Origin: an uncultured Acidobacteriota bacterium
GTDB lineage: Bacteria > Acidobacteriota > Vicinamibacteria > Vicinamibacterales > UBA2999
Direction: 5' to 3'
Assembly: GCA_963721715.1 (NCBI GenBank)
Contig: CAVRKI010000001.1
Span: forward strand, 53,824-117,823
Length of the DNA: 64,000 bases
Under the pieces are notes generated by a model that worked only from the letters and a program-made list of their open reading frames with translations, did no database searches and was not told the origin of the DNA. This document shows, one piece after another, positions 1 to 64,000 of the stretch. The translations under genes were made by a program, and so were the position numbers. How positions within the stretch are numbered: position 1 is the first letter of the stretch; each line of letters begins with the position of its first letter.

Positions 1-1
1 C

Positions 2-559
2 ACGCCTTACCTGCTCTACCTGGAGTTCGATCACTGGGAAACCCTGCGCTTCGTCCTGCCCGCCGTGGTGCTGCTCGACATCGCGGCCGCCGCCGGTGCA
101 GCAATGGTCGTGCAGCGGTTGCCCCAGCCTTGGATGCGTTCGCTTTCGTTCGTGGGCCTCGCGGCGCTGGCGCTGGTCCACGCGCGGACCTTCCTGGACA
201 AAGAGGGAGTCCCATTGCTGATGGAACAGGAACGCCGCTATGTGCTCACCGCCGAGTGGATAGACCAGCACACGCCCGCCGGCACGCTGGTCTTGGCCAG
301 CCAGCACAGCGGCTCGCTCCGACATTACGCCGGTCGCACCACGCTACGATGGGATGTGATCGCGCCGCAGGATCTCGCTCCGGTCGTGCGCGAAGCCAGT
401 CCTCGAGGTCATGCCGTGTACGCCGCGCTCGACGCGAACGAGACATCGCCGTTCCACTCTCGCTTCGCCGCGACAGCGGCACAGGTGACCCTGCTTCCGG
501 GAGCCCAGGTTCGAGACGTCCAGATCTGGGAACTCGTCCCATCGGAGATCGCGCCATGA
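2..559 (+). CDS. hypothetical protein, C-terminal part (gene starts upstream of window)
   Basis: The frame of ORF 65..559 stays open back to base 2 (TPYLLYLEFDHWETLRFVLP...). Hydrophobic helices are followed by a soluble tail, with strong G/C third-position bias. TGA 557-559 overlaps the next ATG (ATGA). No family recognised. Confidence 0.55.
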   Translation, partial: TPYLLYLEFDHWETLRFVLPAVVLLDIAAAAGAAMVVQRLPQPWMRSLSFVGLAALALVHARTFLDKEGVPLLMEQERRYVLTAEWIDQHTPAGTLVLASQHSGSLRHYAGRTTLRWDVIAPQDLAPVVREASPRGHAVYAALDANETSPFHSRFAATAAQVTLLPGAQVRDVQIWELVPSEIAP

Positions 560-1494
560 TCATCGTCCTGGCTGGCGGATCCGGCTTCCTCGGCCGCGCG
601 CTCCACTCCCACTTTTCGGCAGGCGGACATACCGTCCGCACCTTGACGCGCCGTCCCCGCCCCGGCGTGGTCAACGAGGTCGCCTGGCAACCGGACGGCT
701 CGCTCGGCCCCTGGGCCAGCGCCCTGGACGATGCCGACGTCGTGGTGAACCTGGCGGGTGAAGGCATTGCCGACAAGCGATGGAACGAGGCGCGGAAGCA
801 ATCACTCCGCACCAGCCGCGTCCTTCCCGGCCGCAGCCTCGCCGCCGCCCTCGCCGCCGCACCTGTCAGGCCGCGCACCCTGATCACCAGCTGCGCCATC
901 GGCTACTACGGCGCGCGTGGCGACGAGCGGATCACCGAGGAGACGCCGCCCGCCAACGACTTCCTCGCCGCGCTGTGCGTCGATTGGGAGCGCGAAGCCA
1001 CTGCGGCGGCCTCGTCAACCACGCACGTGGCCGTCGTCCGGACGGGAATCGTGCTGCACCCCGATGGCGGTGCGCTGAAATCAATGCTGACGCCGTTCCG
1101 CTTGGGCATCGGCGGCCCGATGGGCACCGGCCGCCAATACATGTCGTGGATTCACCTGGAGGACTGGGTGTCGCTCATCGGATGGCTGGCCACGGGACCC
1201 AACGCAACCAACAACGCAGCAGGCCTCGACTCCGCGCGATCGACGACCAGCGTCTGGAACGGCACCGCGCCGACACCGGTGACCAACGCGGAGTTCAGCC
1301 GCACGCTTGGCGCCGTGCTGAACCGGCCCGCCGTGCTGCCGGCGCCGGCATTCGGCCTCAAACTGCTGCTGGGCGAGTTCGCGAATTTCCTGCTGACGGG
1401 CGCCCGCGTGCTCCCCGCGGCCGCCGAACGCGAGGGGTTCCGCTTCCGCTTCAAGACACTCGAACCAGCCCTCCGCTCGCTGCTCCAGGGTTAG
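556..1494 (+). CDS. TIGR01777/SDR39U1-type NAD-dependent epimerase family protein (YfcH-like)
   Basis: ATG 556 inside ORF 130..1494 gives MIIVLAGGSGFLGRAL (Rossmann GxxGxxG). YMSWIHLEDWV and a DUF1731-like C-terminal tail follow. Length is about 312 aa. Confidence 0.88.
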   Translation: MIIVLAGGSGFLGRALHSHFSAGGHTVRTLTRRPRPGVVNEVAWQPDGSLGPWASALDDADVVVNLAGEGIADKRWNEARKQSLRTSRVLPGRSLAAALAAAPVRPRTLITSCAIGYYGARGDERITEETPPANDFLAALCVDWEREATAAASSTTHVAVVRTGIVLHPDGGALKSMLTPFRLGIGGPMGTGRQYMSWIHLEDWVSLIGWLATGPNATNNAAGLDSARSTTSVWNGTAPTPVTNAEFSRTLGAVLNRPAVLPAPAFGLKLLLGEFANFLLTGARVLPAAAEREGFRFRFKTLEPALRSLLQG

Positions 1495-1530
1495 CGGCCG
1501 GTTCGGGAATCCGACTACGATAACGGCCGG

Positions 1531-2077
1531 ATGCCCGATGGGCGGAACTTCCTGATGCTGTCGGGCGAGCAGTTCGACGTGGTCGCGGCCGACATCATCC
1601 AACCCGTGCACGCCGGCGCGGGCAATCTCTATTCGCGGGAGTACTTCCAGCTGGTGAGGGAAGCCCTTCGCCCGGGCGGGCTGGCGCTGCCATGGATCGG
1701 GCACCGGGAAAAGTCGCACGACATCCTGATCATGCGCACGTTCCTCGACGTCTTCCCGCACGCCACCCTGTGGCTCGACGGCCAGCTGATGGTCGGCAGC
1801 CTCGAGCCCCTGGCGCTCGACGAAGCCGTGTTCCGGGCGAAACTCGCCGAGCCTTCCACGCGTGCGGCGCTGGCTGAAGTCGGACTGGATTCCTACGAGG
1901 CGCTGCGAGGCTGGTATACGGGCGGACCGGCGCAGATGGCGTCATTTGTCGGGCCGGGCGCGCTCCTGACCGATGACCTGCCGCTGGTGGAGTATCACCG
2001 TTCGCTGCCGCCCGAGACCGAGCCTCTGGCACGTGTCGCCGCTGCGAGGCAACGTCGCCGACATCGAACCACGGTAG
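1531..2077 (+). pseudogene. spermidine-synthase-like methyltransferase, 5'-truncated remnant
   Basis: ORF 1531..2253 starts mid-domain (DGRNFL..FDVVAADIIQPVHAGAGNLYSREYFQLVREALRPGG..DDLPLVEYH) and lacks the SAM-binding half. After about 2025 the G/C3 bias moves to the +1 frame, which stops at TAG 2075-2077. The listed tail to 2253 overlaps the convergent SYLF gene. Confidence 0.5.
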
Positions 2078-2113
2078 ACCGGCAGCCGGCAGCGGCACTC
2101 GACCGTAGCCTTC

Positions 2114-2791
2114 TCAGGGTGTCGAGTACTTCGCGAGCGCGGCCTTCCACTCACCCGCCGGGGCGGGCTCGCCGCCCAGCCCGTCGAACACGATCTGGCC
2201 GGTGCGATACCCCATCCCATAGAAACGGTCGTTCGCATCGCGATCCTGGTTGATCGTCGTGCCATTGATCGTCGCGCCGGCGAACAACCCGCGGGTGCGC
2301 GAGTAGCTGAGGATCTGCGCCCGCATCTGGATATCGGTGGACGCGCTCGCGTCACGACCCACCGGCCCCGCCGCCACCGATGCGTCAGCGCCGATCTTGA
2401 ACTGGTTGCTCACGAGTTGCTCGAGCCCGCGGCGGTTCTGGATCACCAGGATCAGATCCACCGCCTGACCACCAATCTGGGCGCCGAGGCTGCCGCCGGT
2501 GATGGTGAGGAACGCCGGTGACGACCACGCTCCGGTCTTCGGGTCGCGCGCGCTCAATATGCCACGGCCGCGCTGGCCGCCGACGATGAAACCGCCCTTG
2601 AGCAGCGAGGGGAAGACCGCGATGCCCTGGGCCTTCTGCAGGATGGAGCTCGGCACGGACTGATCGCCGGCGCCCATGATCTCGTGGAGGATGGTCACCG
2701 CTTCCGAAATGCGGCGGGCCTCGTCGGTTTGCGCCACCGGAACGGTCGAAGCCGTGGCGCACATCAGCAGGATGGGGACGACAAGTCTCAT
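2114..2791 (-). CDS. lipid-binding SYLF (Ysc84-like) domain protein, secreted
   Basis: ATG 2791 inside ORF 2114..2920 gives the signal peptide MRLVVPILLMCATASTVPVAQT. SYLF pattern: GIAVFPSLLKGGFIVGGQRGRGIL..GGSLGAQIGGQAVDLILV. Confidence 0.85.
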   Translation of the reverse strand: MRLVVPILLMCATASTVPVAQTDEARRISEAVTILHEIMGAGDQSVPSSILQKAQGIAVFPSLLKGGFIVGGQRGRGILSARDPKTGAWSSPAFLTITGGSLGAQIGGQAVDLILVIQNRRGLEQLVSNQFKIGADASVAAGPVGRDASASTDIQMRAQILSYSRTRGLFAGATINGTTINQDRDANDRFYGMGYRTGQIVFDGLGGEPAPAGEWKAALAKYSTP

Positions 2792-2812
2792 GAGGACTAA
2801 GGTAGCAGAGTC

Positions 2813-2840
2813 GTCTTGGGTCTTGGGTCTTGGGTCTTGG
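2813..2840. repeat. heptamer tandem array (GTCTTGG)x4, family A
   Basis: Four exact tandem copies lie in the spacer between the SYLF start and the DUF1501 stop. Confidence 0.9.
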
Positions 2841-2900
2841 CGGGCCAACCCGCGGCCGGCGGTTGCCTTCAGACGGTTCCTTCTTCTGCCTTCTGCCTTC

Positions 2901-4161
2901 CTACAGCACCGCCGGTGCACCCGCGCGGAAGTCCGCGCCCAGGATCGACACCGAATTGCCGCCCAGCCAGGTATCGATGATCGGCGCGTAGACGGAGCGG
3001 AAGTCGGTTTCCCACTTCACGTCGCCACCGCTGTTCTCGAGCGTCGGGTTCGCGGGATCTGGACTGAGGTTCGGCGCGGTGCCGTACAACCCGCCGCGCA
3101 CCAGCCCACCCATCAGCATCATCACGCCGCCAGCGCCGTGGTCGGTACCCTGGCTGCCGTTCTCGCTGATGCGCCGCCCGAACTCGGTGTACACCAGCAC
3201 GAGCGTGGAGTTCAGCATGCCCTGGGCCTGGAGGTCGTCGTAGAACGACTTCAGCCCGTCGTTGAGGGTCGCCATCAGGTTGAAGTACGAGCCCCTGATT
3301 CACACCCTGCCCGGCGTGCGTGTCGTAGCCGCCGGTCTGGACCCAGAACACCTTGGTGCCGATCCCCTTGTTCATCGAACCGGCGACCGCCTGCAGCGCC
3401 TGGGCGAAGCCGTTGTTCTGATAGGCCACGGCGGGACGGTACGTGGCCACCGTCGCGACGCGATCGAGCGTGCCGAGCGCGGCCTGCGTCGTGGCATTCA
3501 CGAACGCCAGGTGCGGGCGATCCACGGGCAGGTGCGACGAGATGCGCGCCTGCGCCGTGCGCTCGAAGACGGCTTCGGTCGCGCTGTTGGGGCTGGCAAA
3601 GCTGTAGGCGGCAGGGCTGGTGATCGACGGCACGCCGACCAGCCGCCCCATCAGCGGACGCGGCGTTTCGCGCTGCGTGTTCCACGCGACCAGCGGATCC
3701 ACCGGCTGCGGCAGCGAGTCGAGATAGCGACCGAGCCAGCCGGTGCCCTGCGAGTTGCCGGGATTCGCGGTGCCCCAGATGTCGAAGCCGGTGAAGTGCG
3801 AGCGGCTCTGGTTCTCGTAGCCGGTGCGCTGGATGACGGCGAGGCGGCCGGCGTCGAACACGTTCTTCAGCCCGGTGAGCCGCGGATGCAGCCCGATCTC
3901 CGCGCCGCCGCGGTCGCGCCCGATCTGCAGGACGCTGCCGGCCGGCACCGCAATCGTCGGCCGGCGCGTGTAGTAGTTCGCGTCGCGGTACGGGATCACC
4001 GTGCTCAGCGCGTCGTTGCCGCCGCTCAGGTAGACGACCACCAGGTTGCGTGACGGCACACCCTGCGCGAACGCGATGTCGCACAACACCTGCGGCGCCG
4101 CGAACCCGAACGTGAACGCGGTGACTCCGCCTCGGACGAACGTGCGTCGGGAAAGGTTCAT
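2901..4161 (-). pseudogene. DUF1501 domain protein (Tat signal), one frameshift
   Basis: ORF 2869..4161 opens MNLSRRTFVRGGVTAF and runs to GGYDTHAGQG. The C-terminal third continues in ORF 2901..3275 (SYFNLMATLNDGLKSFYDDLQAQG..TDHGAGG). The frames join at the C4 run 3292-3295 if one extra base is removed. Confidence 0.85.
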
Positions 4162-5616
4162 GACGGTCGCTGACGTCGAACTGATATTCCCCCGCGCCGA
4201 CGATGAGGCGCGCGGCGCCGGCGACCTTGGTGTTCAGCTGCGCATCGCTGCCGGTCCACGAGATGCCGGCCCTCAGATAGTCCAGGACCGCCAAGTAGCC
4301 GTCGCCGGTGAAGCCCGCATTCTGGAACCGCTGCATCAGGAATTCCAGCACCCGCTCCGGCGACTGCCGGTACGGCTGCGCCTCGCGGGCCAGGTTGAAC
4401 TTCTGGTTGGCGGCCAGCGTCGCCGCGAAGTTGATGCGCGACAGCATCGACGCCGTGGAGAACCACTCGGCGGCGAGGGCCCAGCCGTTCACGTCTGGCG
4501 GCTCGTAGAGCTGCTGCCCCATGTTCGTGAGCGGCGTGATCGCGCTGTCCACCGACAGGCCGCGCCACCCCGTCTCCTTGATCGCGCGCACCGTGAACTC
4601 CGCCGGCCACGAGTAGTGGCGGAACACGTTGGCGCCGCTCAGGAACTGTTCCGAGAGCAGCAGGCGCCGCAGCATCGCCTTGATGCTGTAGTTGCTGGAC
4701 AGATAGGCCTGGGCCACCTCGTTGATGAACCCTTCGTCCGGTGCATCGACGTCGTTGACGAAGTATTGATAGAGCTTCGTCGCCAGGCGGCGGGCCGTCG
4801 CGGGATGCCGCGCCAGCGCGTCGATCAAATCCAGCCCGTCCTGCATGCCCTGCGCCGCCGGCCGCGCGGGGATGGTGCGGCCGCCACCCGGATAGATCTC
4901 GAAGGTGAACTCCTTCGCCGTCGGGTCGTGCTGGGCCTGGTTGTAGACGAAACGGTAGTAGCTCGTCACCTCGTTGGCGCGGTCACCCGCCAACTCGAGG
5001 TTCCAGCCGGTGAAGACGCGAGCCGCGGCATAGACATCGGCCTCGGTGTAGTGGCCGATACCCGTCGTGAACAGCTCCATCAGCTCGCGCCCGAAGTTCT
5101 CCTGGGGGCGGGCGCGTACGTTGGTGCGGCCATCGAGCCACACGAGCATCGCCGGGTCCTTCGCCACTTCGACCAGCAAGATCGCGAAAGCTGCCGGTGC
5201 CCAGGTCGCGGAACAGCTGCACCTGACCGCGGAAGGCGCCGCCGACGTTCTGCGCCCGCGCGTCCATCATCTTCGTGCCGTGGACCGCGCCGAAGGTGCC
5301 GGCGACCTTGCTGTAGGCCGTGGCGAAGTGGTTGTGCCAGAAGAGCGCCATCTTCTCCTGCAGCGGACGACGCGTGTGCACCATGCGGAACAGCCAGCGC
5401 TGGCGCGCGTCGCCGATGACCGTGTCGGGAGAGAACTGGCCGCGCGTGGTGACGCCGACGTAGTCGGCCAGGCCAATCTTCGAGTCCACATCGTCGGGCA
5501 CCTGCTCGTAGTTGAGCAGCTGCTGGGCGAGGGACAGCGGGGTGAGGTCCGGCGTAGTAGGCCAGATCCTCGGGACTGGCCCCGAACCCCATGCGGCGAA
5601 GGATGTGCTCCAGCAT
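4158..5616 (-). pseudogene. DUF1800 domain protein, about 3 frame lesions
   Basis: Three pieces: MLEHILRRMGFGASPEDLAYYA (ATG 5616), ORF 4983..5501 (PLQEKMALFWHNHFATAY..GSFRD) and ORF 3275..5179 (LLVEVAKDPAMLVWLDG..GAGEYQF). Extra bases sit at about 5550 and 5180. There is no in-frame stop after EYQF, and the TGA of the ATGA junction (4158-4160) is in another frame. Confidence 0.8.
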
Positions 5617-5687
5617 GCGTGAACCCCAGACGATACTAGCTCGGCCGGAGATTCCGCACCGGTATTTCGAGCGTTGCCCGGAATTTC

Positions 5688-8400
5688 CTACTTCTGGGAA
5701 CCGGCCGCCGCGGGCGCCTGCCCCAGGCTCAGCAGATTGGCCATCAGCCGGAACGCGCCATCCGTGCCGGCCGGCAGCTGCCGCCACAAGCCCAGGCCGA
5801 CGTAGATCCAGCGTCCCTGGCCCACCTTGGTCTCGACCAGCGCGCCCCGCTTGGTGCCCTTGTTGTAGGCAAAGGGCTCGTCGAACTCGAGGAGGTCCTG
5901 CACCTGCGGATCCGCGTTGGCGGTGTCGAAGAAGTACAGCCCGCGCTCCTGCACCCATCCCATCCAGTCGGTCCGGCCGATGGCGTTGGGGGTGTTGAAC
6001 ACCGGGTGCGTCGGCTGCAGCAGGCGCACCTCGGCGTTCTCGTCGGTCACCCGCTCGCGACCCACCTTGCCGGGCACCGGCGCGTACTGCGCGTCGTTGA
6101 ACTCGAACTTGTTGTAGTTGACGATCACGGTGCCGCCGGCCTTCGCATAGTCGAGCAGCCGGCTGTTGTAGGCGCGGAGATCGAGCCGCCGCTCGTAGGC
6201 GCGGACTCCCGTCATCACGACGTCGTACTGTCGACAGGTCACCCCAGGCCAGCTCCTCGGAGCCGATCAGCGTGACCTTCACGCCCAGCTGCTCGAGCGC
6301 GGCCGGCACCTCGTCGCCCACGCCCATCACGTAGCCGACCGACAGGTTCGGCTTCACCGCCACGTCGAGCGCCTTGGCGGTGACCAGCGGTGAGACCAGC
6401 ACGTGGCGGCGGCTCGTGTGCGGGTACTCCACGAGCTGATACCCCTGCGCGAACGTCGCGGTGCCCTGACGCACCAGCGCCTTGATCGGGAAGGTCGATC
6501 CACCCGGCTTGGCCGCGGCCGACACCAGCATCGGCGAGGGCGGCACGTCGATGAGGAACCGGACCGTGATGGCCTCGTCTTCGCGCGAGAAGCTGACCGG
6601 CTGCGTCGCCGGCGTGGCGCGCCAGCCCTGGGGCAGTTCGAGCGTCGCCTCGCCGGTGGCCGCGCCCTTGGCGTGGTTCACCACCGTGACGCGCACGTCC
6701 TTGCGCGTGCCGCGCGCGTTCTGCGGCGTGGCACGAGTGGGAACAATCAGCGTCTCGGGACTGGCGGTGACGGCGAACGCGGGCACCACGTGCACTTCAG
6801 CACGTTTCTCACCGCTGAACAGATTGCCCTCCGACCGCGCCTGCACCGGCACGGTCACCGGGAACTCGACGCCGCCGACCGCCAGCGTGAACGTGGCGGT
6901 GAACGGCGTCGGACGGAACGGCAGGCCGAACGGCACGTCCGGGTCGAGCACGAACCGCGAGGCGTTGGTGGCATAGCGGAAGTGCGCCGCGGTCAGCCGT
7001 GCGTCGGCGGGGATGGTGCCGCCCTTCTCGGTGGCCTGGGCGAAGCCGCTCAGCGCGCGCGACTTCACCTCGACCGGCACCGTGCCGCGCGCCGCCGCAA
7101 TCAGCTGCACGCCCACCTGCTGCCCCGGCGTGACGACGCCATCGTCGGCGATGGCCTCGAGCCTGAGATCGGTGGCGGCGACCAGCGCCTTGATGAACTG
7201 CGATTCCTTCTGCGCCAGGCGGAAGTCGATCTCGAAGCGCGCCTGTTCGTCCAGGCCCATGCCGGCGAGCGCCGCGCGCAGCTCGCGCACGGCGGTGAGG
7301 CCCGCGGTGAGCGGCGGGACCGTGCCGGCGCTGCCACGCGCGCCCAGCTCGCGATGCGCGGTCTGCACGTGCCCGGCGATGGTCGCCAGCGCGGAGGTGA
7401 GCGCGGCGGGCGGCGTGGCGCCGGCGTAGGCGGCCAGCGAGCCGAGGCTGACGTCGACGCCGTCGAACGGATCCTTCTCGGTGCGATCGACGCCGTCAGC
7501 GAGCACCGTGTCGCGCAAGCGGTAGGCGCGGATGCTGCCCGGCCCCATGGTGCCGCCGTCGCCCGGAAGCGGCAGCAGCTGCGACATGCCCTGGCACTTG
7601 TGCATGCTGCGCGCTTCGCCCGACAGCTCGTTGTAGGTGCGTCCGAGCACGCTGTCATACTGCGCGCCGCCTTCGAACATCAGCGGCTTCGCCGCGCCGG
7701 GGCCGTTCAGCTGAATCGTGCGTCCCGCACCGGGACCGCCGGGGCCGCCGAAGCCGGCCGTGTAATAGAACTTCGACGCCTGCCAGGGGCGCAGCCCCTC
7801 GGCGATCTGTTCAGGGAACTGCGCCGGATCCGCCGCGGCGCGGAAGGCCTCGGCCGTGAGCCGCGACGAGGTCTGATGGTGCTGTCCGCCGCCCTCGCCG
7901 TCGAACACGAAGCCGACAATGACCTGCGGCCGGAGGGTGCGGATCATGCGGACGTAGTCGCCGAGGATCTCCTGCTTGCCCCACTTCTCCAGCGTCTCCT
8001 CGACGGAGAACGAGAACCCGAAGTCCACCGCGCGCGTGAAGTACTGTTCCGCGCCGTCGTAGCGATGCGCCGCCAGCAGCTCCTCGGTGCGCAGCACGGC
8101 GAGCGCCTCGAACAGTTCGGGGCCAATCTCGTTCTGCCCGCCTTCACCGCGCGTGGCGGTGACCAGCGTGGCCCGCATGCCCTTGCCGTGCCCGTAGTAG
8201 GCCAGCATCGCGTTGTTCTCGTCGTCGGGGTGCGCGGTGGTCATCATGAACGTGCCCACCGTGTCGAGCTTGCGGAGGGCGAGCTCGAGTGCGGGCACGC
8301 CGCGCAGCGCCGCGACTGGCTGCAACTGATGCTGCGCGGACGGCACGCTACCGATGGTGAGGATGAGAGCAACGGTGAGGGCGAGGGAGGCTGAGCGCAT
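5688..8400 (-). pseudogene. PIG-L/LmbE family deacetylase with C-terminal ThuA/GATase-like domain, one frameshift
   Basis: Signal peptide plus TTAHPDDE (ORF 5080..8400 from 8400). The C-terminal part is in ORF 5688..6242 (YDVVMTGVRAYE..). The junction ..AWGDLS|QYDVVMTG.. is restored by removing one base at about 6233. Confidence 0.8.
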
Positions 8401-8436
8401 GGGTTCTGAGTTCTAAGGTGCGGGGTTCCAAGGTTC
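8401..8436. repeat. degenerate heptamer array (RRGTTCY)x5
   Basis: GGGTTCT GAGTTCT AAGGTGC GGGGTTCC AAGGTTC, immediately upstream of the PIG-L start. Confidence 0.6.
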
Positions 8437-8460
8437 ATGTGCAGAGGGGCCAGGAATCGA

Positions 8461-8481
8461 GTGATCCCTGACCCCTGTTTC
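8461..8481. repeat. heptamer array family B (GTGATCC CTGACCC CTGTTTC)
   Basis: Same unit and same CTGTTTC end as the array at 22801-22842. Confidence 0.65.
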
Positions 8482-8505
8482 GTCGTTCCAGTTCCGGCCC
8501 TTGTA

Positions 8506-8533
8506 GAGCCTGAGGCCCGGAGCCTGGAGCCTG
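8506..8533. repeat. heptamer array (GAGCCTG)x4
   Basis: GAGCCTG AGGCCCG GAGCCTG GAGCCTG, ending 2 nt before the TonB receptor stop codon. Confidence 0.8.
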
Positions 8534-8535
8534 TC

Positions 8536-11400
8536 CTAGAACGTGAACTTGAAGCCGAGCTGGAACTGGCGCTGTTCGTAGCCGCCGGTGGGCACCAGCT
8601 GATCGGCCGACGTCGGCAGCGTGCCGAGCGGCACGCCGAGCGCGTTGGTGGCCACGTTGGCGTTGACGCCCGAGGTCTGCACGGTGTTGAAGATGTTCTT
8701 CACCTCACCGATGATCTCCGCCGCCGTGCTGCCGCGGATGCGGAACCGGCGCGAGTAGCGGAAGTCGACGTTGTAGCGCGCCGGCAGGTTCAGCGAGTTG
8801 CGGCTGACGCCGTCGGGACGATCGCTGGCCGTGGCGTCGTTGTTGATCTCGGTGACCGTGCGCAGGTTCACCGGGATACCGCTCGCGAACTGCAGCGCGA
8901 TGCCGAACACGTTGTCGTTCAGCAGCGTCCCCATCGCGCCTTCACGATCGAAGCGGGGCGTGGAGACGATGCTGCCACTGAAGGTGTGGCGCTGGTCGAG
9001 GATGTTCGGCCCCAGCTCGCGGTCGAGATTGGTCATGTCGGTGCGGCCGGCATCGCCCTGGACCGACAACACGCCGGTGATCGGCGCGTTGTCCTCGCTC
9101 TTGCCCAGCGTGTAGGCAAAGTCGAAGCCGAATGTGGGGCTGCGGCGCGTGAGCTGCAGGGTCATGTTCTTGTAGGTGGAGTCGCCGATCGACTGCGTCG
9201 AGTTGATCGCGTTGTAGCGCGGATCGACGCGCGTCGCGGCACTGATCGTCGGGCTGAAGATCGGGATGCCGCTCGGCGTCGAGCCGGTCGGGTTGATCAG
9301 ATTGATATTGGTGACGACCGGCAGGTTGTTGCCCTTGACGTAGGAGGCGCCCACCGAGACCGAGTAGCTGTCGCCCAGCTGGCGCTCGAACTGCACGTTG
9401 TTCTGCCACGAGCGCGCCACCTTGAAGTCCTGGTCCACGGTCCAGGCCACATTCGGCTGGGCGCCGGCGCCGGCGCTGAGCACGGCCGGGTACGACGGCG
9501 CACCCGCCTGGTTCGGCGTGAAGTTGGCCGAAGCCCGCGCGTTGGTGCCGTCGTTCTGCAACGCCTGCTCGTAGATCGCGTTCAGGGTCTGGTCGTACAT
9601 GATGCCGGTGTTGGCCCGCACCACCGAGCGGCGGTCCGAGCCGAGGGTCCACACCGCGCCGATGCGAGGCGCGAAATTGCTCTTCGACACCGGGAAGTCA
9701 CGCGAGGTCTCGACCGGCGCATTGGGATCGGCCTCGGGCACGCCGTAGAGGTCGTAGCGCACGCCGTAGAGAATCTTCAGGTCGGCGCCGACGCGCCAGT
9801 CGTCCTGCACGAACAGCCCGTACTGGCTGGTGTTGTATTCGAGGTTGGGCAGGCCGAAGTACTGCGTGAACGAGGTGTAGCCGAGTGGGTTGCTGCCGTT
9901 CTGGGCCGCCTGGTAGGCCGCGATCGTCGGGAAGGTGTAGAGGGCCGCCGGCGCCGAGCGGCGCGTGTCGGCGACGAACTGCAGGTCGACACCCGCCTTC
10001 AGCGCATGATCGCCGCGCAGCAGCGTCGTGCTGTTGTTCAGCTGCAGCACGTCCTGCGTGAAGCCGAAGCCGGCGTCGGAGATGGCGGCGATGGGCCCGC
10101 CGAACTGGGCGACGTTGGGGATGTTGATGGCCGGGCCGGTGCCCGACGCGGCGTTTGGCACGCGCGACTGCGCGCGGGTGGCGTACTGGAAGCGGAACTC
10201 GTTCAGCATGCCCGAGCCGATGGTCGAGATCAGCTGGGCGCCGGTGGAGTGCTGCCGGTCGGCGAAGTCGTTGGCGCGCTGCACCGAGAGGATGCCGCCG
10301 CCCACGTTCGCGGTGATGAAATTGTCGAAGAACATGTAGCGCACGGACAGCCGGTTCGCCTGGTTGATCTGGTGGTCGATCTTGCCGATCGCGAACTCGG
10401 TGTTCAGCCCGCGCGGCTGGTACTGCGGCTCGGTGAGCCCGAGCGCCGCCTGGTTCGCCGGAGTAATCGTGATGACGCTGAGGCCCGAGAGGTCGCGCTC
10501 GGTGTGCTCGTAGCCGCCGAAGAAATGGGTCTTGTCACGAATGATCGGGCCGCCCAGGTCGAAGGTGTAGACGTTGACGTCGGTCGGGGGCTTGTCCGCC
10601 GTCGCCGACGCATAGAACGGCGTCGCTACCATCGACTGGCGCTGCATGCGGTAGCTGCCCTGGCCGCGGTAGGTGTTGGTGCCCGAGGGCGTGATCGCGT
10701 TGTAGACCAGGCCCATCGTCTGGCCGAACTCCGGCGCGTAGCCGGTGGTGACGACCTTCACCTCGCGAATCATCACTTCGGACATCGGCATCTGCCGCAG
10801 GCCGGCGCGATCCTTCTGCGTGTTGTTGCTGCCGTCCACCTGGTAGTTCACGCGCAGCAGCGCGCCGTTGGCGGTGAGGCGGGGCACGCCGAACTCGTTG
10901 GTCTCGAAACCGACCACGCCCGGCTGCAGCAGGGCGAAGTTGTAGGGGTTGCGCGAGGTCAGCGGCAGGGTCTTGATCTCGGCCTCGCTCAAGGTGCGGC
11001 CCTGCTCGATCTTGCCGAGGTCCACCAGCGGCGCCGCCGCGGTGACCGTGACGGTCTCCTGCAGAGTGCCGACGGTCAGTTGGAAGTTGATGACCGCCGT
11101 CTGGCCCGCGCTCAGCGTCACGCCGCTCTGCTCGAACTTCTTGAAGCCCTGCAATTCGGCCGCGACCCGGTAGCGACCCAACTGCAGCAACGGCGCGCGG
11201 TACAACCCGCTTTCGTTCGTGACCACGGCGCGGGTGTCGCCCGTGTCGAGATTCGTCACGGTCACCGTGACGCCGGGCAGCACGGCGCTCTGTTCGTCAA
11301 CCACGGTGCCTTCAATGGTGCCGTTGATGGCCGTGGACTGCGCCGCGGCCGGAAGCCCGGTCGCCAAGGCAAGAATAACTGCGAAGAATATGCGGAGCAT
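8536..11400 (-). CDS. TonB-dependent receptor with N-terminal carboxypeptidase-regulatory-like domain
   Basis: Intact 954-aa ORF with a signal peptide and a CarboxypepD_reg module (INGTIEGTVVDEQSAVLPGVTVTVTNLDTGDTRAVVTNESGLYRAPLLQLGRYRV). A long barrel ends GFKFTF. AGGAGG lies about 10 nt upstream of ATG 11400. Confidence 0.9.
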   Translation of the reverse strand: MLRIFFAVILALATGLPAAAQSTAINGTIEGTVVDEQSAVLPGVTVTVTNLDTGDTRAVVTNESGLYRAPLLQLGRYRVAAELQGFKKFEQSGVTLSAGQTAVINFQLTVGTLQETVTVTAAAPLVDLGKIEQGRTLSEAEIKTLPLTSRNPYNFALLQPGVVGFETNEFGVPRLTANGALLRVNYQVDGSNNTQKDRAGLRQMPMSEVMIREVKVVTTGYAPEFGQTMGLVYNAITPSGTNTYRGQGSYRMQRQSMVATPFYASATADKPPTDVNVYTFDLGGPIIRDKTHFFGGYEHTERDLSGLSVITITPANQAALGLTEPQYQPRGLNTEFAIGKIDHQINQANRLSVRYMFFDNFITANVGGGILSVQRANDFADRQHSTGAQLISTIGSGMLNEFRFQYATRAQSRVPNAASGTGPAINIPNVAQFGGPIAAISDAGFGFTQDVLQLNNSTTLLRGDHALKAGVDLQFVADTRRSAPAALYTFPTIAAYQAAQNGSNPLGYTSFTQYFGLPNLEYNTSQYGLFVQDDWRVGADLKILYGVRYDLYGVPEADPNAPVETSRDFPVSKSNFAPRIGAVWTLGSDRRSVVRANTGIMYDQTLNAIYEQALQNDGTNARASANFTPNQAGAPSYPAVLSAGAGAQPNVAWTVDQDFKVARSWQNNVQFERQLGDSYSVSVGASYVKGNNLPVVTNINLINPTGSTPSGIPIFSPTISAATRVDPRYNAINSTQSIGDSTYKNMTLQLTRRSPTFGFDFAYTLGKSEDNAPITGVLSVQGDAGRTDMTNLDRELGPNILDQRHTFSGSIVSTPRFDREGAMGTLLNDNVFGIALQFASGIPVNLRTVTEINNDATASDRPDGVSRNSLNLPARYNVDFRYSRRFRIRGSTAAEIIGEVKNIFNTVQTSGVNANVATNALGVPLGTLPTSADQLVPTGGYEQRQFQLGFKFTF

Positions 11401-11435
11401 CGGGGAGACCCCTCCTGTAAAAGGTCAGACCTTGC

Positions 11436-11441
11436 ATTGTA
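11436..11441 (-). promoter_or_regulatory. candidate -10 hexamer TACAAT upstream of the TonB receptor
   Basis: AT-rich hexamer in GC-rich DNA, 36-41 nt upstream of the ATG. A GTCAC-N6-GTGAC hairpin lies just upstream. The -35 is weak (TGAATC, 18-nt spacer). Confidence 0.3.
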
Positions 11442-11619
11442 TGTCACGGCCCTGTGACGGATTCAGGGGCCACACAGGAGCCAGACGCCGATACGCCCCT
11501 CCAGGGTCCCGGCGCTGCACGGCACTTCCTGCCGTTTCAAGGCATGGGGCGCTGCCCGGTTGGCATCCGCGAAACGGAGCGGGGCCGAACCTCGATACCA
11601 AGGCGTCGATGAGAGCGGC

Positions 11620-13116
11620 CTATTGGCAGAGGTGCCACGGCCCGACAACGTCCAGCGGACGCTGCCCGTCGCAGGGTGTTTCCTGAATCGTGACGACGCC
11701 GTCGCCGGCGCGCTCGACCAACTGCTGGTATTCGCGCACCCGCTGCAGTTCGGTGGAGGCCACGATCACGCGCTCGGCGGTGAGGAAGCTGACCACGTAC
11801 GAGCGCCAGTAGCCGGCCCGCGCCAGCCGCACCCCTCTGGATTCGAGCCGCTCGGCCAGGGGCACGAACCGGGGCGGAGGCGGCGTGACTCGCGCGTGGT
11901 CCAGCACGACGGCGTGATCGACGATCGAGGCGACGGCCAGCAGCCCGCACAGCGCCCCACCCGCCGCGCGCATCGCCATCGGCCTCCACGGCTGCAGCAG
12001 AATCGCGGCGAATCCCACCGGAAGGAACAGCGATAGCAGGCCGTAGCGGAACGTGAACATGCTGAGGTCGCGCGTCAGCGCGTAGATCACGCCGCTCTCG
12101 AGCCCGACGATAGCGAGGAAGATCGGGAACGCCATCGGCTCGAACGAGCGACGCCGGACAAGGTCCACCAGCAGCCAGATCAGCAGCAGCGCGCTCATCC
12201 CCGCCGCAACGGGCAGCAGCTCGCGCCAGCCCACGTGCGCGTCCGTCCCGATCGACAGCAGGTTCGGCCGGAAGCCGTCGAGGCCCACCACCATCGGCAG
12301 GTGCTCGGTAGCCAGCGCGCGGAAACGCGAGGGGAGGGCCGACCAGTCCAGGTTCGCTCGGGCCACCAGCAGCGAGATGTTGTCCTGGGAGGCGGCCGAC
12401 ACGGGCACGCCGGCCGACCCTGGCCCCATCAGGTCCGCATACGGCTTCAGCGCGTTGACACCCTGGAACACCACGAGGAAGGCGAATCCCGTCAGCACCC
12501 ACGGCCGCACCAGCGGCATCACGCGGCCGCGCGCCGCGACGAACTGCAGGAGGAGCAGCGCCGGGACCGCATAGGCCGAGAACTCACGATGCAGAAACGC
12601 CACGGCGAGAACGGCACCGAGCGCCAGCGGTTTCTCGCGCAGCGTCCAGGCCAGCAGCACCCAGAAGAACGGCTCGACGTTGCCGCCCTGTGCTTCGAGC
12701 AGGTGAGCGGAGGTGACGAACGGCGCGATGACGAACGGCGACGCCGCCAGCGCCGCCAGCCAGACACTCAGCCGCGCGTCGACGACCAGCAGCCGCCACA
12801 GCAGCAGGGCGGTGATCGAGTTGAGCGCCACCATGGTCAGGCGCAGCGCCAGCACGGTGGGACCGAGCACCGCGAAGAACGGGGCCATCACCCACGATTC
12901 CACCCCGAGCATGTACTCCTGTCCGTAGAAGAACAGGGGCAGCGCGCGCCCCTCGACCAGGTGTTTCGCCATCAGACCGACGATGGCCTGGTCGGAGTCG
13001 AAGTAGCTTTCGTCGAACTCGAGGAAGAACCAGCTGCGGAAGAGAACGCCGGCGAGGATGAGCAGGCCCACGAGAAGAGCGAGCCGCTTGGGATCGCGCG
13101 GTGCCTGGGGCATCAT
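11620..13116 (-). CDS. polytopic membrane protein, possibly GT-C (ArnT/PMT-like) glycosyltransferase
   Basis: Intact 498-aa ORF with at least 10 hydrophobic helices. The first loop, FDESYFDSDQA, resembles the acidic loop of GT39/GT83 enzymes. Soluble C-terminal tail. The family call is tentative. Confidence 0.7.
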   Translation of the reverse strand: MMPQAPRDPKRLALLVGLLILAGVLFRSWFFLEFDESYFDSDQAIVGLMAKHLVEGRALPLFFYGQEYMLGVESWVMAPFFAVLGPTVLALRLTMVALNSITALLLWRLLVVDARLSVWLAALAASPFVIAPFVTSAHLLEAQGGNVEPFFWVLLAWTLREKPLALGAVLAVAFLHREFSAYAVPALLLLQFVAARGRVMPLVRPWVLTGFAFLVVFQGVNALKPYADLMGPGSAGVPVSAASQDNISLLVARANLDWSALPSRFRALATEHLPMVVGLDGFRPNLLSIGTDAHVGWRELLPVAAGMSALLLIWLLVDLVRRRSFEPMAFPIFLAIVGLESGVIYALTRDLSMFTFRYGLLSLFLPVGFAAILLQPWRPMAMRAAGGALCGLLAVASIVDHAVVLDHARVTPPPPRFVPLAERLESRGVRLARAGYWRSYVVSFLTAERVIVASTELQRVREYQQLVERAGDGVVTIQETPCDGQRPLDVVGPWHLCQ

Positions 13117-13127
13117 GCTGGGCGTTG

Positions 13128-15030
13128 ATGATAGCAGCCGACTTCGTCCCCGCGTGCCCGTCGGCCTGGCATCGTGCGGTGCTCGAACTGGTGCTCACCG
13201 GCCGATGGAGTGACATACCCGCGGCGACGTGGCCGCCGCTCGTCTGGTTCGCGGCGCCGGCGGGGGTGATCACGGCGCTGGCGCTGCTGGCCGTGATGAC
13301 GAAACGTCCGCGAGCGCTCGTCGTGCTGCTCGCGGCTTCGGCGTTGGTGAACCTGTGGCTGCCGCTCGCGCTGGCGCCGTTGCTGCTGGGGACGCGGCCG
13401 TGGCCGCCGGTGGATCGCTGGCGCACGACGGTGGCGGTGGCGGCAACGCTCGCGCTCGGCGCCTACGTCGCGACGCCGTCGTGCGATCCCGCGGTCGATG
13501 GTTTCGCGCTGGCGCCGCCGGCCCGGATGCCGGCGATGGTGTGGGCGAGCGATCGGCATCGCCGGTGCGGCGCTGCTGGCAGCCGATGCCGCGTTCAGTC
13601 GGCGTTCCCGGCCGGTGCAGGCGGCCTGCCTGGGAGCAGCGCTGATGACGACGGCGATCGCGGTGACGATGGGCGGCGCGGATCGCACGGCGCTGCTCGG
13701 CGTGCTGGTCGCGCTCGCGTGGAGCCGGGTGGTCGCCGGCGGACGTCAACTGCTGCAATGGCAGACCACCTCGGGCGAGCGGGCTGGCGCCGTGCTGCTG
13801 CTGATGCTGGTGCCGCTGCTGTCCGTATCCAAGGCGGCGCGGCCGGGGTTCCGCGACACCGCTCCCGGCACGCGCGAGGTGTGGAGCGCTCTCGAGGCCA
13901 CCCGTGCTCCGGCGGCCGTGGTGTCCACCGGCGGGCGGGCGGACGTCGCCGCGGAGGTCTGGCGCGCGGGCCCGTCGCCCGCGCAGCACTCGCTCGTGCT
14001 GCTGCCGCTCGTGCCGGACGTCCTGGCCCCGCAGTTCGACAGCCGCGCGATTCACGCGTGGGCCGGTCCCGGTGACGTGCTGGCCACACAGGGATTCCTG
14101 GTGGCGCCAGGCGTGGCAACCAGGGACAACACCGCGCCGCTCTCACGGCTGATCGACTACACGGCGTGCCGGGCGCTGTCACCCGAATGGACGGACGTAC
14201 AAGGCATCGCGACCGGCGGCCAGTTCACCGCCGTCATGCCCGAAGTGGCGCCGCTTCGCGGCGGCCTCATCTATCTGGCCGCCGCCCGTCGCCTGATACC
14301 GCAGCCGATCAACTGGCCGCCGGAGGGGCTGGACGGCTTCCAGGTGGCGGCGTTCGATCGGCAGGTGCCGGCCGAGGCCGAGGCCGTGACGGCGGCGCTC
14401 GGGCGTGACGAACTCGACGCCCCGCGCATGGGTGACGCACGGTTCGTCTATCGAATGCGATTCGACCGGCTCGCGACCTCCGCCGAGACGCTGCACATCG
14501 GCCTTGGCGGACGTGCGGTGGCGGCCTGGGTTCGTCTCTACGCGCGTGATGACGCCCAGCCGGGGCGGCGGCCATCCGTGTGCCTCAACCGGGCGGGATT
14601 CGCAGTGGCCGGCTATGCGGATACGCCGGCCCGCGTGGCCTTGAACCTGTCGGCGCCGCAGGTGGTGGGCAGCGGGTGGCATGCCTTCGAAGGCGCGGAC
14701 CAGGGTGGCTTTCGCTGGACGTCGGCGAGCGAGGCCGATCTCTTCGTCATCGTGCACCAGCCGCAACCGATGACCCTGCACATCGACGCGCAGCCCGGCA
14801 CCGGGGACTGGGCCACGGCCAACATGCGCGTGACGCTGAACGGCGTCGACGCGCAGTGCGGTGCCGCCATGATGCCGTGCGACTGGACGCTGCCAGTCGG
14901 CGCGATGCGCCGCGGATTGAACGTGGTCACGCTGCACGCCGCGCCGGTCCAGGCGCCGGCGCCAGATCCGCGGCAGCTGGGGTTGCTCGTCAACGCCGTG
15001 AGCCTGTCGACGACGGCGCCGGCACGCTAG
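13128..15030 (+). pseudogene. hypothetical membrane protein (about 7 TM helices plus a ~350-aa soluble domain), one frameshift
   Basis: ORFs 13101..14075 and 13498..15030 join as ..PAMVWA|AIGIAGAALLAADAAF.. if the base at about 13548 is removed. No family recognised. Confidence 0.6.
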
Positions 15031-15102
15031 GCGCGCGGGCAACGGAACCTGCCGGCCTCGACGGGCGAAGTCCGGCGCTGGCCGGACGAAGGAAGCAGCC
15101 GA

Positions 15103-16329
15103 TTAGAGGCTGCGGGCGAAGCCGAAGTGCTCGTCGGCGGCGGTGGCTTCGCCCATCACGTGCCTGAGCAGGATGCGGCTGGCGAGGAACGCGCGCGCGG
15201 GATCGTGCGCCGTGCCGAACGCGAACAGCTGGTGCGGAAAATTGCGGTGCAACCCCGCGTAGAGACCGCCATCGGCCGCGTGCGCGAGCGGCAGCGACCA
15301 TCCGAACGCCGGCGGCACACCCGAGATCGCGGGATAGAGGCGCGACAGCTCGTACATCAGCTGCCCGGTCCGCTGCACGTGGACCTTGTGCTCGTTGCGC
15401 GCGGCCGGGCGCTCGCCATCGGCACCGGAAATCAGGACGCGGTGGTCGGCGGTCCAGCAGATCGTGTGCGGCGGCGTCTCGACGTCGCAGATGATGGCGG
15501 ATCGGGGCCCGACTTCCTTGCGCACCGTTGGCGGAAGCACATCGCTCAGCGCGATCGCCCGGGCCTCGAAAGAAAAGTGGCGCTTCAGGCCCTTCACCAG
15601 TTCGGTGGGCTCGCCCGTGGCGTGAACCACGCACGGCGAGACCAGCGTGCCGCCGCTGGTCATCACGGTCGCCACCTTGCGATCGAAGGTGATCTTCTTC
15701 ACGGTGGTGCGCTCGAAGATCCGCGCGCCTCGCGCCGCGGCGGCCGAGGCGAACCCGAGCACCAGCCGGTACGGATCGCACTGCGCCCACGGCGTCAGCC
15801 TTGCCGCGCCGGCGCTGTCGGCGCCGGTGGCCTTGGTCGCCACGGCAGCGCCCTGCCACGCGATGTCGAAACCTGCCGCACGCCGCGCCTCCACTTCCTT
15901 CTGGAGATCCCTGGCGGGCCAGCCGGCCGGGACCAGGCGGAGTGCATCGAGGACCTCCAGATCGGCCTTGATGCCCAGCCGCTTGACCGTGGCGGCGAGG
16001 TCCATCACCGCCTTGCGCGCATGCTCGGCGTGCGCGCGAGCCGTCTTGCGGCCGTCAGCGGCCTCGAGGTCGAGGATGGAGAGCCCGGCTTCTCCGACGC
16101 AGACGCCGCTCGATCGCCCGCTGCCACCGCTGCCCAGTCGATCGGCCTCGAGCAGCACGACCTTGCTGCCGGCCGCGGCGCAGGCGTACGCCGTCATCGC
16201 TCCGGCCAGGCCGCCGCCGATGATGACCAGCGGCGCGTGCTCGTTGCCCTTGAAGGGCGGGTGCACGGGACGTTTCTTCGCGGGCACGCGGTCGAGCCAT
16301 GGCGACACACCGTATCTGGTGACAGGCAC
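15103..16329 (-). CDS. FAD-dependent oxidoreductase (DAO family)
   Basis: Intact 408-aa ORF with the dinucleotide fold VIIGGGLAGAMTAYACAAAG. Confidence 0.85.
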   Translation of the reverse strand: MPVTRYGVSPWLDRVPAKKRPVHPPFKGNEHAPLVIIGGGLAGAMTAYACAAAGSKVVLLEADRLGSGGSGRSSGVCVGEAGLSILDLEAADGRKTARAHAEHARKAVMDLAATVKRLGIKADLEVLDALRLVPAGWPARDLQKEVEARRAAGFDIAWQGAAVATKATGADSAGAARLTPWAQCDPYRLVLGFASAAAARGARIFERTTVKKITFDRKVATVMTSGGTLVSPCVVHATGEPTELVKGLKRHFSFEARAIALSDVLPPTVRKEVGPRSAIICDVETPPHTICWTADHRVLISGADGERPAARNEHKVHVQRTGQLMYELSRLYPAISGVPPAFGWSLPLAHAADGGLYAGLHRNFPHQLFAFGTAHDPARAFLASRILLRHVMGEATAADEHFGFARSL

Positions 16330-16385
16330 GGGTGGATATTACTGGAGGGAACGGGAAGCCGGTACCCGGGGTCCGGAAACAGCGG

Positions 16386-16409
16386 ACTCAAGACTCAAGA
16401 CCCAAGACC
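16386..16409. repeat. heptamer array, family A reverse complement (ACTCAAG ACTCAAG ACCCAAG ACC)
   Basis: Lies between the oxidoreductase start and the ada stop. Confidence 0.8.
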
Positions 16410-16416
16410 GCCCCCC

Positions 16417-17496
16417 TTACTTCCCCCTCGCCTCTCGGGCCAACAGCTTCTTCTTCCGCTCGACGCCGTAGCGGTAGCCACCGAGCCCGCCGTCGCTCTG
16501 CACCACGCGATGGCAGGGAACCACCAGACACACCGGGTTGGTGGCGCAGGCACGGGCCACGGCGCGGGCCGCGCTCGGCCGGCCGATGGCGCGAGCCACG
16601 TCGGCATAGCCGCTGGTCTCGCCGTACGGGATGGCTTGCAGCGCCCGCCACACTTTCCACTGGAACGCCGTGGCACGAACGTCGATCGGCAGGTCCAGCG
16701 CCGGCAGCTCCCCCCGAAGGTGCTGGACGATGGCGCGGACCCATTCCTGACGGGCCGGCTCACCCTCGCGGATGTCGGCCGCCGCATACTCCTCTCGGAG
16801 ATCGCGGGCCAGCTGCGCGTCGGAGTCACCCAGCTTCACCGCGCACACGCCGTTGCCGGTGGTCGCCACCAGCAGGCGGCCGAACGGGCAGCCAACGATG
16901 GAATAGGCCACCTGCATGCCGGCGCCGCCCTTGCGGTAGACCGAGGGCGCCATGGCCCTGGTGGCCCGGCCCTCGTAAACGCGGCTCGGCGAGCCATACC
17001 CCGCCACATAGATCGCCGTCGTCACATCGTCGCCGCGGCGGAGGCTGGCGCGCAGGCGATCGGCGCGGCAGGCCGCCTGGAATTCGCGGGGTGACACGCC
17101 GACCAGGGCCTTGAAGCGCCGCTGCAGGTGGTGGGGGCTCATCGCCGCCACGCGCCCCAGGCTGGCCAGGGTGACCGGCTCGTCCGCATGGGCGGAGAGA
17201 TAGGCGGACACACGGCGGACAGCCTCCATGCCGGGTACGCCGATGTCGACGATGTCGGGCTTGCAGCGTTTACAGGGACGGAAGCCCTCGCGCCGGGCCT
17301 CGCCACCGGTATCGAAAAAGCGCACGCGGTCCGCGCGCGGCCGCCGGCTGGGGCAGCTCGGCCGGCAATAGATGCCGGTCGACGTCACCGCGTAGACGAA
17401 CGATCCGTCGGCGTTGCCATCCCGTGTGGCCAGCGCCTTCCACCGCGCGTCGAGGCCTGTGGGTTCCGCCATGTCCAGAGATCCATGCTGCATCAT
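16417..17496 (-). CDS. ada: bifunctional Ada: methylphosphotriester-DNA methyltransferase/AraC regulator plus O6-methylguanine-DNA methyltransferase
   Basis: ATG 17496 inside ORF 16417..18759. N-terminal Cys/Zn site (GIYCRPSCPSR..CKRC), an AraC HTH, and the C-terminal PCHRV active site. Confidence 0.9.
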   Translation of the reverse strand: MMQHGSLDMAEPTGLDARWKALATRDGNADGSFVYAVTSTGIYCRPSCPSRRPRADRVRFFDTGGEARREGFRPCKRCKPDIVDIGVPGMEAVRRVSAYLSAHADEPVTLASLGRVAAMSPHHLQRRFKALVGVSPREFQAACRADRLRASLRRGDDVTTAIYVAGYGSPSRVYEGRATRAMAPSVYRKGGAGMQVAYSIVGCPFGRLLVATTGNGVCAVKLGDSDAQLARDLREEYAAADIREGEPARQEWVRAIVQHLRGELPALDLPIDVRATAFQWKVWRALQAIPYGETSGYADVARAIGRPSAARAVARACATNPVCLVVPCHRVVQSDGGLGGYRYGVERKKKLLAREARGK

Positions 17497-17564
17497 GTGA
17501 CCCACGGTATGCCACCGCCCAGGGACGGCACGATCCGCGGATTGCGGTGGAAGTGGCGGGGACA

Positions 17565-17594
17565 GGGGCTGGGGCTTGAGGCTTGAGTCCTGGG
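17565..17594. repeat. heptamer array family A (GGGGCTG GGGCTTG AGGCTTG AGTCCTG)
   Basis: In the divergent spacer between ada and the acylase gene. Confidence 0.7.
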
Positions 17595-17622
17595 CCAGGG
17601 CTGTCCGCGCGATAATCGGCTG

Positions 17623-20107
17623 GTGAGACGGTTGCTGTTTCGCGGCATCATCGTGGTGCTGGCCGCGCTGGTCCTGGTGGTGCTGGCGGGTGGGCTCTAC
17701 CTGCGATCCGAACTGCGCGCCAGCCTGGCCGCGCTCGAAGGCACGCGGCCGCTTGCGGGGCTGAGCGCGCCGGTCACGGTCGCCCGCGACGCGCTGGGCG
17801 TGCCCAGCCTGACGGGCGCGTCTCGCGTGGATGTCGCGCGCGCGCTGGGCTTCGTGCACGCGCAGGATCGTTTCTTCCAGATGGATCTGCAGCGGCGGCA
17901 GCCGGCGGGCGAGCTGGCCGCGCTCGTCGGGACCCGCGCGTTCGAGGTGGACGCGCAGGCTCGCATCCATCGTTTCCGTCATGTGGCGCGACAGGCCTAC
18001 GAGCGAGCGGATCCGGAATGGAAGGCGCTGCTCGACGCCTACGCGAGCGGCGTCAACGCGGGGCTCGCGCAACTGAGCGCGCCACCGTTCGAGTACCTGA
18101 TGCTCCGCACCGCCCCGGAGCCGTGGAAAGCCGAGGACTCGATCCTCACCGTCCTCGCGATGTTCGTGTCGCTCCAGGGACGCCAGGCGACATTCGAGCA
18201 GACGAACCAGCAGCTGCGCGCTGCGCTCCCCGACGCGATGTTCCGCTTTCTCGCCGAGGCCGGGTCCACCTGGGACAGTCCTGCGGCGGGCGATCCGCTC
18301 ACCCGGCCGCCGGTGCCCGGCCCGGAGGTGATCGACCTGCGCGGCCTGCAGGCCTCCGCGCCGCCCGACCCGGCCGCCACGCTCGCCAGGAACCATATCG
18401 TCGAACCGCCTTGCCGCACGCAGATCTTCAGCCTGTGCGTCGAGCCGTCGAGTGAATCCGCCGCGACCATCGGCTCGAACAACTGGGCGGTGGACGGCGC
18501 GCACAGCGCCAATGGCGGCGCCATCGTCGCCAACGACATGCACCTCGGGCTCGGCGTGCCGAACATCTGGTACCGCGTCTCGATGACCGCGCCCGATCCG
18601 GGCGATCCGCTGCAGCCGCTGCGGCTGGTCGGCGTCACATTGCCCGGCGCTGCCGGTGCTGGTGGTCGGCAGCAACGGTTCGGTGGCGTGGGGCTTCACC
18701 AACACCGGCGGTGACTGGAGCGACCTCGTGCGGATCGACGCCGACCCGCGCGATCCCACCCGCTACCTCACGCCCGATGGGCCGGTGCCCTTCGAGCTGA
18801 CGGAGGAAGCGGTCGCCATCAAGGATGCCCCCGCCCGCAGCATCACCGTCCGCTCCACCATCTGGGGCCCCATCGTCTGGAAGGATCACCAGGGCCGCGA
18901 GTACGCGCAGCACTGGGTGGCGCACGACCCGGACGTGGTGTCGAGCGACCTCAGCCGGCCGGAACGGGTGCGGACGGTGGACGAGCTGATGGTGGCGGTG
19001 GCCGGGATCGGCATGCCGAACCAGAACGTGGCGATTGCGGATCGGTCGGGGCGCATCGCCTGGACCGTGGGCGGGGCGCTGCCCCGTCGTCGTGGATTCG
19101 ATGGCTTCACCACCGAGTCGTGGGCGGACGGCACGCGGGGGTGGGACGGCTATCTCGTCGGCGGCGGAGTTCCCGAAGATCGTCGATCCCGAACTGGGCC
19201 GCATCTGGACGGCGAACGCGCCGGTCGTCGACGGCGTGAGGCTCGGCCTGATCGGCGATGGCGGCTACGCGGACGGCATCCGCGCGCGCATCATCCGCGA
19301 TCGCCTGATGACGATCGACCGTGCCACGCCGCGGCAGATGCTGGACGTGCAACTCGACAACAGCGCGCTGTTCCTGGATCGCTGGCGGGCGCTGCTGCTT
19401 GACGACGCTCGACGGCGCCAACGCGAAATCTCCCGTCGATCGCGCGTCGTCGCGAGCCGAGTTCCGCCGGCTCGTGGACACGACGTGGACAGGAAAGGCC
19501 TCGCCGGATTCGGTGGCCTATCGCCTGGTGCGCACGTTCCGCGCCGAGGTCGTGCGATCGGTGCTGACCTTCGTCACCGCTCCCGCGCGGGCGCAGGATC
19601 CGTCGTTCGACTACTCGCGCTCGATGCGCACGGAGGGACCAGTGTGGGCGCTCGTCTCGCACCAGCCGATGCACCTGCTCGACCCGCGCTTTGCCTCGTG
19701 GGACGCGCTGCTGCTCGATGCCGTGGACACCTCGATCGCCCAGCTCGCCGAGGGTGGCGCGCTCGGCCGATCGCACGTGGGGCGAGGTCAACCGCGCGCG
19801 CATCCTGCACCCGCTGGGATCCGCCGTGCCGCTCATCCATCGCTGGCTGAATATGCCGGAGGATCCACTCCCCGGAGACGTCTACACGCCGCGCGCGCAT
19901 TCGCCGGGCACGGGCCCGTCCGAGCGCATGGTGGTGTCACCCGGTCACGAAGAGGAAGGCATCCTCCACATGCCGACCGGACAGAGCGCGCATCCGCTCT
20001 CGCCCTACTTCGGCACCATGCATCGCGCGTGGGTGAACGGCGATGTGGTGCCATTTCTGCCCGGTCCAGCACAGCACACGCTGACGTTGACGCCGGGGGA
20101 GCAGTGA
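17623..20107 (+). pseudogene. penicillin acylase (Ntn hydrolase) family protein, 4 frameshifts
   Basis: GFVHAQDRFFQMD, the Ntn nucleophile site GSNNWAV, and LPG|LPVLVVGSNGSVAWGFTN. Pieces 17623.., 18656.., 19035.., 19321.. and 19691..20107 join when single bases at about 18649, 19157, 19397 and 19765 are removed. Confidence 0.85.
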
Positions 20108-20147
20108 GGTCTCGAGTCTTGGGTCTTGGGTCTTGGGCTTGGGGCTG
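20108..20147. repeat. heptamer array family A (GTCTTGG x3 core, then GCTTGGG)
   Basis: Starts right after the acylase TGA, in the convergent spacer with purK. Confidence 0.85.
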
Positions 20148-20167
20148 CCGGTTGGCCGCTGCCGATC

Positions 20168-21298
20168 TTACAGAACGCCGCGGGCGGCTAGCGCGCGTTC
20201 GGCGGCCAGTTCCACAGTGTCGGCGACGACGGTGATGTGACCCATCTTGCGGCCGGCGCGTGGGTGGCCCTTGCCGTACAGGTGCAGCGCCGCACCGGGC
20301 GTGGACATCGCCGCTTCCCAGTCGGGCTCGCCGTCTGCCCAGAGATCGCCCAGCAGGTTCACCATCGCCGCCGGGCGCGCCTGCTCGGTGGAGCCGAGCG
20401 GCAGTCCGCACACCGCGCGCACCTGCTGCTCGAACTGGCTGGTGGCGCAGGCTTCGATCGTCAGATGACCGGAGTTGTGCGGTCGCGGCGCGATCTCGTT
20501 CACCAGCAGCCGCCCGTCGCGGGTGACGAAGAACTCCACGCACAGCACCCCGACGTAGCCGAGCTCGTCGATGATGCGGCGTGTCAGCGCGGTGGCCTCG
20601 GCCGCCACCGCCGCCGGCACCCGCGCCGGCGCGATCGACAGATCGAGCACGTGATTGACGTGGCTGTTCTCGATGGCGCCGTAGTCCACCACGGCCCCGT
20701 CGAGCCCACGCGCGGCGACGACGGAGATCTCGCATTTGAAGTCGATCAGACGCTCGACGATCGCTTCCTGGTGCCCCACCAGTGCCCACACCGCCTCGGC
20801 CCGCTCGATCGACTCGATGCGGTGCTGGCCCTTGCCGTCGTAGCCGAACGCCGCCGTCTTGACGATGGCGGGGAGTCCCACCGTGCCGAGGGCGACGGCG
20901 AACTCGTCCATCGACTGCACGCGCGTGAATGGCGCCACCGGAAACCCGCGATCGGCGAGGAATGCCTTCTCCCGCGCGCGCTGCTGGGTGATGTGCAGCG
21001 ACGATCCGCTCGGCCGCACCGGCGCGAACTCCGCCGCGGCGTCGGCCGCGGCCGTCGAGACGTTCTCGAACTCGAACGTCACCACGTCGACGCCGCGGGC
21101 GAAGGCGCGGATGGCGTCGATGTCGTCGTAGTCGGCGGGAATCTCGAGGTCGGCCACCTGTCCGGTCGGGGTGTCGGAGTCCGGCGAGATCGTGTGCACG
21201 CGGTAGCCCATGCGGCGCGCGGCGAGCGCCATCATGCGGCCAAGCTGGCCGCCGCCCAACACGCCAATCGTGCCACCCGGCAGGACGATGCGGTTCAC
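20168..21298 (-). CDS. purK: 5-(carboxyamino)imidazole ribonucleotide synthase
   Basis: GTG 21298 opens [25 protein letters not shown]-grasp body, 376 aa. Confidence 0.9.
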
Positions 21299-21787
21299 GG
21301 GAGTTCCGCGGCGCGCACCTGCGAGGTCTGGTGCTCGCGGAACGCGCGGAGCTTGTCGGCGCAGCTCGGGGCGGCTGGTCGCGAGAATCGCCACCGCGAG
21401 CAGGCCCGCGTTCCTGGCGCCGGCCTTGCCGATCGCGAGCGTGCCCACCGGCACGCCGCCCGGCATCTGCACGATCGACAGCAGCGAGTCGAGCCCCTGC
21501 AGCGCGGCGCTCTGGACCGGGACGCCCAGCACCGGGACGATGGTGTGCGCGGCGACCATGCCGGGCAGATGCGCGGCGCCGCCGGCGCCGGCGATGATCA
21601 CCTGGATGCCGCGCGCCTCGGCGCCCTGCGCGAACTCCGCCATCCACATCGGCGTGCGATGCGCCGACACCACCGCCTTCTCGTACGGGATGCCGAAGAA
21701 CTCCAGCTCCGTGACCGCGTGCGACATCGTCTCCCAGTCGGAGGTCGAGCCCATGATGACGGCGACGAGCGGTGAGGGCGATGACAT
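21295..21787 (-). pseudogene. purE: 5-(carboxyamino)imidazole ribonucleotide mutase, frameshift near the 3' end
   Basis: [35 protein letters not shown]. An extra base at about 21361 fuses the ORF to the purK frame. The corrected frame reads ..[24 protein letters not shown], with TGA 21295-21297 overlapping the purK GTG (GTGA). Confidence 0.85.
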
Positions 21788-21800
21788 GGATCGCGAGTGA

Positions 21801-21813
21801 GCAAGTATATTGC
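21801..21813. promoter_or_regulatory. dyad GCAA-N5-TTGC in the purE / LysR-regulator divergent spacer
   Basis: This is the only AT-rich patch in the 44-nt spacer (GCAAGTATATTGC). It is compatible with a LysR-type T-N11-A site. Confidence 0.3.
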
Positions 21814-21831
21814 AGGTGGACAGCGTCACTC

Positions 21832-22758
21832 ATGGAATGGCTCAACTACCACCACCTGCTGTACTTCTGGATGGTCGCCCGCGAGGGCAGCATCGCCCGC
21901 GCCGGTGAACAGCTGCGCCTGGCGCAGCCGACCATCAGCGGACAGATCCGCATGCTGGAGGAACAACTCGGCGAGAAGCTGTTCCAGCGCTCGGGCCGCA
22001 ACCTCGTGCTGACCGATGTCGGGCGGCTGGTCTACGAGTACGCCGATCAGATCTTCGCGCTCGGGCGCGAGATGCTGGACACGCTGAAGGATCGCCCGAC
22101 GGGAAGGCCGATGCGGTTCCATGTCGGCGTCACCGACGAAGTCTCGAAGATCATGGCCTACCGGTTCCTGCAGCCGGCGCTGTCGATGCCGTCGCCGGTG
22201 TTCATGGTCTGCCGCGAGGGCCCGCTCGATCGGCTGCTCGGCGATCTGGCGATTCACGCCCTCGACCTGGTGCTGGCCGATACGCCGATGGCGTCCACGA
22301 TCAAGGTGAAGGCCTACAGCCATCCGCTGGGCGACTCGCCGATCTCGATCTGCGCCACGCCGGCGCTGGCCGCGCAGTACCGCAAGGGCTTTCCGCGCTC
22401 GCTGCACGGCGCGCCGTTCCTGATGCCGACGGAGACCAAGTCCCTGCGCCGCGCGCTCGAGCAGTGGTTCGACAAGGAGAACATCCGTCCGCGGCTCGCC
22501 GGCGAGTTCGACGACTCGGCGCTGCTGAAGACGTTCGGCCAGGCCGGCGCCGGGCTGTTCGCGGTGCCCACCGCGATTCAGGATGAAGTCGCGCGTCAGT
22601 ACGGCGTGGCGGTGGTCGGGCAGCTGGACGAGGTCCGCGAGCGCTACTTCGCGATCTCGGTGGAGCGACGGCTGAAGCATCCCGCGGTGCTCGCAATCTC
22701 GGAAGCCGCGCACGAGCTGTTGGCGCCACCCGCGAAGAAGAGCGCGCGGGGGACGTAA
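21832..22758 (+). CDS. LysR family transcriptional regulator (NhaR-like)
   Basis: ATG 21832 opens MEWLNYHHLLYFWMVAREGSIARAGEQLRLAQPTISGQIRMLEEQLG (wHTH), followed by a LysR substrate domain. Confidence 0.85.
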   Translation: MEWLNYHHLLYFWMVAREGSIARAGEQLRLAQPTISGQIRMLEEQLGEKLFQRSGRNLVLTDVGRLVYEYADQIFALGREMLDTLKDRPTGRPMRFHVGVTDEVSKIMAYRFLQPALSMPSPVFMVCREGPLDRLLGDLAIHALDLVLADTPMASTIKVKAYSHPLGDSPISICATPALAAQYRKGFPRSLHGAPFLMPTETKSLRRALEQWFDKENIRPRLAGEFDDSALLKTFGQAGAGLFAVPTAIQDEVARQYGVAVVGQLDEVRERYFAISVERRLKHPAVLAISEAAHELLAPPAKKSARGT

Positions 22759-22800
22759 TCCGGCCCGGCCCCGTCTCCGGTTTCCGGGGTCCCGGGACGA

Positions 22801-22842
22801 ATCGATCCTGATCCCTGATCCCTGATCCCTGATCCCTGTTTC
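22801..22842. repeat. heptamer array family B (CTGATCC x4 exact, plus flanking variants)
   Basis: ATCGATC CTGATCC x4 CTGTTTC. Bracketed by the 8-nt direct repeat GTTTCCGG (22780-22787 and 22838-22845). Confidence 0.9.
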
Positions 22843-22859
22843 CGGTGGACAATGCTGCC

Positions 22860-24242
22860 ATGACCAAGCGGCTCATCTGTGCGGCTGCCGTGGCGGCCGC
22901 GATCGGCACCGGGGCCGGCTTCAGCGGCAGCACCGTGACGGCCCAGGCCCCTGCCGAACCCACGCCGTCGACGGGCCTCACCGTGCCCTACACGGAGTTC
23001 ACGCTGGCCAACGGCCTGCACGTCATCCTCCACCAGGACAAGACCGTGCCCGTGGCCGCGGTCAACGTCTGGTACCACGTCGGCTCCGGCCGCGAGAAGC
23101 CGGGGCGCACCGGCTTCGCGCACCTGTTCGAGCACGTGATGTTCGAGGGCTCCGAGCACGTCAAGGAAGGCGAGTTCGACAGCTGGCTCGAGGCCGCCGG
23201 CGGCAACAACAACGGCTCGACCACGGAAGACCGCACCAACTACGTGACCGACGTCCCCACCAACGCCCTCGAGCTGGCGCTGTTCCTCGAGAGCGATCGC
23301 ATGGGCTATCTGCTGCCGACGCTCGATCAGACCAAGCTCGATCGCCAGCGCGACGTCGTCAAGAACGAGAAGCGGCAGCGCGTCGACAACGCGCCCTACG
23401 GGCAGGCGTTCATCGAGCTGAACGCCATGCTCTACCCGAAGACGCATCCCTACAGCTGGCCGGTGATCGGCTCGATGGAAGATCTCTCGGCGGCGACGCT
23501 GCCGGACGTGGTCGAGTTCTTCAAGACCTACTACTCGCCGAACAACGCCAGCCTGGTGGTGGCCGGCGACATCGACATCGCCGCGACGAAGACCCTGGTC
23601 GAGAAGTGGTTCGGCGGCATCCCGCGCGGACCCGAGGTGCCGCCGCTGGTGGCGCCCCCGGTGGCGCTGACGGAAGTGGTCCGCAAGACGATCACCGACA
23701 AGGTGCAGCTGCCCCGCCTCTACCTGGCGTGGCCGACGCCGGCGTTCTACGCCCCGGGCGACGCCGCCATGGACGTGGTGTCGAGCGTGCTGACCGGCGG
23801 CAAGAACTCGCGGCTCTACAAGCGCCTCGTCTACGACCTGCAGATCGCGCAGGACGTCACGGCCGCGCAGCAGTCGCAGTCGCTCGGCAGCGCGTTCCTG
23901 ATCATGGCCACCGCGCGGCCCGGCCAGTCGCTCGACAAGATTCGCGAGATCATCGACGAGGAGATCGCGAAGCTGAAGCAGGCGCCGCCCGAGATGCGCG
24001 AGGTGACGCGCGCGGTCAACCAGTTCGAGTCGTCGTTCTACAACCGGATGGAGCGCACCGGCAGTTTCGGCGGCAAGGCCGATCAGCTGAACGCCTACTA
24101 CACCGCCACCGGCACCCCGGACTACTTCCAGGAGGACCTCGCGCGCTATCAGGCGCTGTCCCCCAACGACATCCAGTCGGCCGTCGCACGCTTCCTGCCT
24201 GCCGACCGCCGCGTGGAACTGACCGTCGTCCCGGCCAAGTGA
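22860..24242 (+). CDS. M16 family metallopeptidase (pitrilysin-like, catalytic)
   Basis: Signal peptide MTKRLICAAAVAAAIG and inverted zincin motif HLFEHVMFEGS (HxxEH). Confidence 0.9.
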   Translation: MTKRLICAAAVAAAIGTGAGFSGSTVTAQAPAEPTPSTGLTVPYTEFTLANGLHVILHQDKTVPVAAVNVWYHVGSGREKPGRTGFAHLFEHVMFEGSEHVKEGEFDSWLEAAGGNNNGSTTEDRTNYVTDVPTNALELALFLESDRMGYLLPTLDQTKLDRQRDVVKNEKRQRVDNAPYGQAFIELNAMLYPKTHPYSWPVIGSMEDLSAATLPDVVEFFKTYYSPNNASLVVAGDIDIAATKTLVEKWFGGIPRGPEVPPLVAPPVALTEVVRKTITDKVQLPRLYLAWPTPAFYAPGDAAMDVVSSVLTGGKNSRLYKRLVYDLQIAQDVTAAQQSQSLGSAFLIMATARPGQSLDKIREIIDEEIAKLKQAPPEMREVTRAVNQFESSFYNRMERTGSFGGKADQLNAYYTATGTPDYFQEDLARYQALSPNDIQSAVARFLPADRRVELTVVPAK

Positions 24243-24254
24243 GGCGATAAGGAC

Positions 24255-25740
24255 ATGAGCCCCATGACACGTGTTGCCCCTCGCCGCCTCCGCCCCTGGC
24301 TGACGCTGCTGGTCGTCGCCGCCTCCGTTTCGATGCGCCGCGCAGGCGCCCGCGCAGTCGTCGCCCTCGTCTCCCGATCGCAGCCAGCCGCCAAAGCTGG
24401 GCGAACCGCCCGTGCTGCGGCTGCCGGCCATCCAGAAGACCACGTTGTCGAACGGCGTGCCGGTGTGGATCATCGAGCAGCACCGCGTCCCGCTGGTGCA
24501 GGTGAACGTGATCCTGCGCGGCGGCGGCAGCCTCGATCGCGCCGGCCGGTTCGGCATGGCGAGCCTGGTCGCCGGAATGCTCGACGAAGGCGCGGGCACG
24601 CGCTCGTCGCTGGAACTGGCCGACGCCGTCGATCTGCTCGGCGCCGATCTCTCCACCAGCAGCTCGTTCGACTACAGCGCGGTGCGGCTCTCGACGCCGG
24701 TGAAGAACCTCGCCGCGGCGATGCCGCTGCTGGCCGACGTCGTGTTGCGTCCCACGTTTCCGGAGGCGGAGCTCGATCGCCTGAAGAAGGAACGACTCAC
24801 CGCGCTGATGCAGGCGCAGGACAACCCCGCGGCGGTCATCGGCTATGCGTTTCCGCGCGTGGTGTTCGGACCTGCGCACCGCTACGGCACGCCCGCTGGC
24901 GGGTTGGCGCCGGCGATTCAGGCCATCACCGCGGACGAGGCGCGCGCGTTCTACAAGGAACACTACGTGTCCGGTCACGCGACGATCGTAGTCGTGGGCG
25001 ACGTGACGCCCGACGGCGTGAAGGCCGAACTCGAACGTGCCTTCGGCGCCTGGCCCGGCAGCGGTCCCCGCACCGCCGCCGCGGCGATGCCCGCGGCGCC
25101 GCAACTGACGAAGCGCGAGATCGTGCTCGTCGACAAGCCGGGGGCGGCGCAATCGCAGATTCGCATCGGCCTGGTCGGCGTGCCGCGCTCGACGCCGGAA
25201 TACGCCATCCTCGAGGTGCTGAACGCGGCCCTCGGCGGCTCGTTCACGTCGCGGCTGAACCTGAACCTGCGCGAGAAGAACGGCTACACCTATGGCGCCG
25301 GCTCGGCGTTCGACATGCGGATGTCGGCCGGCCCCTTCCTGGCGGCGGCTCCGGTGCAGACCGACAAGACCGCCGACGCGCTGCGCGAGTTCTTCGTCGA
25401 GTTCGACAACATCCTGAAACCGATGCCCGCGGCCGAGCTCGAGAAGACCCGCAACTACGTCGCGCTCAGCTTCCCCGGCGAGTTCGAGACCTCGCGCAAC
25501 CTGGCGCAGAAGCTCGAGGAGCTGGTCGTCTACAACCTGCCCGAGGACACCTATCAGACCTTCGTGCAGGCGGTGGAGAAGGTGACCGCCGCGGACGTGC
25601 AGAAGGCGGCGGTGAAGTACATCCAGCCCGACAGGATGGCGGTGGTGATCGTCGGCGATCGCAAGGCGATCGAGCCCGGCATCGCCGCGCTGAAGCTCGG
25701 GCCGATCCGCGTGGTACCGATCGAGGAGTTCTTCAAATAG
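24255..25740 (+). pseudogene. M16 family peptidase, non-catalytic partner, one frameshift in the signal-peptide region
   Basis: M16 fold without HxxEH. MSPMTRVAPRRLRPWLTLLVVAASVSM joins AAQAPAQSSPSS..PPVLRLPAIQKTTL (frame of ORF 24412..25740) if the base at about 24336 is dropped. Confidence 0.8.
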
Positions 25741-27031
25741 ACCCCACGATCGTCGTCGGCGCGGGCGCCGCCGGGCTGGTGGCGGCCATCTTCGCCGCCA
25801 GTGGTCCCGCCCCGGTGATCGTGCTCGAGCGCACCGCCGACGGCGGGCGGAAGATCCTCATCAGCGGCGGCGGCCGCTGCAACATCCTGCCCTCGCGGCT
25901 GGCGCCGGAGCGCTTCGTCACCGACTCGGCACCGCCGGTCATGCGCGGCATGCTGCGCGCCTGGCCGCTGGCCGCGCAGCGCCGGTTCTTCGAAGACGAG
26001 GTCGGCCTGCCGCTCGCGCTCGAGGCAGAGACCGGCAAGCTGTTCCCGCGATCGAACCGCGCCCGCGACGTGCGCGACGGCCTGGTCGCGCTGGCACGCC
26101 GGCGCGGCGTGCAGTTCCTCTTCGACACCATGGTCACCGGCATCAGCCGGGACGGCGAGCGATGGCGCGTCGATACCTCGGAGGGCACGCACCTGGCGTG
26201 CGCGCGTGGTGCTGGCCACCGGCGGGCTGTCGGTGCCGCTTGACCGGCAGCGACGGCATCGGGCTGCGGGTGGCCAGGGCCCTCGGCCACCGGATGCACG
26301 ACACCTATCCGGCGCTGACCCCGCTCACGCTCGAGGCGTCTGACGCGTCCGGCCTGCACCCCGCCCAGCTCGCGGGGGTCTCGCTCGATGTCCGGCTTCG
26401 CGCGAAAGGGCCGGGCCAGACATCCGAGTCGCACGGCGGATTCCTGTTCACGCATCGCGGCTACAGCGGCCCATCCGTGCTCGATGTCTCGCACGTGTGC
26501 GTGCGGAGCATCGAGGGCATCGGCGCGGAGCAGGCGATGGCTGCCGCGGCCGGCAGACCGCGCGACGCCGCGGCTCGGGCGACGCTGCGCGTCAGCTGGT
26601 CGGAGGTGGCGGCGGCCGAATGGGAGGCGAAGTTGCTGGAAGGCGACGTGCACGTCGCGTCGATCCTCGGCCGCGTGCTGCCGGAGCGCCTGGCCCTGTT
26701 CCTGCTCGCCTCGGCAGGCGTCCCGAGGGATCGACGGACCTCGTCGCTGCGCCGTCCGGAACGCACCGCCCTGGTTGAGCATCTAACGTCTTATGCCCTG
26801 CCGTGGACCGGCCACGAGGGCTACAAGAAGGCCGAGGTCACCGGCGGCGGCATCGACTTGTCGGAGGTGAATCCGCGCACGCTGGAGAGCCGGCATCACC
26901 GCGGTCTCCATCTCTGCGGTGAGATGCTGGACGCCTTTGGCCCGATTGGCGGTCACAATTTCACCTGGGCGTGGTCCACGGGGCGCGCGGCGGGAATGGC
27001 GGCCGCCGGCCGCCCATCTGCTTCGGAGTAA
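25740..27031 (+). pseudogene. HI0933/BaiN-type NAD(P)/FAD-dependent oxidoreductase, 2 frameshifts, no start codon found
   Basis: DPTIVVGAGAAGLVAAIFAA..ISGGGRCN, then VVLATGGLSVP (third frame), then LTGSDGIGLRVARALGH..GGHNFTWAWSTG (ORF 26162..27031). Extra bases at about 26205 and 26239. No in-frame ATG, GTG or TTG lies upstream of the GxGxxG. Confidence 0.75.
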
Positions 27032-27040
27032 TCTCACGCG

Positions 27041-27373
27041 ATGGACACCTACTATCACCCGCCCGACCTCGCCAGATTCGCCGACGTCGGCAAGGACGCG
27101 CCCGAACTGTGGGAGAAGTTCCTCGGCTGGTACAACGCCGTCTTCGCCGAGGGCGCGCTGACCGAGCGCGAGAAGGCGCTCATCGCTCTGGCCGTCTCGC
27201 ACGCCGTGCAATGCCCGTACTGCATCGACGCCTACACTACCGGCAGCCTCGAGAAGGGTGCCACGCCCGACCAGATGACGGAGGCCGTGCACGTCGCGGC
27301 CGCGATCCGCGGCGGGGCCTCGCTCGTGCACGCCGTGCAGATGCGCAACAAGATCGACAAGATCGGGATGTAA
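27041..27373 (+). CDS. carboxymuconolactone decarboxylase/AhpD-like protein (arsenosugar-biosynthesis-associated peroxidase-like type)
   Basis: 110 aa with the CxxC motif AVQCPYCIDAY. Ends 2 nt before arsS. Confidence 0.8.
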   Translation: MDTYYHPPDLARFADVGKDAPELWEKFLGWYNAVFAEGALTEREKALIALAVSHAVQCPYCIDAYTTGSLEKGATPDQMTEAVHVAAAIRGGASLVHAVQMRNKIDKIGM

Positions 27374-27375
27374 AG

Positions 27376-28422
27376 GTGGCACTGCCGACGCTGATCAACA
27401 CGCGCAGTCCGCTCGCCGCACCCTCGGCGCAACGGGCGCTCCTCGAGTCGCTGCCGCTGGCGCGGACGTTCGAGTCGGCACTGAACGAGGCCGGGCACCA
27501 GCCGCTGACGCGCGTCACGGCGCGCGTCCTGCAGGTGAATCTCGGCAAGCGCTGCAATCAGGCGTGCCATCACTGCCACGTGGACGCCGGCCCCGACCGC
27601 ACCGAGGTGATGCCCGACGAGGTGGTGGACGCGGTGCTGGAGGTGCTGGCACGGTCGGACATCCCCACGCTCGACATCACGGGCGGCGCCCCCGAACTCC
27701 ACCCGCGCTTTCGCGACATCGTCGCCCGCGCGCGCGGGATGGGACGGCAGGTGATGGATCGCTGCAATCTCACCATCACGACGCTGCCGAATTATGCCGA
27801 CCTGCCGGAGTTCCTGGCCGCGCACGGCGTGGAAGTCGTGGCCTCGCTCCCCTCGTACGCGGCGTCGCAAACCGACCGTCAGCGCGGCGAGGGCGTGTTC
27901 GAGGCCTCGCTTGGCGCGCTGCGTCACTTCAACGCGCTCGGTTATGGTCGCCCTGGCAGCGGCCTGGTGCTGAACCTCGTCACCAATCCGGTTGGCGCCT
28001 TCCTCCCCGCGAACCAGGCGTCGCTCGAACGCGACTGGACGCGCGAGCTGAAGCGGCGCTACGACATCACCTTCAATCGCCTGTTCACGATCACCAACAT
28101 GCCGATCAGCCGCTATCTCGAATGGCTGGAGCACTCCGGTAACGTCGCCGGCTACATGGAGAAGCTGGTGCAGGCGTTCAATCCGGCGACGGTGGACGGC
28201 CTGATGTGCCGCGACACCATCTCGGTGGGCTGGGACGGACGCCTGTTCGATTGCGACTTCAACCAGATGCTGGACCTGCCCGTGGACCGGCGTGGGCCGC
28301 GGACCATCACGGACCTCTTCGCTGCTCCTGCCCTGCTCTCGCACCCCGTGGTCACCGGCCCGCACTGCTTTGGCTGCACCGCCGGCGCCGGGTCAAGCTG
28401 CGGCGGATCGACGACGGCCTAG
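27376..28422 (+). CDS. arsS: arsenosugar biosynthesis radical SAM protein ArsS
   Basis: GTG 27376. CxxxCxxC motif (CNQACHHC), DITGGAPELHP, and the Cys-rich tail HCFGCTAGAGSSCGG. Confidence 0.8.
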   Translation: MALPTLINTRSPLAAPSAQRALLESLPLARTFESALNEAGHQPLTRVTARVLQVNLGKRCNQACHHCHVDAGPDRTEVMPDEVVDAVLEVLARSDIPTLDITGGAPELHPRFRDIVARARGMGRQVMDRCNLTITTLPNYADLPEFLAAHGVEVVASLPSYAASQTDRQRGEGVFEASLGALRHFNALGYGRPGSGLVLNLVTNPVGAFLPANQASLERDWTRELKRRYDITFNRLFTITNMPISRYLEWLEHSGNVAGYMEKLVQAFNPATVDGLMCRDTISVGWDGRLFDCDFNQMLDLPVDRRGPRTITDLFAAPALLSHPVVTGPHCFGCTAGAGSSCGGSTTA

Positions 28423-28452
28423 ACTCAAGACCCAGGCTCAAGCCCCAAGCTC
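28423..28452. repeat. heptamer array, family A reverse complement (ACTCAAG ACCCAGG CTCAAGC CCCAAGC)
   Basis: Starts immediately after the arsS TAG. Confidence 0.7.
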
Positions 28453-28575
28453 GCGAAGGCGCCCCGGTGGCCCTTGAATTGCTAAGTCTGGAGCAGGGCC
28501 GCGCCATGGTGGCGGCGTCCTTACAGTTTTCGTCGTCGCCTGTTCCGGTCTGGGACGGTCGCGCACATTATTCTC

Positions 28576-31500
28576 ATGCCCCGCCGTTACGCCCTCGTCC
28601 TGCTGCTCGTGGCCACCGCCAGTGGTCTGCACGGAATGGCATCGCAGCCGCCGGTGCCGGGCCTCTTCGTCGATCGGTTCGACCTCGCGGCGCCGCAACT
28701 GGACGTCGCGGATCAGCCGGACACGGTCAGGGCGCGCGCGGCCGCCGTGAACCTGGCGGCGCTCGATGAGGACACCATCGACCTCGCGCTGTTCGAGGCG
28801 ACGACGCTGCGGGCCGTGCTGGACCACCGGAGCGGCAATCCCGACGGCTCGGCATCGTGGTCCGGCCGCGTCGACAGCGATCCGCTGAGTGCCGTCACCT
28901 TCGTCCGCGCCGGCAACATCGTGCAGGGCGCCCTCCGCATGAAGGAGGCCGCCTACACCATCGAGCCGGTGCCAGGCACCGCGCTGCACGCCATCCGCCA
29001 GGTCGATCTCGTCGCAGCTCGGGGCGGAGCTGCCGCCGCTGGTGCCCGCGCCCGCGGCGCTCGAGGCCGCGGCGCTCGACGACCCTCCCATGTCGGGTGA
29101 CGACGGAACGATGTTCGACGTGCTGGTGGCCTACACGCCGGCGGCGGTGACCGCGGCCGGCAGGCGCCAGCGCGCTGCTGGCGCGGATCAATCTCGGGAT
29201 CACCGAGACCAACACGGCCTACGCGAACAGCGGCATCATCCCGCGGCTCCGCCTGGTGGGGACCGAACTCGTGACCTACACGGAGAGCGGTGATCTCGGC
29301 ACTGATCTCAGCGCCGTCACGGGCACCTCGGACGGTCAGATGGACGGCATCCACAGCCTGCGCAACTCGCTCGGCGCGGACCTGGTGAAGCTGGTCGTCG
29401 GCAACACCGCCGCAGGCGCGTGTGGCGTGGCCTGGCTGATGCAGTCGCTGTCCTCAGGCTTTGCCGCGAATGCGTTCAGCGTGACCGCCTATCCGTGCAT
29501 CAGCCCGAACTACACGTTCGGCCACGAGTTGGGCCACAACATGGGCTCGAACCACGCGCCCAGCGACCCGGTCACGCCGCCGCCGCTCTATGCCTATTCG
29601 TTCGGCTACAAGCACCCGTCGAACCTGTTCCGCACGGTGATGGCCTACGACTGCCCCGTCACGCTGCCAGCGCGTCCTGTATTTCTCGAACCCCGCGGTG
29701 AACTACAACGGCGCACCCACCGGCACCGTGGCCCAGCACAACAACGCGCTGTCCATCAACAACGCGCGCAACACCGTCGCCAACTGGCGGCAGCAGGTGG
29801 TGGCGAACACGCCGCCCACGATCACGGCCATCGCCGCTCAGCTGATCGCCGAAGACACCCCCACCCCCGCGCTGGCCTTCACGGTCGGTGATGGCCAGAC
29901 GGCAGCGGCAAGCCTGGTGGTGACGGCGTCGTCCTCCAATGTGTCGCTGGTTCCCAACAGTTCGGCCGCGCTGGCGCTTGGCGGCTCGGGCGCCAGCCGC
30001 ACGGTGACGGTGACCCCGCAGCCAAACGTCAGCGGCCAGTCCACCATCACCGTGTCGGTGAACGACGGCGTCCTGACCACGTTCACCTCGTTCCTGCTCA
30101 CCGTGAACGCCGTCAACGATCTGCCGGTGGTGTCGGCAATCGCCGCGCAGACCATCAACGAAGACCAGTCTCTGGTCGTGCCCTTCACCGTGTCCGACGT
30201 CGAAACGCCCGCCGCGTCCCTGTCGCTGCAGGTGGCCTCGACCAACACCGCGCTGGTGGGCGGCGCCGGCCTGGTGCTGGGGGGCAGCGGCACGAATCGA
30301 ACGTTGACGCTGACGCCAGCGGCGGACCAGTGGGGCACGTCCACGATCACCATCACCGTCAGTGACGGCACGGCGCCGGTGCCGCGCGCGTTCTCGTTCA
30401 CGGTGCTGCCGGTCAACGATCCGCCGGTGTTTTCAGGCGTCGTGCCACTGGTCTCCACCACCACCGGCGTGCCGACCAGCTTTGCCGTCACCGTCTCCGA
30501 TCCCGATACCTCGGGCGGCAGCCTGGCGCTGATTGGCGGCTCGTGGAATCAGGTGCTGTTGCCGAATGGCAACATCGCGGTGTCGGCGCAGTCGTCCACG
30601 GCATCGAGCCGCACGTTCATGGTCACGCTCACGCCCGCCGCGGGGCAGACCGGCGCCGGCGGCGTGACGCTGAGCGCCTCCGATTCGGTGGTCAGCGTGT
30701 CGACGCCCCGTGTCCTTCACCGTAACGGCGGTGCCGACCGCGCCCGATGCGCCAACGACGCTGTCGTCGTCTGCCTCGGGGACCACGGTGACCTTCGCGT
30801 GGGTGGCCGCGCTCACCGGCGCCGCTCCCACCAGCTTCGTCGTCGAGATGGGCACGGCACCGGGCACGACCACGTTGCCGACGCAGACGGTGACCTCGCC
30901 CGTGGCGCAACTCTCGCTCGTGCTGCCCGCAGGCACCTACTACGCCCGCGTGCGCGCGGTGAACGCGGTGGGACAGAGCCCGCCATCGCCGGAGACCTCG
31001 GTGACGGTCGTGGAGCCCAGTCCGATCCCAGGCCCTCCAGGGAACTTCTCGGCCGCGACCAGCGGCAACGCCGTGTCGTTCTCGTGGACCGCGTCCTCGG
31101 TCGGCGCGGCCGCCAGTCGTTACCTGATCGAAGCCGGAAGCGCGCCCGGGCTGGCGAACATCGCGACGCTGGATACCGGAAGCGTGGCGACATCCCTGAA
31201 CGTGCCGAACGTGCCGCCCGGCACGTATTGGGTGCGGGTGCGCGGCGCGAACGCCGCCGGCACCGGCGCTCCCTCGCAGGACGTGTCGGTGGTGATGGGC
31301 GCCTCAGGCGGGTGCGTCGGGCTGCCTGCGGCACCGGTGTTGCTGACGCCGGTGGTGTCGGGCGTCAACGTCTCGCTGTCGTGGAACGCACCCACCATCG
31401 GCCGCGTGCCGACTGGCTATGTTCTGTTCGCGGGCTCGGCTTCGGGCTTGTCCAATCTCGCGAGCTTCGGCACGGGGAATACGGCCACCTCGTTCGCGGC

Positions 31501-31879
31501 GTCCGCGCCGGCCGGCGTGTACTTCGTGCGCCTCGCGGCCAGCAACGCCTGCGGCGTCGGCCCGGTGTCGAACGAGGTCAGCTTCACCCTCGGGCTGAAC
31601 CTGCCGGGAGCACCGCGAAACCTGGCAGCATCCGTCGCCCCTGGCGGGTCCGTCACGCTGACCTGGGACGCACCCTCCTCGGGCGGCACGGCGACGTCCT
31701 ACCTGGTAGAAGCCGGCAGCAGCACGGGATTGGCCGATCTGGCGACGCTATCCACGGGCAGTGCCGCCACCGCGTTCAACGCCTCGGCGCCTGCGGGCAC
31801 CTATTACGTCCGCGTGCGTGCGGTGAACGGCGGCGGCGCCGGCGCGGCATCGGGGGACGTCGTGGTGATCGTGCCCTAG
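28576..31879 (+). pseudogene. secreted reprolysin-like metzincin with 3 cadherin-like and 4 FN3-like repeats, 4 frameshifts
   Basis: Signal peptide, propeptide and TFGHELGHNMGSNHAP (HExxHxxGxxH). The repeats end VND(L/P)PV. The FN3 array ends GTYYVRVRAVN..VVVIVP. The pieces join on removing bases at about 29009, 29162, 29662 and 30705-30708. Confidence 0.8.
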
Positions 31880-31980
31880 CCGCGCCAATGGCCGAACGCC
31901 AGCGGGTGCATCACCGTCGATTCCCGGGGGCGCTTCGCGCGGTTGTCACGCGGTGCAGCCTACCCCGGAGGCCAACGCCG

Positions 31981-33072
31981 TCACACGAACTCGTAGGTGA
32001 AGATATTCGGCGGCTCGATGCTGAGCCACGGACCGTTGGCGTTGAGGCTGTCGCCGGTGGACGGGTCCCACCGCAGGAAGTGTCCGCTCATGGTGCGGAA
32101 GGCCACCCGGTGGTTGCCGAGGCTGACCAGGTCCAGCGGCTCCCAGTCGCCAACGGCCTGGCCGTTGGCCAGCACGTCCCCGCCACCGCCGTTCTGCGGC
32201 GAAATGTACTGACCGTTCGGCGCCCGCAGCGCGACGCGGCCCACGTGCAGATCCTCGATGGTGAGTGTTTCCCACGAGCCCGGCGAGGCGCCGGCCACGG
32301 TGATCGAGCCGCCGCCGCCGCCCTGCGGCGAGACGAACAGGCCGTTGTCGCCCTTCAGTGCCAGGCGCGCCGTGTGCTCATTACCGCTGACGATGCCAGG
32401 CACCGCGTGGAGGGGAACGAACTGGTAGCCGCGGGCCTTCAGCGCCGGGATCAGAGTGCGGACGACTTCGAAGGTGCGATTCCGCCGCTTGACGAACTCC
32501 TGATCGGCGCTGGAGTCGTGCATCAGGAGGATTCCGCGCCGCGTGCCGTCAACCTCGCGGGTGCACTCCGCGACGCAGTCGTTGGGATCCCGGTCGTTCT
32601 TCCAGAACTCCCAGTCGCGACCGTCGATGTCCCAGCCGATCGGTCCGACGTGGCGTAGCGCCGTCGTCAGGTTGGCGTTGAGCGCGCCGGCGACCGCGCC
32701 GTCCCAGGTGCCGTACGGCGGCCGTACGAAGATCGGGCCATCGCTGTGCCCGAGCACGGCGTCGGTCCGCGCAATCTGGCCCACCACGTCCCCGCCGGCG
32801 GCCACGAACTGCGCCATCTGCGGGTGATCGTAGGTGTGATTGCCGATCGTGTGTCCAAGCTCGCGCACCCGCGCGACGATGTCCGGGCGCTCGGCGGCGA
32901 ACCGGCCGACCATGAAGAACGTGGCGGGCACGCCCTGGCTGCTCAGGAACTCGGCGATCGCGGCCGTCTGTGGACCCGGGGCCCCTCCCGAATCGCCCGG
33001 CCCATCGTCGAAGGTAAGCGACAGCGTTCGTTCCGGTAGCGATGTGCCGACGATCAGCTCGTTGCGATACAT
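31981..33072 (-). CDS. polysaccharide deacetylase (CE4/NodB) fused to a beta-trefoil (fascin-like) domain
   Basis: ATG 33072 is preceded by GGAGG. Motifs TFDDGP and GNHTYDH. The C-terminus has three ~40-aa repeats (ALKGDNGLFVSPQGGGG / ALRAPNGQYISPQNGGGG / AFRTMSGHFLRWDPSTG). No signal peptide. Confidence 0.8.
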   Translation of the reverse strand: MYRNELIVGTSLPERTLSLTFDDGPGDSGGAPGPQTAAIAEFLSSQGVPATFFMVGRFAAERPDIVARVRELGHTIGNHTYDHPQMAQFVAAGGDVVGQIARTDAVLGHSDGPIFVRPPYGTWDGAVAGALNANLTTALRHVGPIGWDIDGRDWEFWKNDRDPNDCVAECTREVDGTRRGILLMHDSSADQEFVKRRNRTFEVVRTLIPALKARGYQFVPLHAVPGIVSGNEHTARLALKGDNGLFVSPQGGGGGSITVAGASPGSWETLTIEDLHVGRVALRAPNGQYISPQNGGGGDVLANGQAVGDWEPLDLVSLGNHRVAFRTMSGHFLRWDPSTGDSLNANGPWLSIEPPNIFTYEFV

Positions 33073-33245
33073 GATGGTGGCCTCCGCGGACGCGATTCGA
33101 CGAGCGGCGGCCCTGGCCAGGGTCACAGGAGCATGACCAGGCCGAGCCGCGCGAGGTGACTATATCCCGGCCGGGCTCCTTCGGCAGTTCGTCCGGGGCG
33201 AGTGCGATATCCTTGGAGGACGCCCTCGCCGGATTGTTCCATTTC

Positions 33246-35319
33246 ATGTTCCACCGCGTCCTCCTCTTTTCAATTGTTCTCCTGACGGCTTTCGGGGGAG
33301 GCACGGGTGATGCCCAGGCGCCGGCCCCGGCAGCGTTGTTCATCGCCGCCGAAGCCGGCGCCGCCTCGGACCTCGTGGCCCTCGCGCCCGGCTCGCTGCG
33401 GGCGCGGGCCACGGGCATCGCCTCCTCCGCACTCGAGTCGGATTCACTACTGCTCGAGCTGTTCCCCGACACCTCGGTCCGGGCGGAGCTCGTCTCCCGC
33501 GAGGTGAACGGTGACGGATCGCTGTCGTGGGCCGGACGCGTGCCGGGTCAGCCGCAGAGCAGCGTCACCTTCGTGCAGGCCGGGTCCGTGCTCCAGGGCT
33601 CGATTCGCCTGGACGACGGCGCCTATTCGATCGAGCCCGCCGCCGGGCTGCGTACGCACACCATCCGCCAGGTGGATCCCGAGCCGCCGGGCGAAGAGCG
33701 CGTGCCGCTGCCAGCGCCGCCTGCCTCGCAGCCCGACGCGCTCGACACCGCCGCCCACCAGCGCGGACGATGGCGGCACCATCGATATCCTCGTGGTCTA
33801 CACCGCCGCGGCGCGCACAGCGGCGGGCGGCACCGACGATGCGATCCGCGCACGCATCATGCTGGGGGTCACCGAGACGAACACCGCCTACGCGAACAGC
33901 GGTGTCGTGCAGCGGCTGCGGCTGGTCGGCGCGGAGCTCATCGGCTACACCGAAGGCGGTGACATCGGCCTCGATCTCGAACGGGTGACCGAGGCCGGTG
34001 ACGGATTCATGGACGGCATCCACGCGCGCCGCGATCAGCTCGGCGCCGATCTGGTGTCGCTGATCGTCAACAACACCACCGGCTCGTGCGGCGTGGCGTG
34101 GCTGATGCAGACGCCGTCCGTGACGTTCGCGCCACAGGCCTTCAGCGTCACCGTCTACGACTGCATCAGCCCGAACTACACGTTCGGGCACGAGCTGGGC
34201 CACAACATGGGCGCCGCGCACGCGCCGGACGATCCGAACCTGCCGGCGGCCTATCCGTATGCCTACGGCTACAAGGATCCCGCGTCGCTCTTCCGCACGG
34301 TGATGGCCTACAACTGCCGCACCATCAGCTGCCCCCGTATCCTGTATTTCTCGAACCCAGGCGTGTCCTACGGCGGGCGTCCGACCGGAACCGCGCTGCA
34401 GCACAACAACGCGCTCGCGCTGAACAATACCCGCACCATCGTCGCCAACTTCCGCCAGTCGGTCACGCCAGGGCTGGGTGCGCCGCGATCGCTGACCGTG
34501 ACCACGTCGGGCACCACGGCGATGTTCGCGTGGCTGCCTCCGACGACCGGCATCGCCACTGGCTATGTCATCGAAGCCGGCTCCGCCCCCGGACTCGCGA
34601 ATCTGGCGCTGCTGCCGACGGGCGCAGCGACGTCACTGGTCGTGCCGGCCGTGCCGCCGGGGTTGTACTTCGTGCGCGTCCGCGCCACCAATGCCGAGGG
34701 CGTTGGCGCGCCGTCGACCGAGATCCAGCTGTCGATGACGCCGCAGGGCCGTTGCACCGCACCCGCGGGGCCGCCGGCGCTCGAAGCGGCGACCGTGTCG
34801 GGCAATCTCGTCACGCTGTCGTGGACCGCGCCAGCCACGGGAGGTTCGGTGGCCTCCTACGTCATTGGCGCAGGCTACTCGACGGGCACGCTGGGCGCCG
34901 CGCTCATCGACACCGGCACCAATGCGACGTCGTCCACCATCCCGGCGGCGTTGGGCCGCTATTTCGTGCGCGTCGCCGGCTGGAATCCGTGCGGTGTCGG
35001 CACGCCGTCGAACGAGGTGATCGTCACGGTGGGCCCGGCATTGCCCGGTCCGCCGGCAGGACTCGCCGCCACGGTCGCACCCGGCGGCGGAGTGACGATC
35101 ACGTGGGACGCCCCGACGTCGGGCGGCGCGCCGGAGTCATATGTGCTGGAGGCGGGCACCGCCACCGGCGTCTCGAACATCGGCACTGCCGAGACTGCGG
35201 CGCCGTCGACGACCTTTGTCGTGCAGGCCACTCCCGGCACCTACTTCGTGCGTGTGCGCGCCCGGAACACCGCGGGGATCGGGCCAGCGTCGGGAGACCT
35301 TCGGGTGGTGGTTCCGTAA
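33246..35319 (+). pseudogene. secreted reprolysin-like metzincin with 3 FN3-like repeats, one frameshift
   Basis: MFHRVLLFSIVLLTAFGG signal peptide and TFGHELGHNMGAAHAP. Paralog of 28576..31879. ORFs 33156.. and 33511..35319 join near 33750 (..PDALDT|PPTSADDGGTIDILVVY). Ends GTYFVRVRARN..RVVVP. Confidence 0.8.
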
Positions 35320-35382
35320 TCTCGGGATCTGGAGGACAGCGCGTGAACTGAGGGGTAGAATCGCCCGCGGAGGGTGATTCTG

Positions 35383-37825
35383 ATGCGCAAGCTCCTCGTT
35401 CTCGTCGGTGTGGGATGCCTCTCGAGTGCGGTGCTGGCGCAGCAGGCGCCGACGACCTCCGGCTACCTGCTCCCGCCCAAGGCCATCGTCGATGTGCTGG
35501 ATGCGGCGCCGCCGCCCACCGTCGAGCTGAGCGCGTCGGGCGCGGCGATGGCGGTGCTCGAACGCGCGAGCATGCCGTCCCTTGCCGAGCTCGCCCAACC
35601 GATGTTGCGCATTGGCGGTGTCCGCATCAACCCGAAGACCAACGGCCTGCACCGCGCCGTCCGGTATCGCAGCCTGCTCATCAAGAGTCCGTCCGATGGC
35701 ACCGAGCGGAAGGTGACGCTGCCGCCAAGCCCGGCGATCGGCTGGATTGGCTTCTCGCCCGACAGCACGCGCTTCGCGTTCACGCACACCAGGGACACCG
35801 GCATCGAGTTGTGGGTGGGCGACACCGCCACGGGAACGGCGAAGGCGATTACGCCGGCGCAGCTGAACAACGCGCTCGGCTCGACGCAGTCACCGTATGC
35901 GTGCAAGTGGGTGGCGCAAGGCGCCTCGCTGCTGTGCGCGTTCACCAGCACCAGCCGCGGCGCGGCCCCGACCGAGCCGTTGGTGCCCCCCGGCCCGAAC
36001 ATCCAGGAGAATCGCGGCGTGCCCGCGCCGGTCCGCACCTACCAGGACCTGCTCACCTCGCCATACGACGACGCGCTGTTCGAGTATTACGCCACCAGCC
36101 AGCTCGCCGTCGTCGACGCCGTGTCTGGCGCGCGGACCCCGCTCGGACGCCCCGGCATCTTCCAGACCTTCGCGCCCTCTCCCGACGGCAGCTTCGTGCT
36201 GATCGCGCGCGTCAAGCGGCCGTTCTCGTGGCTGGTGCCGTACGACGACTTCCCGACCGCCGTTGAAGTGTGGGATCGCAAGGGCGGCGTCGTGAAGACG
36301 ATTGCGGATCTGCCGGTGGCCGACACGGTGCCGAATGGCGGCGTGCTGCCCGGGCCGCGCTCGTGGCGCTGGCAGCCGAATGTGCCGGCCACGATCGCGT
36401 GGGTCGAGGCGCTCGATGGCGGTGATCCGAAGGCGACCGTGCCGCATCGTGACAAGCTGATGACGCTGGCCGCGCCGTTCACCGCGGCTCCCACCGAGGT
36501 GGCGAAGACCGAGTGGCGCGCCGCCGCGCCGGCCTGGACCGACGCCGGGGTGATGCTGATCACCGAAAACGATCGCGCCACGCGGATGACGAAGACGTGG
36601 CTGCTCGACGCGCCTGGCGCCCAGCCACGGACGCTGTGGTCACGCAGCCAGGAGGACTCGTACGCGAACGCGGGTCAGCCGATGAGGCGCCCGATGGGAT
36701 CCGGCGTGGACGCCGTGCGCCAGGTCGGCGACTCCGTGTACCTCACCGGCGTCGGCTCGACCCCCGACGGCGATCGCCCCTTCCTCGACAAGCTGAACCT
36801 GAAGACGCTGCAGAAGGAGCGGCTCTTCCAGAGCGCTGATCAATCGTACGAGACGGTGGTGGGACTGATCACCACCGACGGCGCCCGCGTGGTCACACGG
36901 CACGAGGCGCGGAGCGACGCGCCCAACGTCTACACGCGCGACCTGAAGGCGAACGAGCGCGTGGCGTTGACCACCTACGCCGACCCGGCGCCGCCGCTGA
37001 AGGGCGCGAAGGCCGAGATGGTCACCTACACCGCGCAAGGACGGCGTGCAGCTGCGCGCCACGATCTACACGCCGCCCGGTTGGACCCCGGCGCAGGGCA
37101 AGCTGCCCGCGCTGCTGTGGGCGTATCCGCGCGAGTTCACCGATGCGCGCACCGCCAGCCAGGTCACCGGCTCGCCGTTCCGTTTCACCACGCCGGGCTG
37201 GGGCACGCTGCACCTGTTGTTCCTGCTCCAGGGCTACGCCGTGATCGACGATGCGACGATGCCGATTGTGGGTTCGGGGGAGACTGCCAACGACACCTAT
37301 ATCGAGCAGCTGGTGTCGAGCGCGCAGGCGGCGGTGGACAAGGCGTCGGCGATGGGCATCGTCGATCCGGAGCGGGTGGTGGTGGGTGGCCACAGCTACG
37401 GCGCGTTCATGACCGCAAACCTGCTGGCGCACTCCGACATCTTCCGCGCCGGCATCGCCCGCAGCGGCGCCTACAACCGCACGCTGACGCCGTTCGGGTT
37501 CCAGAACGAGCAGCGCACGTTCTGGGAGGTGCCGGAGGTCTACATGCGGATGTCGCCGTTCGCCAACGCGCACAAGATCAACGAGCCGATCCTGCTGATT
37601 CACGGCGAGGCCGACGACAACTCGGGCACGTTCCCGATTCAGTCCGAGCGCTTCTATGTGGCGCTGAAGGGGCACGGCGCCACGGTGCGCTACGTGACCC
37701 TGCCACACGAGGCGCACGGCTATCAGGCGCGCGAGTCGGTGCTGCACACGGTGGCCGAGATGCTCAACTGGGCGGACCAGTGGGCGAAGAACGCGAAACC
37801 GCGGTCGACCTCGTCGCAGCCGTAG
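35383..37825 (+). pseudogene. S9 family (prolyl oligopeptidase-type) serine peptidase, one frameshift
   Basis: ATG 35383 follows GGAGGG. Signal peptide and propeller half. Triad context GGHSYGAF, HGEADDN, PHEAHGY. The junction ..MVTYT|RKDGVQLRATIYTP.. is restored without the base at about 37033. Confidence 0.85.
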
Positions 37826-39026
37826 CCGGCACCACCGTTCTGTGGACCTCGTGAAGGCGGCGCCGCTTGAGCCAGCGGCGCCGCGCGTCGCGGAACACAC
37901 GGGGCGCGGTCGCGCGATACAACCGGGCGGTGGTGTCCACCGACAACGCCCAGGCGTCCTGGGCGATGGTCCTTGCGTTCCACCGCTGCGCTTCGTAGCC
38001 CACCAGCGCGCGATGTTCGTGCGTCCACATCCATTTGTAGGCGGCACCTCCGCCCATGAAGTCGAACGCGCGAATCTCCTTGTCGTCGCAGCACGCCTTC
38101 ACGCACAGCCCGAGCATCGCGGTGCCGAGGTCGTCGGCCGAGAACTCGGGGTTGAAGCCCTTCTGGAAGTAGTGCAGCACGCCGTTGTCGGCGAAGCCGA
38201 TCAGCACCGCTTCCACGTGCCCGTCGATCCTGAGCACCCATAGCCGCAACTGATTCGCCGAGTGCGCCGCGTGGGCCGACGCCCGCATGAAGCTGCTGAC
38301 GACCGGGATGCCGAGCACCCCGGGCTCGCCGGCTGCTTGCCATCGCGCCTGGTGGAGCCGGATCAGATCGTCGATACCCCGGTCCACTTCGTCGGCGGAG
38401 GTGGCCTGCTCGAACGCGCAGTCGTGTTGACGGAAGAGCCGCCGCCCGTAGTACTCGACGTTGCGGCGCATCGAGCGGCCCAGCGTCCGCCGGTAGGCAT
38501 CCCACCCGCGCGAGGTGTCGATGTAGGGGGCGAGATCGGGCGCGGTGGTGCGCGCCTCGATGCCGGCCTGAAGCATCAGCGCGCTCGTCACCGCCGACTC
38601 CGCCGGAACGCCGTGGAGGGACATGCGATCCCAGGCCGCATACCCCTTCAGGACCTCGGCAAGCGCGGCGGCCACGGCGTCCTCGGCCCCGCGCGCGGAG
38701 AAGATCGCCACGTGCTCGCTGACCTTGAGCTCGATGCCGGTGCCCAGCAGGGAGAGATCACGGACGGGCACCAGGCCGAGCACCCGCCGGCACTTTCGAT
38801 AGAGCGGCGCCACCCCTGTCAGCCGACCCTCGGTGTCACGGCAGCAGATGATGAACAGTTCCGCGTCGGGCGGGGCAAAGTGCGTCCACCACAGCCAGTT
38901 CCACTGCCAGCCGAGGAAGAACGAGCGCTGCTCGCTACGGCTGAGGAGGTCGTCCCACTCCGGCGCGAGAGCCTTGAACCCGACAGGCTCCGAGACGATG
39001 TTGGTGGTATGGACGAGCTGCGGCAT
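37764..39026 (-). CDS. GNAT family N-acetyltransferase, CelD/BioF2-like (FemAB-related)
   Basis: ..WDDLL..SFFLGWQWNWLWW..LHYFQKGFNPEF. Start is ATG 39026; the alternative GTG 39080 has a GAGGGG upstream. The last 62 nt overlap the convergent S9 gene and show weaker codon bias. Confidence 0.7.
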   Translation of the reverse strand: MPQLVHTTNIVSEPVGFKALAPEWDDLLSRSEQRSFFLGWQWNWLWWTHFAPPDAELFIICCRDTEGRLTGVAPLYRKCRRVLGLVPVRDLSLLGTGIELKVSEHVAIFSARGAEDAVAAALAEVLKGYAAWDRMSLHGVPAESAVTSALMLQAGIEARTTAPDLAPYIDTSRGWDAYRRTLGRSMRRNVEYYGRRLFRQHDCAFEQATSADEVDRGIDDLIRLHQARWQAAGEPGVLGIPVVSSFMRASAHAAHSANQLRLWVLRIDGHVEAVLIGFADNGVLHYFQKGFNPEFSADDLGTAMLGLCVKACCDDKEIRAFDFMGGGAAYKWMWTHEHRALVGYEAQRWNARTIAQDAWALSVDTTARLYRATAPRVFRDARRRWLKRRRLHEVHRTVVPATAATRSTAVSRSSPTGPPS

Positions 39027-39189
39027 GATGGAGGTGGCTGCCCCAGGCGCTGCAAGGACGTCGCCACCGGGGCCTGGCACGATCCCCTCGTTTTTGACGC
39101 AGTTTCTGCCGGTAGGCCGTGCTCGCGGCGCCGCCGTGGGCAGCTGAGGGGTGGGGGTGGGAGCCCGGCTGCCACTAGTGAGGAGCCGC

Positions 39190-39195
39190 TATACT
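39190..39195 (+). promoter_or_regulatory. candidate -10 hexamer TATACT
   Basis: AT-rich hexamer ending 22 nt upstream of ATG 39218, with GGAGAA between them. Confidence 0.3.
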
Positions 39196-39217
39196 CCTTT
39201 CACTTCCCGGAGAATCG

Positions 39218-39739
39218 ATGATCCGCACCGTACTGACTATCCTGCTTCTGGCCACCGTCGCCGCGCCCGCCGGCGCCGACGTCACGATCAAGCAGACCAA
39301 CGCCGGCAAAGGCATGGGCATGTCGGGCGCGGTACCCTCGACAACCTATATCAAGGGCCTGCGGATGCGGACCGAAACGGTGACGGGCGACACCACACGC
39401 GTGACGATCTTCGATGTGGCCAACCAGAAGATGTACTCGTTCGACTCGAAGAAGAAGGAAGTCGACGTGTGGGACATGCAGGCGTTTGCCGCCGAAATGG
39501 GCAAGAGGGTGGTGAAGGACGCGCCCGGCACGCGCGAGTACATGGCCTTCTACAAGGCGGCCGTGCCCTACGAGACCGAGATGCAGATCAAGATGGACGG
39601 CGAGGGCCCGATGGCCGCGATGATGGCCAAGATGGGCGGCATGACCATGACGACGTCCGTGCAGTCGGTGGAGACCGGCGCGCTCGCCGACGACCTCTTC
39701 ACGCCGCCTGCCGGCTACAAGCTGAACGCCCGCAAGTGA
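39218..39739 (+). CDS. exported hypothetical protein with a Met-rich segment (DUF4412-like at best)
   Basis: Signal peptide MIRTVLTILLLATVAAPAGA. Met cluster MDGEGPMAAMMAKMGGMTMTT. Confidence 0.7.
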   Translation: MIRTVLTILLLATVAAPAGADVTIKQTNAGKGMGMSGAVPSTTYIKGLRMRTETVTGDTTRVTIFDVANQKMYSFDSKKKEVDVWDMQAFAAEMGKRVVKDAPGTREYMAFYKAAVPYETEMQIKMDGEGPMAAMMAKMGGMTMTTSVQSVETGALADDLFTPPAGYKLNARK

Positions 39740-39770
39740 CCGCAGGCGCAGCCGCGGAGCGTCCGAGTCG

Positions 39771-40634
39771 ATGACGCCGACGCCGACCATCAGCTTCCTG
39801 AACGACCTCCGCGCGCGCGAGTCGGTCATTGCCGTCGAGCTGCGGCCGCCACGCGCGGAGCTCGAGTCGAACGCCGGCATCGACGCCTGGATCGACCTCT
39901 ATCACTCGATCCGATCGCTGACCCGGTTGGACGTGCGCGTGATGCTCACCGACAGCGCCGTCGGCGCCCAGGAGGAGAACAACCTCCGCCACCTGGTGGC
40001 CAACCTCGGTGAAGCGGTGGCCCGCACGCGCGTCGTGCCGTTCCTCACCTCGAAGCACTCGATGGAGTTCTGCCTGGCCTACGCCGACCAGACCGTCGAG
40101 CACGGCTTCCCGTCGCTGGTCGTGCTCGGCGGCGACAAGCACGTCGGCCGTCCACGCGTGGTCGAGCACGCGTGGCAGTTGCGCCAGCGCATCCGCGAGC
40201 GTCACCCCGGCCTGGAGCTCGGGGGCTGGGCCAACCCGGTCGCCGGGCCGGCACAGCAGATGCGGTTCCTGCTGGACCCGGAGGTCAACGCGGACTTCTT
40301 CCTGACGCAGATCGTCTCGCATCATCAGGCCGCCGAAGTCGCCGCCTTCATGGACGAAGGGTCAGCACGCGGACTGGAGATGCCGGGCGTGTTCGGCGTC
40401 TTCTACTACCGCAGCGCGAACGAGAAGACGCTGCGCATGCTGAACCACTTCCTGCCAGTGCCGGTGGACGGCCTGCTGCGCGAGTTCGCCGAGGGCGCGA
40501 CCGCGGTGGACATCTGCGCGCGCACCATCCGCGCGCTGCGCTCGCTCGGGGCGCGGCACTTCTATCTGAGCAACCTCCCCCACAAGGGCACGGCCGGCGT
40601 GCTGAAACAGATTCTGGAACGCGCGGAGGCCTGA
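39771..40634 (+). CDS. methylenetetrahydrofolate reductase (MetF)-like protein
   Basis: Intact 287-aa ORF with a weak but collinear MTHFR TIM-barrel pattern (IAVELRPPR, VVLGGDK, ADFFLTQIV, PGVFGVFYYRS). Confidence 0.65.
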   Translation: MTPTPTISFLNDLRARESVIAVELRPPRAELESNAGIDAWIDLYHSIRSLTRLDVRVMLTDSAVGAQEENNLRHLVANLGEAVARTRVVPFLTSKHSMEFCLAYADQTVEHGFPSLVVLGGDKHVGRPRVVEHAWQLRQRIRERHPGLELGGWANPVAGPAQQMRFLLDPEVNADFFLTQIVSHHQAAEVAAFMDEGSARGLEMPGVFGVFYYRSANEKTLRMLNHFLPVPVDGLLREFAEGATAVDICARTIRALRSLGARHFYLSNLPHKGTAGVLKQILERAEA

Positions 40635-40694
40635 CGGGCCGCGCCAGCGATGTCCCATGGCAAGGCCGTCAGCCACCCGAGATCAAGGAGCCAC

Positions 40695-41015
40695 ATGATG
40701 TCGCAGTACGTTGCCGCCCAGGCGCAGTTGCAGCAGCGCCTCGAGCAGATTCTCCGCCAGACGGGGACCATCGAAGGCGACCTTCGTCAGCCTCACGATC
40801 GCGACCTGGAGGAGCGTGCGATCGAGGCCGAGAACGATGAGGTGATGGCGGGGCTCGACGAGATGAGCCGTGCCGAAGCGGGCGAGATTCGTGACGCGTT
40901 GAGGCGCATCGACAACGGGACCTACGGCACGTGTGCCCGCTGCGGGCAGCCGATCGGCCCGGCACGCCTGGCTGCCGTACCCAGCACACCCTTCTGCCTC
41001 GCCTGCGCACGGTAG
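40695..41015 (+). CDS. TraR/DksA family C4 zinc-finger protein
   Basis: CARCGQPIGPARLAAVPSTPFCLAC. AAGGAG precedes ATG 40695; the ORF opens at 40650. Confidence 0.8.
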   Translation: MMSQYVAAQAQLQQRLEQILRQTGTIEGDLRQPHDRDLEERAIEAENDEVMAGLDEMSRAEAGEIRDALRRIDNGTYGTCARCGQPIGPARLAAVPSTPFCLACAR

Positions 41016-41042
41016 CGCGTGCGCGCGGGGGCAGACGACGGA

Positions 41043-41786
41043 TTACGGACGGATGAGCATGTAGATCGCGATCAGGACCAGCAGCCCTGAGAATCCCTGT
41101 TGGAGCCGGCCGGCAGGAACACGTCCAGCCAGCGCCCCTCCGGCAATCGCGCCGAGCGAGGCGATGCCGGCGAAGAGCGCCACGACCTCCCACTCGAAGT
41201 CGACCCTGCCGAGATATCCGACCAGCCCGGCTCCTGCGCTGAGGGCGATCACCAGCAGCGACACGCTCGTCGCCTGGTGCATGGGCAACCCGCCCGCGAG
41301 CACCAGGGCCGGCACGATCAGGAAGCCGCCGCCGATGCCAACCAGCCCGGTGAGCAGGCCGACGCCCACGCCGAGCACCACGATCAGCAGCGGATGCGGT
41401 GCGTGGGATGCGGGAGGCGCGAGTCCCGTGCCGCGAGATCGCTGCCACATCGCGCCGGCTGCCGCGAGCATGATCAGCGCCAGTAGGATCAACTGCATGC
41501 GACCGTCGAGGAACGAAGCCAGCCGCGCACCGGCATACGCCCCGGCCATGGTGGCAGGACCCATGAGCGCCGCCGGTCCGAGCGGCAGCGTCCCGCGCCG
41601 CATCGCCGCCAACGCGCCGGCCGCCGCCGCCGTGCCCACGACCGGCAGGCTCATCGCAATGGCCTGCTTCGCCTCGTAGCCAAGCACATAGGTGAACACC
41701 GGCACGGTGAGAATGGAGCCGCCGCCCCCGAGCAGCCCGAGGGCCAGGCCGATGACCACCGCCAGAAGCCATGCGACGACGGTCAC
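41043..41786 (-). CDS. sulfite exporter TauE/SafE family membrane protein
   Basis: 247 aa, 7-8 Gly-rich TM helices, GTG start. Confidence 0.88.
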   Translation of the reverse strand: MTVVAWLLAVVIGLALGLLGGGGSILTVPVFTYVLGYEAKQAIAMSLPVVGTAAAAGALAAMRRGTLPLGPAALMGPATMAGAYAGARLASFLDGRMQLILLALIMLAAAGAMWQRSRGTGLAPPASHAPHPLLIVVLGVGVGLLTGLVGIGGGFLIVPALVLAGGLPMHQATSVSLLVIALSAGAGLVGYLGRVDFEWEVVALFAGIASLGAIAGGALAGRVPAGRLQQGFSGLLVLIAIYMLIRP

Positions 41787-41832
41787 GGTTTCGGTGCCCG
41801 CATCTGTGGATCACGAGAGTACCACGCGCGAA

Positions 41833-41857
41833 ACGCCAGATTTCACGCGTCTGGCGT
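41833..41857. promoter_or_regulatory. 8-bp inverted repeat ACGCCAGA-N9-TCTGGCGT
   Basis: Perfect dyad in the divergent spacer between TauE (41786) and the DUF1592 gene (41906). Confidence 0.3.
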
Positions 41858-41905
41858 GGATGGCACCCGTCAGGTCGTCCCTGCTATCATGCGTTCGGTA
41901 CAGGC

Positions 41906-44344
41906 ATGCGATACGGGCCGCTCATCCTTTCCGGCGTTCTCCTCCTCGGATCCGTTGGCCTGGCGGCCACGACGCGCGGTGCGGCCCAGGCGCCCCAGCC
42001 CGGAGGACCAGCCGCGATCCAGCCGGTCGGTCCGCAGGACGTCGTCACCCGCTCCTGCGTGACGTGCCACAGCGACCGCGCCAAAGCGGGCAATCTGTCG
42101 CTCGAGCACTTCATGGTCGAGGCGGCGAGCTCCGACCGCGACACCACCGAAAAGATGATCCGTAAGCTCCGGGCCGGGCAGATGCCGCCGCCCGGCAGCC
42201 GCCGCCCCGATCCGGCGGTGCTGGCCAGACTCACCCAGGCGCTCGAAACGCAGATGGATCAGGCCGAAGCGGCGCCGCCAGGACGACGAACGTTCCAGCG
42301 GTTGAACCGGGCCGAGTACGCGCAGTCGGTGCGCGACCTGCTGTCGCTCGACGTCGATGCCGGCGACTACCTGCCGCTCGATCCGAAGAGCGCGAACTTC
42401 GACAACATCGCGGACGCGCAGCTGCTGTCGCCGACCTTGATGCAGTCGTACCTGACCGCCGCCGCGGAGATCAGCCGGCTGGCCGTCGGTGACCGGCGGG
42501 CCACCGCCCGCGAAATCACGTTCGACGTGCCTCGCTGGGTGTCGCAGCGCGAGCAGGTCGACGGCGCTCCGTTCGGCACGCGCGGCGGGCTGTCGGTCGA
42601 GCACACGTTCCCCGCGGACGGTGACTACCGCTTTCGAGTCTCCTTCTATTACGAGACGACCGGCGCGCTCTATGGCAACGGCCGCGCCGCCCTTCACACC
42701 GCCGAAGCGCCGGAACAGATCGAGATTTCGGTGGATGGCGCTCGCGCGGCGCTGCTCGACATCGATCGCTGGATGAGTTCCTCCGATCCCGACGGCCTCA
42801 ACCTGGCGACCGAGCCCATTCGCATCACCGCCGGACCGCACCGCGTGTCGGCGGCGTTCATCAGGCGGTTCGAAGGCCCGGTACAGGATCTGATGTCGCC
42901 GCTCGACTGGTCAATCGCCAGCACCAGCATCGCCGACGCCTACGGCTTCACCACGCTGCCCCACCTCCGGGACATGGCCATCACCGGGCCGTTCAGCGTG
43001 AGCGGCGTGTCCGAGACGCCGAGCCGCCGCACCATCTTCACCTGTCATCCCGCCACCGCACCGCAGCAGGCCAGCTGCGCCCACGACATCGTCTCGCGGC
43101 TGGCGACGCAGGCATTCCGCAGGCCGGTCACCGAGCGCGACACCGCGGCGCTGATGGGCCTGTACCAGAAGGGCGCGGCCGAGGACGGGTTCGAGTCCGG
43201 GATCCGGCTGGCGCTCGAGGGCATTCTCGCCAGCCCGCGCTTCGTGTTCCGCTTCGAGGAGCGTCCGGCCGCGGCGCGCGCGGGCGAGGCCTACGCGCTC
43301 AACGACTTCGACCTCGCCTCGCGGCTGTCGTTTTTCCTGTGGGCGAGCGCACCGGACGAACCGCTGCGCCAGCTGGCCGCGGCGGGACGACTGTCCGCGC
43401 CCGGGGTCCTCGAACAGCAGGTGAAACGGATGCTCGCCGACCCGCGGTCCGAGGCGCTGGCCTCGCGCTTTGCGTCGCAGTGGCTGCGGCTGCAGGATCT
43501 CGACAAGCTGAATCCAGACGTCCGCTTCTATCCCGACTTCGACGAACAGTTGAAGTCCGCGATGCGGCGCGAGACCGAGATGTTCTTCGCGAATCTGGTG
43601 CGCGAGGACCGCCCGGTGCTGGACCTGTTCGCGTCCAACTACACCTTCCTCAACGAGCGGCTGGCGCGTCACTACCGGATTCCGGGCGTGGTCGGCAGCC
43701 AGTTCCGCAAGGTCACCTATCCCGACGATCGCCGCGGCGGGCTGCTTGGCCAGGGCAGCGTCCTGACGCTGACCTCGCACGCGGACCGCACCTCGCCGGT
43801 GCTGCGCGGCAAGTGGGTGATGGAGGTGCTGCTGGGCACGCCGCCGCCGGCGCCGCCACCGAACGTGCCCGATCTGGACGCCACGCCCGATGCCGAGGAC
43901 GGCCGCCTGCGCACCGTCCGGCAGCGCATGGAGCAGCACCGCGCCAACCCAGCCTGCAACTCGTGCCACCGCATGATCGATCCGATCGGCCTGGCGCTCG
44001 ACAACTTCGACGTCACCGGCGCCTGGCGCATCCGCGACAACGGCATGCCGGTGGATGCCGCCAGCACCTACTACGACGGCACCCCACTGACCGGGCCGGC
44101 CGACTTGCGTCGCGCCCTGCTGTCGCGGACCGACGTGCTGGTGCAGACCTTTGCCGAGAACCTGATGACCTATGCGCTGGGCCGTCGGCTGTCGGCGTCG
44201 GACATGCCCGCGGTGCGGGCGCTCGTCCGCCAGGCCGCGGCGGCCGATCATCGCCCCTCGTCGTTCATCCTGGGCATCGTCCGCACGCCGGCGTTCCGGA
44301 TGAAGGGTGCGGAGGACGCGGCGACGGCAGGACCGGGGCAATAG
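41906..44344 (+). CDS. DUF1592/DUF1588/DUF1587/DUF1585/DUF1595 multi-domain protein with CxxCH motifs
   Basis: ATG 41906, signal peptide, SCVTCHS and ACNSCHR. Intact 812 aa. Confidence 0.88.
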   Translation: MRYGPLILSGVLLLGSVGLAATTRGAAQAPQPGGPAAIQPVGPQDVVTRSCVTCHSDRAKAGNLSLEHFMVEAASSDRDTTEKMIRKLRAGQMPPPGSRRPDPAVLARLTQALETQMDQAEAAPPGRRTFQRLNRAEYAQSVRDLLSLDVDAGDYLPLDPKSANFDNIADAQLLSPTLMQSYLTAAAEISRLAVGDRRATAREITFDVPRWVSQREQVDGAPFGTRGGLSVEHTFPADGDYRFRVSFYYETTGALYGNGRAALHTAEAPEQIEISVDGARAALLDIDRWMSSSDPDGLNLATEPIRITAGPHRVSAAFIRRFEGPVQDLMSPLDWSIASTSIADAYGFTTLPHLRDMAITGPFSVSGVSETPSRRTIFTCHPATAPQQASCAHDIVSRLATQAFRRPVTERDTAALMGLYQKGAAEDGFESGIRLALEGILASPRFVFRFEERPAAARAGEAYALNDFDLASRLSFFLWASAPDEPLRQLAAAGRLSAPGVLEQQVKRMLADPRSEALASRFASQWLRLQDLDKLNPDVRFYPDFDEQLKSAMRRETEMFFANLVREDRPVLDLFASNYTFLNERLARHYRIPGVVGSQFRKVTYPDDRRGGLLGQGSVLTLTSHADRTSPVLRGKWVMEVLLGTPPPAPPPNVPDLDATPDAEDGRLRTVRQRMEQHRANPACNSCHRMIDPIGLALDNFDVTGAWRIRDNGMPVDAASTYYDGTPLTGPADLRRALLSRTDVLVQTFAENLMTYALGRRLSASDMPAVRALVRQAAAADHRPSSFILGIVRTPAFRMKGAEDAATAGPGQ

Positions 44345-44350
44345 AGACCG

Positions 44351-44369
44351 CAGGGATCAGGGATCAGGA
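44351..44369. repeat. heptamer array, family B reverse complement (GGATCAG x2) running into the SD
   Basis: GAGACCGC [A GGATCAG GGATCAG GA] GAGACCGC AATG. An 8-nt direct repeat flanks the array. Confidence 0.75.
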
Positions 44370-44378
44370 GAGACCGCA

Positions 44379-45791
44379 ATGGGAGTGATTGCCGGCAAGC
44401 ACGTACCTCGACGCACCATGTTGCGCGGCATCGGCGCCACGCTGGCGCTGCCGTTCCTCGACGCGATGGTGCCGGCGCGAGCCCGATGGGACGCCGTGGC
44501 CAGGGCCGCAGGGGTCGATCGCACGCGGCTGGTCTGCATCGAGATGGTGCACGGCGCGGCCGGCGCCTGCGAGTGGGGCGCCTCCCAGCACCTGTGGTCA
44601 CCGGTGGACACCGGCGCCGCCTTCGACCTGTCGCCGAGCGCGTTGAGCCCGCTCGAGCCGTTCCGGAAGTACGCGACGATCGTCAGCGACACGGACGTCC
44701 GCGGTGCGGAGGCCATCACCCCGCCCGAGATTGGCGGCGATCACTTCCGGTCGAGCGCCGTCTTCCTCACCCAGACGCATCCCAAGCAGACCGAGAGCTC
44801 GGATGTCCGAGCCGGCGTGTCGCTCGATCAGATCTACGCGCAGCGGTACGGGCAGGACACGCCGATCCCGTCGATGCAGCTGTGCATCGAGAACGTGGAC
44901 CAGGCTGGTGGCTGCGCCTACGGCTACTCATGCGTCTACACCGACATGATCAGCTGGGCCTCGCCGACCGAGCCGCTGCCGATGATCCGGGATCCGCGGA
45001 TGGCCTTCGACCAGCTGTTCGGCGCCGGCGGGTCCGCCGCTGAACGCGCCTCTCGCCGGCAGTCCACGGGCAGCGTGCTCGACTTCATCACCGGGCAGGT
45101 GGCCGACCTGAACAAACGTCTCGACCCCAGTGACCGCCAGCGCATGGATCGCTACCTGAACGACGTGCGCGAGATCGAGCGCCGGATTCAGATGGTGGAG
45201 ACCCGCAACCAGTCCGGCGAAGCGCGCGAGCTGCCCGGGGCGCCGTCGGGCGTGCCCGACTCGTTCGACGAACACGTCAAGCTGATGTTCGACCTCCAGG
45301 CCCTCGCCTTCCAGGCCGACGTCACGCGCGTGTTCTCGTTCAAGATGGGCCGTGACGCGTCGAGCCGCGTCTACCCCGAGAGCGGCGTCACCAAGGGCTT
45401 CCACCCGGCCTCGCACCACGGCAACAAGCCGGCGAACGTCACCGAGTTCGCGCAGATCAACCGCTATCACGTCAGCCTGCTGCCCTACTTCCTGCAGAAG
45501 CTGCAGTCGATGGAGGAAGCCGGGCAGACGCTGCTCGACAAGAGCCTGATCGTCTACGGCTCGCCGATGGGCGATGGCAACGTGCACAACCACAAGCGCT
45601 GCCCGCTGGTGCTGCTCGGCGGCGCCCAGGGCAAGCTGCGCGGCAACCTCCATCACCGCGCCGCGGCCGGGACGCCAATGGCCAACGTGCTGCTCTCGGC
45701 GATGCACATGGTCGGCCTCGACGATATCGAGCAGTTCGGCGACTCGACCGGCGCCTTCGACCTGAGCGCGGGCGAGAGTTCGCGGGCGTAG
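44379..45791 (+). CDS. DUF1552 domain protein (Tat-type signal)
   Basis: MGVIAGKHVPRRTMLRGIGATLALPFLD and the signature FHPASHHG. Confidence 0.88.
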   Translation: MGVIAGKHVPRRTMLRGIGATLALPFLDAMVPARARWDAVARAAGVDRTRLVCIEMVHGAAGACEWGASQHLWSPVDTGAAFDLSPSALSPLEPFRKYATIVSDTDVRGAEAITPPEIGGDHFRSSAVFLTQTHPKQTESSDVRAGVSLDQIYAQRYGQDTPIPSMQLCIENVDQAGGCAYGYSCVYTDMISWASPTEPLPMIRDPRMAFDQLFGAGGSAAERASRRQSTGSVLDFITGQVADLNKRLDPSDRQRMDRYLNDVREIERRIQMVETRNQSGEARELPGAPSGVPDSFDEHVKLMFDLQALAFQADVTRVFSFKMGRDASSRVYPESGVTKGFHPASHHGNKPANVTEFAQINRYHVSLLPYFLQKLQSMEEAGQTLLDKSLIVYGSPMGDGNVHNHKRCPLVLLGGAQGKLRGNLHHRAAAGTPMANVLLSAMHMVGLDDIEQFGDSTGAFDLSAGESSRA

Positions 45792-45807
45792 GGGTCGGGA
45801 GATCGAT

Positions 45808-47625
45808 ATGGCCAGTACGCAACGTCGCCTTGTCGCGGCCGCAACCTTTGCGGGAGCGGTCGCGTGGGTGGTGGGGTCGGGGTCCGCGGGAATGGCGGCT
45901 TCGGCCGGAGCTCCGCAAGGCCAGGGGGGCGCCGTCGCCATCGCCACGGTGCGCGCGGAGGTCGCCGACGCCGCGATGAAGGGCGACCTCACGACGCTGA
46001 AGGCGCTGCTGGCCAGGCGAGTGGACGTGAATGTGGCACAGGGCGACGGCATGACGGCGCTGCACTGGGCCGCGCGCCGCAACCAGGCCGACGCCGCGTC
46101 GCTGCTGCTCGAGGCCGGCGCCGAGGTGAAGGCCGTCACGCGCATCGGCCGCTACACGCCGCTCCACCTGGCGGCGCAGGAAGGCGCGGATGCGGTGATG
46201 CGGCTGCTCCTCGCCCGCGGCGCCGAGGCCGGCGCCATCACCACCACCGGCGCGGTGCCGTTGCACTTCGCCGCCGCCTCGGGGAACGTCGCCACCATCT
46301 CGCTGCTGCTCGACGCCGGCGCCGATCCGAACGTGCGCGAGCCGCAGTGGGGGCAGACGCCGCTGATGTTCGCCGCCGGCAACGGCCGCGCCGAAGCCGT
46401 CAAGCGCCTGGTCGCGGGCGGCGCCGATGTCGCCGCCACCGCCAGGGTGATCGACATCAGCGCCCGCAATCGCGAAGACTCCGCCGAAAGCCGCGCCCGC
46501 AACGCGCGGATCGCCGCCATCCAGAAACAGCGTGCCGCCGAACGCGCCGCCGCGGGGCTGTCCCCCATCAGCGGTGCCGCCCGGACCGCCCGGCCGACCG
46601 CCGACAACGACGCCGGCAACGAGCCCGAACCGCTGGGCTACGCGGACCTGGTGGGCGCACAGGGCGGGCTCACGGCCCTGCTGCTCGCCGCCCGCGACGG
46701 GCACGCCGAGGCCGCCTTCGCCCTCATCGACAGCGGCGCCAGCATCAACCAGGTGAGCGCGGCCGATCGCACCAGCCCGCTGCTGATGGCCACCATCAAC
46801 GGGCACTTCGATCTCGCCAGGCAGCTGCTCGATCGCGGCGCCGACGTCCGCCTGGTGAGCGACGGCGGCGCAACGCCGCTCTACGGCGTGCTCAACATGC
46901 AGTGGGCGCCCAAGGCGCGGCATCCGCAGCCGGCCGATTACATGCAGCAGGAAATCGGTTACCTCGATCTCGCGGAGGCGTTCCTGAAGGCCGGCGTGGA
47001 TGTGAACGCACGCCTCACCAAGTCGCTCTGGTACACCACCTACAATCGCGACCTGCTGGGCGTGGACCGCACGGGCGCGACGGCGTTCTGGCTGGCTGCC
47101 TACACGCTGGATCTGCCGGCGATGAAGCTGCTGCTCCAGTACGGCGCCGATCCCAACATCCGCACCGCCAAGGTGCCGGAACGCTACGAGGAAGGCGGCC
47201 CCGACCCGAACGCGCCGGACAAGTCCGGCCTGCCGCCAGTGCCGTGGGGCGGACCGGCCGTCGCGCCCATTCACGCCGCATCGGGCGTCGGCTACGGCCT
47301 GGGCTTCGCCGGCAACACCCATCGTCATGCCCCCGATGGCTGGGTGCCCGCCGTGAAGTTCCTGGTCGAAGAACTGGGCGCCGACGTCAACGCCCGCGAT
47401 CACAACGGCTACACGCCGCTCCACCACGCCGCCGCGCGCGGCGACAACGATCTGATCCGCTACCTCGTGTCCAAGGGCGGGGATCCGAAGGCCCTCGCCC
47501 GCACTGGCCAGTCCACGGTCGATCTCGCCAACGGGCCGGTGCAGCGCATCCAGCCCTATCCCGAAACGATCGCGCTGCTCGAAAGCCTCGGTGCGGTGAA
47601 CAATCACCGCTGCGTCAGCTGCTAG
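45808..47625 (+). CDS. secreted ankyrin-repeat protein
   Basis: Signal peptide followed by at least 10 ANK repeats (G.T(A/P)LH.AA..G....LL..GAD.N). Starts 17 nt after the DUF1552 stop. Confidence 0.85.
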   Translation: MASTQRRLVAAATFAGAVAWVVGSGSAGMAASAGAPQGQGGAVAIATVRAEVADAAMKGDLTTLKALLARRVDVNVAQGDGMTALHWAARRNQADAASLLLEAGAEVKAVTRIGRYTPLHLAAQEGADAVMRLLLARGAEAGAITTTGAVPLHFAAASGNVATISLLLDAGADPNVREPQWGQTPLMFAAGNGRAEAVKRLVAGGADVAATARVIDISARNREDSAESRARNARIAAIQKQRAAERAAAGLSPISGAARTARPTADNDAGNEPEPLGYADLVGAQGGLTALLLAARDGHAEAAFALIDSGASINQVSAADRTSPLLMATINGHFDLARQLLDRGADVRLVSDGGATPLYGVLNMQWAPKARHPQPADYMQQEIGYLDLAEAFLKAGVDVNARLTKSLWYTTYNRDLLGVDRTGATAFWLAAYTLDLPAMKLLLQYGADPNIRTAKVPERYEEGGPDPNAPDKSGLPPVPWGGPAVAPIHAASGVGYGLGFAGNTHRHAPDGWVPAVKFLVEELGADVNARDHNGYTPLHHAAARGDNDLIRYLVSKGGDPKALARTGQSTVDLANGPVQRIQPYPETIALLESLGAVNNHRCVSC

Positions 47626-47723
47626 CGGGCCGGAGCGAGCCACGGCCACGCGCGCGCCTTGTGCCGACCGGCGCGAGCACCAGCCAGGGCCTGACGCGAC
47701 CAGGTGGCTTCGATCACGGCGCC

Positions 47724-49037
47724 ATGTCTCCCATCCCCCGTGAGCCTCCGGGCTATGATGACGGGCGAGGTGCCGACGTGAGCGCGCGAGACGTCATCGT
47801 CAACTTGAGAGAGCTGGCCACCCGGACCAGCGACGCCAACGGTGCCCAGCGCGTGGCTTGGGGTCCCGTGTGGCGCGACGCCCGGCAGTGGCTCGACGGC
47901 AAGCTCACCGAGCTGGGCCTGCACGCCGAGACGGATGCCGCCGGCAACAGGTGGATCACGCTGCCCGGCCACTCGGCCCGCACGGTGATCATCGGCGGGC
48001 ACCTCGACTCGGTGCCCAACGGCGGGTGGCTCGACGGACCGCTTGGCGTGCTCGCTGGCATCGAGGCGCTGTGCCGGTTCAAGGGCACGCGGTTGCCGGT
48101 GACGTTGGCGGTGGTGGACTTCGCCGACGAAGAAGGCGCGCGCTTCTCGCGCAGCCTGCTGGGCTCCTCAGGGGCGAGCGGCACGCTGGTGCCGGACAGC
48201 GTCAGGCACCTCGTGGACAAGCAGGGGGTGCGGCTGGTCGACGCCCTCCGAGAGAACGGGGTGGATCTGGACGGGATGCCCGATGCGCGCCAGACGCTGT
48301 TCGCACGCGACCCGCGCGCCTATCTGGAGCTGCACATCGAACAGGGCCCGGTGCTCGAGGCCATGGACAAACCCACGGGCGTCGTCATCGGCACCTACGG
48401 TGTCGAGCGCCATGTGCTCCGCTTCACCGGCCAGACCGCGCACTCGGGCTCCACGCCGGTGTCGATGCGGCGCGACGCGTTCCTGGCCGCCGCAGAGACG
48501 GCGCTCGCCTGCCGCGACATCGCGCGACGCCTGGCGACGCCGGATGCCGGCCCCTCTGGCGGCATCGTCTGCACGGTCGGTACCGTCACCGTCGAACCCG
48601 GCATTGTCACCGCGGTGCCTGGCGTGTGCGAGATCTCGCTCGACCAGCGGGCGCTCGATGCCCAGGTCCTGGCCCAGGCGCTGGCCGAGGCGCGCGACGC
48701 CGCCGATCACGCCGCCCGCGCCAACGAGGTCGCCGTGGAGTGGCGCCACGTGTGGCGGATCGAGCCGCGCCGCTTCGATCCCGCCCTGATCGAGCTGTGC
48801 GCCGAGGCCGCGCACGAGGTGACGGGTCACGCACCGCGACTGCCGTCCGGCCCCCTGCACGACGCGGTGGAGATGGGACGGCTGATGCCGGCGGTGATGA
48901 TGTTCGCCTACTCATCGAAGGGGCTGTCCCACTGCAAGGAGGAGGACACCCCCGAGCCGTACCTGGAACAGACCATCGACGCCTTCCTGCGGCTGGTCGA
49001 GAAGACCGTGGCCGCGGTCGCCGCCGCGTCAGCGTGA
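47724..49037 (+). CDS. M20 Zn-dependent hydrolase (allantoate amidohydrolase / N-carbamoyl-L-amino-acid hydrolase type)
   Basis: IIGGHLDSVPNGGWLDGPLGV, FADEEGARF, TAHSGSTP. Start is ATG 47724 or GTG 47778. Confidence 0.85.
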   Translation: MSPIPREPPGYDDGRGADVSARDVIVNLRELATRTSDANGAQRVAWGPVWRDARQWLDGKLTELGLHAETDAAGNRWITLPGHSARTVIIGGHLDSVPNGGWLDGPLGVLAGIEALCRFKGTRLPVTLAVVDFADEEGARFSRSLLGSSGASGTLVPDSVRHLVDKQGVRLVDALRENGVDLDGMPDARQTLFARDPRAYLELHIEQGPVLEAMDKPTGVVIGTYGVERHVLRFTGQTAHSGSTPVSMRRDAFLAAAETALACRDIARRLATPDAGPSGGIVCTVGTVTVEPGIVTAVPGVCEISLDQRALDAQVLAQALAEARDAADHAARANEVAVEWRHVWRIEPRRFDPALIELCAEAAHEVTGHAPRLPSGPLHDAVEMGRLMPAVMMFAYSSKGLSHCKEEDTPEPYLEQTIDAFLRLVEKTVAAVAAASA

Positions 49038-49054
49038 CGCGGCCGGCGCCTCGC

Positions 49055-49696
49055 TCATCGCGCCGCGACCGAATCCTCGGGCGTGCGCTTCTCCATCTGG
49101 AACACCGCGTCGACCGCGGTGTAGTCCTTGTAGCCGAGGCGGGCGATCGGCCGGATCTTGAGGATGTCGACCCGCCCGTCGGCGGTCAGCGCCGCGTCAT
49201 CGATGTGAACGGCGACGACGCGGCCGAACACCACGTGGTGATCCGATGATGGCTTGCGGCCGGGCAGGTTCACGATCTGGTGCAGCCGGCACTCGAAGTG
49301 CACGGGCGAGCCCTTGACGCGCGGCGGGCGCACGAGGCGTGACGGCAGCGGCTCGAGCCCCGCGGCGAGCATCTCGTCGACCCCGCGCTCGACGATCAGC
49401 GCGGTCTGGTTCATCTGGTCCTTCTGCGCCCAGGTCGCCATGTTGTAGACGAACTCGCCGGTCGCCTCGATGTTGGCGACCGTGTCCTTCTTCGCCCCGT
49501 CCGTCTCGTGCACGCCGGCCGAGAAGACCACGAATGGCGGATCGTAGCTGAGGACGTTGAAGAAGCTGAACGGCGCGAGGTTGACCACGCCCGCCGCGCT
49601 GATCGTCGTCAGCCACCCGATCGGGCGTGGCACGACACACGCCTTGAGCGGGTTGTAGCGCAGGCCGTGGTTGTTGGTGTCGGTCTCGTAGTACAT
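49055..49696 (-). CDS. flavin reductase family protein (FMN-binding split barrel)
   Basis: PRPIGWLTTISAAGVVNLAPFSFFN. ATG 49696 is preceded by GAGG; the ORF opens at 49735. Confidence 0.85.
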   Translation of the reverse strand: MYYETDTNNHGLRYNPLKACVVPRPIGWLTTISAAGVVNLAPFSFFNVLSYDPPFVVFSAGVHETDGAKKDTVANIEATGEFVYNMATWAQKDQMNQTALIVERGVDEMLAAGLEPLPSRLVRPPRVKGSPVHFECRLHQIVNLPGRKPSSDHHVVFGRVVAVHIDDAALTADGRVDILKIRPIARLGYKDYTAVDAVFQMEKRTPEDSVAAR

Positions 49697-49753
49697 GCGG
49701 CGCCTCGTGTTGGTGCGCATCGTACTCGGTTTCACAGGCGATGATGCCGTTCG

Positions 49754-52486
49754 TCAGCGTTCGACGGAACCCGCCGTGCGTCGCAGGTGATCGAAGACGT
49801 TGACCAGCAACACCATGGACTCGCGGCGCGCCTCCTCCGATCGGATCACCGCAGCCCGCGAGGAATCCGGCGCGGGGTCCAGCCAGAGCACGCCTGGAGG
49901 AATCCGCATCCAGACGCGGGGCTTCTCGGCGACGAACGTCTGCCCGAGCACTCGATACGGCACCGACATGACGACCTCTTCGGATCGGCCATACATCAGG
50001 TCCTTGTACCACTCCACCCATTCGGCGCCCTCGGTCGACACCTGCCATCGCCCGCCGGGGCCCGGGAAGGGTTGCACGTAGACCTCGGCGCGCCCGGAGT
50101 CGTCCGCGGTGTAGGCCAGCCAGCGGCCATCGGGCGAGAACTCGCCGGCCAGCTCGTTCGCCGGCGTTCCCAGCAGGACGCTCGGCGGGCCCGGGCGCCA
50201 CGAACCCTGGGAGGTGGCCTCCATCGGCAGCACCATCAGATCCGAGCCGGTGCCGCGCCGTTCCTCCGTGAAGAGGAGGTAGCGGCCGCTCGGATGCCAT
50301 TCGACCGGCAGCTGGTGGTTGCGGCTCGTCGTCAAGCGCTGCGGTTCGCCGGTGCCATCGGCACGATGCACGAAGAGGTTGAAGGTCCCGGCATCAGCGC
50401 GCCACGAGCCGTATGCGATGTAGCGGCCATCCGGCGACCAGATCGCCGACCAGTCGTTGTCAGGATGGAAGGTGACCCTCGACATCCGGTCGCCGGCGAG
50501 GTCGTAGACCCAGATGTCCGACTGCGCCCCCTCGCCAATCACCAGCAGCGCCCGCGTGCCGTCGGGCGAGAAGCGCATCTCCTGGTACTCGACGGGTACG
50601 CTGCGAATGGATTCGAACTGGCCGGCAAAATCCATCCACTGCAGGACACGCTGGGGGTTGCGAGCGCGCCGGTAGGCCAGCAGCCCGGTGTCGGAGACCG
50701 AGAACTGCGCCGTGCCACTGGTCGTCGCATAGGCGACGTCTTTCACGACCGGAGTCGCCGGGCCGGCGAGTTCGAGGCGGGTGCGATCGAATGCGGCCGC
50801 GAACAGCTGCCCATCCCGCACGTACAGCACGTGACCGCTGTTGACGTAGCGGCCGTAGAGCCCGCCCTTGTGGATGACTTTCCGCGGCCCGCCGGCCAGG
50901 GGCTGAACCTCGATCGTGCCTTCCCGTGACGCGCTGCGGTCGTCGTGCGACGTGAACAGCACATGGGTCCCACCCGGCAGCACCTGCGGCCACCGGTGCG
51001 TCGTTTCCCCTTCACTGTGCATCGTGGTCACCGGCGTGACCGGCCCACCTTCGGCAGGCACCCGGAAGAGCGGACCCTCGGGTTTCGGGGCGAACACGAT
51101 GGTGTCGTCAGGTGCCCACGCTCCGCCGCGCGCTTCTTCGACCGTGGTGATGGGCGTGACCGTCCCACCGGCGAGCACGACTTTCAGCAGTCGGCCGCCG
51201 GCGAAGAATCCGATGGATCCGCCGTCCGGCGAGAAGAATGGCGCGTACGCCCCTTCCGTCCCGGCGAGCGGCCTGGCGTTCAACTCGTCGAGTCGTCGGA
51301 GATACAACTGCCATCGACCGCCCGCCGAGCCGCGCGCGATGAAGACCATGGCCCGCCCGTCCGGCGACAGCACGACGGTGGGGCCAACCCAGTTGAGGCC
51401 CGCCCATCCCGCGCCGGCGAGAGTGGTCTCGCCGCCGCCATCGACGCCGAGACTGAGCAACGCCAGGTCCGCGGACGCCCGACGCGGCGTGGGCCAGAAC
51501 CAGGCCCCGGCCGCGAGGACGCCGAGTGCCAGTGCCAGCCACGGGACCGTGCGACGCCATCGTCGCGGGTCGGCGACGGATCGGTCGTGAGCGACGCTGG
51601 CCGGCGTCGGTCCAGGGCCGGACACCGGCGTCGAGAGCAGGACGCGCGCCTCACCGATGTCGCGCAGCCTCGTGCGGGCATCGCGCTCGAGACACCGCCG
51701 GAGCAGCATGACGATGCCAGGCGGGATGTCCGCCGGGAGCGCGCTGTAGTCGGGTTCGCGTGTCAGGACCGCCGCCAGCAGGTCGGTGACCGAGTCGCCG
51801 TCGAACGGTTGCCGCCCGGCGAGCATCTCGTAGACCACCACCCCGAACGCCCAGATGTCCGAGCGCTTGTCGACGGCCCGCCCACGCGCCTGCTCCGGAC
51901 TCATGTACGCGGCCGTCCCGAGGATGACGCCTTGCATCGTCATCGCCGGCGCAGTGATGGCCGGCGCACTCGACCGGTCTGCCGTCTGCCGGTTGCCGGC
52001 TGCCGGTTCCGCCGCTTTCGCCAACCCGAAATCCAACACCTTCACCGTGCCGTCGGGCCGCACCTTGATGTTCGCGGGCTTGAGATCGCGATGGATGATG
52101 CCGGCGTCGTGCGCGGCCTCCAGCGCCTCCGCAATCTGGCGGGCGATCGGGAGTGCTTCGTCCAGCGGGATGGGCCCGCGCGCGATCCGCTGTGACAGAT
52201 CGTCGCCGTCAACGAGCTCCATCACCAGCGCGGTGCCCTCGGACGAGAGCTCGAGCCCGTAGACCTGCGCGATGTTCGGATGGTTGAGTGACGCCAGCAC
52301 CTCGGCCTCGCGCTGGAAGCGCGCCAGTCGATCGGGGTCGCCCGACACGTCCGCGGGCAACACCTTCAGGGCCACTTCGCGCTTCAGCTTCGCGTCCCGG
52401 GCGCGATAGACCTCTCCCATCCCACCGGCGCCGAGCATGCCGGTGATCTCGAACGCGCCGAGCCGCGTGCCTGGGGTGAGGCCCAT
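49754..52486 (-). CDS. Ser/Thr protein kinase with TM segment and TolB-like beta-propeller domain
   Basis: GAGGMGEVYRARD, HRDLKPANI, then WD40-like/TolB repeats (FSPDG..). Intact 910 aa. Confidence 0.9.
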   Translation of the reverse strand: MGLTPGTRLGAFEITGMLGAGGMGEVYRARDAKLKREVALKVLPADVSGDPDRLARFQREAEVLASLNHPNIAQVYGLELSSEGTALVMELVDGDDLSQRIARGPIPLDEALPIARQIAEALEAAHDAGIIHRDLKPANIKVRPDGTVKVLDFGLAKAAEPAAGNRQTADRSSAPAITAPAMTMQGVILGTAAYMSPEQARGRAVDKRSDIWAFGVVVYEMLAGRQPFDGDSVTDLLAAVLTREPDYSALPADIPPGIVMLLRRCLERDARTRLRDIGEARVLLSTPVSGPGPTPASVAHDRSVADPRRWRRTVPWLALALGVLAAGAWFWPTPRRASADLALLSLGVDGGGETTLAGAGWAGLNWVGPTVVLSPDGRAMVFIARGSAGGRWQLYLRRLDELNARPLAGTEGAYAPFFSPDGGSIGFFAGGRLLKVVLAGGTVTPITTVEEARGGAWAPDDTIVFAPKPEGPLFRVPAEGGPVTPVTTMHSEGETTHRWPQVLPGGTHVLFTSHDDRSASREGTIEVQPLAGGPRKVIHKGGLYGRYVNSGHVLYVRDGQLFAAAFDRTRLELAGPATPVVKDVAYATTSGTAQFSVSDTGLLAYRRARNPQRVLQWMDFAGQFESIRSVPVEYQEMRFSPDGTRALLVIGEGAQSDIWVYDLAGDRMSRVTFHPDNDWSAIWSPDGRYIAYGSWRADAGTFNLFVHRADGTGEPQRLTTSRNHQLPVEWHPSGRYLLFTEERRGTGSDLMVLPMEATSQGSWRPGPPSVLLGTPANELAGEFSPDGRWLAYTADDSGRAEVYVQPFPGPGGRWQVSTEGAEWVEWYKDLMYGRSEEVVMSVPYRVLGQTFVAEKPRVWMRIPPGVLWLDPAPDSSRAAVIRSEEARRESMVLLVNVFDHLRRTAGSVER

Positions 52487-52563
52487 CTGCCGGTCGCCGC
52501 ATCATACCCGCTCGACGCGATTCGCCACGTGGTGCGCGGTAGAATCCTGACGTCCCCGCCGCG

Positions 52564-53343
52564 ATGACACGATCCGCTTCCTGGCCGCCTGCCTTGCCGA
52601 ACCACGCCGAGATTCGCGCGCTCCTGCACCGGGACCCGTACTGGTCCGTCTACGCCCTGGGCGACCTCGACGCCAGGCGCGCGCACCACTGCGACTGGTT
52701 CACCAGCGGCGACTCGGTGGCGCTGCTCTATCGCGAGTTCGACAGCCCGATCCTGTGGGCCGCCGGTGATCCCCAGGTGCTCGACGCGGTGCCCGATGTC
52801 GAAGGGTGCCATCTGCAGATTCCGGAGTCGTTCCTGCCGGCCGTCGCGAAGCGATTCCCGGTGGAGTGGAGCCGGCTGATGCACCGCATGTCGCTCGCAC
52901 CCGGGGCGTTCACGCCTCACAACGGTGGCGTCGAGGCGGAGCTGCTGGACGAGCGGCACGAGGACGAGATCCGGCAGCTGTTCGAGAATGGTCGCGCGAC
53001 CGGGGAGGAGCCGGACTTCTTCATGCGCAGCCAGCTGCAGGACGGCACCTTCTACGGCGTCCGGCACGAGGGCCGTCTCGTGGCGGCCGGCGGGACGCAT
53101 CTGTATTGCCGCGACGAGAGCGTCGGTGCGATCGGCAACGTCTACACCCACCGGGCGCACCGCGGGCACGGGCATGCCTCGGCGGTGACCTCCGCGGTGG
53201 CGCGCGAGCTGATCGATCGCGGCACCCGCATCATCGCGCTGAACGTGAAGAGCGAGAACCAGGCCGCGATTCGGGTCTACGAGCGGCTGGGCTTCAGGTT
53301 CCATGCGCGCTTCTTCGAGGGCCGTGCGCGAGGCTCCGGATAA
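52564..53343 (+). CDS. GNAT family N-acetyltransferase
   Basis: C-terminal GNAT core [40 protein letters not shown]. Confidence 0.8.
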
Positions 53344-53353
53344 GATCGATCTG

Positions 53354-54819
53354 ATGGCTGGCTGGCGTCTCGACCACTCCTACGCAGGGCTCCCCGCGCT
53401 GTTCCACTCCGGTGTGCCGCCCACGCCGGTGCGCGATCCGCGGCTCGTCGTCTTCAACCGGCCGCTGGCGGAGGCGCTGGGCCTCGACGCCGACGCGCTG
53501 GACAGCCCCCACGGCGCCGCCATCTTCGCCGGCAACGCCTTGCCGGACGAGGCCCAGCCGCTGGCGCAGGCGTACGCCGGCCATCAGTTCGGACACTTCA
53601 CCGCACTCGGTGACGGGCGCGCGATCCTGCTCGGCGAGCAGGTCACGCCCAGACGGCGACCGGGTCGATATTCAGTTGAAGGGCGCCGGCCCCACGCCGT
53701 ACTCGCGTCGCGGCGACGGCCGCGCCGCGCTCGGGCCGATGCTGCGCGAGTACATCGTCAGCGAGGCGATGCACGCGCTGGGCATTCCCACATCGCGCAG
53801 CCTGGCGGTGGCGACGACGGGCGAGGTCGTGTTCCGCGAGCGGGCACTGCCTGGTGCCGTGCTGACGCGGGTGGCCGCCAGTCATCTGCGCGTCGGCACC
53901 TTCGAGTGGGCGGCCGCGCATCGCGATCACCGCGGCGATGGCCGCGCTCGCCGACTACACGCTGCACCGTCACTACCCGGAGGCCGCCGAGGCATCGCAT
54001 CCTCACCTCGCGCTCTACGACGCCATCGTCGAGCGACAGGCAGCCCTGCTGGCGCGGTGGCAGCTGGTCGGCTTCATCCACGGCGTGATGAACACCGACA
54101 ACATGTCGCTGGCCGGTGAGACCATCGACTACGGGCCGTGCGCGTTCATGGACACCTACGACCCGGCCACCGTCTTCAGCTCCATCGACTCGCAGGGCCG
54201 CTACGCCTACGGCAACCAGCCGGCGATTGCGCAGTGGAACCTGGCGCGGCTGGCCGAGGCGCTGCTGCCGCTCTTCGACACCGACCAGACGCGCGCGGTC
54301 GAACAGGCCAACGCCAGCATTGGCCGCTTCGTCGAGCGGTTCCAGCATCACTGGCTCACCGGCATGCGCAGCAAGCTCGGGCTGTTCACGGCGCAACCGG
54401 ACGATCAGCAACTGGTCGATGGACTGCTGACCTGGATGCACGACACGAAGGCCGATTTCACCAATACCTTCCGGATGCTGACCACGGCGCGCGAGCTGGC
54501 GGACGATGACGCCACCGGCACGATGACGATGGACCACGCGTTCGTGGAATGGCGCGGACGGTGGTTGCTGCGGCTGGCGGATCAGCCACAGAGCTCGAGC
54601 GAGGTCACCACGCTGATGCAGCGGAGCAACCCGGCCGTGATTCCGCGCAACCACAAGGTGGAAGAAGCGCTGGCCGCCGCCGGGGAGGGTGACCTCACCG
54701 TGCTCGAGCGTCTGCTCGCCGCGCTCGAGGCACCGTACGACCACGAGCGCTCGCGGCCCGAGTTCATCAGCCCGCCGCCAGAGGGCGGACGCCCCTACCG
54801 CACCTTCTGCGGCACCTGA
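53354..54819 (+). pseudogene. selO: protein adenylyltransferase SelO (YdiU/UPF0061), 2 frameshifts
   Basis: [58 protein letters not shown]. Ends TFCGT. Extra bases at about 53651 (VTP|DGDRV) and 53928 (HRD|TAAMAAL). Confidence 0.85.
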
Positions 54820-54878
54820 GGGGAGCGCGCGCCGACCCTGTCCGGACCAGCGGCGCCGTGGCTCCGCCGCGCGCCCGA

Positions 54879-57800
54879 TCAGGGCACCACAACCACCACC
54901 TCGTTGCTGACGACGCTCGACCCCAGCGCGTTCTGCGCCCGCACGCGCACGAAGTAGGTGCCCGGCGGCGCCGGCACCTGCAGCGTGGTGCCCGGACCGG
55001 TGGCCAGCACGGCCAGGTTGGCGAGCCCGCTGGCGCTGCCGGCCTCGACCACGAAGCCGGTGGCCGCGCCCTCGACCGGCGCCTGCCACGCGAGGGTGAC
55101 CAGCCGCGAGGCGTCGACGTTGGCGCGCATCAGGCCCGGCGCCGACAGTGGCACGCCCGCTGCGGGAAGACCCAGCACCACCTCGTTCGAGGCGGCGCTG
55201 CTGCCCGCGCCATTCACCGACCGCAGCCGAACGAAGTAGCTGCCGTTCGGCGCCCCGGCGGCATAGGCAAAGCCCGCCCCGACCGGCAGCCCGGCGGCGA
55301 GGTTGCTGAGCCCGGGCGCGCTGCCGGCGTCGAGCACGAACTGCGACGGGACACCACCGGTGGCCGGCGCGGCCCAGCGGAACACCGCGGTCCCGCCCTG
55401 CGCCTCCACCTGCACATTGTCCGGAGGAGCGGGCAGCGCGGGGGCGCCACCCACCACCAGGCGAATCTCGTTCGACGCGCGGCTGTCGCCCGCCGCGTTG
55501 AGGGCGCGGAGCCGCACGAAGAACGTGCCGTTCGGTGCACCGACGCTAAACGAGGTGGCGGTCGGCGGCAGTGCGATGGTGGCAAGATTCGACAGCGTGG
55601 TGGCGCTGCCTGCCTCCAGTCGATAACCCGTGCGCGTGCCATTGGTGGGCAGTGTCCAACGGAAAGTGACGAGACTGCCGGAGACTGTGGCGACCAGATC
55701 GCGCGGCCGGCCCGACACGCCGGTGACCGCGAGTGTGGATGCAGACGAGGGGTCGCTGAGGGCGGCGTTATTGCGCGCACGCACGCGGACCACCCAGTCG
55801 CCGGCGGAGGGCAGCGGCAACTCGGCGCGCCGCGCCGTGGGCCCGAAGGGGACGGTGACGGTAGGCGGCTGTCCCGACGGACCGGCTTCCACCAGGTAAC
55901 CAGTGGGCGTCACACCGCCCGCGGCCGCATTCCACCGGACCTCGGCCACGCTGCCATCGACTTCGGCGCGAGTGAGCACCGGCGGCTGGGGCGTCAGGAA
56001 CACCGTGGCGGTGAAGCTCTGCGTCAGCGTGACGATGCCGTCACTGAACGTCACGGTGATGACCGCCGCCCCGGAGGCACCAGCGACCGGGACCATGACC
56101 AGCTGCACGGTGCTCGTGTCGAAATCGAAGTCGAGGTTGCCGTTCGGCAGCACCGCCTGATTCGACGAGGTGGCGGTGAGGTCGAAGGCGGGGCCGTCGA
56201 TGTCGTTGGCCACCACGAGCGCGATCAGCGGCGCGTTGTCCTGGCCTGAGACATTGGCGATGGGGCCGAGTGTGGGCAGGTCGTTCACCGAGGTCACGGT
56301 CAACGCAATCGCGCGACGCGTGACACCGCCGTCGGCGTCGAGCAGCGTGACGGTGATAGTGGCGGTGCCGAAGGCGTTGGGACGCGGCGTGATGGTGAGC
56401 GCGCGCGCCGCGCCGGTGCCCGACACGACCAGGCCGGCGGCGTTCACCAGCGTGGCGTTGGACGAGACCGCGGTGAAGACCAGCGCCGATGGTGCGGTGG
56501 GGGCGTCACCAACGGTGAAGTTGAGCACCGTCGACCCGTCCTCGGGCACGGTGGCGAGGGCTGGGCCCGCCAGTGTGGGCGGCGCGTTGCCCAGGCCATC
56601 GACACGCCGCAGCCGGCCGTTGAAGCGATCGGCGATGACCAGGCGACCGCTGCTGTCGAACGCCACGCCGGTCGGGTCGTTGAGTCCGGCCAGCGCCGCC
56701 GGTCCACCGTCGCCCGAGAACGTGCCGAAGTCGAACGACTCGCTGGATTCCACGAACCCGTTGCCAGCCTGCGTCTGGATGGTACCCGCCGCAGACGGGA
56801 CCACCCACACGCGGTGTTGCTGCAGATCTGACAGGTAGAGGTCGCCCGCGGGGTTGGCGGCAATCAGCGTGACGCGGCCGAGCGGCTGCGCGGTGGCCAA
56901 CCCCCCTTCGTTCGGTACACCCAGGGTCCCGTTGCCGGCACGCGTGGTGATGACCCCCGCGGCGATCCGGCGCACGCGAAGGCTGCCGGCCACGTAGATG
57001 CGGCCGGTGCCATCCGCGGCCATGAACTCCGGCGAGGGCAAGCCCGCCGAGAGCGGAGCGCCGCCATCACCACTGAACGTCGTGCTGCCGGTGCCCGCGA
57101 AGGTGGTGATGATGTTGGTCGAGAGGTTGATGGCGCGGATGCGGTGGTTGGCGCGATCGGCGACGTAGAGCACGCCGCTCACCACCACCATGCCCGAGGG
57201 GCTGTCGAACCTCGCCGCCGTCGCCAGGCCACCGTCACCCAGGAAGCCTCTGGTGCCCGTGCCGGCGAACGTCGTGATGATGTTGGTGGTCAGGTTGACG
57301 CGGCGGATGCTGTGCGCGAACGACTGGCTGATGTACAGGTTGCCGGTCCCGTCGAGCACAAGGCCGCCGATGCTGGCGAGACCCGCCGAGATGGCGGGGC
57401 CGCCGTCACCGGACTCAGTGAAGTTGTTGGGAAGACCGGCAATCAGCGTCACGGTGCCATCGACGTTGCGGCGGAACACCTGCGTCGAAGCGCTGAAGTA
57501 GACGTTGCCGATCGTGTCGGCCGCCAGGTGATCGGGGCGGTCGATCTGGGCGTTGGTGCCGGGACCGCTCAGGCCCGAGGTCGGGAGGCCATTGAAGGCG
57601 AGGCCGTTGATGGTTGTGCCGACGATCGTCCGCACCCGGCGGGTTTCGACGATCACCAGCGGGCCGCCGGGGAAGTGCCCGATGGCCTGGGGCGAGACCT
57701 GTGCCGCGGTGGCGGAGCCGCCATCGCCGGTGGAACCGTCCACGCCGGTGCCAGCCACCGCCGACACGATGTTGGTGGCGAGGTTGATGGCACGAATCCG

Positions 57801-58637
57801 CGATGCGCCTGCGAACACCAGCTGGTTGCCGAAGACCGAGATGAAGCTGGCGACGATCTGGGCGTTCAGCGCCGGCCCGCCGTCACCCGTGGAACCCGCG
57901 ACGCCGGTGCCAGCAAATGTGGAGATGATGCCGGCCGGGGTGATGCGGCGAATGAGGGTGCCGCCCGCGCAGTAGATGTTCTGCGCCGCGTCGATACCAA
58001 AGAACCCGCAAAACAGTCCGGCGGCGGTGGCGGGCCCGCCGTCACCCGATGGCCCGGACGTGCCATTGCCGGCGATGTGGGTGACGAAGCGGCTGGAGGT
58101 GTCGATGCGATACAGCAGCAGGCTGTCACCGACCAGCAGCCGGCCGCTGGCATCGAACGCCAGGTGACTGGGGAAGCCGAAGGCGATGTCGTCGCCGGGC
58201 GCACTGGTCCCCTGCTCGGACCCGCCCCCGGCCAGCGATTCCACGCGCCCGTCGCTCGCCCGCACCCGGTAGACGCGGCGCTGCGACTCGTCGGCCACGT
58301 AGAGGTTGCCGGCGGCGTCCACCGCGATACCGCCGATTTGCACGAACCGGGTCGCCACCCCCAACGCACCCTCAATCGTCGGGCCCTGCACCCCGGTGCC
58401 CGCCACCAGCGTAGTGGTGCTCGCGATGATGCGGTAAACGGAGGTGCGGTTGGACACATAGGTCGAGCTGTCGGGGCCGAAGGCGACTGCCGTGCCGCCG
58501 TTCAGCGCGAGGTCCAGCGAGTTCACCCCGCTGCGGGCCGGGTTGCCCGCCAGGGTCTGGATGGTTTGCGCGCCCGCGGGAAGGGCAGCGGCAAGGACAA
58601 CCAGGGCGGAGACCAGTAGACGGAGCGCAAGCGGCAT
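54879..58637 (-). CDS. secreted NHL-repeat beta-propeller protein with cadherin-like and FN3-like repeats
   Basis: Intact 1252 aa. Signal peptide and many NHL units (..LYVAD..N.R(I/V)R..). Two cadherin-like repeats (VNDLPT). Four FN3-like repeats ending GTYFVRVRAQN..VVVVVP. Confidence 0.85.
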   Translation of the reverse strand: MPLALRLLVSALVVLAAALPAGAQTIQTLAGNPARSGVNSLDLALNGGTAVAFGPDSSTYVSNRTSVYRIIASTTTLVAGTGVQGPTIEGALGVATRFVQIGGIAVDAAGNLYVADESQRRVYRVRASDGRVESLAGGGSEQGTSAPGDDIAFGFPSHLAFDASGRLLVGDSLLLYRIDTSSRFVTHIAGNGTSGPSGDGGPATAAGLFCGFFGIDAAQNIYCAGGTLIRRITPAGIISTFAGTGVAGSTGDGGPALNAQIVASFISVFGNQLVFAGASRIRAINLATNIVSAVAGTGVDGSTGDGGSATAAQVSPQAIGHFPGGPLVIVETRRVRTIVGTTINGLAFNGLPTSGLSGPGTNAQIDRPDHLAADTIGNVYFSASTQVFRRNVDGTVTLIAGLPNNFTESGDGGPAISAGLASIGGLVLDGTGNLYISQSFAHSIRRVNLTTNIITTFAGTGTRGFLGDGGLATAARFDSPSGMVVVSGVLYVADRANHRIRAINLSTNIITTFAGTGSTTFSGDGGAPLSAGLPSPEFMAADGTGRIYVAGSLRVRRIAAGVITTRAGNGTLGVPNEGGLATAQPLGRVTLIAANPAGDLYLSDLQQHRVWVVPSAAGTIQTQAGNGFVESSESFDFGTFSGDGGPAALAGLNDPTGVAFDSSGRLVIADRFNGRLRRVDGLGNAPPTLAGPALATVPEDGSTVLNFTVGDAPTAPSALVFTAVSSNATLVNAAGLVVSGTGAARALTITPRPNAFGTATITVTLLDADGGVTRRAIALTVTSVNDLPTLGPIANVSGQDNAPLIALVVANDIDGPAFDLTATSSNQAVLPNGNLDFDFDTSTVQLVMVPVAGASGAAVITVTFSDGIVTLTQSFTATVFLTPQPPVLTRAEVDGSVAEVRWNAAAGGVTPTGYLVEAGPSGQPPTVTVPFGPTARRAELPLPSAGDWVVRVRARNNAALSDPSSASTLAVTGVSGRPRDLVATVSGSLVTFRWTLPTNGTRTGYRLEAGSATTLSNLATIALPPTATSFSVGAPNGTFFVRLRALNAAGDSRASNEIRLVVGGAPALPAPPDNVQVEAQGGTAVFRWAAPATGGVPSQFVLDAGSAPGLSNLAAGLPVGAGFAYAAGAPNGSYFVRLRSVNGAGSSAASNEVVLGLPAAGVPLSAPGLMRANVDASRLVTLAWQAPVEGAATGFVVEAGSASGLANLAVLATGPGTTLQVPAPPGTYFVRVRAQNALGSSVVSNEVVVVVP

Positions 58638-58680
58638 CAGGATCCTCGGGGAAAGCGGCCAGGCGGGGGCGAGCGGATTG

Positions 58681-58686
58681 TATAAT
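58681..58686 (+). promoter_or_regulatory. candidate -10 hexamer TATAAT
   Basis: Perfect TATAAT ending 13 nt upstream of ATG 58700, implying a near-leaderless transcript. No good -35. Confidence 0.35.
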
Positions 58687-58699
58687 TCTCCGAGACCAC

Positions 58700-59891
58700 A
58701 TGGGTATCTTCCTCGACTCCGTTCCGCTCTCCGCCATCGTCAAGATCCGCGACCTGATGTACACGGTGAAGGAGCCGTTCCGCCTCGATCAGGGCGACGT
58801 CTCCTTCGACGCGCCCGCCACGTTCAAGCTGGCGGTGCAGAAGGCCCTGGAGCAGAACCACACGCACTACCTGCCGACGACGGGCGTGCCGCGGCTGCGC
58901 CAGCTTCTGATGGAGAAGATGCAGCAGAAGAACGGCATCCCGATTGGATCGGCAGACGAGGTGCAGGTGACCAACGGCGGCACCCACGCCATCTACGCTG
59001 CGATGCACGCGGTGCTGGAGCCGGGCGACGAGGTGATCGTGCCCGACCCCGAGTGGCCGCCGACGATGGCCATCATCATGGCGGCGCGCGGGGTGCCGGT
59101 GCCCGTGCCGCTGCGCGAGCACCTGGGGTTCCGCTGGGACATCGACGAGGTGGAGCGCGCCATCACACCGAAGACGCGCGCGTTGTACATCAATTCGCCG
59201 AACAACCCGGCCGGGGGCATCCTCACGCGCGCGGATCTCGAGCGCCTGGCGGCGATCGCGCGCGAGCGCAACCTCCTGGTGTTCTCGGATGAAGCTTACG
59301 AGGACATGGTGTTCGAGGGCGAGCACGTGAGCATCGCGTCGCATGCCGGGGATGTACGAGCGGACGATTCCGCTCTACACCTTCAGCAAGACCTACGCGG
59401 TGACCGGCGTGCGCATGGGCTACTACGCGATCAAGGATCCGGTCCTCCGCTCGCGGGCGATGAAGGTGGTGCTCTACACCACCAGCAATGTCAGCTCGCT
59501 CACCCAGTACGGCGCCATCGGCGCGCTGGAAGGCTCGCAGACCTGTATCGAGGAATTCAAGACCGAGCTCAAGTTCCGCCGTGACATGTTCTACGCCGGC
59601 GTGGCGGACGCGGCGCCTGGCATCCTCAGCGGCACGCCGCCGGCGGGGGCCTTCTACGCGTTCCTCAAGATCAACGCGGACTGGGTGAAGGACCAGGGCC
59701 TGCCCGGCGAGTCGGTGTCGTGGGCCATGGCCGAGCATCTCATCAAGGGCGCGCGCATCGGGTGCGTGCCGGGCGTGGACTTCGGGGCGGCGTCGGAAGG
59801 CTATCTCCGGTTCTGCACCTGCCGCAGCCGCGAGGAGCTGACCGGCGCGCTGGCGTCGATGAAAGCGCTGTTCTCCGCCGCGCGGGTCTGA
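58700..59891 (+). pseudogene. pyridoxal-phosphate-dependent aminotransferase (class I, aspartate aminotransferase-like), one frameshift
   Basis: NSPNNPAGG and YTFSKTYAVTGVRMGY (PLP Lys). ORFs 58700.. and 59343..59891 join as ..HVSIAS|MPGMYERTIPLY.. without the base at about 59342. Confidence 0.85.
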
Positions 59892-59923
59892 CGCTGAGCG
59901 CGGACGAGGGCGGCGCTCAGACA

Positions 59924-60293
59924 GGGGCTCGCGCTCGGTAAAGGCGGCGCTTGCGCGCCGTAGGGACGAACAGGGCGGCGCTTGCGCGCCGTAGGAAAGA
60001 CCGACGGGGCGGCGCGTTGCGCCGTAGGGAAAGACGGGCCTCGCTGCGCTCGGTAGGCGGCACTGCGTGCCGTAGGGAACAGACGGGGCGGTGCTTCGCA
60101 CCGCAGCAGGCCTGCTGACTCGCTGGTCATCCTACCGAGCGAGGCGACCCGACGGCTGCCCGAAAACCTACATCGCGCCGGCGAGGCCTACCGCTCGCAG
60201 AGCGGCCCGGACGTCCTACCGAACGCAGTGAGGCCCTTACCGCCCGAAGGGCGGCCGGTCTTCCTTACCGAGCGCAGCGAGGCCTTGCTCTAC
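59924..60293. repeat. REP/BIME-like cluster: about 6 forward and about 7 inverted GC-rich hairpin units tagged by GTAGG / CCTAC
   Basis: Forward GTAGG at 59960, 59991, 60024, 60053 and 60072, each preceded by a hairpin such as CGGCGC-TTGC-GCGCCG. Inverted CCTAC/CTTAC at 60131, 60167, 60187, 60215, 60236, 60264 and 60289. The symmetry centre CAGCAGG|CCTGCTG is at about 60110. Confidence 0.8.
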
Positions 60294-60736
60294 GCTCCGA
60301 ACTGCCGCAGGTGATGGTCCGTGTGCCGCGCCATCAGCACGCCGTACTCCTTGTGCGACAGGTTGCCGAACGCCGGATGGGGCACGAGCTGGCTGTCGGA
60401 CGTGAGGTGACCAAGCCGCTCCATCCAGGCGTGGAAGTCGTGCTGTTCGGGTCGGAGCTCGGCGGTGGTCACGCGCGCAATCAGTTCGGGCGCCGTCGGG
60501 GCGCTCCTTGGAATTGGCAGGAGATACACGACCAGTTGCCGCAGCGGCGGATAGCGGAACGGCAGGTTCTTCGGCTTCACCGCCAGCTCCCCGGTCGCCA
60601 TGCGGAAGCTGTCGTTCAGGTGGGCAAGCATGCCGGCGACCGTCATCTTGCCCCATTGAGGTCGCGAGGCCGTGGTCAGCCGATCGACGCGGTCCTGCAT
60701 GGACTGGCGGACAGCGGGATCCCATATGGTTGGCAT
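60290..60736 (-). CDS. DinB-superfamily protein (DUF1569-like)
   Basis: ATG 60736 inside ORF 60290..61159. MPTIWDP..MLAHLNDSF..HTDHHLRQFGA, 148 aa. Confidence 0.75.
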   Translation of the reverse strand: MPTIWDPAVRQSMQDRVDRLTTASRPQWGKMTVAGMLAHLNDSFRMATGELAVKPKNLPFRYPPLRQLVVYLLPIPRSAPTAPELIARVTTAELRPEQHDFHAWMERLGHLTSDSQLVPHPAFGNLSHKEYGVLMARHTDHHLRQFGA

Positions 60737-60753
60737 TGGGGGATAGTAAGGCA

Positions 60754-60830
60754 GGCGGCGCTTCCGCGCCGTAGGATTGAAGGCCTCGCTTCGCTCGGTG
60801 GGAACGAGGGCCTCGATTCGCTCCTGTAGA
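60754..60830. repeat. three further REP-like units
   Basis: GGCGGCGCTTCCGCGCCGTAGG, GGCCTCGCTTCGCTCGGTGGG and GGCCTCGATTCGCTCCTGTAGA, in the 101-nt divergent spacer. Confidence 0.75.
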
Positions 60831-60837
60831 GAGGGAC

Positions 60838-61317
60838 GTGATGAATCAAGATGTGCTGGACGCCATTCGAACGTTGCTCGACACGGAGCGGGTGCTGAGC
60901 CTGGCCGTGGTCGTCGATGGCGAACCTGAAGCGGCCCTGCTGCCCTTTGCCGTCCGCGAGGACTATGGCGCGCTGCTCGTGCAGGCGTCGGCGCTGGCTC
61001 GCCACACGCGAGGACTGCACCCAGGCGCCACCGTCGGCGTCCTCGTGCACGCCAGCGACCACCCCGACCGCGATCCGATGCAGCTGCCGCGGTTGACCAT
61101 ACAGGCCACCGTGCGACCCTTCGAACGCTCCACCGAGCCATTCGCGGTGGCCGCGGCACGGTTCACGGCACGATTCCCTGCCGCGGCCGTCACGCTCGAC
61201 CTCGGCGACTTCACGCTCTACGAACTCACCCCGGGCCGCGGCCGTTACGTGGAAGGCTTCGCGCGCGCGTTCAACATCGGGCCGGAGACGTTTGGGGAAT
61301 TGAAGGCGGGGGACTAG
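60838..61317 (+). CDS. pyridoxamine 5'-phosphate oxidase-like FMN-binding (split-barrel) family protein
   Basis: Intact 159-aa ORF with good codon bias. The family call (HugZ/PNPOx-like) is tentative. Confidence 0.65.
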   Translation: MMNQDVLDAIRTLLDTERVLSLAVVVDGEPEAALLPFAVREDYGALLVQASALARHTRGLHPGATVGVLVHASDHPDRDPMQLPRLTIQATVRPFERSTEPFAVAAARFTARFPAAAVTLDLGDFTLYELTPGRGRYVEGFARAFNIGPETFGELKAGD

Positions 61318-61321
61318 AGGT

Positions 61322-61342
61322 GGGGCTTGGGGCTTGGGGCTG
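61322..61342. repeat. heptamer array family A (GGGGCTT GGGGCTT GGGGCTG)
   Basis: Starts 5 nt after the stop at 61317. Confidence 0.85.
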
Positions 61343-61353
61343 ACAGCCGGCCT

Positions 61354-61409
61354 CTGATTCCTGATTCCTAGTTCCTGATCCCCGATCCCTGGTCCCCGAT
61401 CCCTTCCCT
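61354..61409. repeat. heptamer array family B, 8 units (CTGATTC x2, CTAGTTC, CTGATCC, CCGATCC, CTGGTCC, CCGATCC, CTTCCCT)
   Basis: Strict 7-nt phase over 56 nt, upstream of ATG 61448. Confidence 0.85.
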
Positions 61410-61447
61410 TGACTCCATCCGCGCCTTCAGAGTTCACTCCACCTCAC

Positions 61448-62575
61448 ATGACGATCAGACACCTTGCCGCGGCAGCGATTCTCGTCGCGGCCGCGACCGC
61501 TGCTCCAGCCACGCTCGCACAGACCGCGGTCCCCGAAGGCCCGATCGGCCCCAGCCCCTACGACATCGTGCGCGGGTGGCAGAAGCCGTTCTCCGAACCG
61601 GGCTTCGCGTTCGGCGGCAACTCCGGCGTCTTCGCCGAATCGCCCGACCGCATCTTCATCGCGCAGCGCGGCGAGTTCCAGGTGCCCTCACCGACGCCGC
61701 CCGGATTCCTCGGCTTCGCCGGCTCGATCAAGTTCAACGTGCTGAACGCCGTCGACCGTCGGGTGTGGAAGAACTGCCTCTACACGCTTGACGCCAACGG
61801 CAATACCCGCGAACGGTGGACGCAGTGGGATCATCTCTGCGAGGGCTCGCCCGGGCCCGGCCCGCATCGGGTCCGCATCAGCCCCTACGATCGCGACCGA
61901 CGGGTCTGGGTGATCAACGAGACATTCCACACCATCTACATCTTCTCGAACGACGGCAAGCAGCTGCTGAAGACCCTGGGCGAGAAGAACGTCCCGGGCA
62001 GCGACGCCACGCACTTCGCGAAGCCCCAGGATGTCGCGTTCCTGCCCGACGGCCGGATCCTGATCGCCGACGGCCTCGACAATCACCGCGTGATGATTCT
62101 CGACCGCGACCTGAACTACCTGGCGGAGTTCGGCGGCCAGGGCAAAGGGCCTGGCCAGTTCAGCGGCGTCCACGCCGTCGCGGTAGGCCCGAACGGCTTG
62201 ATCTTCGCGCTCGATCGCTCCGGCGGGCGCATCAACGTCTTCCGGACCACGCCCGACCCGAAGAAGGTCGAGTTCGTGGACGCGTTCCCCGGCTTCTCCC
62301 TGCCGCTCGACATCATCGTCAACGACGACAGCCTGTGGATTACCGACCTGAAGCCGCTCCGCTTCGTGAAGCTGGACTTCAAGGGCAACCGGCTCTACAC
62401 GTGGCTGGTGCCGAGCGACCTGCCCGACGGCTACCTCGAAGTCCATGCGTTCTCGGTGGACTCCGCCGGCAATCTCTACGGCGGTGACAATCAGTACGGC
62501 CGCACGCAGAAGTTCGTGCCGAAGCCTGGCGCGGACCCGAAGCAGTTGATTCGCGCGCCCTGGCGGGCGAAGTAG
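61448..62575 (+). CDS. secreted NHL-repeat protein (peptidylglycine amidating-lyase-like beta-propeller)
   Basis: ATG 61448 gives MTIRHLAAAAILVAAATAAPATLAQ. NHL-like units: ILIADGLDNHRVMILD, GPGQFSGVHAVAVGPNG. Confidence 0.75.
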   Translation: MTIRHLAAAAILVAAATAAPATLAQTAVPEGPIGPSPYDIVRGWQKPFSEPGFAFGGNSGVFAESPDRIFIAQRGEFQVPSPTPPGFLGFAGSIKFNVLNAVDRRVWKNCLYTLDANGNTRERWTQWDHLCEGSPGPGPHRVRISPYDRDRRVWVINETFHTIYIFSNDGKQLLKTLGEKNVPGSDATHFAKPQDVAFLPDGRILIADGLDNHRVMILDRDLNYLAEFGGQGKGPGQFSGVHAVAVGPNGLIFALDRSGGRINVFRTTPDPKKVEFVDAFPGFSLPLDIIVNDDSLWITDLKPLRFVKLDFKGNRLYTWLVPSDLPDGYLEVHAFSVDSAGNLYGGDNQYGRTQKFVPKPGADPKQLIRAPWRAK

Positions 62576-62753
62576 GAAGACGGACTGCAATCGGGTCCAG
62601 GCGAGTTGGCCCGAGTGCCTGTTCACGCGAACGACGGTGGTGACCGGCCGTCCGACCAGTCTGCCGGTCGGCGCACCCGATCGCAATAGACGCGCGCGGC
62701 GGCTTGGTGCCACCGCGTGGTAGCGGCCCGCGGGCGACGGGCGTCAGCGCCGC

Positions 62754-64000
62754 TCAGTAGGCAATCGCATAGCAGTCGCGCCGCGGGTCGGCGCCGGCGA
62801 TCCGGTTGCCGCTGGCCGGGTCGATCAGCACCGCGGTGGCGCAGCCCGACATGCCGAACGTGCGAATGCGGCTGACGTCGTGGCCGCGCGCCTTGAGCGC
62901 GTTGAACACGTCATCGGGGATCGCGGCTTCCACGTTCAGCTTGTTGAACCCGCCCTCGTGCGGCCAGAACGAGCCGAGGAAGTGCAGCGTCTGCACGCGC
63001 GGACGCTCGAGCGCGGCGTGCAGGTTCGGATACCACGCGTCCCAGAACTCCACCGTGCTGAGGAAGGCCTGCAGAATGGTCTGATCCTGGTTGTCGCCGC
63101 CGGGCGTGCCCAGCGCCATCAGCGGCACGCCGTCCTTGAACACCAGTGACGGCGTCAGCGTGTAGCGCGGACGGGCGCGCGGGCGGATCTGATTGGCGCG
63201 CGTGGTGTCGAGGAAGAACTGCTCGCCGCGCACGCTCATGCCGATGCCGGTGTCGCCCAGGATCACCGCGCCGTTCACCCAGCCGCCGCTCGGCGTGGAG
63301 TCGAAGACGTTGCCGTCCTTGTCCACGATCGCGATGTGCGTGGTGTCCTTGCTGACGCCGGCCGAGTCGAGCCCGCGGGAGGCCAGCAGATCCGCCGCCG
63401 CAACCTCGCCGCGCGCGGCCGAAGGCACCGTCCCGTCCTTGACGTCCGCCTTCCAGTAGGTCCACTGCTTCACCTTCGAGTCGTGCTTCAGGGGGTCGCC
63501 CGCGATGAACGCCTTCGACGCGTGCGCCGGATCGATCAGCGCCGCGCGCTCCCTGGCGTAGGCCTTCGAGAGCAGCCCTTCGGCCGGCACCTGCACGAAC
63601 GCCGGATCCGCGTAGTAGGTGTCGCGGTCGGCGTAGGCCAGCTTCATCGCCTCCGTCACCGTGTGCAGGTAGTCGGCGCTGCCATACCCCATCTTCTGCA
63701 GATCGAACTGCTCGAGGATGTTGAGCGTCTGCAGCAGCATCGGCCCCTGGCTGCCGAAGCCGTGCTTGTAGACGGTGTAGCCGCGATAGCTGACCTGCGC
63801 GGGCGGTTCGATCCGCGCGTAGAACTCCGAGAAGTCGGACAGCTCGAATGGCGCCTCGTGCCTCTGCAGGAACGCCACCATCTCCTTCGCGATGTCGCCC
63901 TTGTAGAAGCGATCGCGGGCCGCGACGATGCCGGCCACGCGGCCCTTGGCCTTCGCGGCGCGTTCGGCATCCACCATGCGCGTCAACGTGCGCGCCAGGG
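62754..64000 (-). CDS. ggt: gamma-glutamyltransferase, C-terminal about 415 aa (5' end beyond window)
   Basis: Autoprocessing/nucleophile site SKDTTHIAIVD, GTPGGDNQDQ. The frame stays open to the window edge. Confidence 0.9.
   Translation of the reverse strand, partial: LARTLTRMVDAERAAKAKGRVAGIVAARDRFYKGDIAKEMVAFLQRHEAPFELSDFSEFYARIEPPAQVSYRGYTVYKHGFGSQGPMLLQTLNILEQFDLQKMGYGSADYLHTVTEAMKLAYADRDTYYADPAFVQVPAEGLLSKAYARERAALIDPAHASKAFIAGDPLKHDSKVKQWTYWKADVKDGTVPSAARGEVAAADLLASRGLDSAGVSKDTTHIAIVDKDGNVFDSTPSGGWVNGAVILGDTGIGMSVRGEQFFLDTTRANQIRPRARPRYTLTPSLVFKDGVPLMALGTPGGDNQDQTILQAFLSTVEFWDAWYPNLHAALERPRVQTLHFLGSFWPHEGGFNKLNVEAAIPDDVFNALKARGHDVSRIRTFGMSGCATAVLIDPASGNRIAGADPRRDCYAIAY

Follow-up and report, generated by a model that had tools for sequence, protein, structure and literature searches.

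The intergenic spacers of this Vicinamibacterales genome (Acidobacteriota, GC ~69%) carry short tandem repeats of 7-nt units, which are real and lie far above chance expectation. They represent, in the Acidobacteriota, a class of repeats known before from Xanthomonas and cyanobacteria. TRF and our own lag-7 scan detected about 13 such arrays in the window, that is, the whole 64,000-nt stretch of DNA analysed here. An ad hoc codon-usage HMM trained on the window provided the gene boundaries, with approximate start codons, and assigned about 3.5 kb (5.5%) to non-coding DNA. Arrays are present in 9 of the roughly 21 spacers, and all 12 sites listed in the preliminary description fall within non-coding segments or at gene junctions; one related array of CTGCCGN units (51974-52008) lies inside a kinase ORF. 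When only arrays of at least three copies are counted, the window holds five with period 7 and none with periods 5, 6 or 8-12, and shuffled non-coding DNA yielded no arrays. The window also has at least seven frameshifts relative to orthologues, indicating an indel-prone assembly; thus, its exact copy numbers are not fully reliable. Similar arrays occur in more than 100 further contigs from other samples, mostly with contig names of short-read assemblers, so the phenomenon is independent of the assembly of the window. A separate cluster with REP-like features is located at 59943-60284.

The preliminary description had spoken of 12 strict 7-nt arrays. Most of these were confirmed by TRF and the lag-7 scan; three (starting at 17565, 28423 and 8401) are degenerate, and for site 8461-8481 the better description is that of the 3' arm in a small hairpin at 8446-8481. 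Arrays do occur in both orientations and adjoin stop or start codons as it claimed, for example at 20108, 28423, 22838 and 16409. The perfect (GTCTTGG)x4 array at 2813-2840 (plus strand, G/T-rich; 100% matches) is 21 nt upstream of the start of a minus-strand Ysc84-family gene (2791), the sense strand of which therefore reads CCAAGAC, and has a conserved TGCTACCTTAG motif just downstream that looks like an extended -10 box. Nearby, at 2883-2900, an array that the preliminary description did not list, (CTTCTGC)x2.6, or (GAAGGCA)n on the minus strand to which it is assigned, begins directly after the stop codon of a minus-strand DUF1501 gene. The degenerate array at 8401-8436 (plus strand) consists of irregular GGGTTCT, GAGTTCT and AAGGTTC units and adjoins the start codon (8400) of a minus-strand PIG-L-family gene; its unit family forms an 11-copy array in another spacer of relative L056. 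The neighbouring 8446-8481 element, listed without a strand, is a convergent pair of the GGGATCA family, each arm (GGGGCCAGGAATC / GATCCCTGACCCC) comprising about two units. In the minus strand, which is the transcribed one, the arms (GGGGUCAGGGAUCA / UGAUUCCUGGCCCC) pair over 14 bp around a 4-nt loop, and the spacer has a folding z of -2.2. Further along, (GAGCCTG)x4 at 8506-8533 (plus strand, 71% matches) stops 2 nt short of the stop codon of a minus-strand TonB-dependent receptor gene (8536-11400).

Two arrays flank an Ada-type gene. The first, (GACTCAA/GACCCAA)x3.4 at 16385-16409 on the minus strand, begins 7 nt past the stop of this minus-strand gene and reads GGTCTTG/AGTCTTG on its sense strand. 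The second, at 17565-17594 (plus strand), lies in the divergent spacer shared with a penicillin-amidase gene and is composed of degenerate GGGGCTG, GGGCTTG and AGGCTTG units, of which TRF recognizes 2.1 clean copies only; read along the Ada sense strand it is C-rich, and the L001 orthologue holds about 17 copies of CCCAAGC/CGCAAGC. In the convergent spacer beyond the amidase gene, the first base of the array at 20108-20147 (plus strand; about five units, GGTCTCG AGTCTTG GGTCTTG GGTCTTG GGCTTGG GGCT) directly follows the amidase stop codon, and L056 has eight CTCAAGA/CCCAAGA units plus five CCGGCAG units at this position. At 22801-22842 (minus strand), (CCTGATC)x4.6, the complement of (GGGATCA)n, matches perfectly over 22807-22838; its sense strand is C-rich, and 6 nt separate its end from the GTG start (22845) of an M16 peptidase gene.

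A degenerate array of CTCAAGA, CCCAGG, CTCAAGC and CCCAAGC at 28423-28452 (minus strand) begins one base past the stop of a plus-strand radical-SAM gene (27376-28422); TRF assigns it period 13, which indicates an indel inside the array. (CAGGGAT)x2.6 at 44351-44369 (plus strand) occupies a 40-nt spacer between co-directional DUF1592-family and DUF1552-family genes, where its last unit merges into AGGAGAG, a Shine-Dalgarno-like sequence. Finally, one spacer contains (TGGGGCT)x3 at 61321-61342 (plus strand, G-rich sense strand), beginning 3 nt past a stop codon (61317), followed by 7-8 units of CTGATTC/CTGATCC/CCGATCC at 61354-61409 (minus strand, C-rich sense strand) upstream of the start of an NHL-repeat gene (61448). 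The two are arranged as a G-rich arm and then a C-rich arm, yet they are not complementary, and the spacer folds worse than 200 of 200 shuffles (z = +2.43).

The main census covered 1.48 Mb, comprising the window and its relatives, and bore out the claim that the arrays are strongly intergenic: 73 arrays of period 7 were non-coding and 3 coding. Two further periods stand out, with 21 non-coding arrays against 1 coding for period 8 and 17 against 0 for period 14, whereas the remaining periods gave 0-7 arrays each and shuffles gave none. The non-coding enrichment is about 180-fold, and copy numbers have their mode at 3-4. An independent metagenome scan of 290 kb counted 14 arrays of period 7, 15 of period 8, 4 of period 14 and 0-2 of any other.

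The placement of the arrays relative to genes follows a rule: the G/T-rich strand points away from the adjacent gene. A gene end is no more than 10 nt away for 41 of 87 arrays. Of the arrays that follow a stop codon, 34 have a G-rich sense strand, 17 a neutral and 15 a C-rich one, the array at 28423-28452 with its C-rich sense strand being an exception in the window; of those that precede a start codon, 12 are C-rich on that strand, 8 neutral and 1 G-rich. The rule is kept in convergent spacers, where no start codon exists. Arrays were found in 64 of 475 spacers containing a gene 3' end versus 3 of 106 divergent spacers (Fisher p = 0.001), the latter being array-poor despite their greater length.

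Many arrays are paired. A reverse-complement partner lies within 300 nt of 32 of the 91 period-7 arrays and 14 of the 26 period-8 arrays (35-54%), against 4 and 0 in shuffled-unit controls, and the 5' arm is G-rich and the 3' arm C-rich in 30 of 30 skewed cases. Two hairpins predicted in L015 reach dG values of -58 and -63 kcal/mol, with z = -3.4 and -6.75. Most arrays in the window have no partner and give weaker folds than shuffles (z from +0.5 to +2.4); a hairpin role is thus inapplicable to those. The gene-relative strand rule, the convergent-pair hairpin architecture and the hairpin-arm nature of 8461-8481 had been overlooked in the preliminary description. A scan of the first 60 kb for hairpins followed by a T-run returned 22 candidate terminators against about 19.6 expected, none of them in a spacer, so that no canonical terminators of this type are seen there.

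The arrays share their defining features with known repeats. Rehm et al. (2015, PLoS One, PMC4692102) treated the GGGAATC repeats of Xanthomonas and the GGGGA(C/T)T repeats of Nostoc sp. PCC 7120 as one class, which makes the comparison with cyanobacterial STRR repeats, proposed from the sequence beforehand, a correct one. The same work described heptamer arrays that range from 2 to over 20 copies, most often about 4, and are strongly biased to non-coding DNA. Within 50 nt of a gene end, the G-rich sequence lies on the coding strand if it follows a stop and on the non-coding strand if it precedes a start; the repeats are scarce between divergent ORFs, form 70-75 convergent (plus/minus) pairs per genome capable of stem-loops, differ in length between Xcc and Xac, and show no tie to gene function or mobile elements. 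Xanthomonas has a GC content of 65%, and its positional, orientation and inverted-pair rules are given there in detail (PMC4692102), so the earlier statement that no description existed for a GC-rich genome does not hold. Position, strand, depletion in divergent spacers, convergent pairs and length variation all match in our arrays, and the commonest units here, GGGATCA and GGGATCC (7 of the 87 arrays each), resemble GGGNATC. The differences lie in the host, here a member of the Acidobacteriota, order Vicinamibacterales; in the many units per clade and several per genome, as opposed to one dominant unit; in the roughly half of units that lack G3 tracts but behave identically; and in 8-nt arrays, which in some lineages are about as common as 7-nt ones.

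Cyanobacterial STRRs, reportedly described by Mazel et al. in 1990, are short tandemly repeated repetitive heptamers. What defines them is a set of specific units, CCCCAGT among them, together with their presence in heterocystous cyanobacteria; the classical STRR1 unit CCCCAGT is the complement of the Nostoc repeats. Our arrays are likewise intergenic, heptanucleotide, present in both orientations and of several unit families per genome, but differ in units and taxon. Long simple sequence repeats (SSRs) with 5-11-nt units were surveyed in prokaryotes by Mrazek, Guo and Shah (2007, PNAS); as summarised in PMC4679880, heptanucleotides were the top long-SSR class in most prokaryotic genomes, and slippage was proposed as the cause, with a polymerase contact length of about 7 nt. 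According to the introduction of Rehm et al. (PMC4692102), such repeats are more frequent in large, high-GC, non-pathogen genomes. The arrays here agree with that summary in being non-coding and most abundantly heptanucleotide, and depart from it in their second peak at 8 nt and strict pair polarity. MacGregor (2015, PMC4679880) reported TAACTGA direct repeats in 2 to 43 copies in marine Beggiatoaceae, some Cyanobacteria and Bacteroidetes, intergenic and often a few nt upstream of starts that lack a Shine-Dalgarno sequence, with CSP, S1 and CsrA proposed as candidate readers. These too are intergenic heptamer direct repeats; unlike ours, they have a single AT-rich unit common to several phyla, stand mostly before starts and not after stops, and include one reported inverted repeat, as against 35-54% paired arrays. 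REP/BIME elements of enterobacteria and pseudomonads are extragenic, lie just past stop codons in co-directional and convergent spacers, have lineage-specific sequences in direct and inverted clusters, and form RNA hairpins that protect 3' ends. A REP unit is imperfectly palindromic, contains a GTAG motif, measures about 35 nt and is spread by RAYT transposases, whereas the units here are 7-8 nt, non-palindromic and strictly tandem; the likeness is a functional analogy limited to paired arrays.

We consider it probable that these are slippage-driven repeats whose paired form would act as a hairpin at transcript ends. The two parts of this reading differ in strength. First, the arrays almost certainly belong to the slippage-prone heptanucleotide SSR class. 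Strand slippage would create and continually remodel them, template switching between two arms may add to this, and they would survive only outside ORFs, since gaining or losing 7 or 8 nt within one causes a frameshift. Second, and much more tentatively, paired arrays may serve as transcript-end hairpins: the paired arms of the transcript would fold into a long G+C-rich hairpin right after the stop codon, where it would terminate transcription without a U-tract, shield the mRNA 3' end, or both, in a role resembling that of enterobacterial REP/BIME. Lone arrays would be strand-skewed, unstructured expansions or remnants without demonstrable function. Against this account, slippage that starts from random seeds leaves the sharing of units between spacers of one genome unexplained, and also the strict G-first polarity, hairpin stability being equal in either order.

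It is possible, though we hold it doubtful, that the arrays are neutral microsatellites, functionless by-products of slippage at a favoured 7-8-nt step, their position and orientation being set only by selection against frameshifts in ORFs, against G-rich sequences that mimic Shine-Dalgarno sites ahead of starts, and against promoter disturbance in divergent spacers. Turnover is indeed very fast. Orthologous spacers of L001, L003, L056, L094 and L096 differ in copy numbers and units, and such spacers cannot be aligned. The slippage polymorphism suggested beforehand was found in one clean case: L001 and L002 are 99.8% identical over 6.76 kb, and their only length differences are one 1-nt indel and one exact 7-nt unit. 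Arrays of any kind occur at 34 of 84 loci, a patchy distribution, and the orthologous spacers of many relatives are compact and array-free. Flanking genes are of unrelated function (peptidase, LysR regulator, radical SAM, amidase), and unit decay at the two array edges showed no clear asymmetry. Three observations speak against neutrality. The 30 of 30 G-first pairs and the persistence of the orientation rule in convergent spacers are not expected of it; units are shared by 36.8% of spacer pairs within one genome, compared with 8.3% between species and 2.9% for random heptamers, thus 13 times the random level; and the complementary arms in 35-54% of arrays need either a copying process or selection for pairing.

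Rehm et al. (2015) read their repeats as G-quadruplex (G4) elements, in which four G3 tracts 7 nt apart fold into G4 DNA or RNA that modulates transcription or translation at gene boundaries. Xanthomonas and Nostoc units form G4 in vitro (PMC4692102), and the commonest units here resemble GGGNATC. At least four G3 tracts are present in the window arrays starting at 2813, 20108, 22807 and 61354 (the latter two on the reverse complement) and, more marginally, at 61321 and 17565, making five or six arrays in total. A G run of at least 3 occurs in 46 of the 87 consensus units, but the other 41 have runs of at most 2 (for example, GGCTAGC, GGTATCC, GGCTACA, GGAATTA and GAATTCT) and match the G3 units in copy-number distribution, with the same mode of 3-4, and in orientation rule; G-rich arrays are nearer the left than the right flank in a ratio of 9:1 for non-G3 units and 18:1 for G3 units. 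Since half of the units obey the rules without G3 tracts, G-quadruplexes cannot be the general explanation, and hairpins of paired arrays would compete with them; we regard this reading as unlikely.

Slightly less credible to us are tandem sites for a single-strand nucleic-acid-binding protein with a register of about 7 nt, marking transcript boundaries. Candidates would be cold-shock-domain or other OB-fold proteins, S1, or Rho on the C-rich strand; B. subtilis CspB, for instance, binds one heptamer per domain (reviewed in PMC4679880). In favour, the period is sharply confined to 7-8 nt, every genome uses a unit vocabulary of its own, and lone arrays, with their strand skew and less predicted structure than shuffles, would be accessible as single strands. 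Recurring unit families were upheld, as proposed beforehand, but there are several per genome and 52 different units in 87 arrays across species, which would require many or very loose protein specificities, and paired arrays would be double-stranded in RNA.

Very improbable is an origin in a small MITE-like or REP/BIME-like mobile element, of which the arrays would be parts or, as the preliminary description had considered, remnants, or a role as phase-variation switches for adjacent genes: paired arms look like terminal inverted repeats, units recur at many sites in one genome and the window has its REP-like cluster, but the units are non-palindromic, the loops of paired arrays are unrelated between copies, the arms reach up to codons, there are no common flanks or target duplications, no transposase or RAYT was present among the 10 flanking genes scanned, the neighbouring genes are of unrelated kinds and not surface antigens, and at the Ysc84-family gene, where the array lies upstream of the extended -10-like motif, unit changes would leave the -35/-10 spacing unaltered.

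Because arrays are patchy and orthologous spacers can be array-free, the slippage-driven repeats that we favour are dispensable at any given site. A literature search found no paper tying Acidobacteria to heptamer repeats, and the phylum Acidobacteriota is new here for intergenic repeats of this kind. Also new are arrays with 8-nt units, the great variety of unit sequences, of which half lack G3 tracts yet keep to the same rules, and a unit vocabulary common to the spacers within one genome.

The window has a G+C content of about 69%, and short head-to-tail repeats of period 7 punctuate its intergenic spacers. TRF and a lag-7 scan agree on true tandem arrays at nearly all of the coordinates given in the preliminary description, which had proposed 12 strict 7-nt arrays, every one of them between genes. 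Clean arrays lie at 2813-2840, 8506-8533, 16385-16409, 20108-20146, 22807-22838, 44351-44368, 61321-61341 and 61354-61404, where the proposal holds; the sites at 8401-8436, 17565-17594 and 28423-28452 are degenerate, and 8461-8481 is better described as one arm of a small hairpin at 8446-8481. A further array at 2883-2900 had been missed. The units in the window are GGGTCTT, GGGGCTT, GGGATCA, GAGCCTG and GGCAGAA, and inspection of the consensus units confirmed that they are not palindromic. In a fixed-lag self-match scan with one identical threshold across all periods, arrays with three or more copies turned up in the window five times at period 7 and never at periods 5, 6 and 8-12. The placement is intergenic: by a 7-state codon HMM trained on the codon usage of the window, only about 5.5% of the sequence is non-coding, and all 12 sites fall inside that fraction, with arrays in 9 of about 21 spacers.

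One heptamer-like array lies within a gene. Its five units (CCGTCTG/CCGGTTG/CCGGCTG) occupy 51974-52008 in the minus-strand ORF 49754-52486, a Ser/Thr kinase gene as judged by kinase motifs in its translation, and encode the short low-complexity stretch AAEPAAGNRQTADRS; CTGCCGT, from the same unit family, forms intergenic arrays in two related contigs (L056 and L094). As for sequence quality, tblastn against orthologues revealed four changes of reading frame in the penicillin-amidase gene (17623-20107) and one frameshift each in the PIG-L (5688-8400), DUF1501 (2901-4161) and DUF1800 (4175-5588) genes. Such a density, seven frameshifts within about 9 kb, points to an assembly prone to indels, probably from long reads, and not to real pseudogenes; the exact copy numbers of the window therefore need some caution.

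The arrays are not confined to this stretch. For the TonB-dependent receptor encoded at 8536-11400 (minus strand) there are hundreds of homologues with 78-94% identity, labelled by their sources as Acidobacteria or Vicinamibacterales MAGs. No contig encoding the window's own protein was on record in the look-up, and relatives were used in its place; a genome scan with the receptor gave 80 loci, almost every one in a MAG of Vicinamibacterales or Acidobacteriota, which places the window in an uncultured Vicinamibacterales genome. Seven records (L005, L027, L031, L046, L055, L078 and L083) bear titles such as 'uncultured Bifidobacteriaceae', 'Acidimicrobiia' or 'Gemmatimonas' despite a clearly acidobacterial locus, and are probably mislabelled or mis-binned. 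We took the census over the window plus 83 related loci, 1.48 Mb in all, with 11.7% called non-coding. Non-coding and coding arrays numbered 73 and 3 at period 7, 21 and 1 at period 8, and 17 and 0 at period 14, while every other period gave 0-7 arrays by the same counts; the total of 76 at period 7 stands against 0-1 at periods 4-6 and fewer than 13 at each of periods 9-13. Shuffled spacers gave no arrays at the same threshold for all periods. The period-7 density is 0.42 per kb in non-coding and 0.0023 per kb in coding DNA, an enrichment of about 180-fold, which bears out the intergenic preference among relatives as well. A separate 290 kb from metagenomes, fetched through another gene, contributed 14 period-7, 15 period-8 and 4 period-14 arrays, with 0-2 at any other period. 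The preferred unit, by these two censuses, is therefore sharply 7 or 8 nt. The trait is patchy: at least one period-7 array is present in 34 of the 84 loci, and some loci carry 5-7 arrays within 22 kb.

Within the spacers the arrays obey rules of position and orientation. A gene end lies no more than 10 nt away in 41 of 87 non-coding period-7 arrays. Of the arrays whose nearest gene end is a stop codon, 34 are G-rich on the sense strand, 17 are neutral and 15 are C-rich; of those nearest to a start codon, 12 are C-rich on that strand, 8 are neutral and 1 is G-rich. Likewise, arrays that are G-rich on the plus strand are nearer to the left flank in 27 cases and to the right flank in 2. The G/T-rich strand thus points away from the neighbouring gene, a rule that is kept in convergent spacers, where there is no start codon; its exceptions in the window are 28423-28452 and, relative to the amidase gene, 17565-17594. 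Divergent spacers, longer as they are, carry arrays in only 3 of 106 cases, compared with 64 of 475 spacers containing a gene 3' end (p = 0.001). Genes preceded by C-rich arrays did not differ from other genes in having a Shine-Dalgarno core (2/15 versus 113/577), although the start-codon calls are too rough for this to count as a finding.

Many arrays come in pairs. A reverse-complement tandem partner lies within 300 nt of 32 of 91 period-7 and 14 of 26 period-8 arrays, against 4 and 0 in shuffled-unit controls, and the 30 clearly G/C-skewed pairs all run 5'-G-rich arm, loop, C-rich arm-3'. A typical paired spacer reads stop, (CCGGGAT)n, an unrelated loop of 20-60 nt, (GGATCCC)n, and then the next start or the stop of a convergent gene. 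Such spacers are predicted to form hairpins of -58 to -63 kcal/mol (z = -3.4 and -6.75). The sole pair of this kind in the window is the small one at 8446-8481; in its other spacers, the strand skew of lone arrays leaves predicted folds that match those of shuffles or fall short of them (z +0.5 to +2.4). The 8-nt arrays belong to the same phenomenon, with units related to the 7-nt ones (for example GGTTCTGG beside GGTTCTG) and more than half of them paired. In a group of related contigs (L084-L093), the spacer after the DAO gene (e.g. 3318-3557 in L084) holds an 8-nt array, GGTGCAAC/GGTGCACG/GGTGCAAG, of about 22 copies and about 170 nt that begins 1 nt past the stop. This spacer was inspected in 8 contigs, and in 6 of them a run of Ns lies inside the array; such arrays therefore break short-read assemblies.

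The arrays turn over far faster than the genes beside them. Flanking genes of relatives retain 82-91% DNA identity, yet orthologous spacers differ in copy number and often in units. Upstream of the Ada-type gene, the window has about 3 decayed units, one related contig (L001) about 17, and another (L056) 11 that belong to another unit family. On the upstream side of the Ysc84-family gene, an array exists only where the relative's protein is 82% or more identical, and it varies from one such relative to the next. That gene has no Shine-Dalgarno sequence, and 7-9 nt before its ATG stands a conserved motif, CTGCTA(A/C)C(G/T)TAG (window 2792-2812), with orthologous sites in L001, L056 and L094-L106, in relatives down to about 78% identity; its sequence is like that of an extended -10 box (TGnTAnnnT), and its position would suit a leaderless mRNA. 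A further comparison is between L001 and a second contig from a different sample, L002, which are 99.8% identical over 6.76 kb and differ in length only by a 1-base indel and exactly one CCCCAAG unit, a clean case in support of slippage polymorphism. It is the sole usable comparison of this kind, as ten contigs with an identical TonB protein (P0110) had to be set aside: scaffold Ns interrupt their long 8-nt array, so that the length differences among them are assembly artefacts. The vocabulary of units is both diverse and local. There are 52 distinct consensus units among 87 arrays, and arrays in different spacers of one locus share a unit (at most 1 mismatch) in 36.8% of pairs; between species the share is 8.3%, and for random heptamers matched in composition it is 2.9%.

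To our knowledge, intergenic heptanucleotide repeats, on record from 1990 for cyanobacteria and from 2007 across prokaryotes, have no established function or generating mechanism. STRR units (STRR1 CCCCAGT and others) belong to heterocystous cyanobacteria; the arrays of the window, differing in units and in taxon (Vicinamibacterales), are analogues and not members. The comparison with STRR was nevertheless well chosen, since the GGGGA(C/T)T repeats of Nostoc show the properties found here (PMC4692102). The supposition that nothing of the sort had been described for GC-rich genomes was mistaken: Rehm et al. 2015 (PMC4692102) reported GGGAATC repeats in Xanthomonas, at 65% GC, together with those of Nostoc. 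In that study the repeats are biased to non-coding DNA, have no link to gene function and vary in length between related genomes; the G-rich strand is the coding one where a repeat follows a stop and the non-coding one where it precedes a start, at a distance of up to 50 bp; repeats are depleted between divergent ORFs, and each Xanthomonas genome has 70-75 convergent pairs. The arrays described here share with this class the 7-nt head-to-tail units, the non-coding excess, the G-strand rule, the depletion in divergent spacers and the inverted pairs. Our literature search found neither a paper tying Acidobacteria to heptamer repeats nor, from 2016 onwards, any study that pursued the function of the Xanthomonas or STRR repeats. 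It is thus well supported that the finding is real and statistically overwhelming, and that it adds a new phylum to a known class of intergenic heptanucleotide repeats.

What could produce and maintain such arrays? Most likely, they would be driven by slippage and confined to spacers. According to the part of Mrazek et al. 2007 that is relayed by MacGregor 2015 (PMC4679880), heptanucleotides are the most abundant class of long SSRs in most genomes, and about 7 nt was proposed as the stretch contacted by the polymerase, favouring slippage. In addition, the paired form may serve as a hairpin at transcript ends, a function suggested by the predicted folds and one that we regard as possible but somewhat doubtful. 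In window positions 1-60000, covered as three 20-kb blocks, canonical hairpin-plus-T-run sites numbered 22 against about 19.6 expected, all in genes and none in spacers; sigma-70-type promoter matches were at or below chance in the same positions, and no Rfam family matched within the window.

A bolder and rather unlikely reading is that the arrays are actively written or read gene-boundary elements shared across phyla (Xanthomonas, Nostoc and Vicinamibacterales), and not passive microsatellites. The agent would be a lineage-specific factor acting in trans that reads or writes 7-8-nt units on single-stranded nucleic acid; candidates would be a binder of the OB-fold or cold-shock type, or an enzyme extending the 3' end of the G-rich strand. 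For the TAACTGA repeats upstream of starts, MacGregor 2015 (PMC4679880) proposed that cold-shock, S1 or CsrA proteins read them. If true, the bolder reading would account for the sharp 7/8-nt period, the genome-specific vocabulary and the invariant polarity of the G-arm before the C-arm; a G-rich strand leading away from the gene on both sides is the geometry of two head-to-head extensions. Among 70 arrays no robust asymmetry of unit decay was found between gene-proximal and distal edges (one position at p = 0.018, uncorrected, the rest non-significant), a result neutral on directional extension, and no candidate gene was found.

G-quadruplex folding is the explanation favoured for the Xanthomonas and Nostoc repeats (PMC4692102), whose units are of the type GGGNATC/GGGGAYT with a G3-4 tract. 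Here a G-run of at least 3 occurs in 46 of 87 units. It is absent from the other 41, among them the window units GAGCCTG and CTTCTGC; the commonest units, GGGATCA and GGGATCC, make up 14 of the 87. Units lacking the run have the same copy-number distribution and follow the same orientation rule, which argues against G-quadruplexes as the general explanation.

Several other kinds of repeat were compared. Contingency SSRs lie in the ORF or between the -35 and -10 boxes of surface or virulence genes, where unit changes switch expression. The arrays are found past stop codons or on the upstream side of promoters (at Ysc84, upstream of the putative extended -10-like motif), and their neighbours are unrelated (amidase, Ada-type regulator, M16 peptidase, LysR regulator, radical SAM, Ysc84), which argues against phase variation. 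REP/BIME elements consist of imperfectly palindromic units of about 20-40 nt that carry a GTAG motif and are linked to a RAYT. The heptamers are not REPs because they are not palindromic, and no Y1 transposase was seen among the flanking genes scanned. The window does hold a REP/BIME-like cluster of its own at 59943-60284: small G+C-rich hairpins GGCGGCGCTTGCGCGCC followed by GTAGG recur about five times at 31-49-nt spacing and then appear inverted (CCTACCG plus hairpin), one 19-nt arm pair is 100% complementary across 210 nt, and the neighbouring ORF is DinB/DUF1569-like, not RAYT. MITEs have conserved internal sequence, fixed-length terminal inverted repeats and a target-site duplication. 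The arrays are not MITEs because loops and flanks are unrelated among copies sharing a unit; arm lengths also vary, and arms extend as far as the codons. The earlier suggestion of remnants of a tiny mobile unit falls with them, as no transposase was found among the flanking genes scanned. Pairing with the 16S rRNA 3' end, judged by eye for TGATCC units and the GGAUCA just 5' of the anti-SD, was dropped because it does not apply to the other unit families.

Acidobacteriota are a dominant, poorly studied phylum of soil. The extension of the repeat class to this phylum provides a natural experiment, in which dozens of different units, half of them without predicted canonical G-quadruplex capacity, follow the same rules of position, copy number and polarity. 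A mechanism has to explain the 7-8-nt period, the G-first strand polarity, the paired-arm architecture and the vocabulary shared within a genome. In practice, the arrays break short-read scaffolds and make the intergenic spacers of close relatives impossible to align; they may be of use as strain-typing markers in metagenomes.
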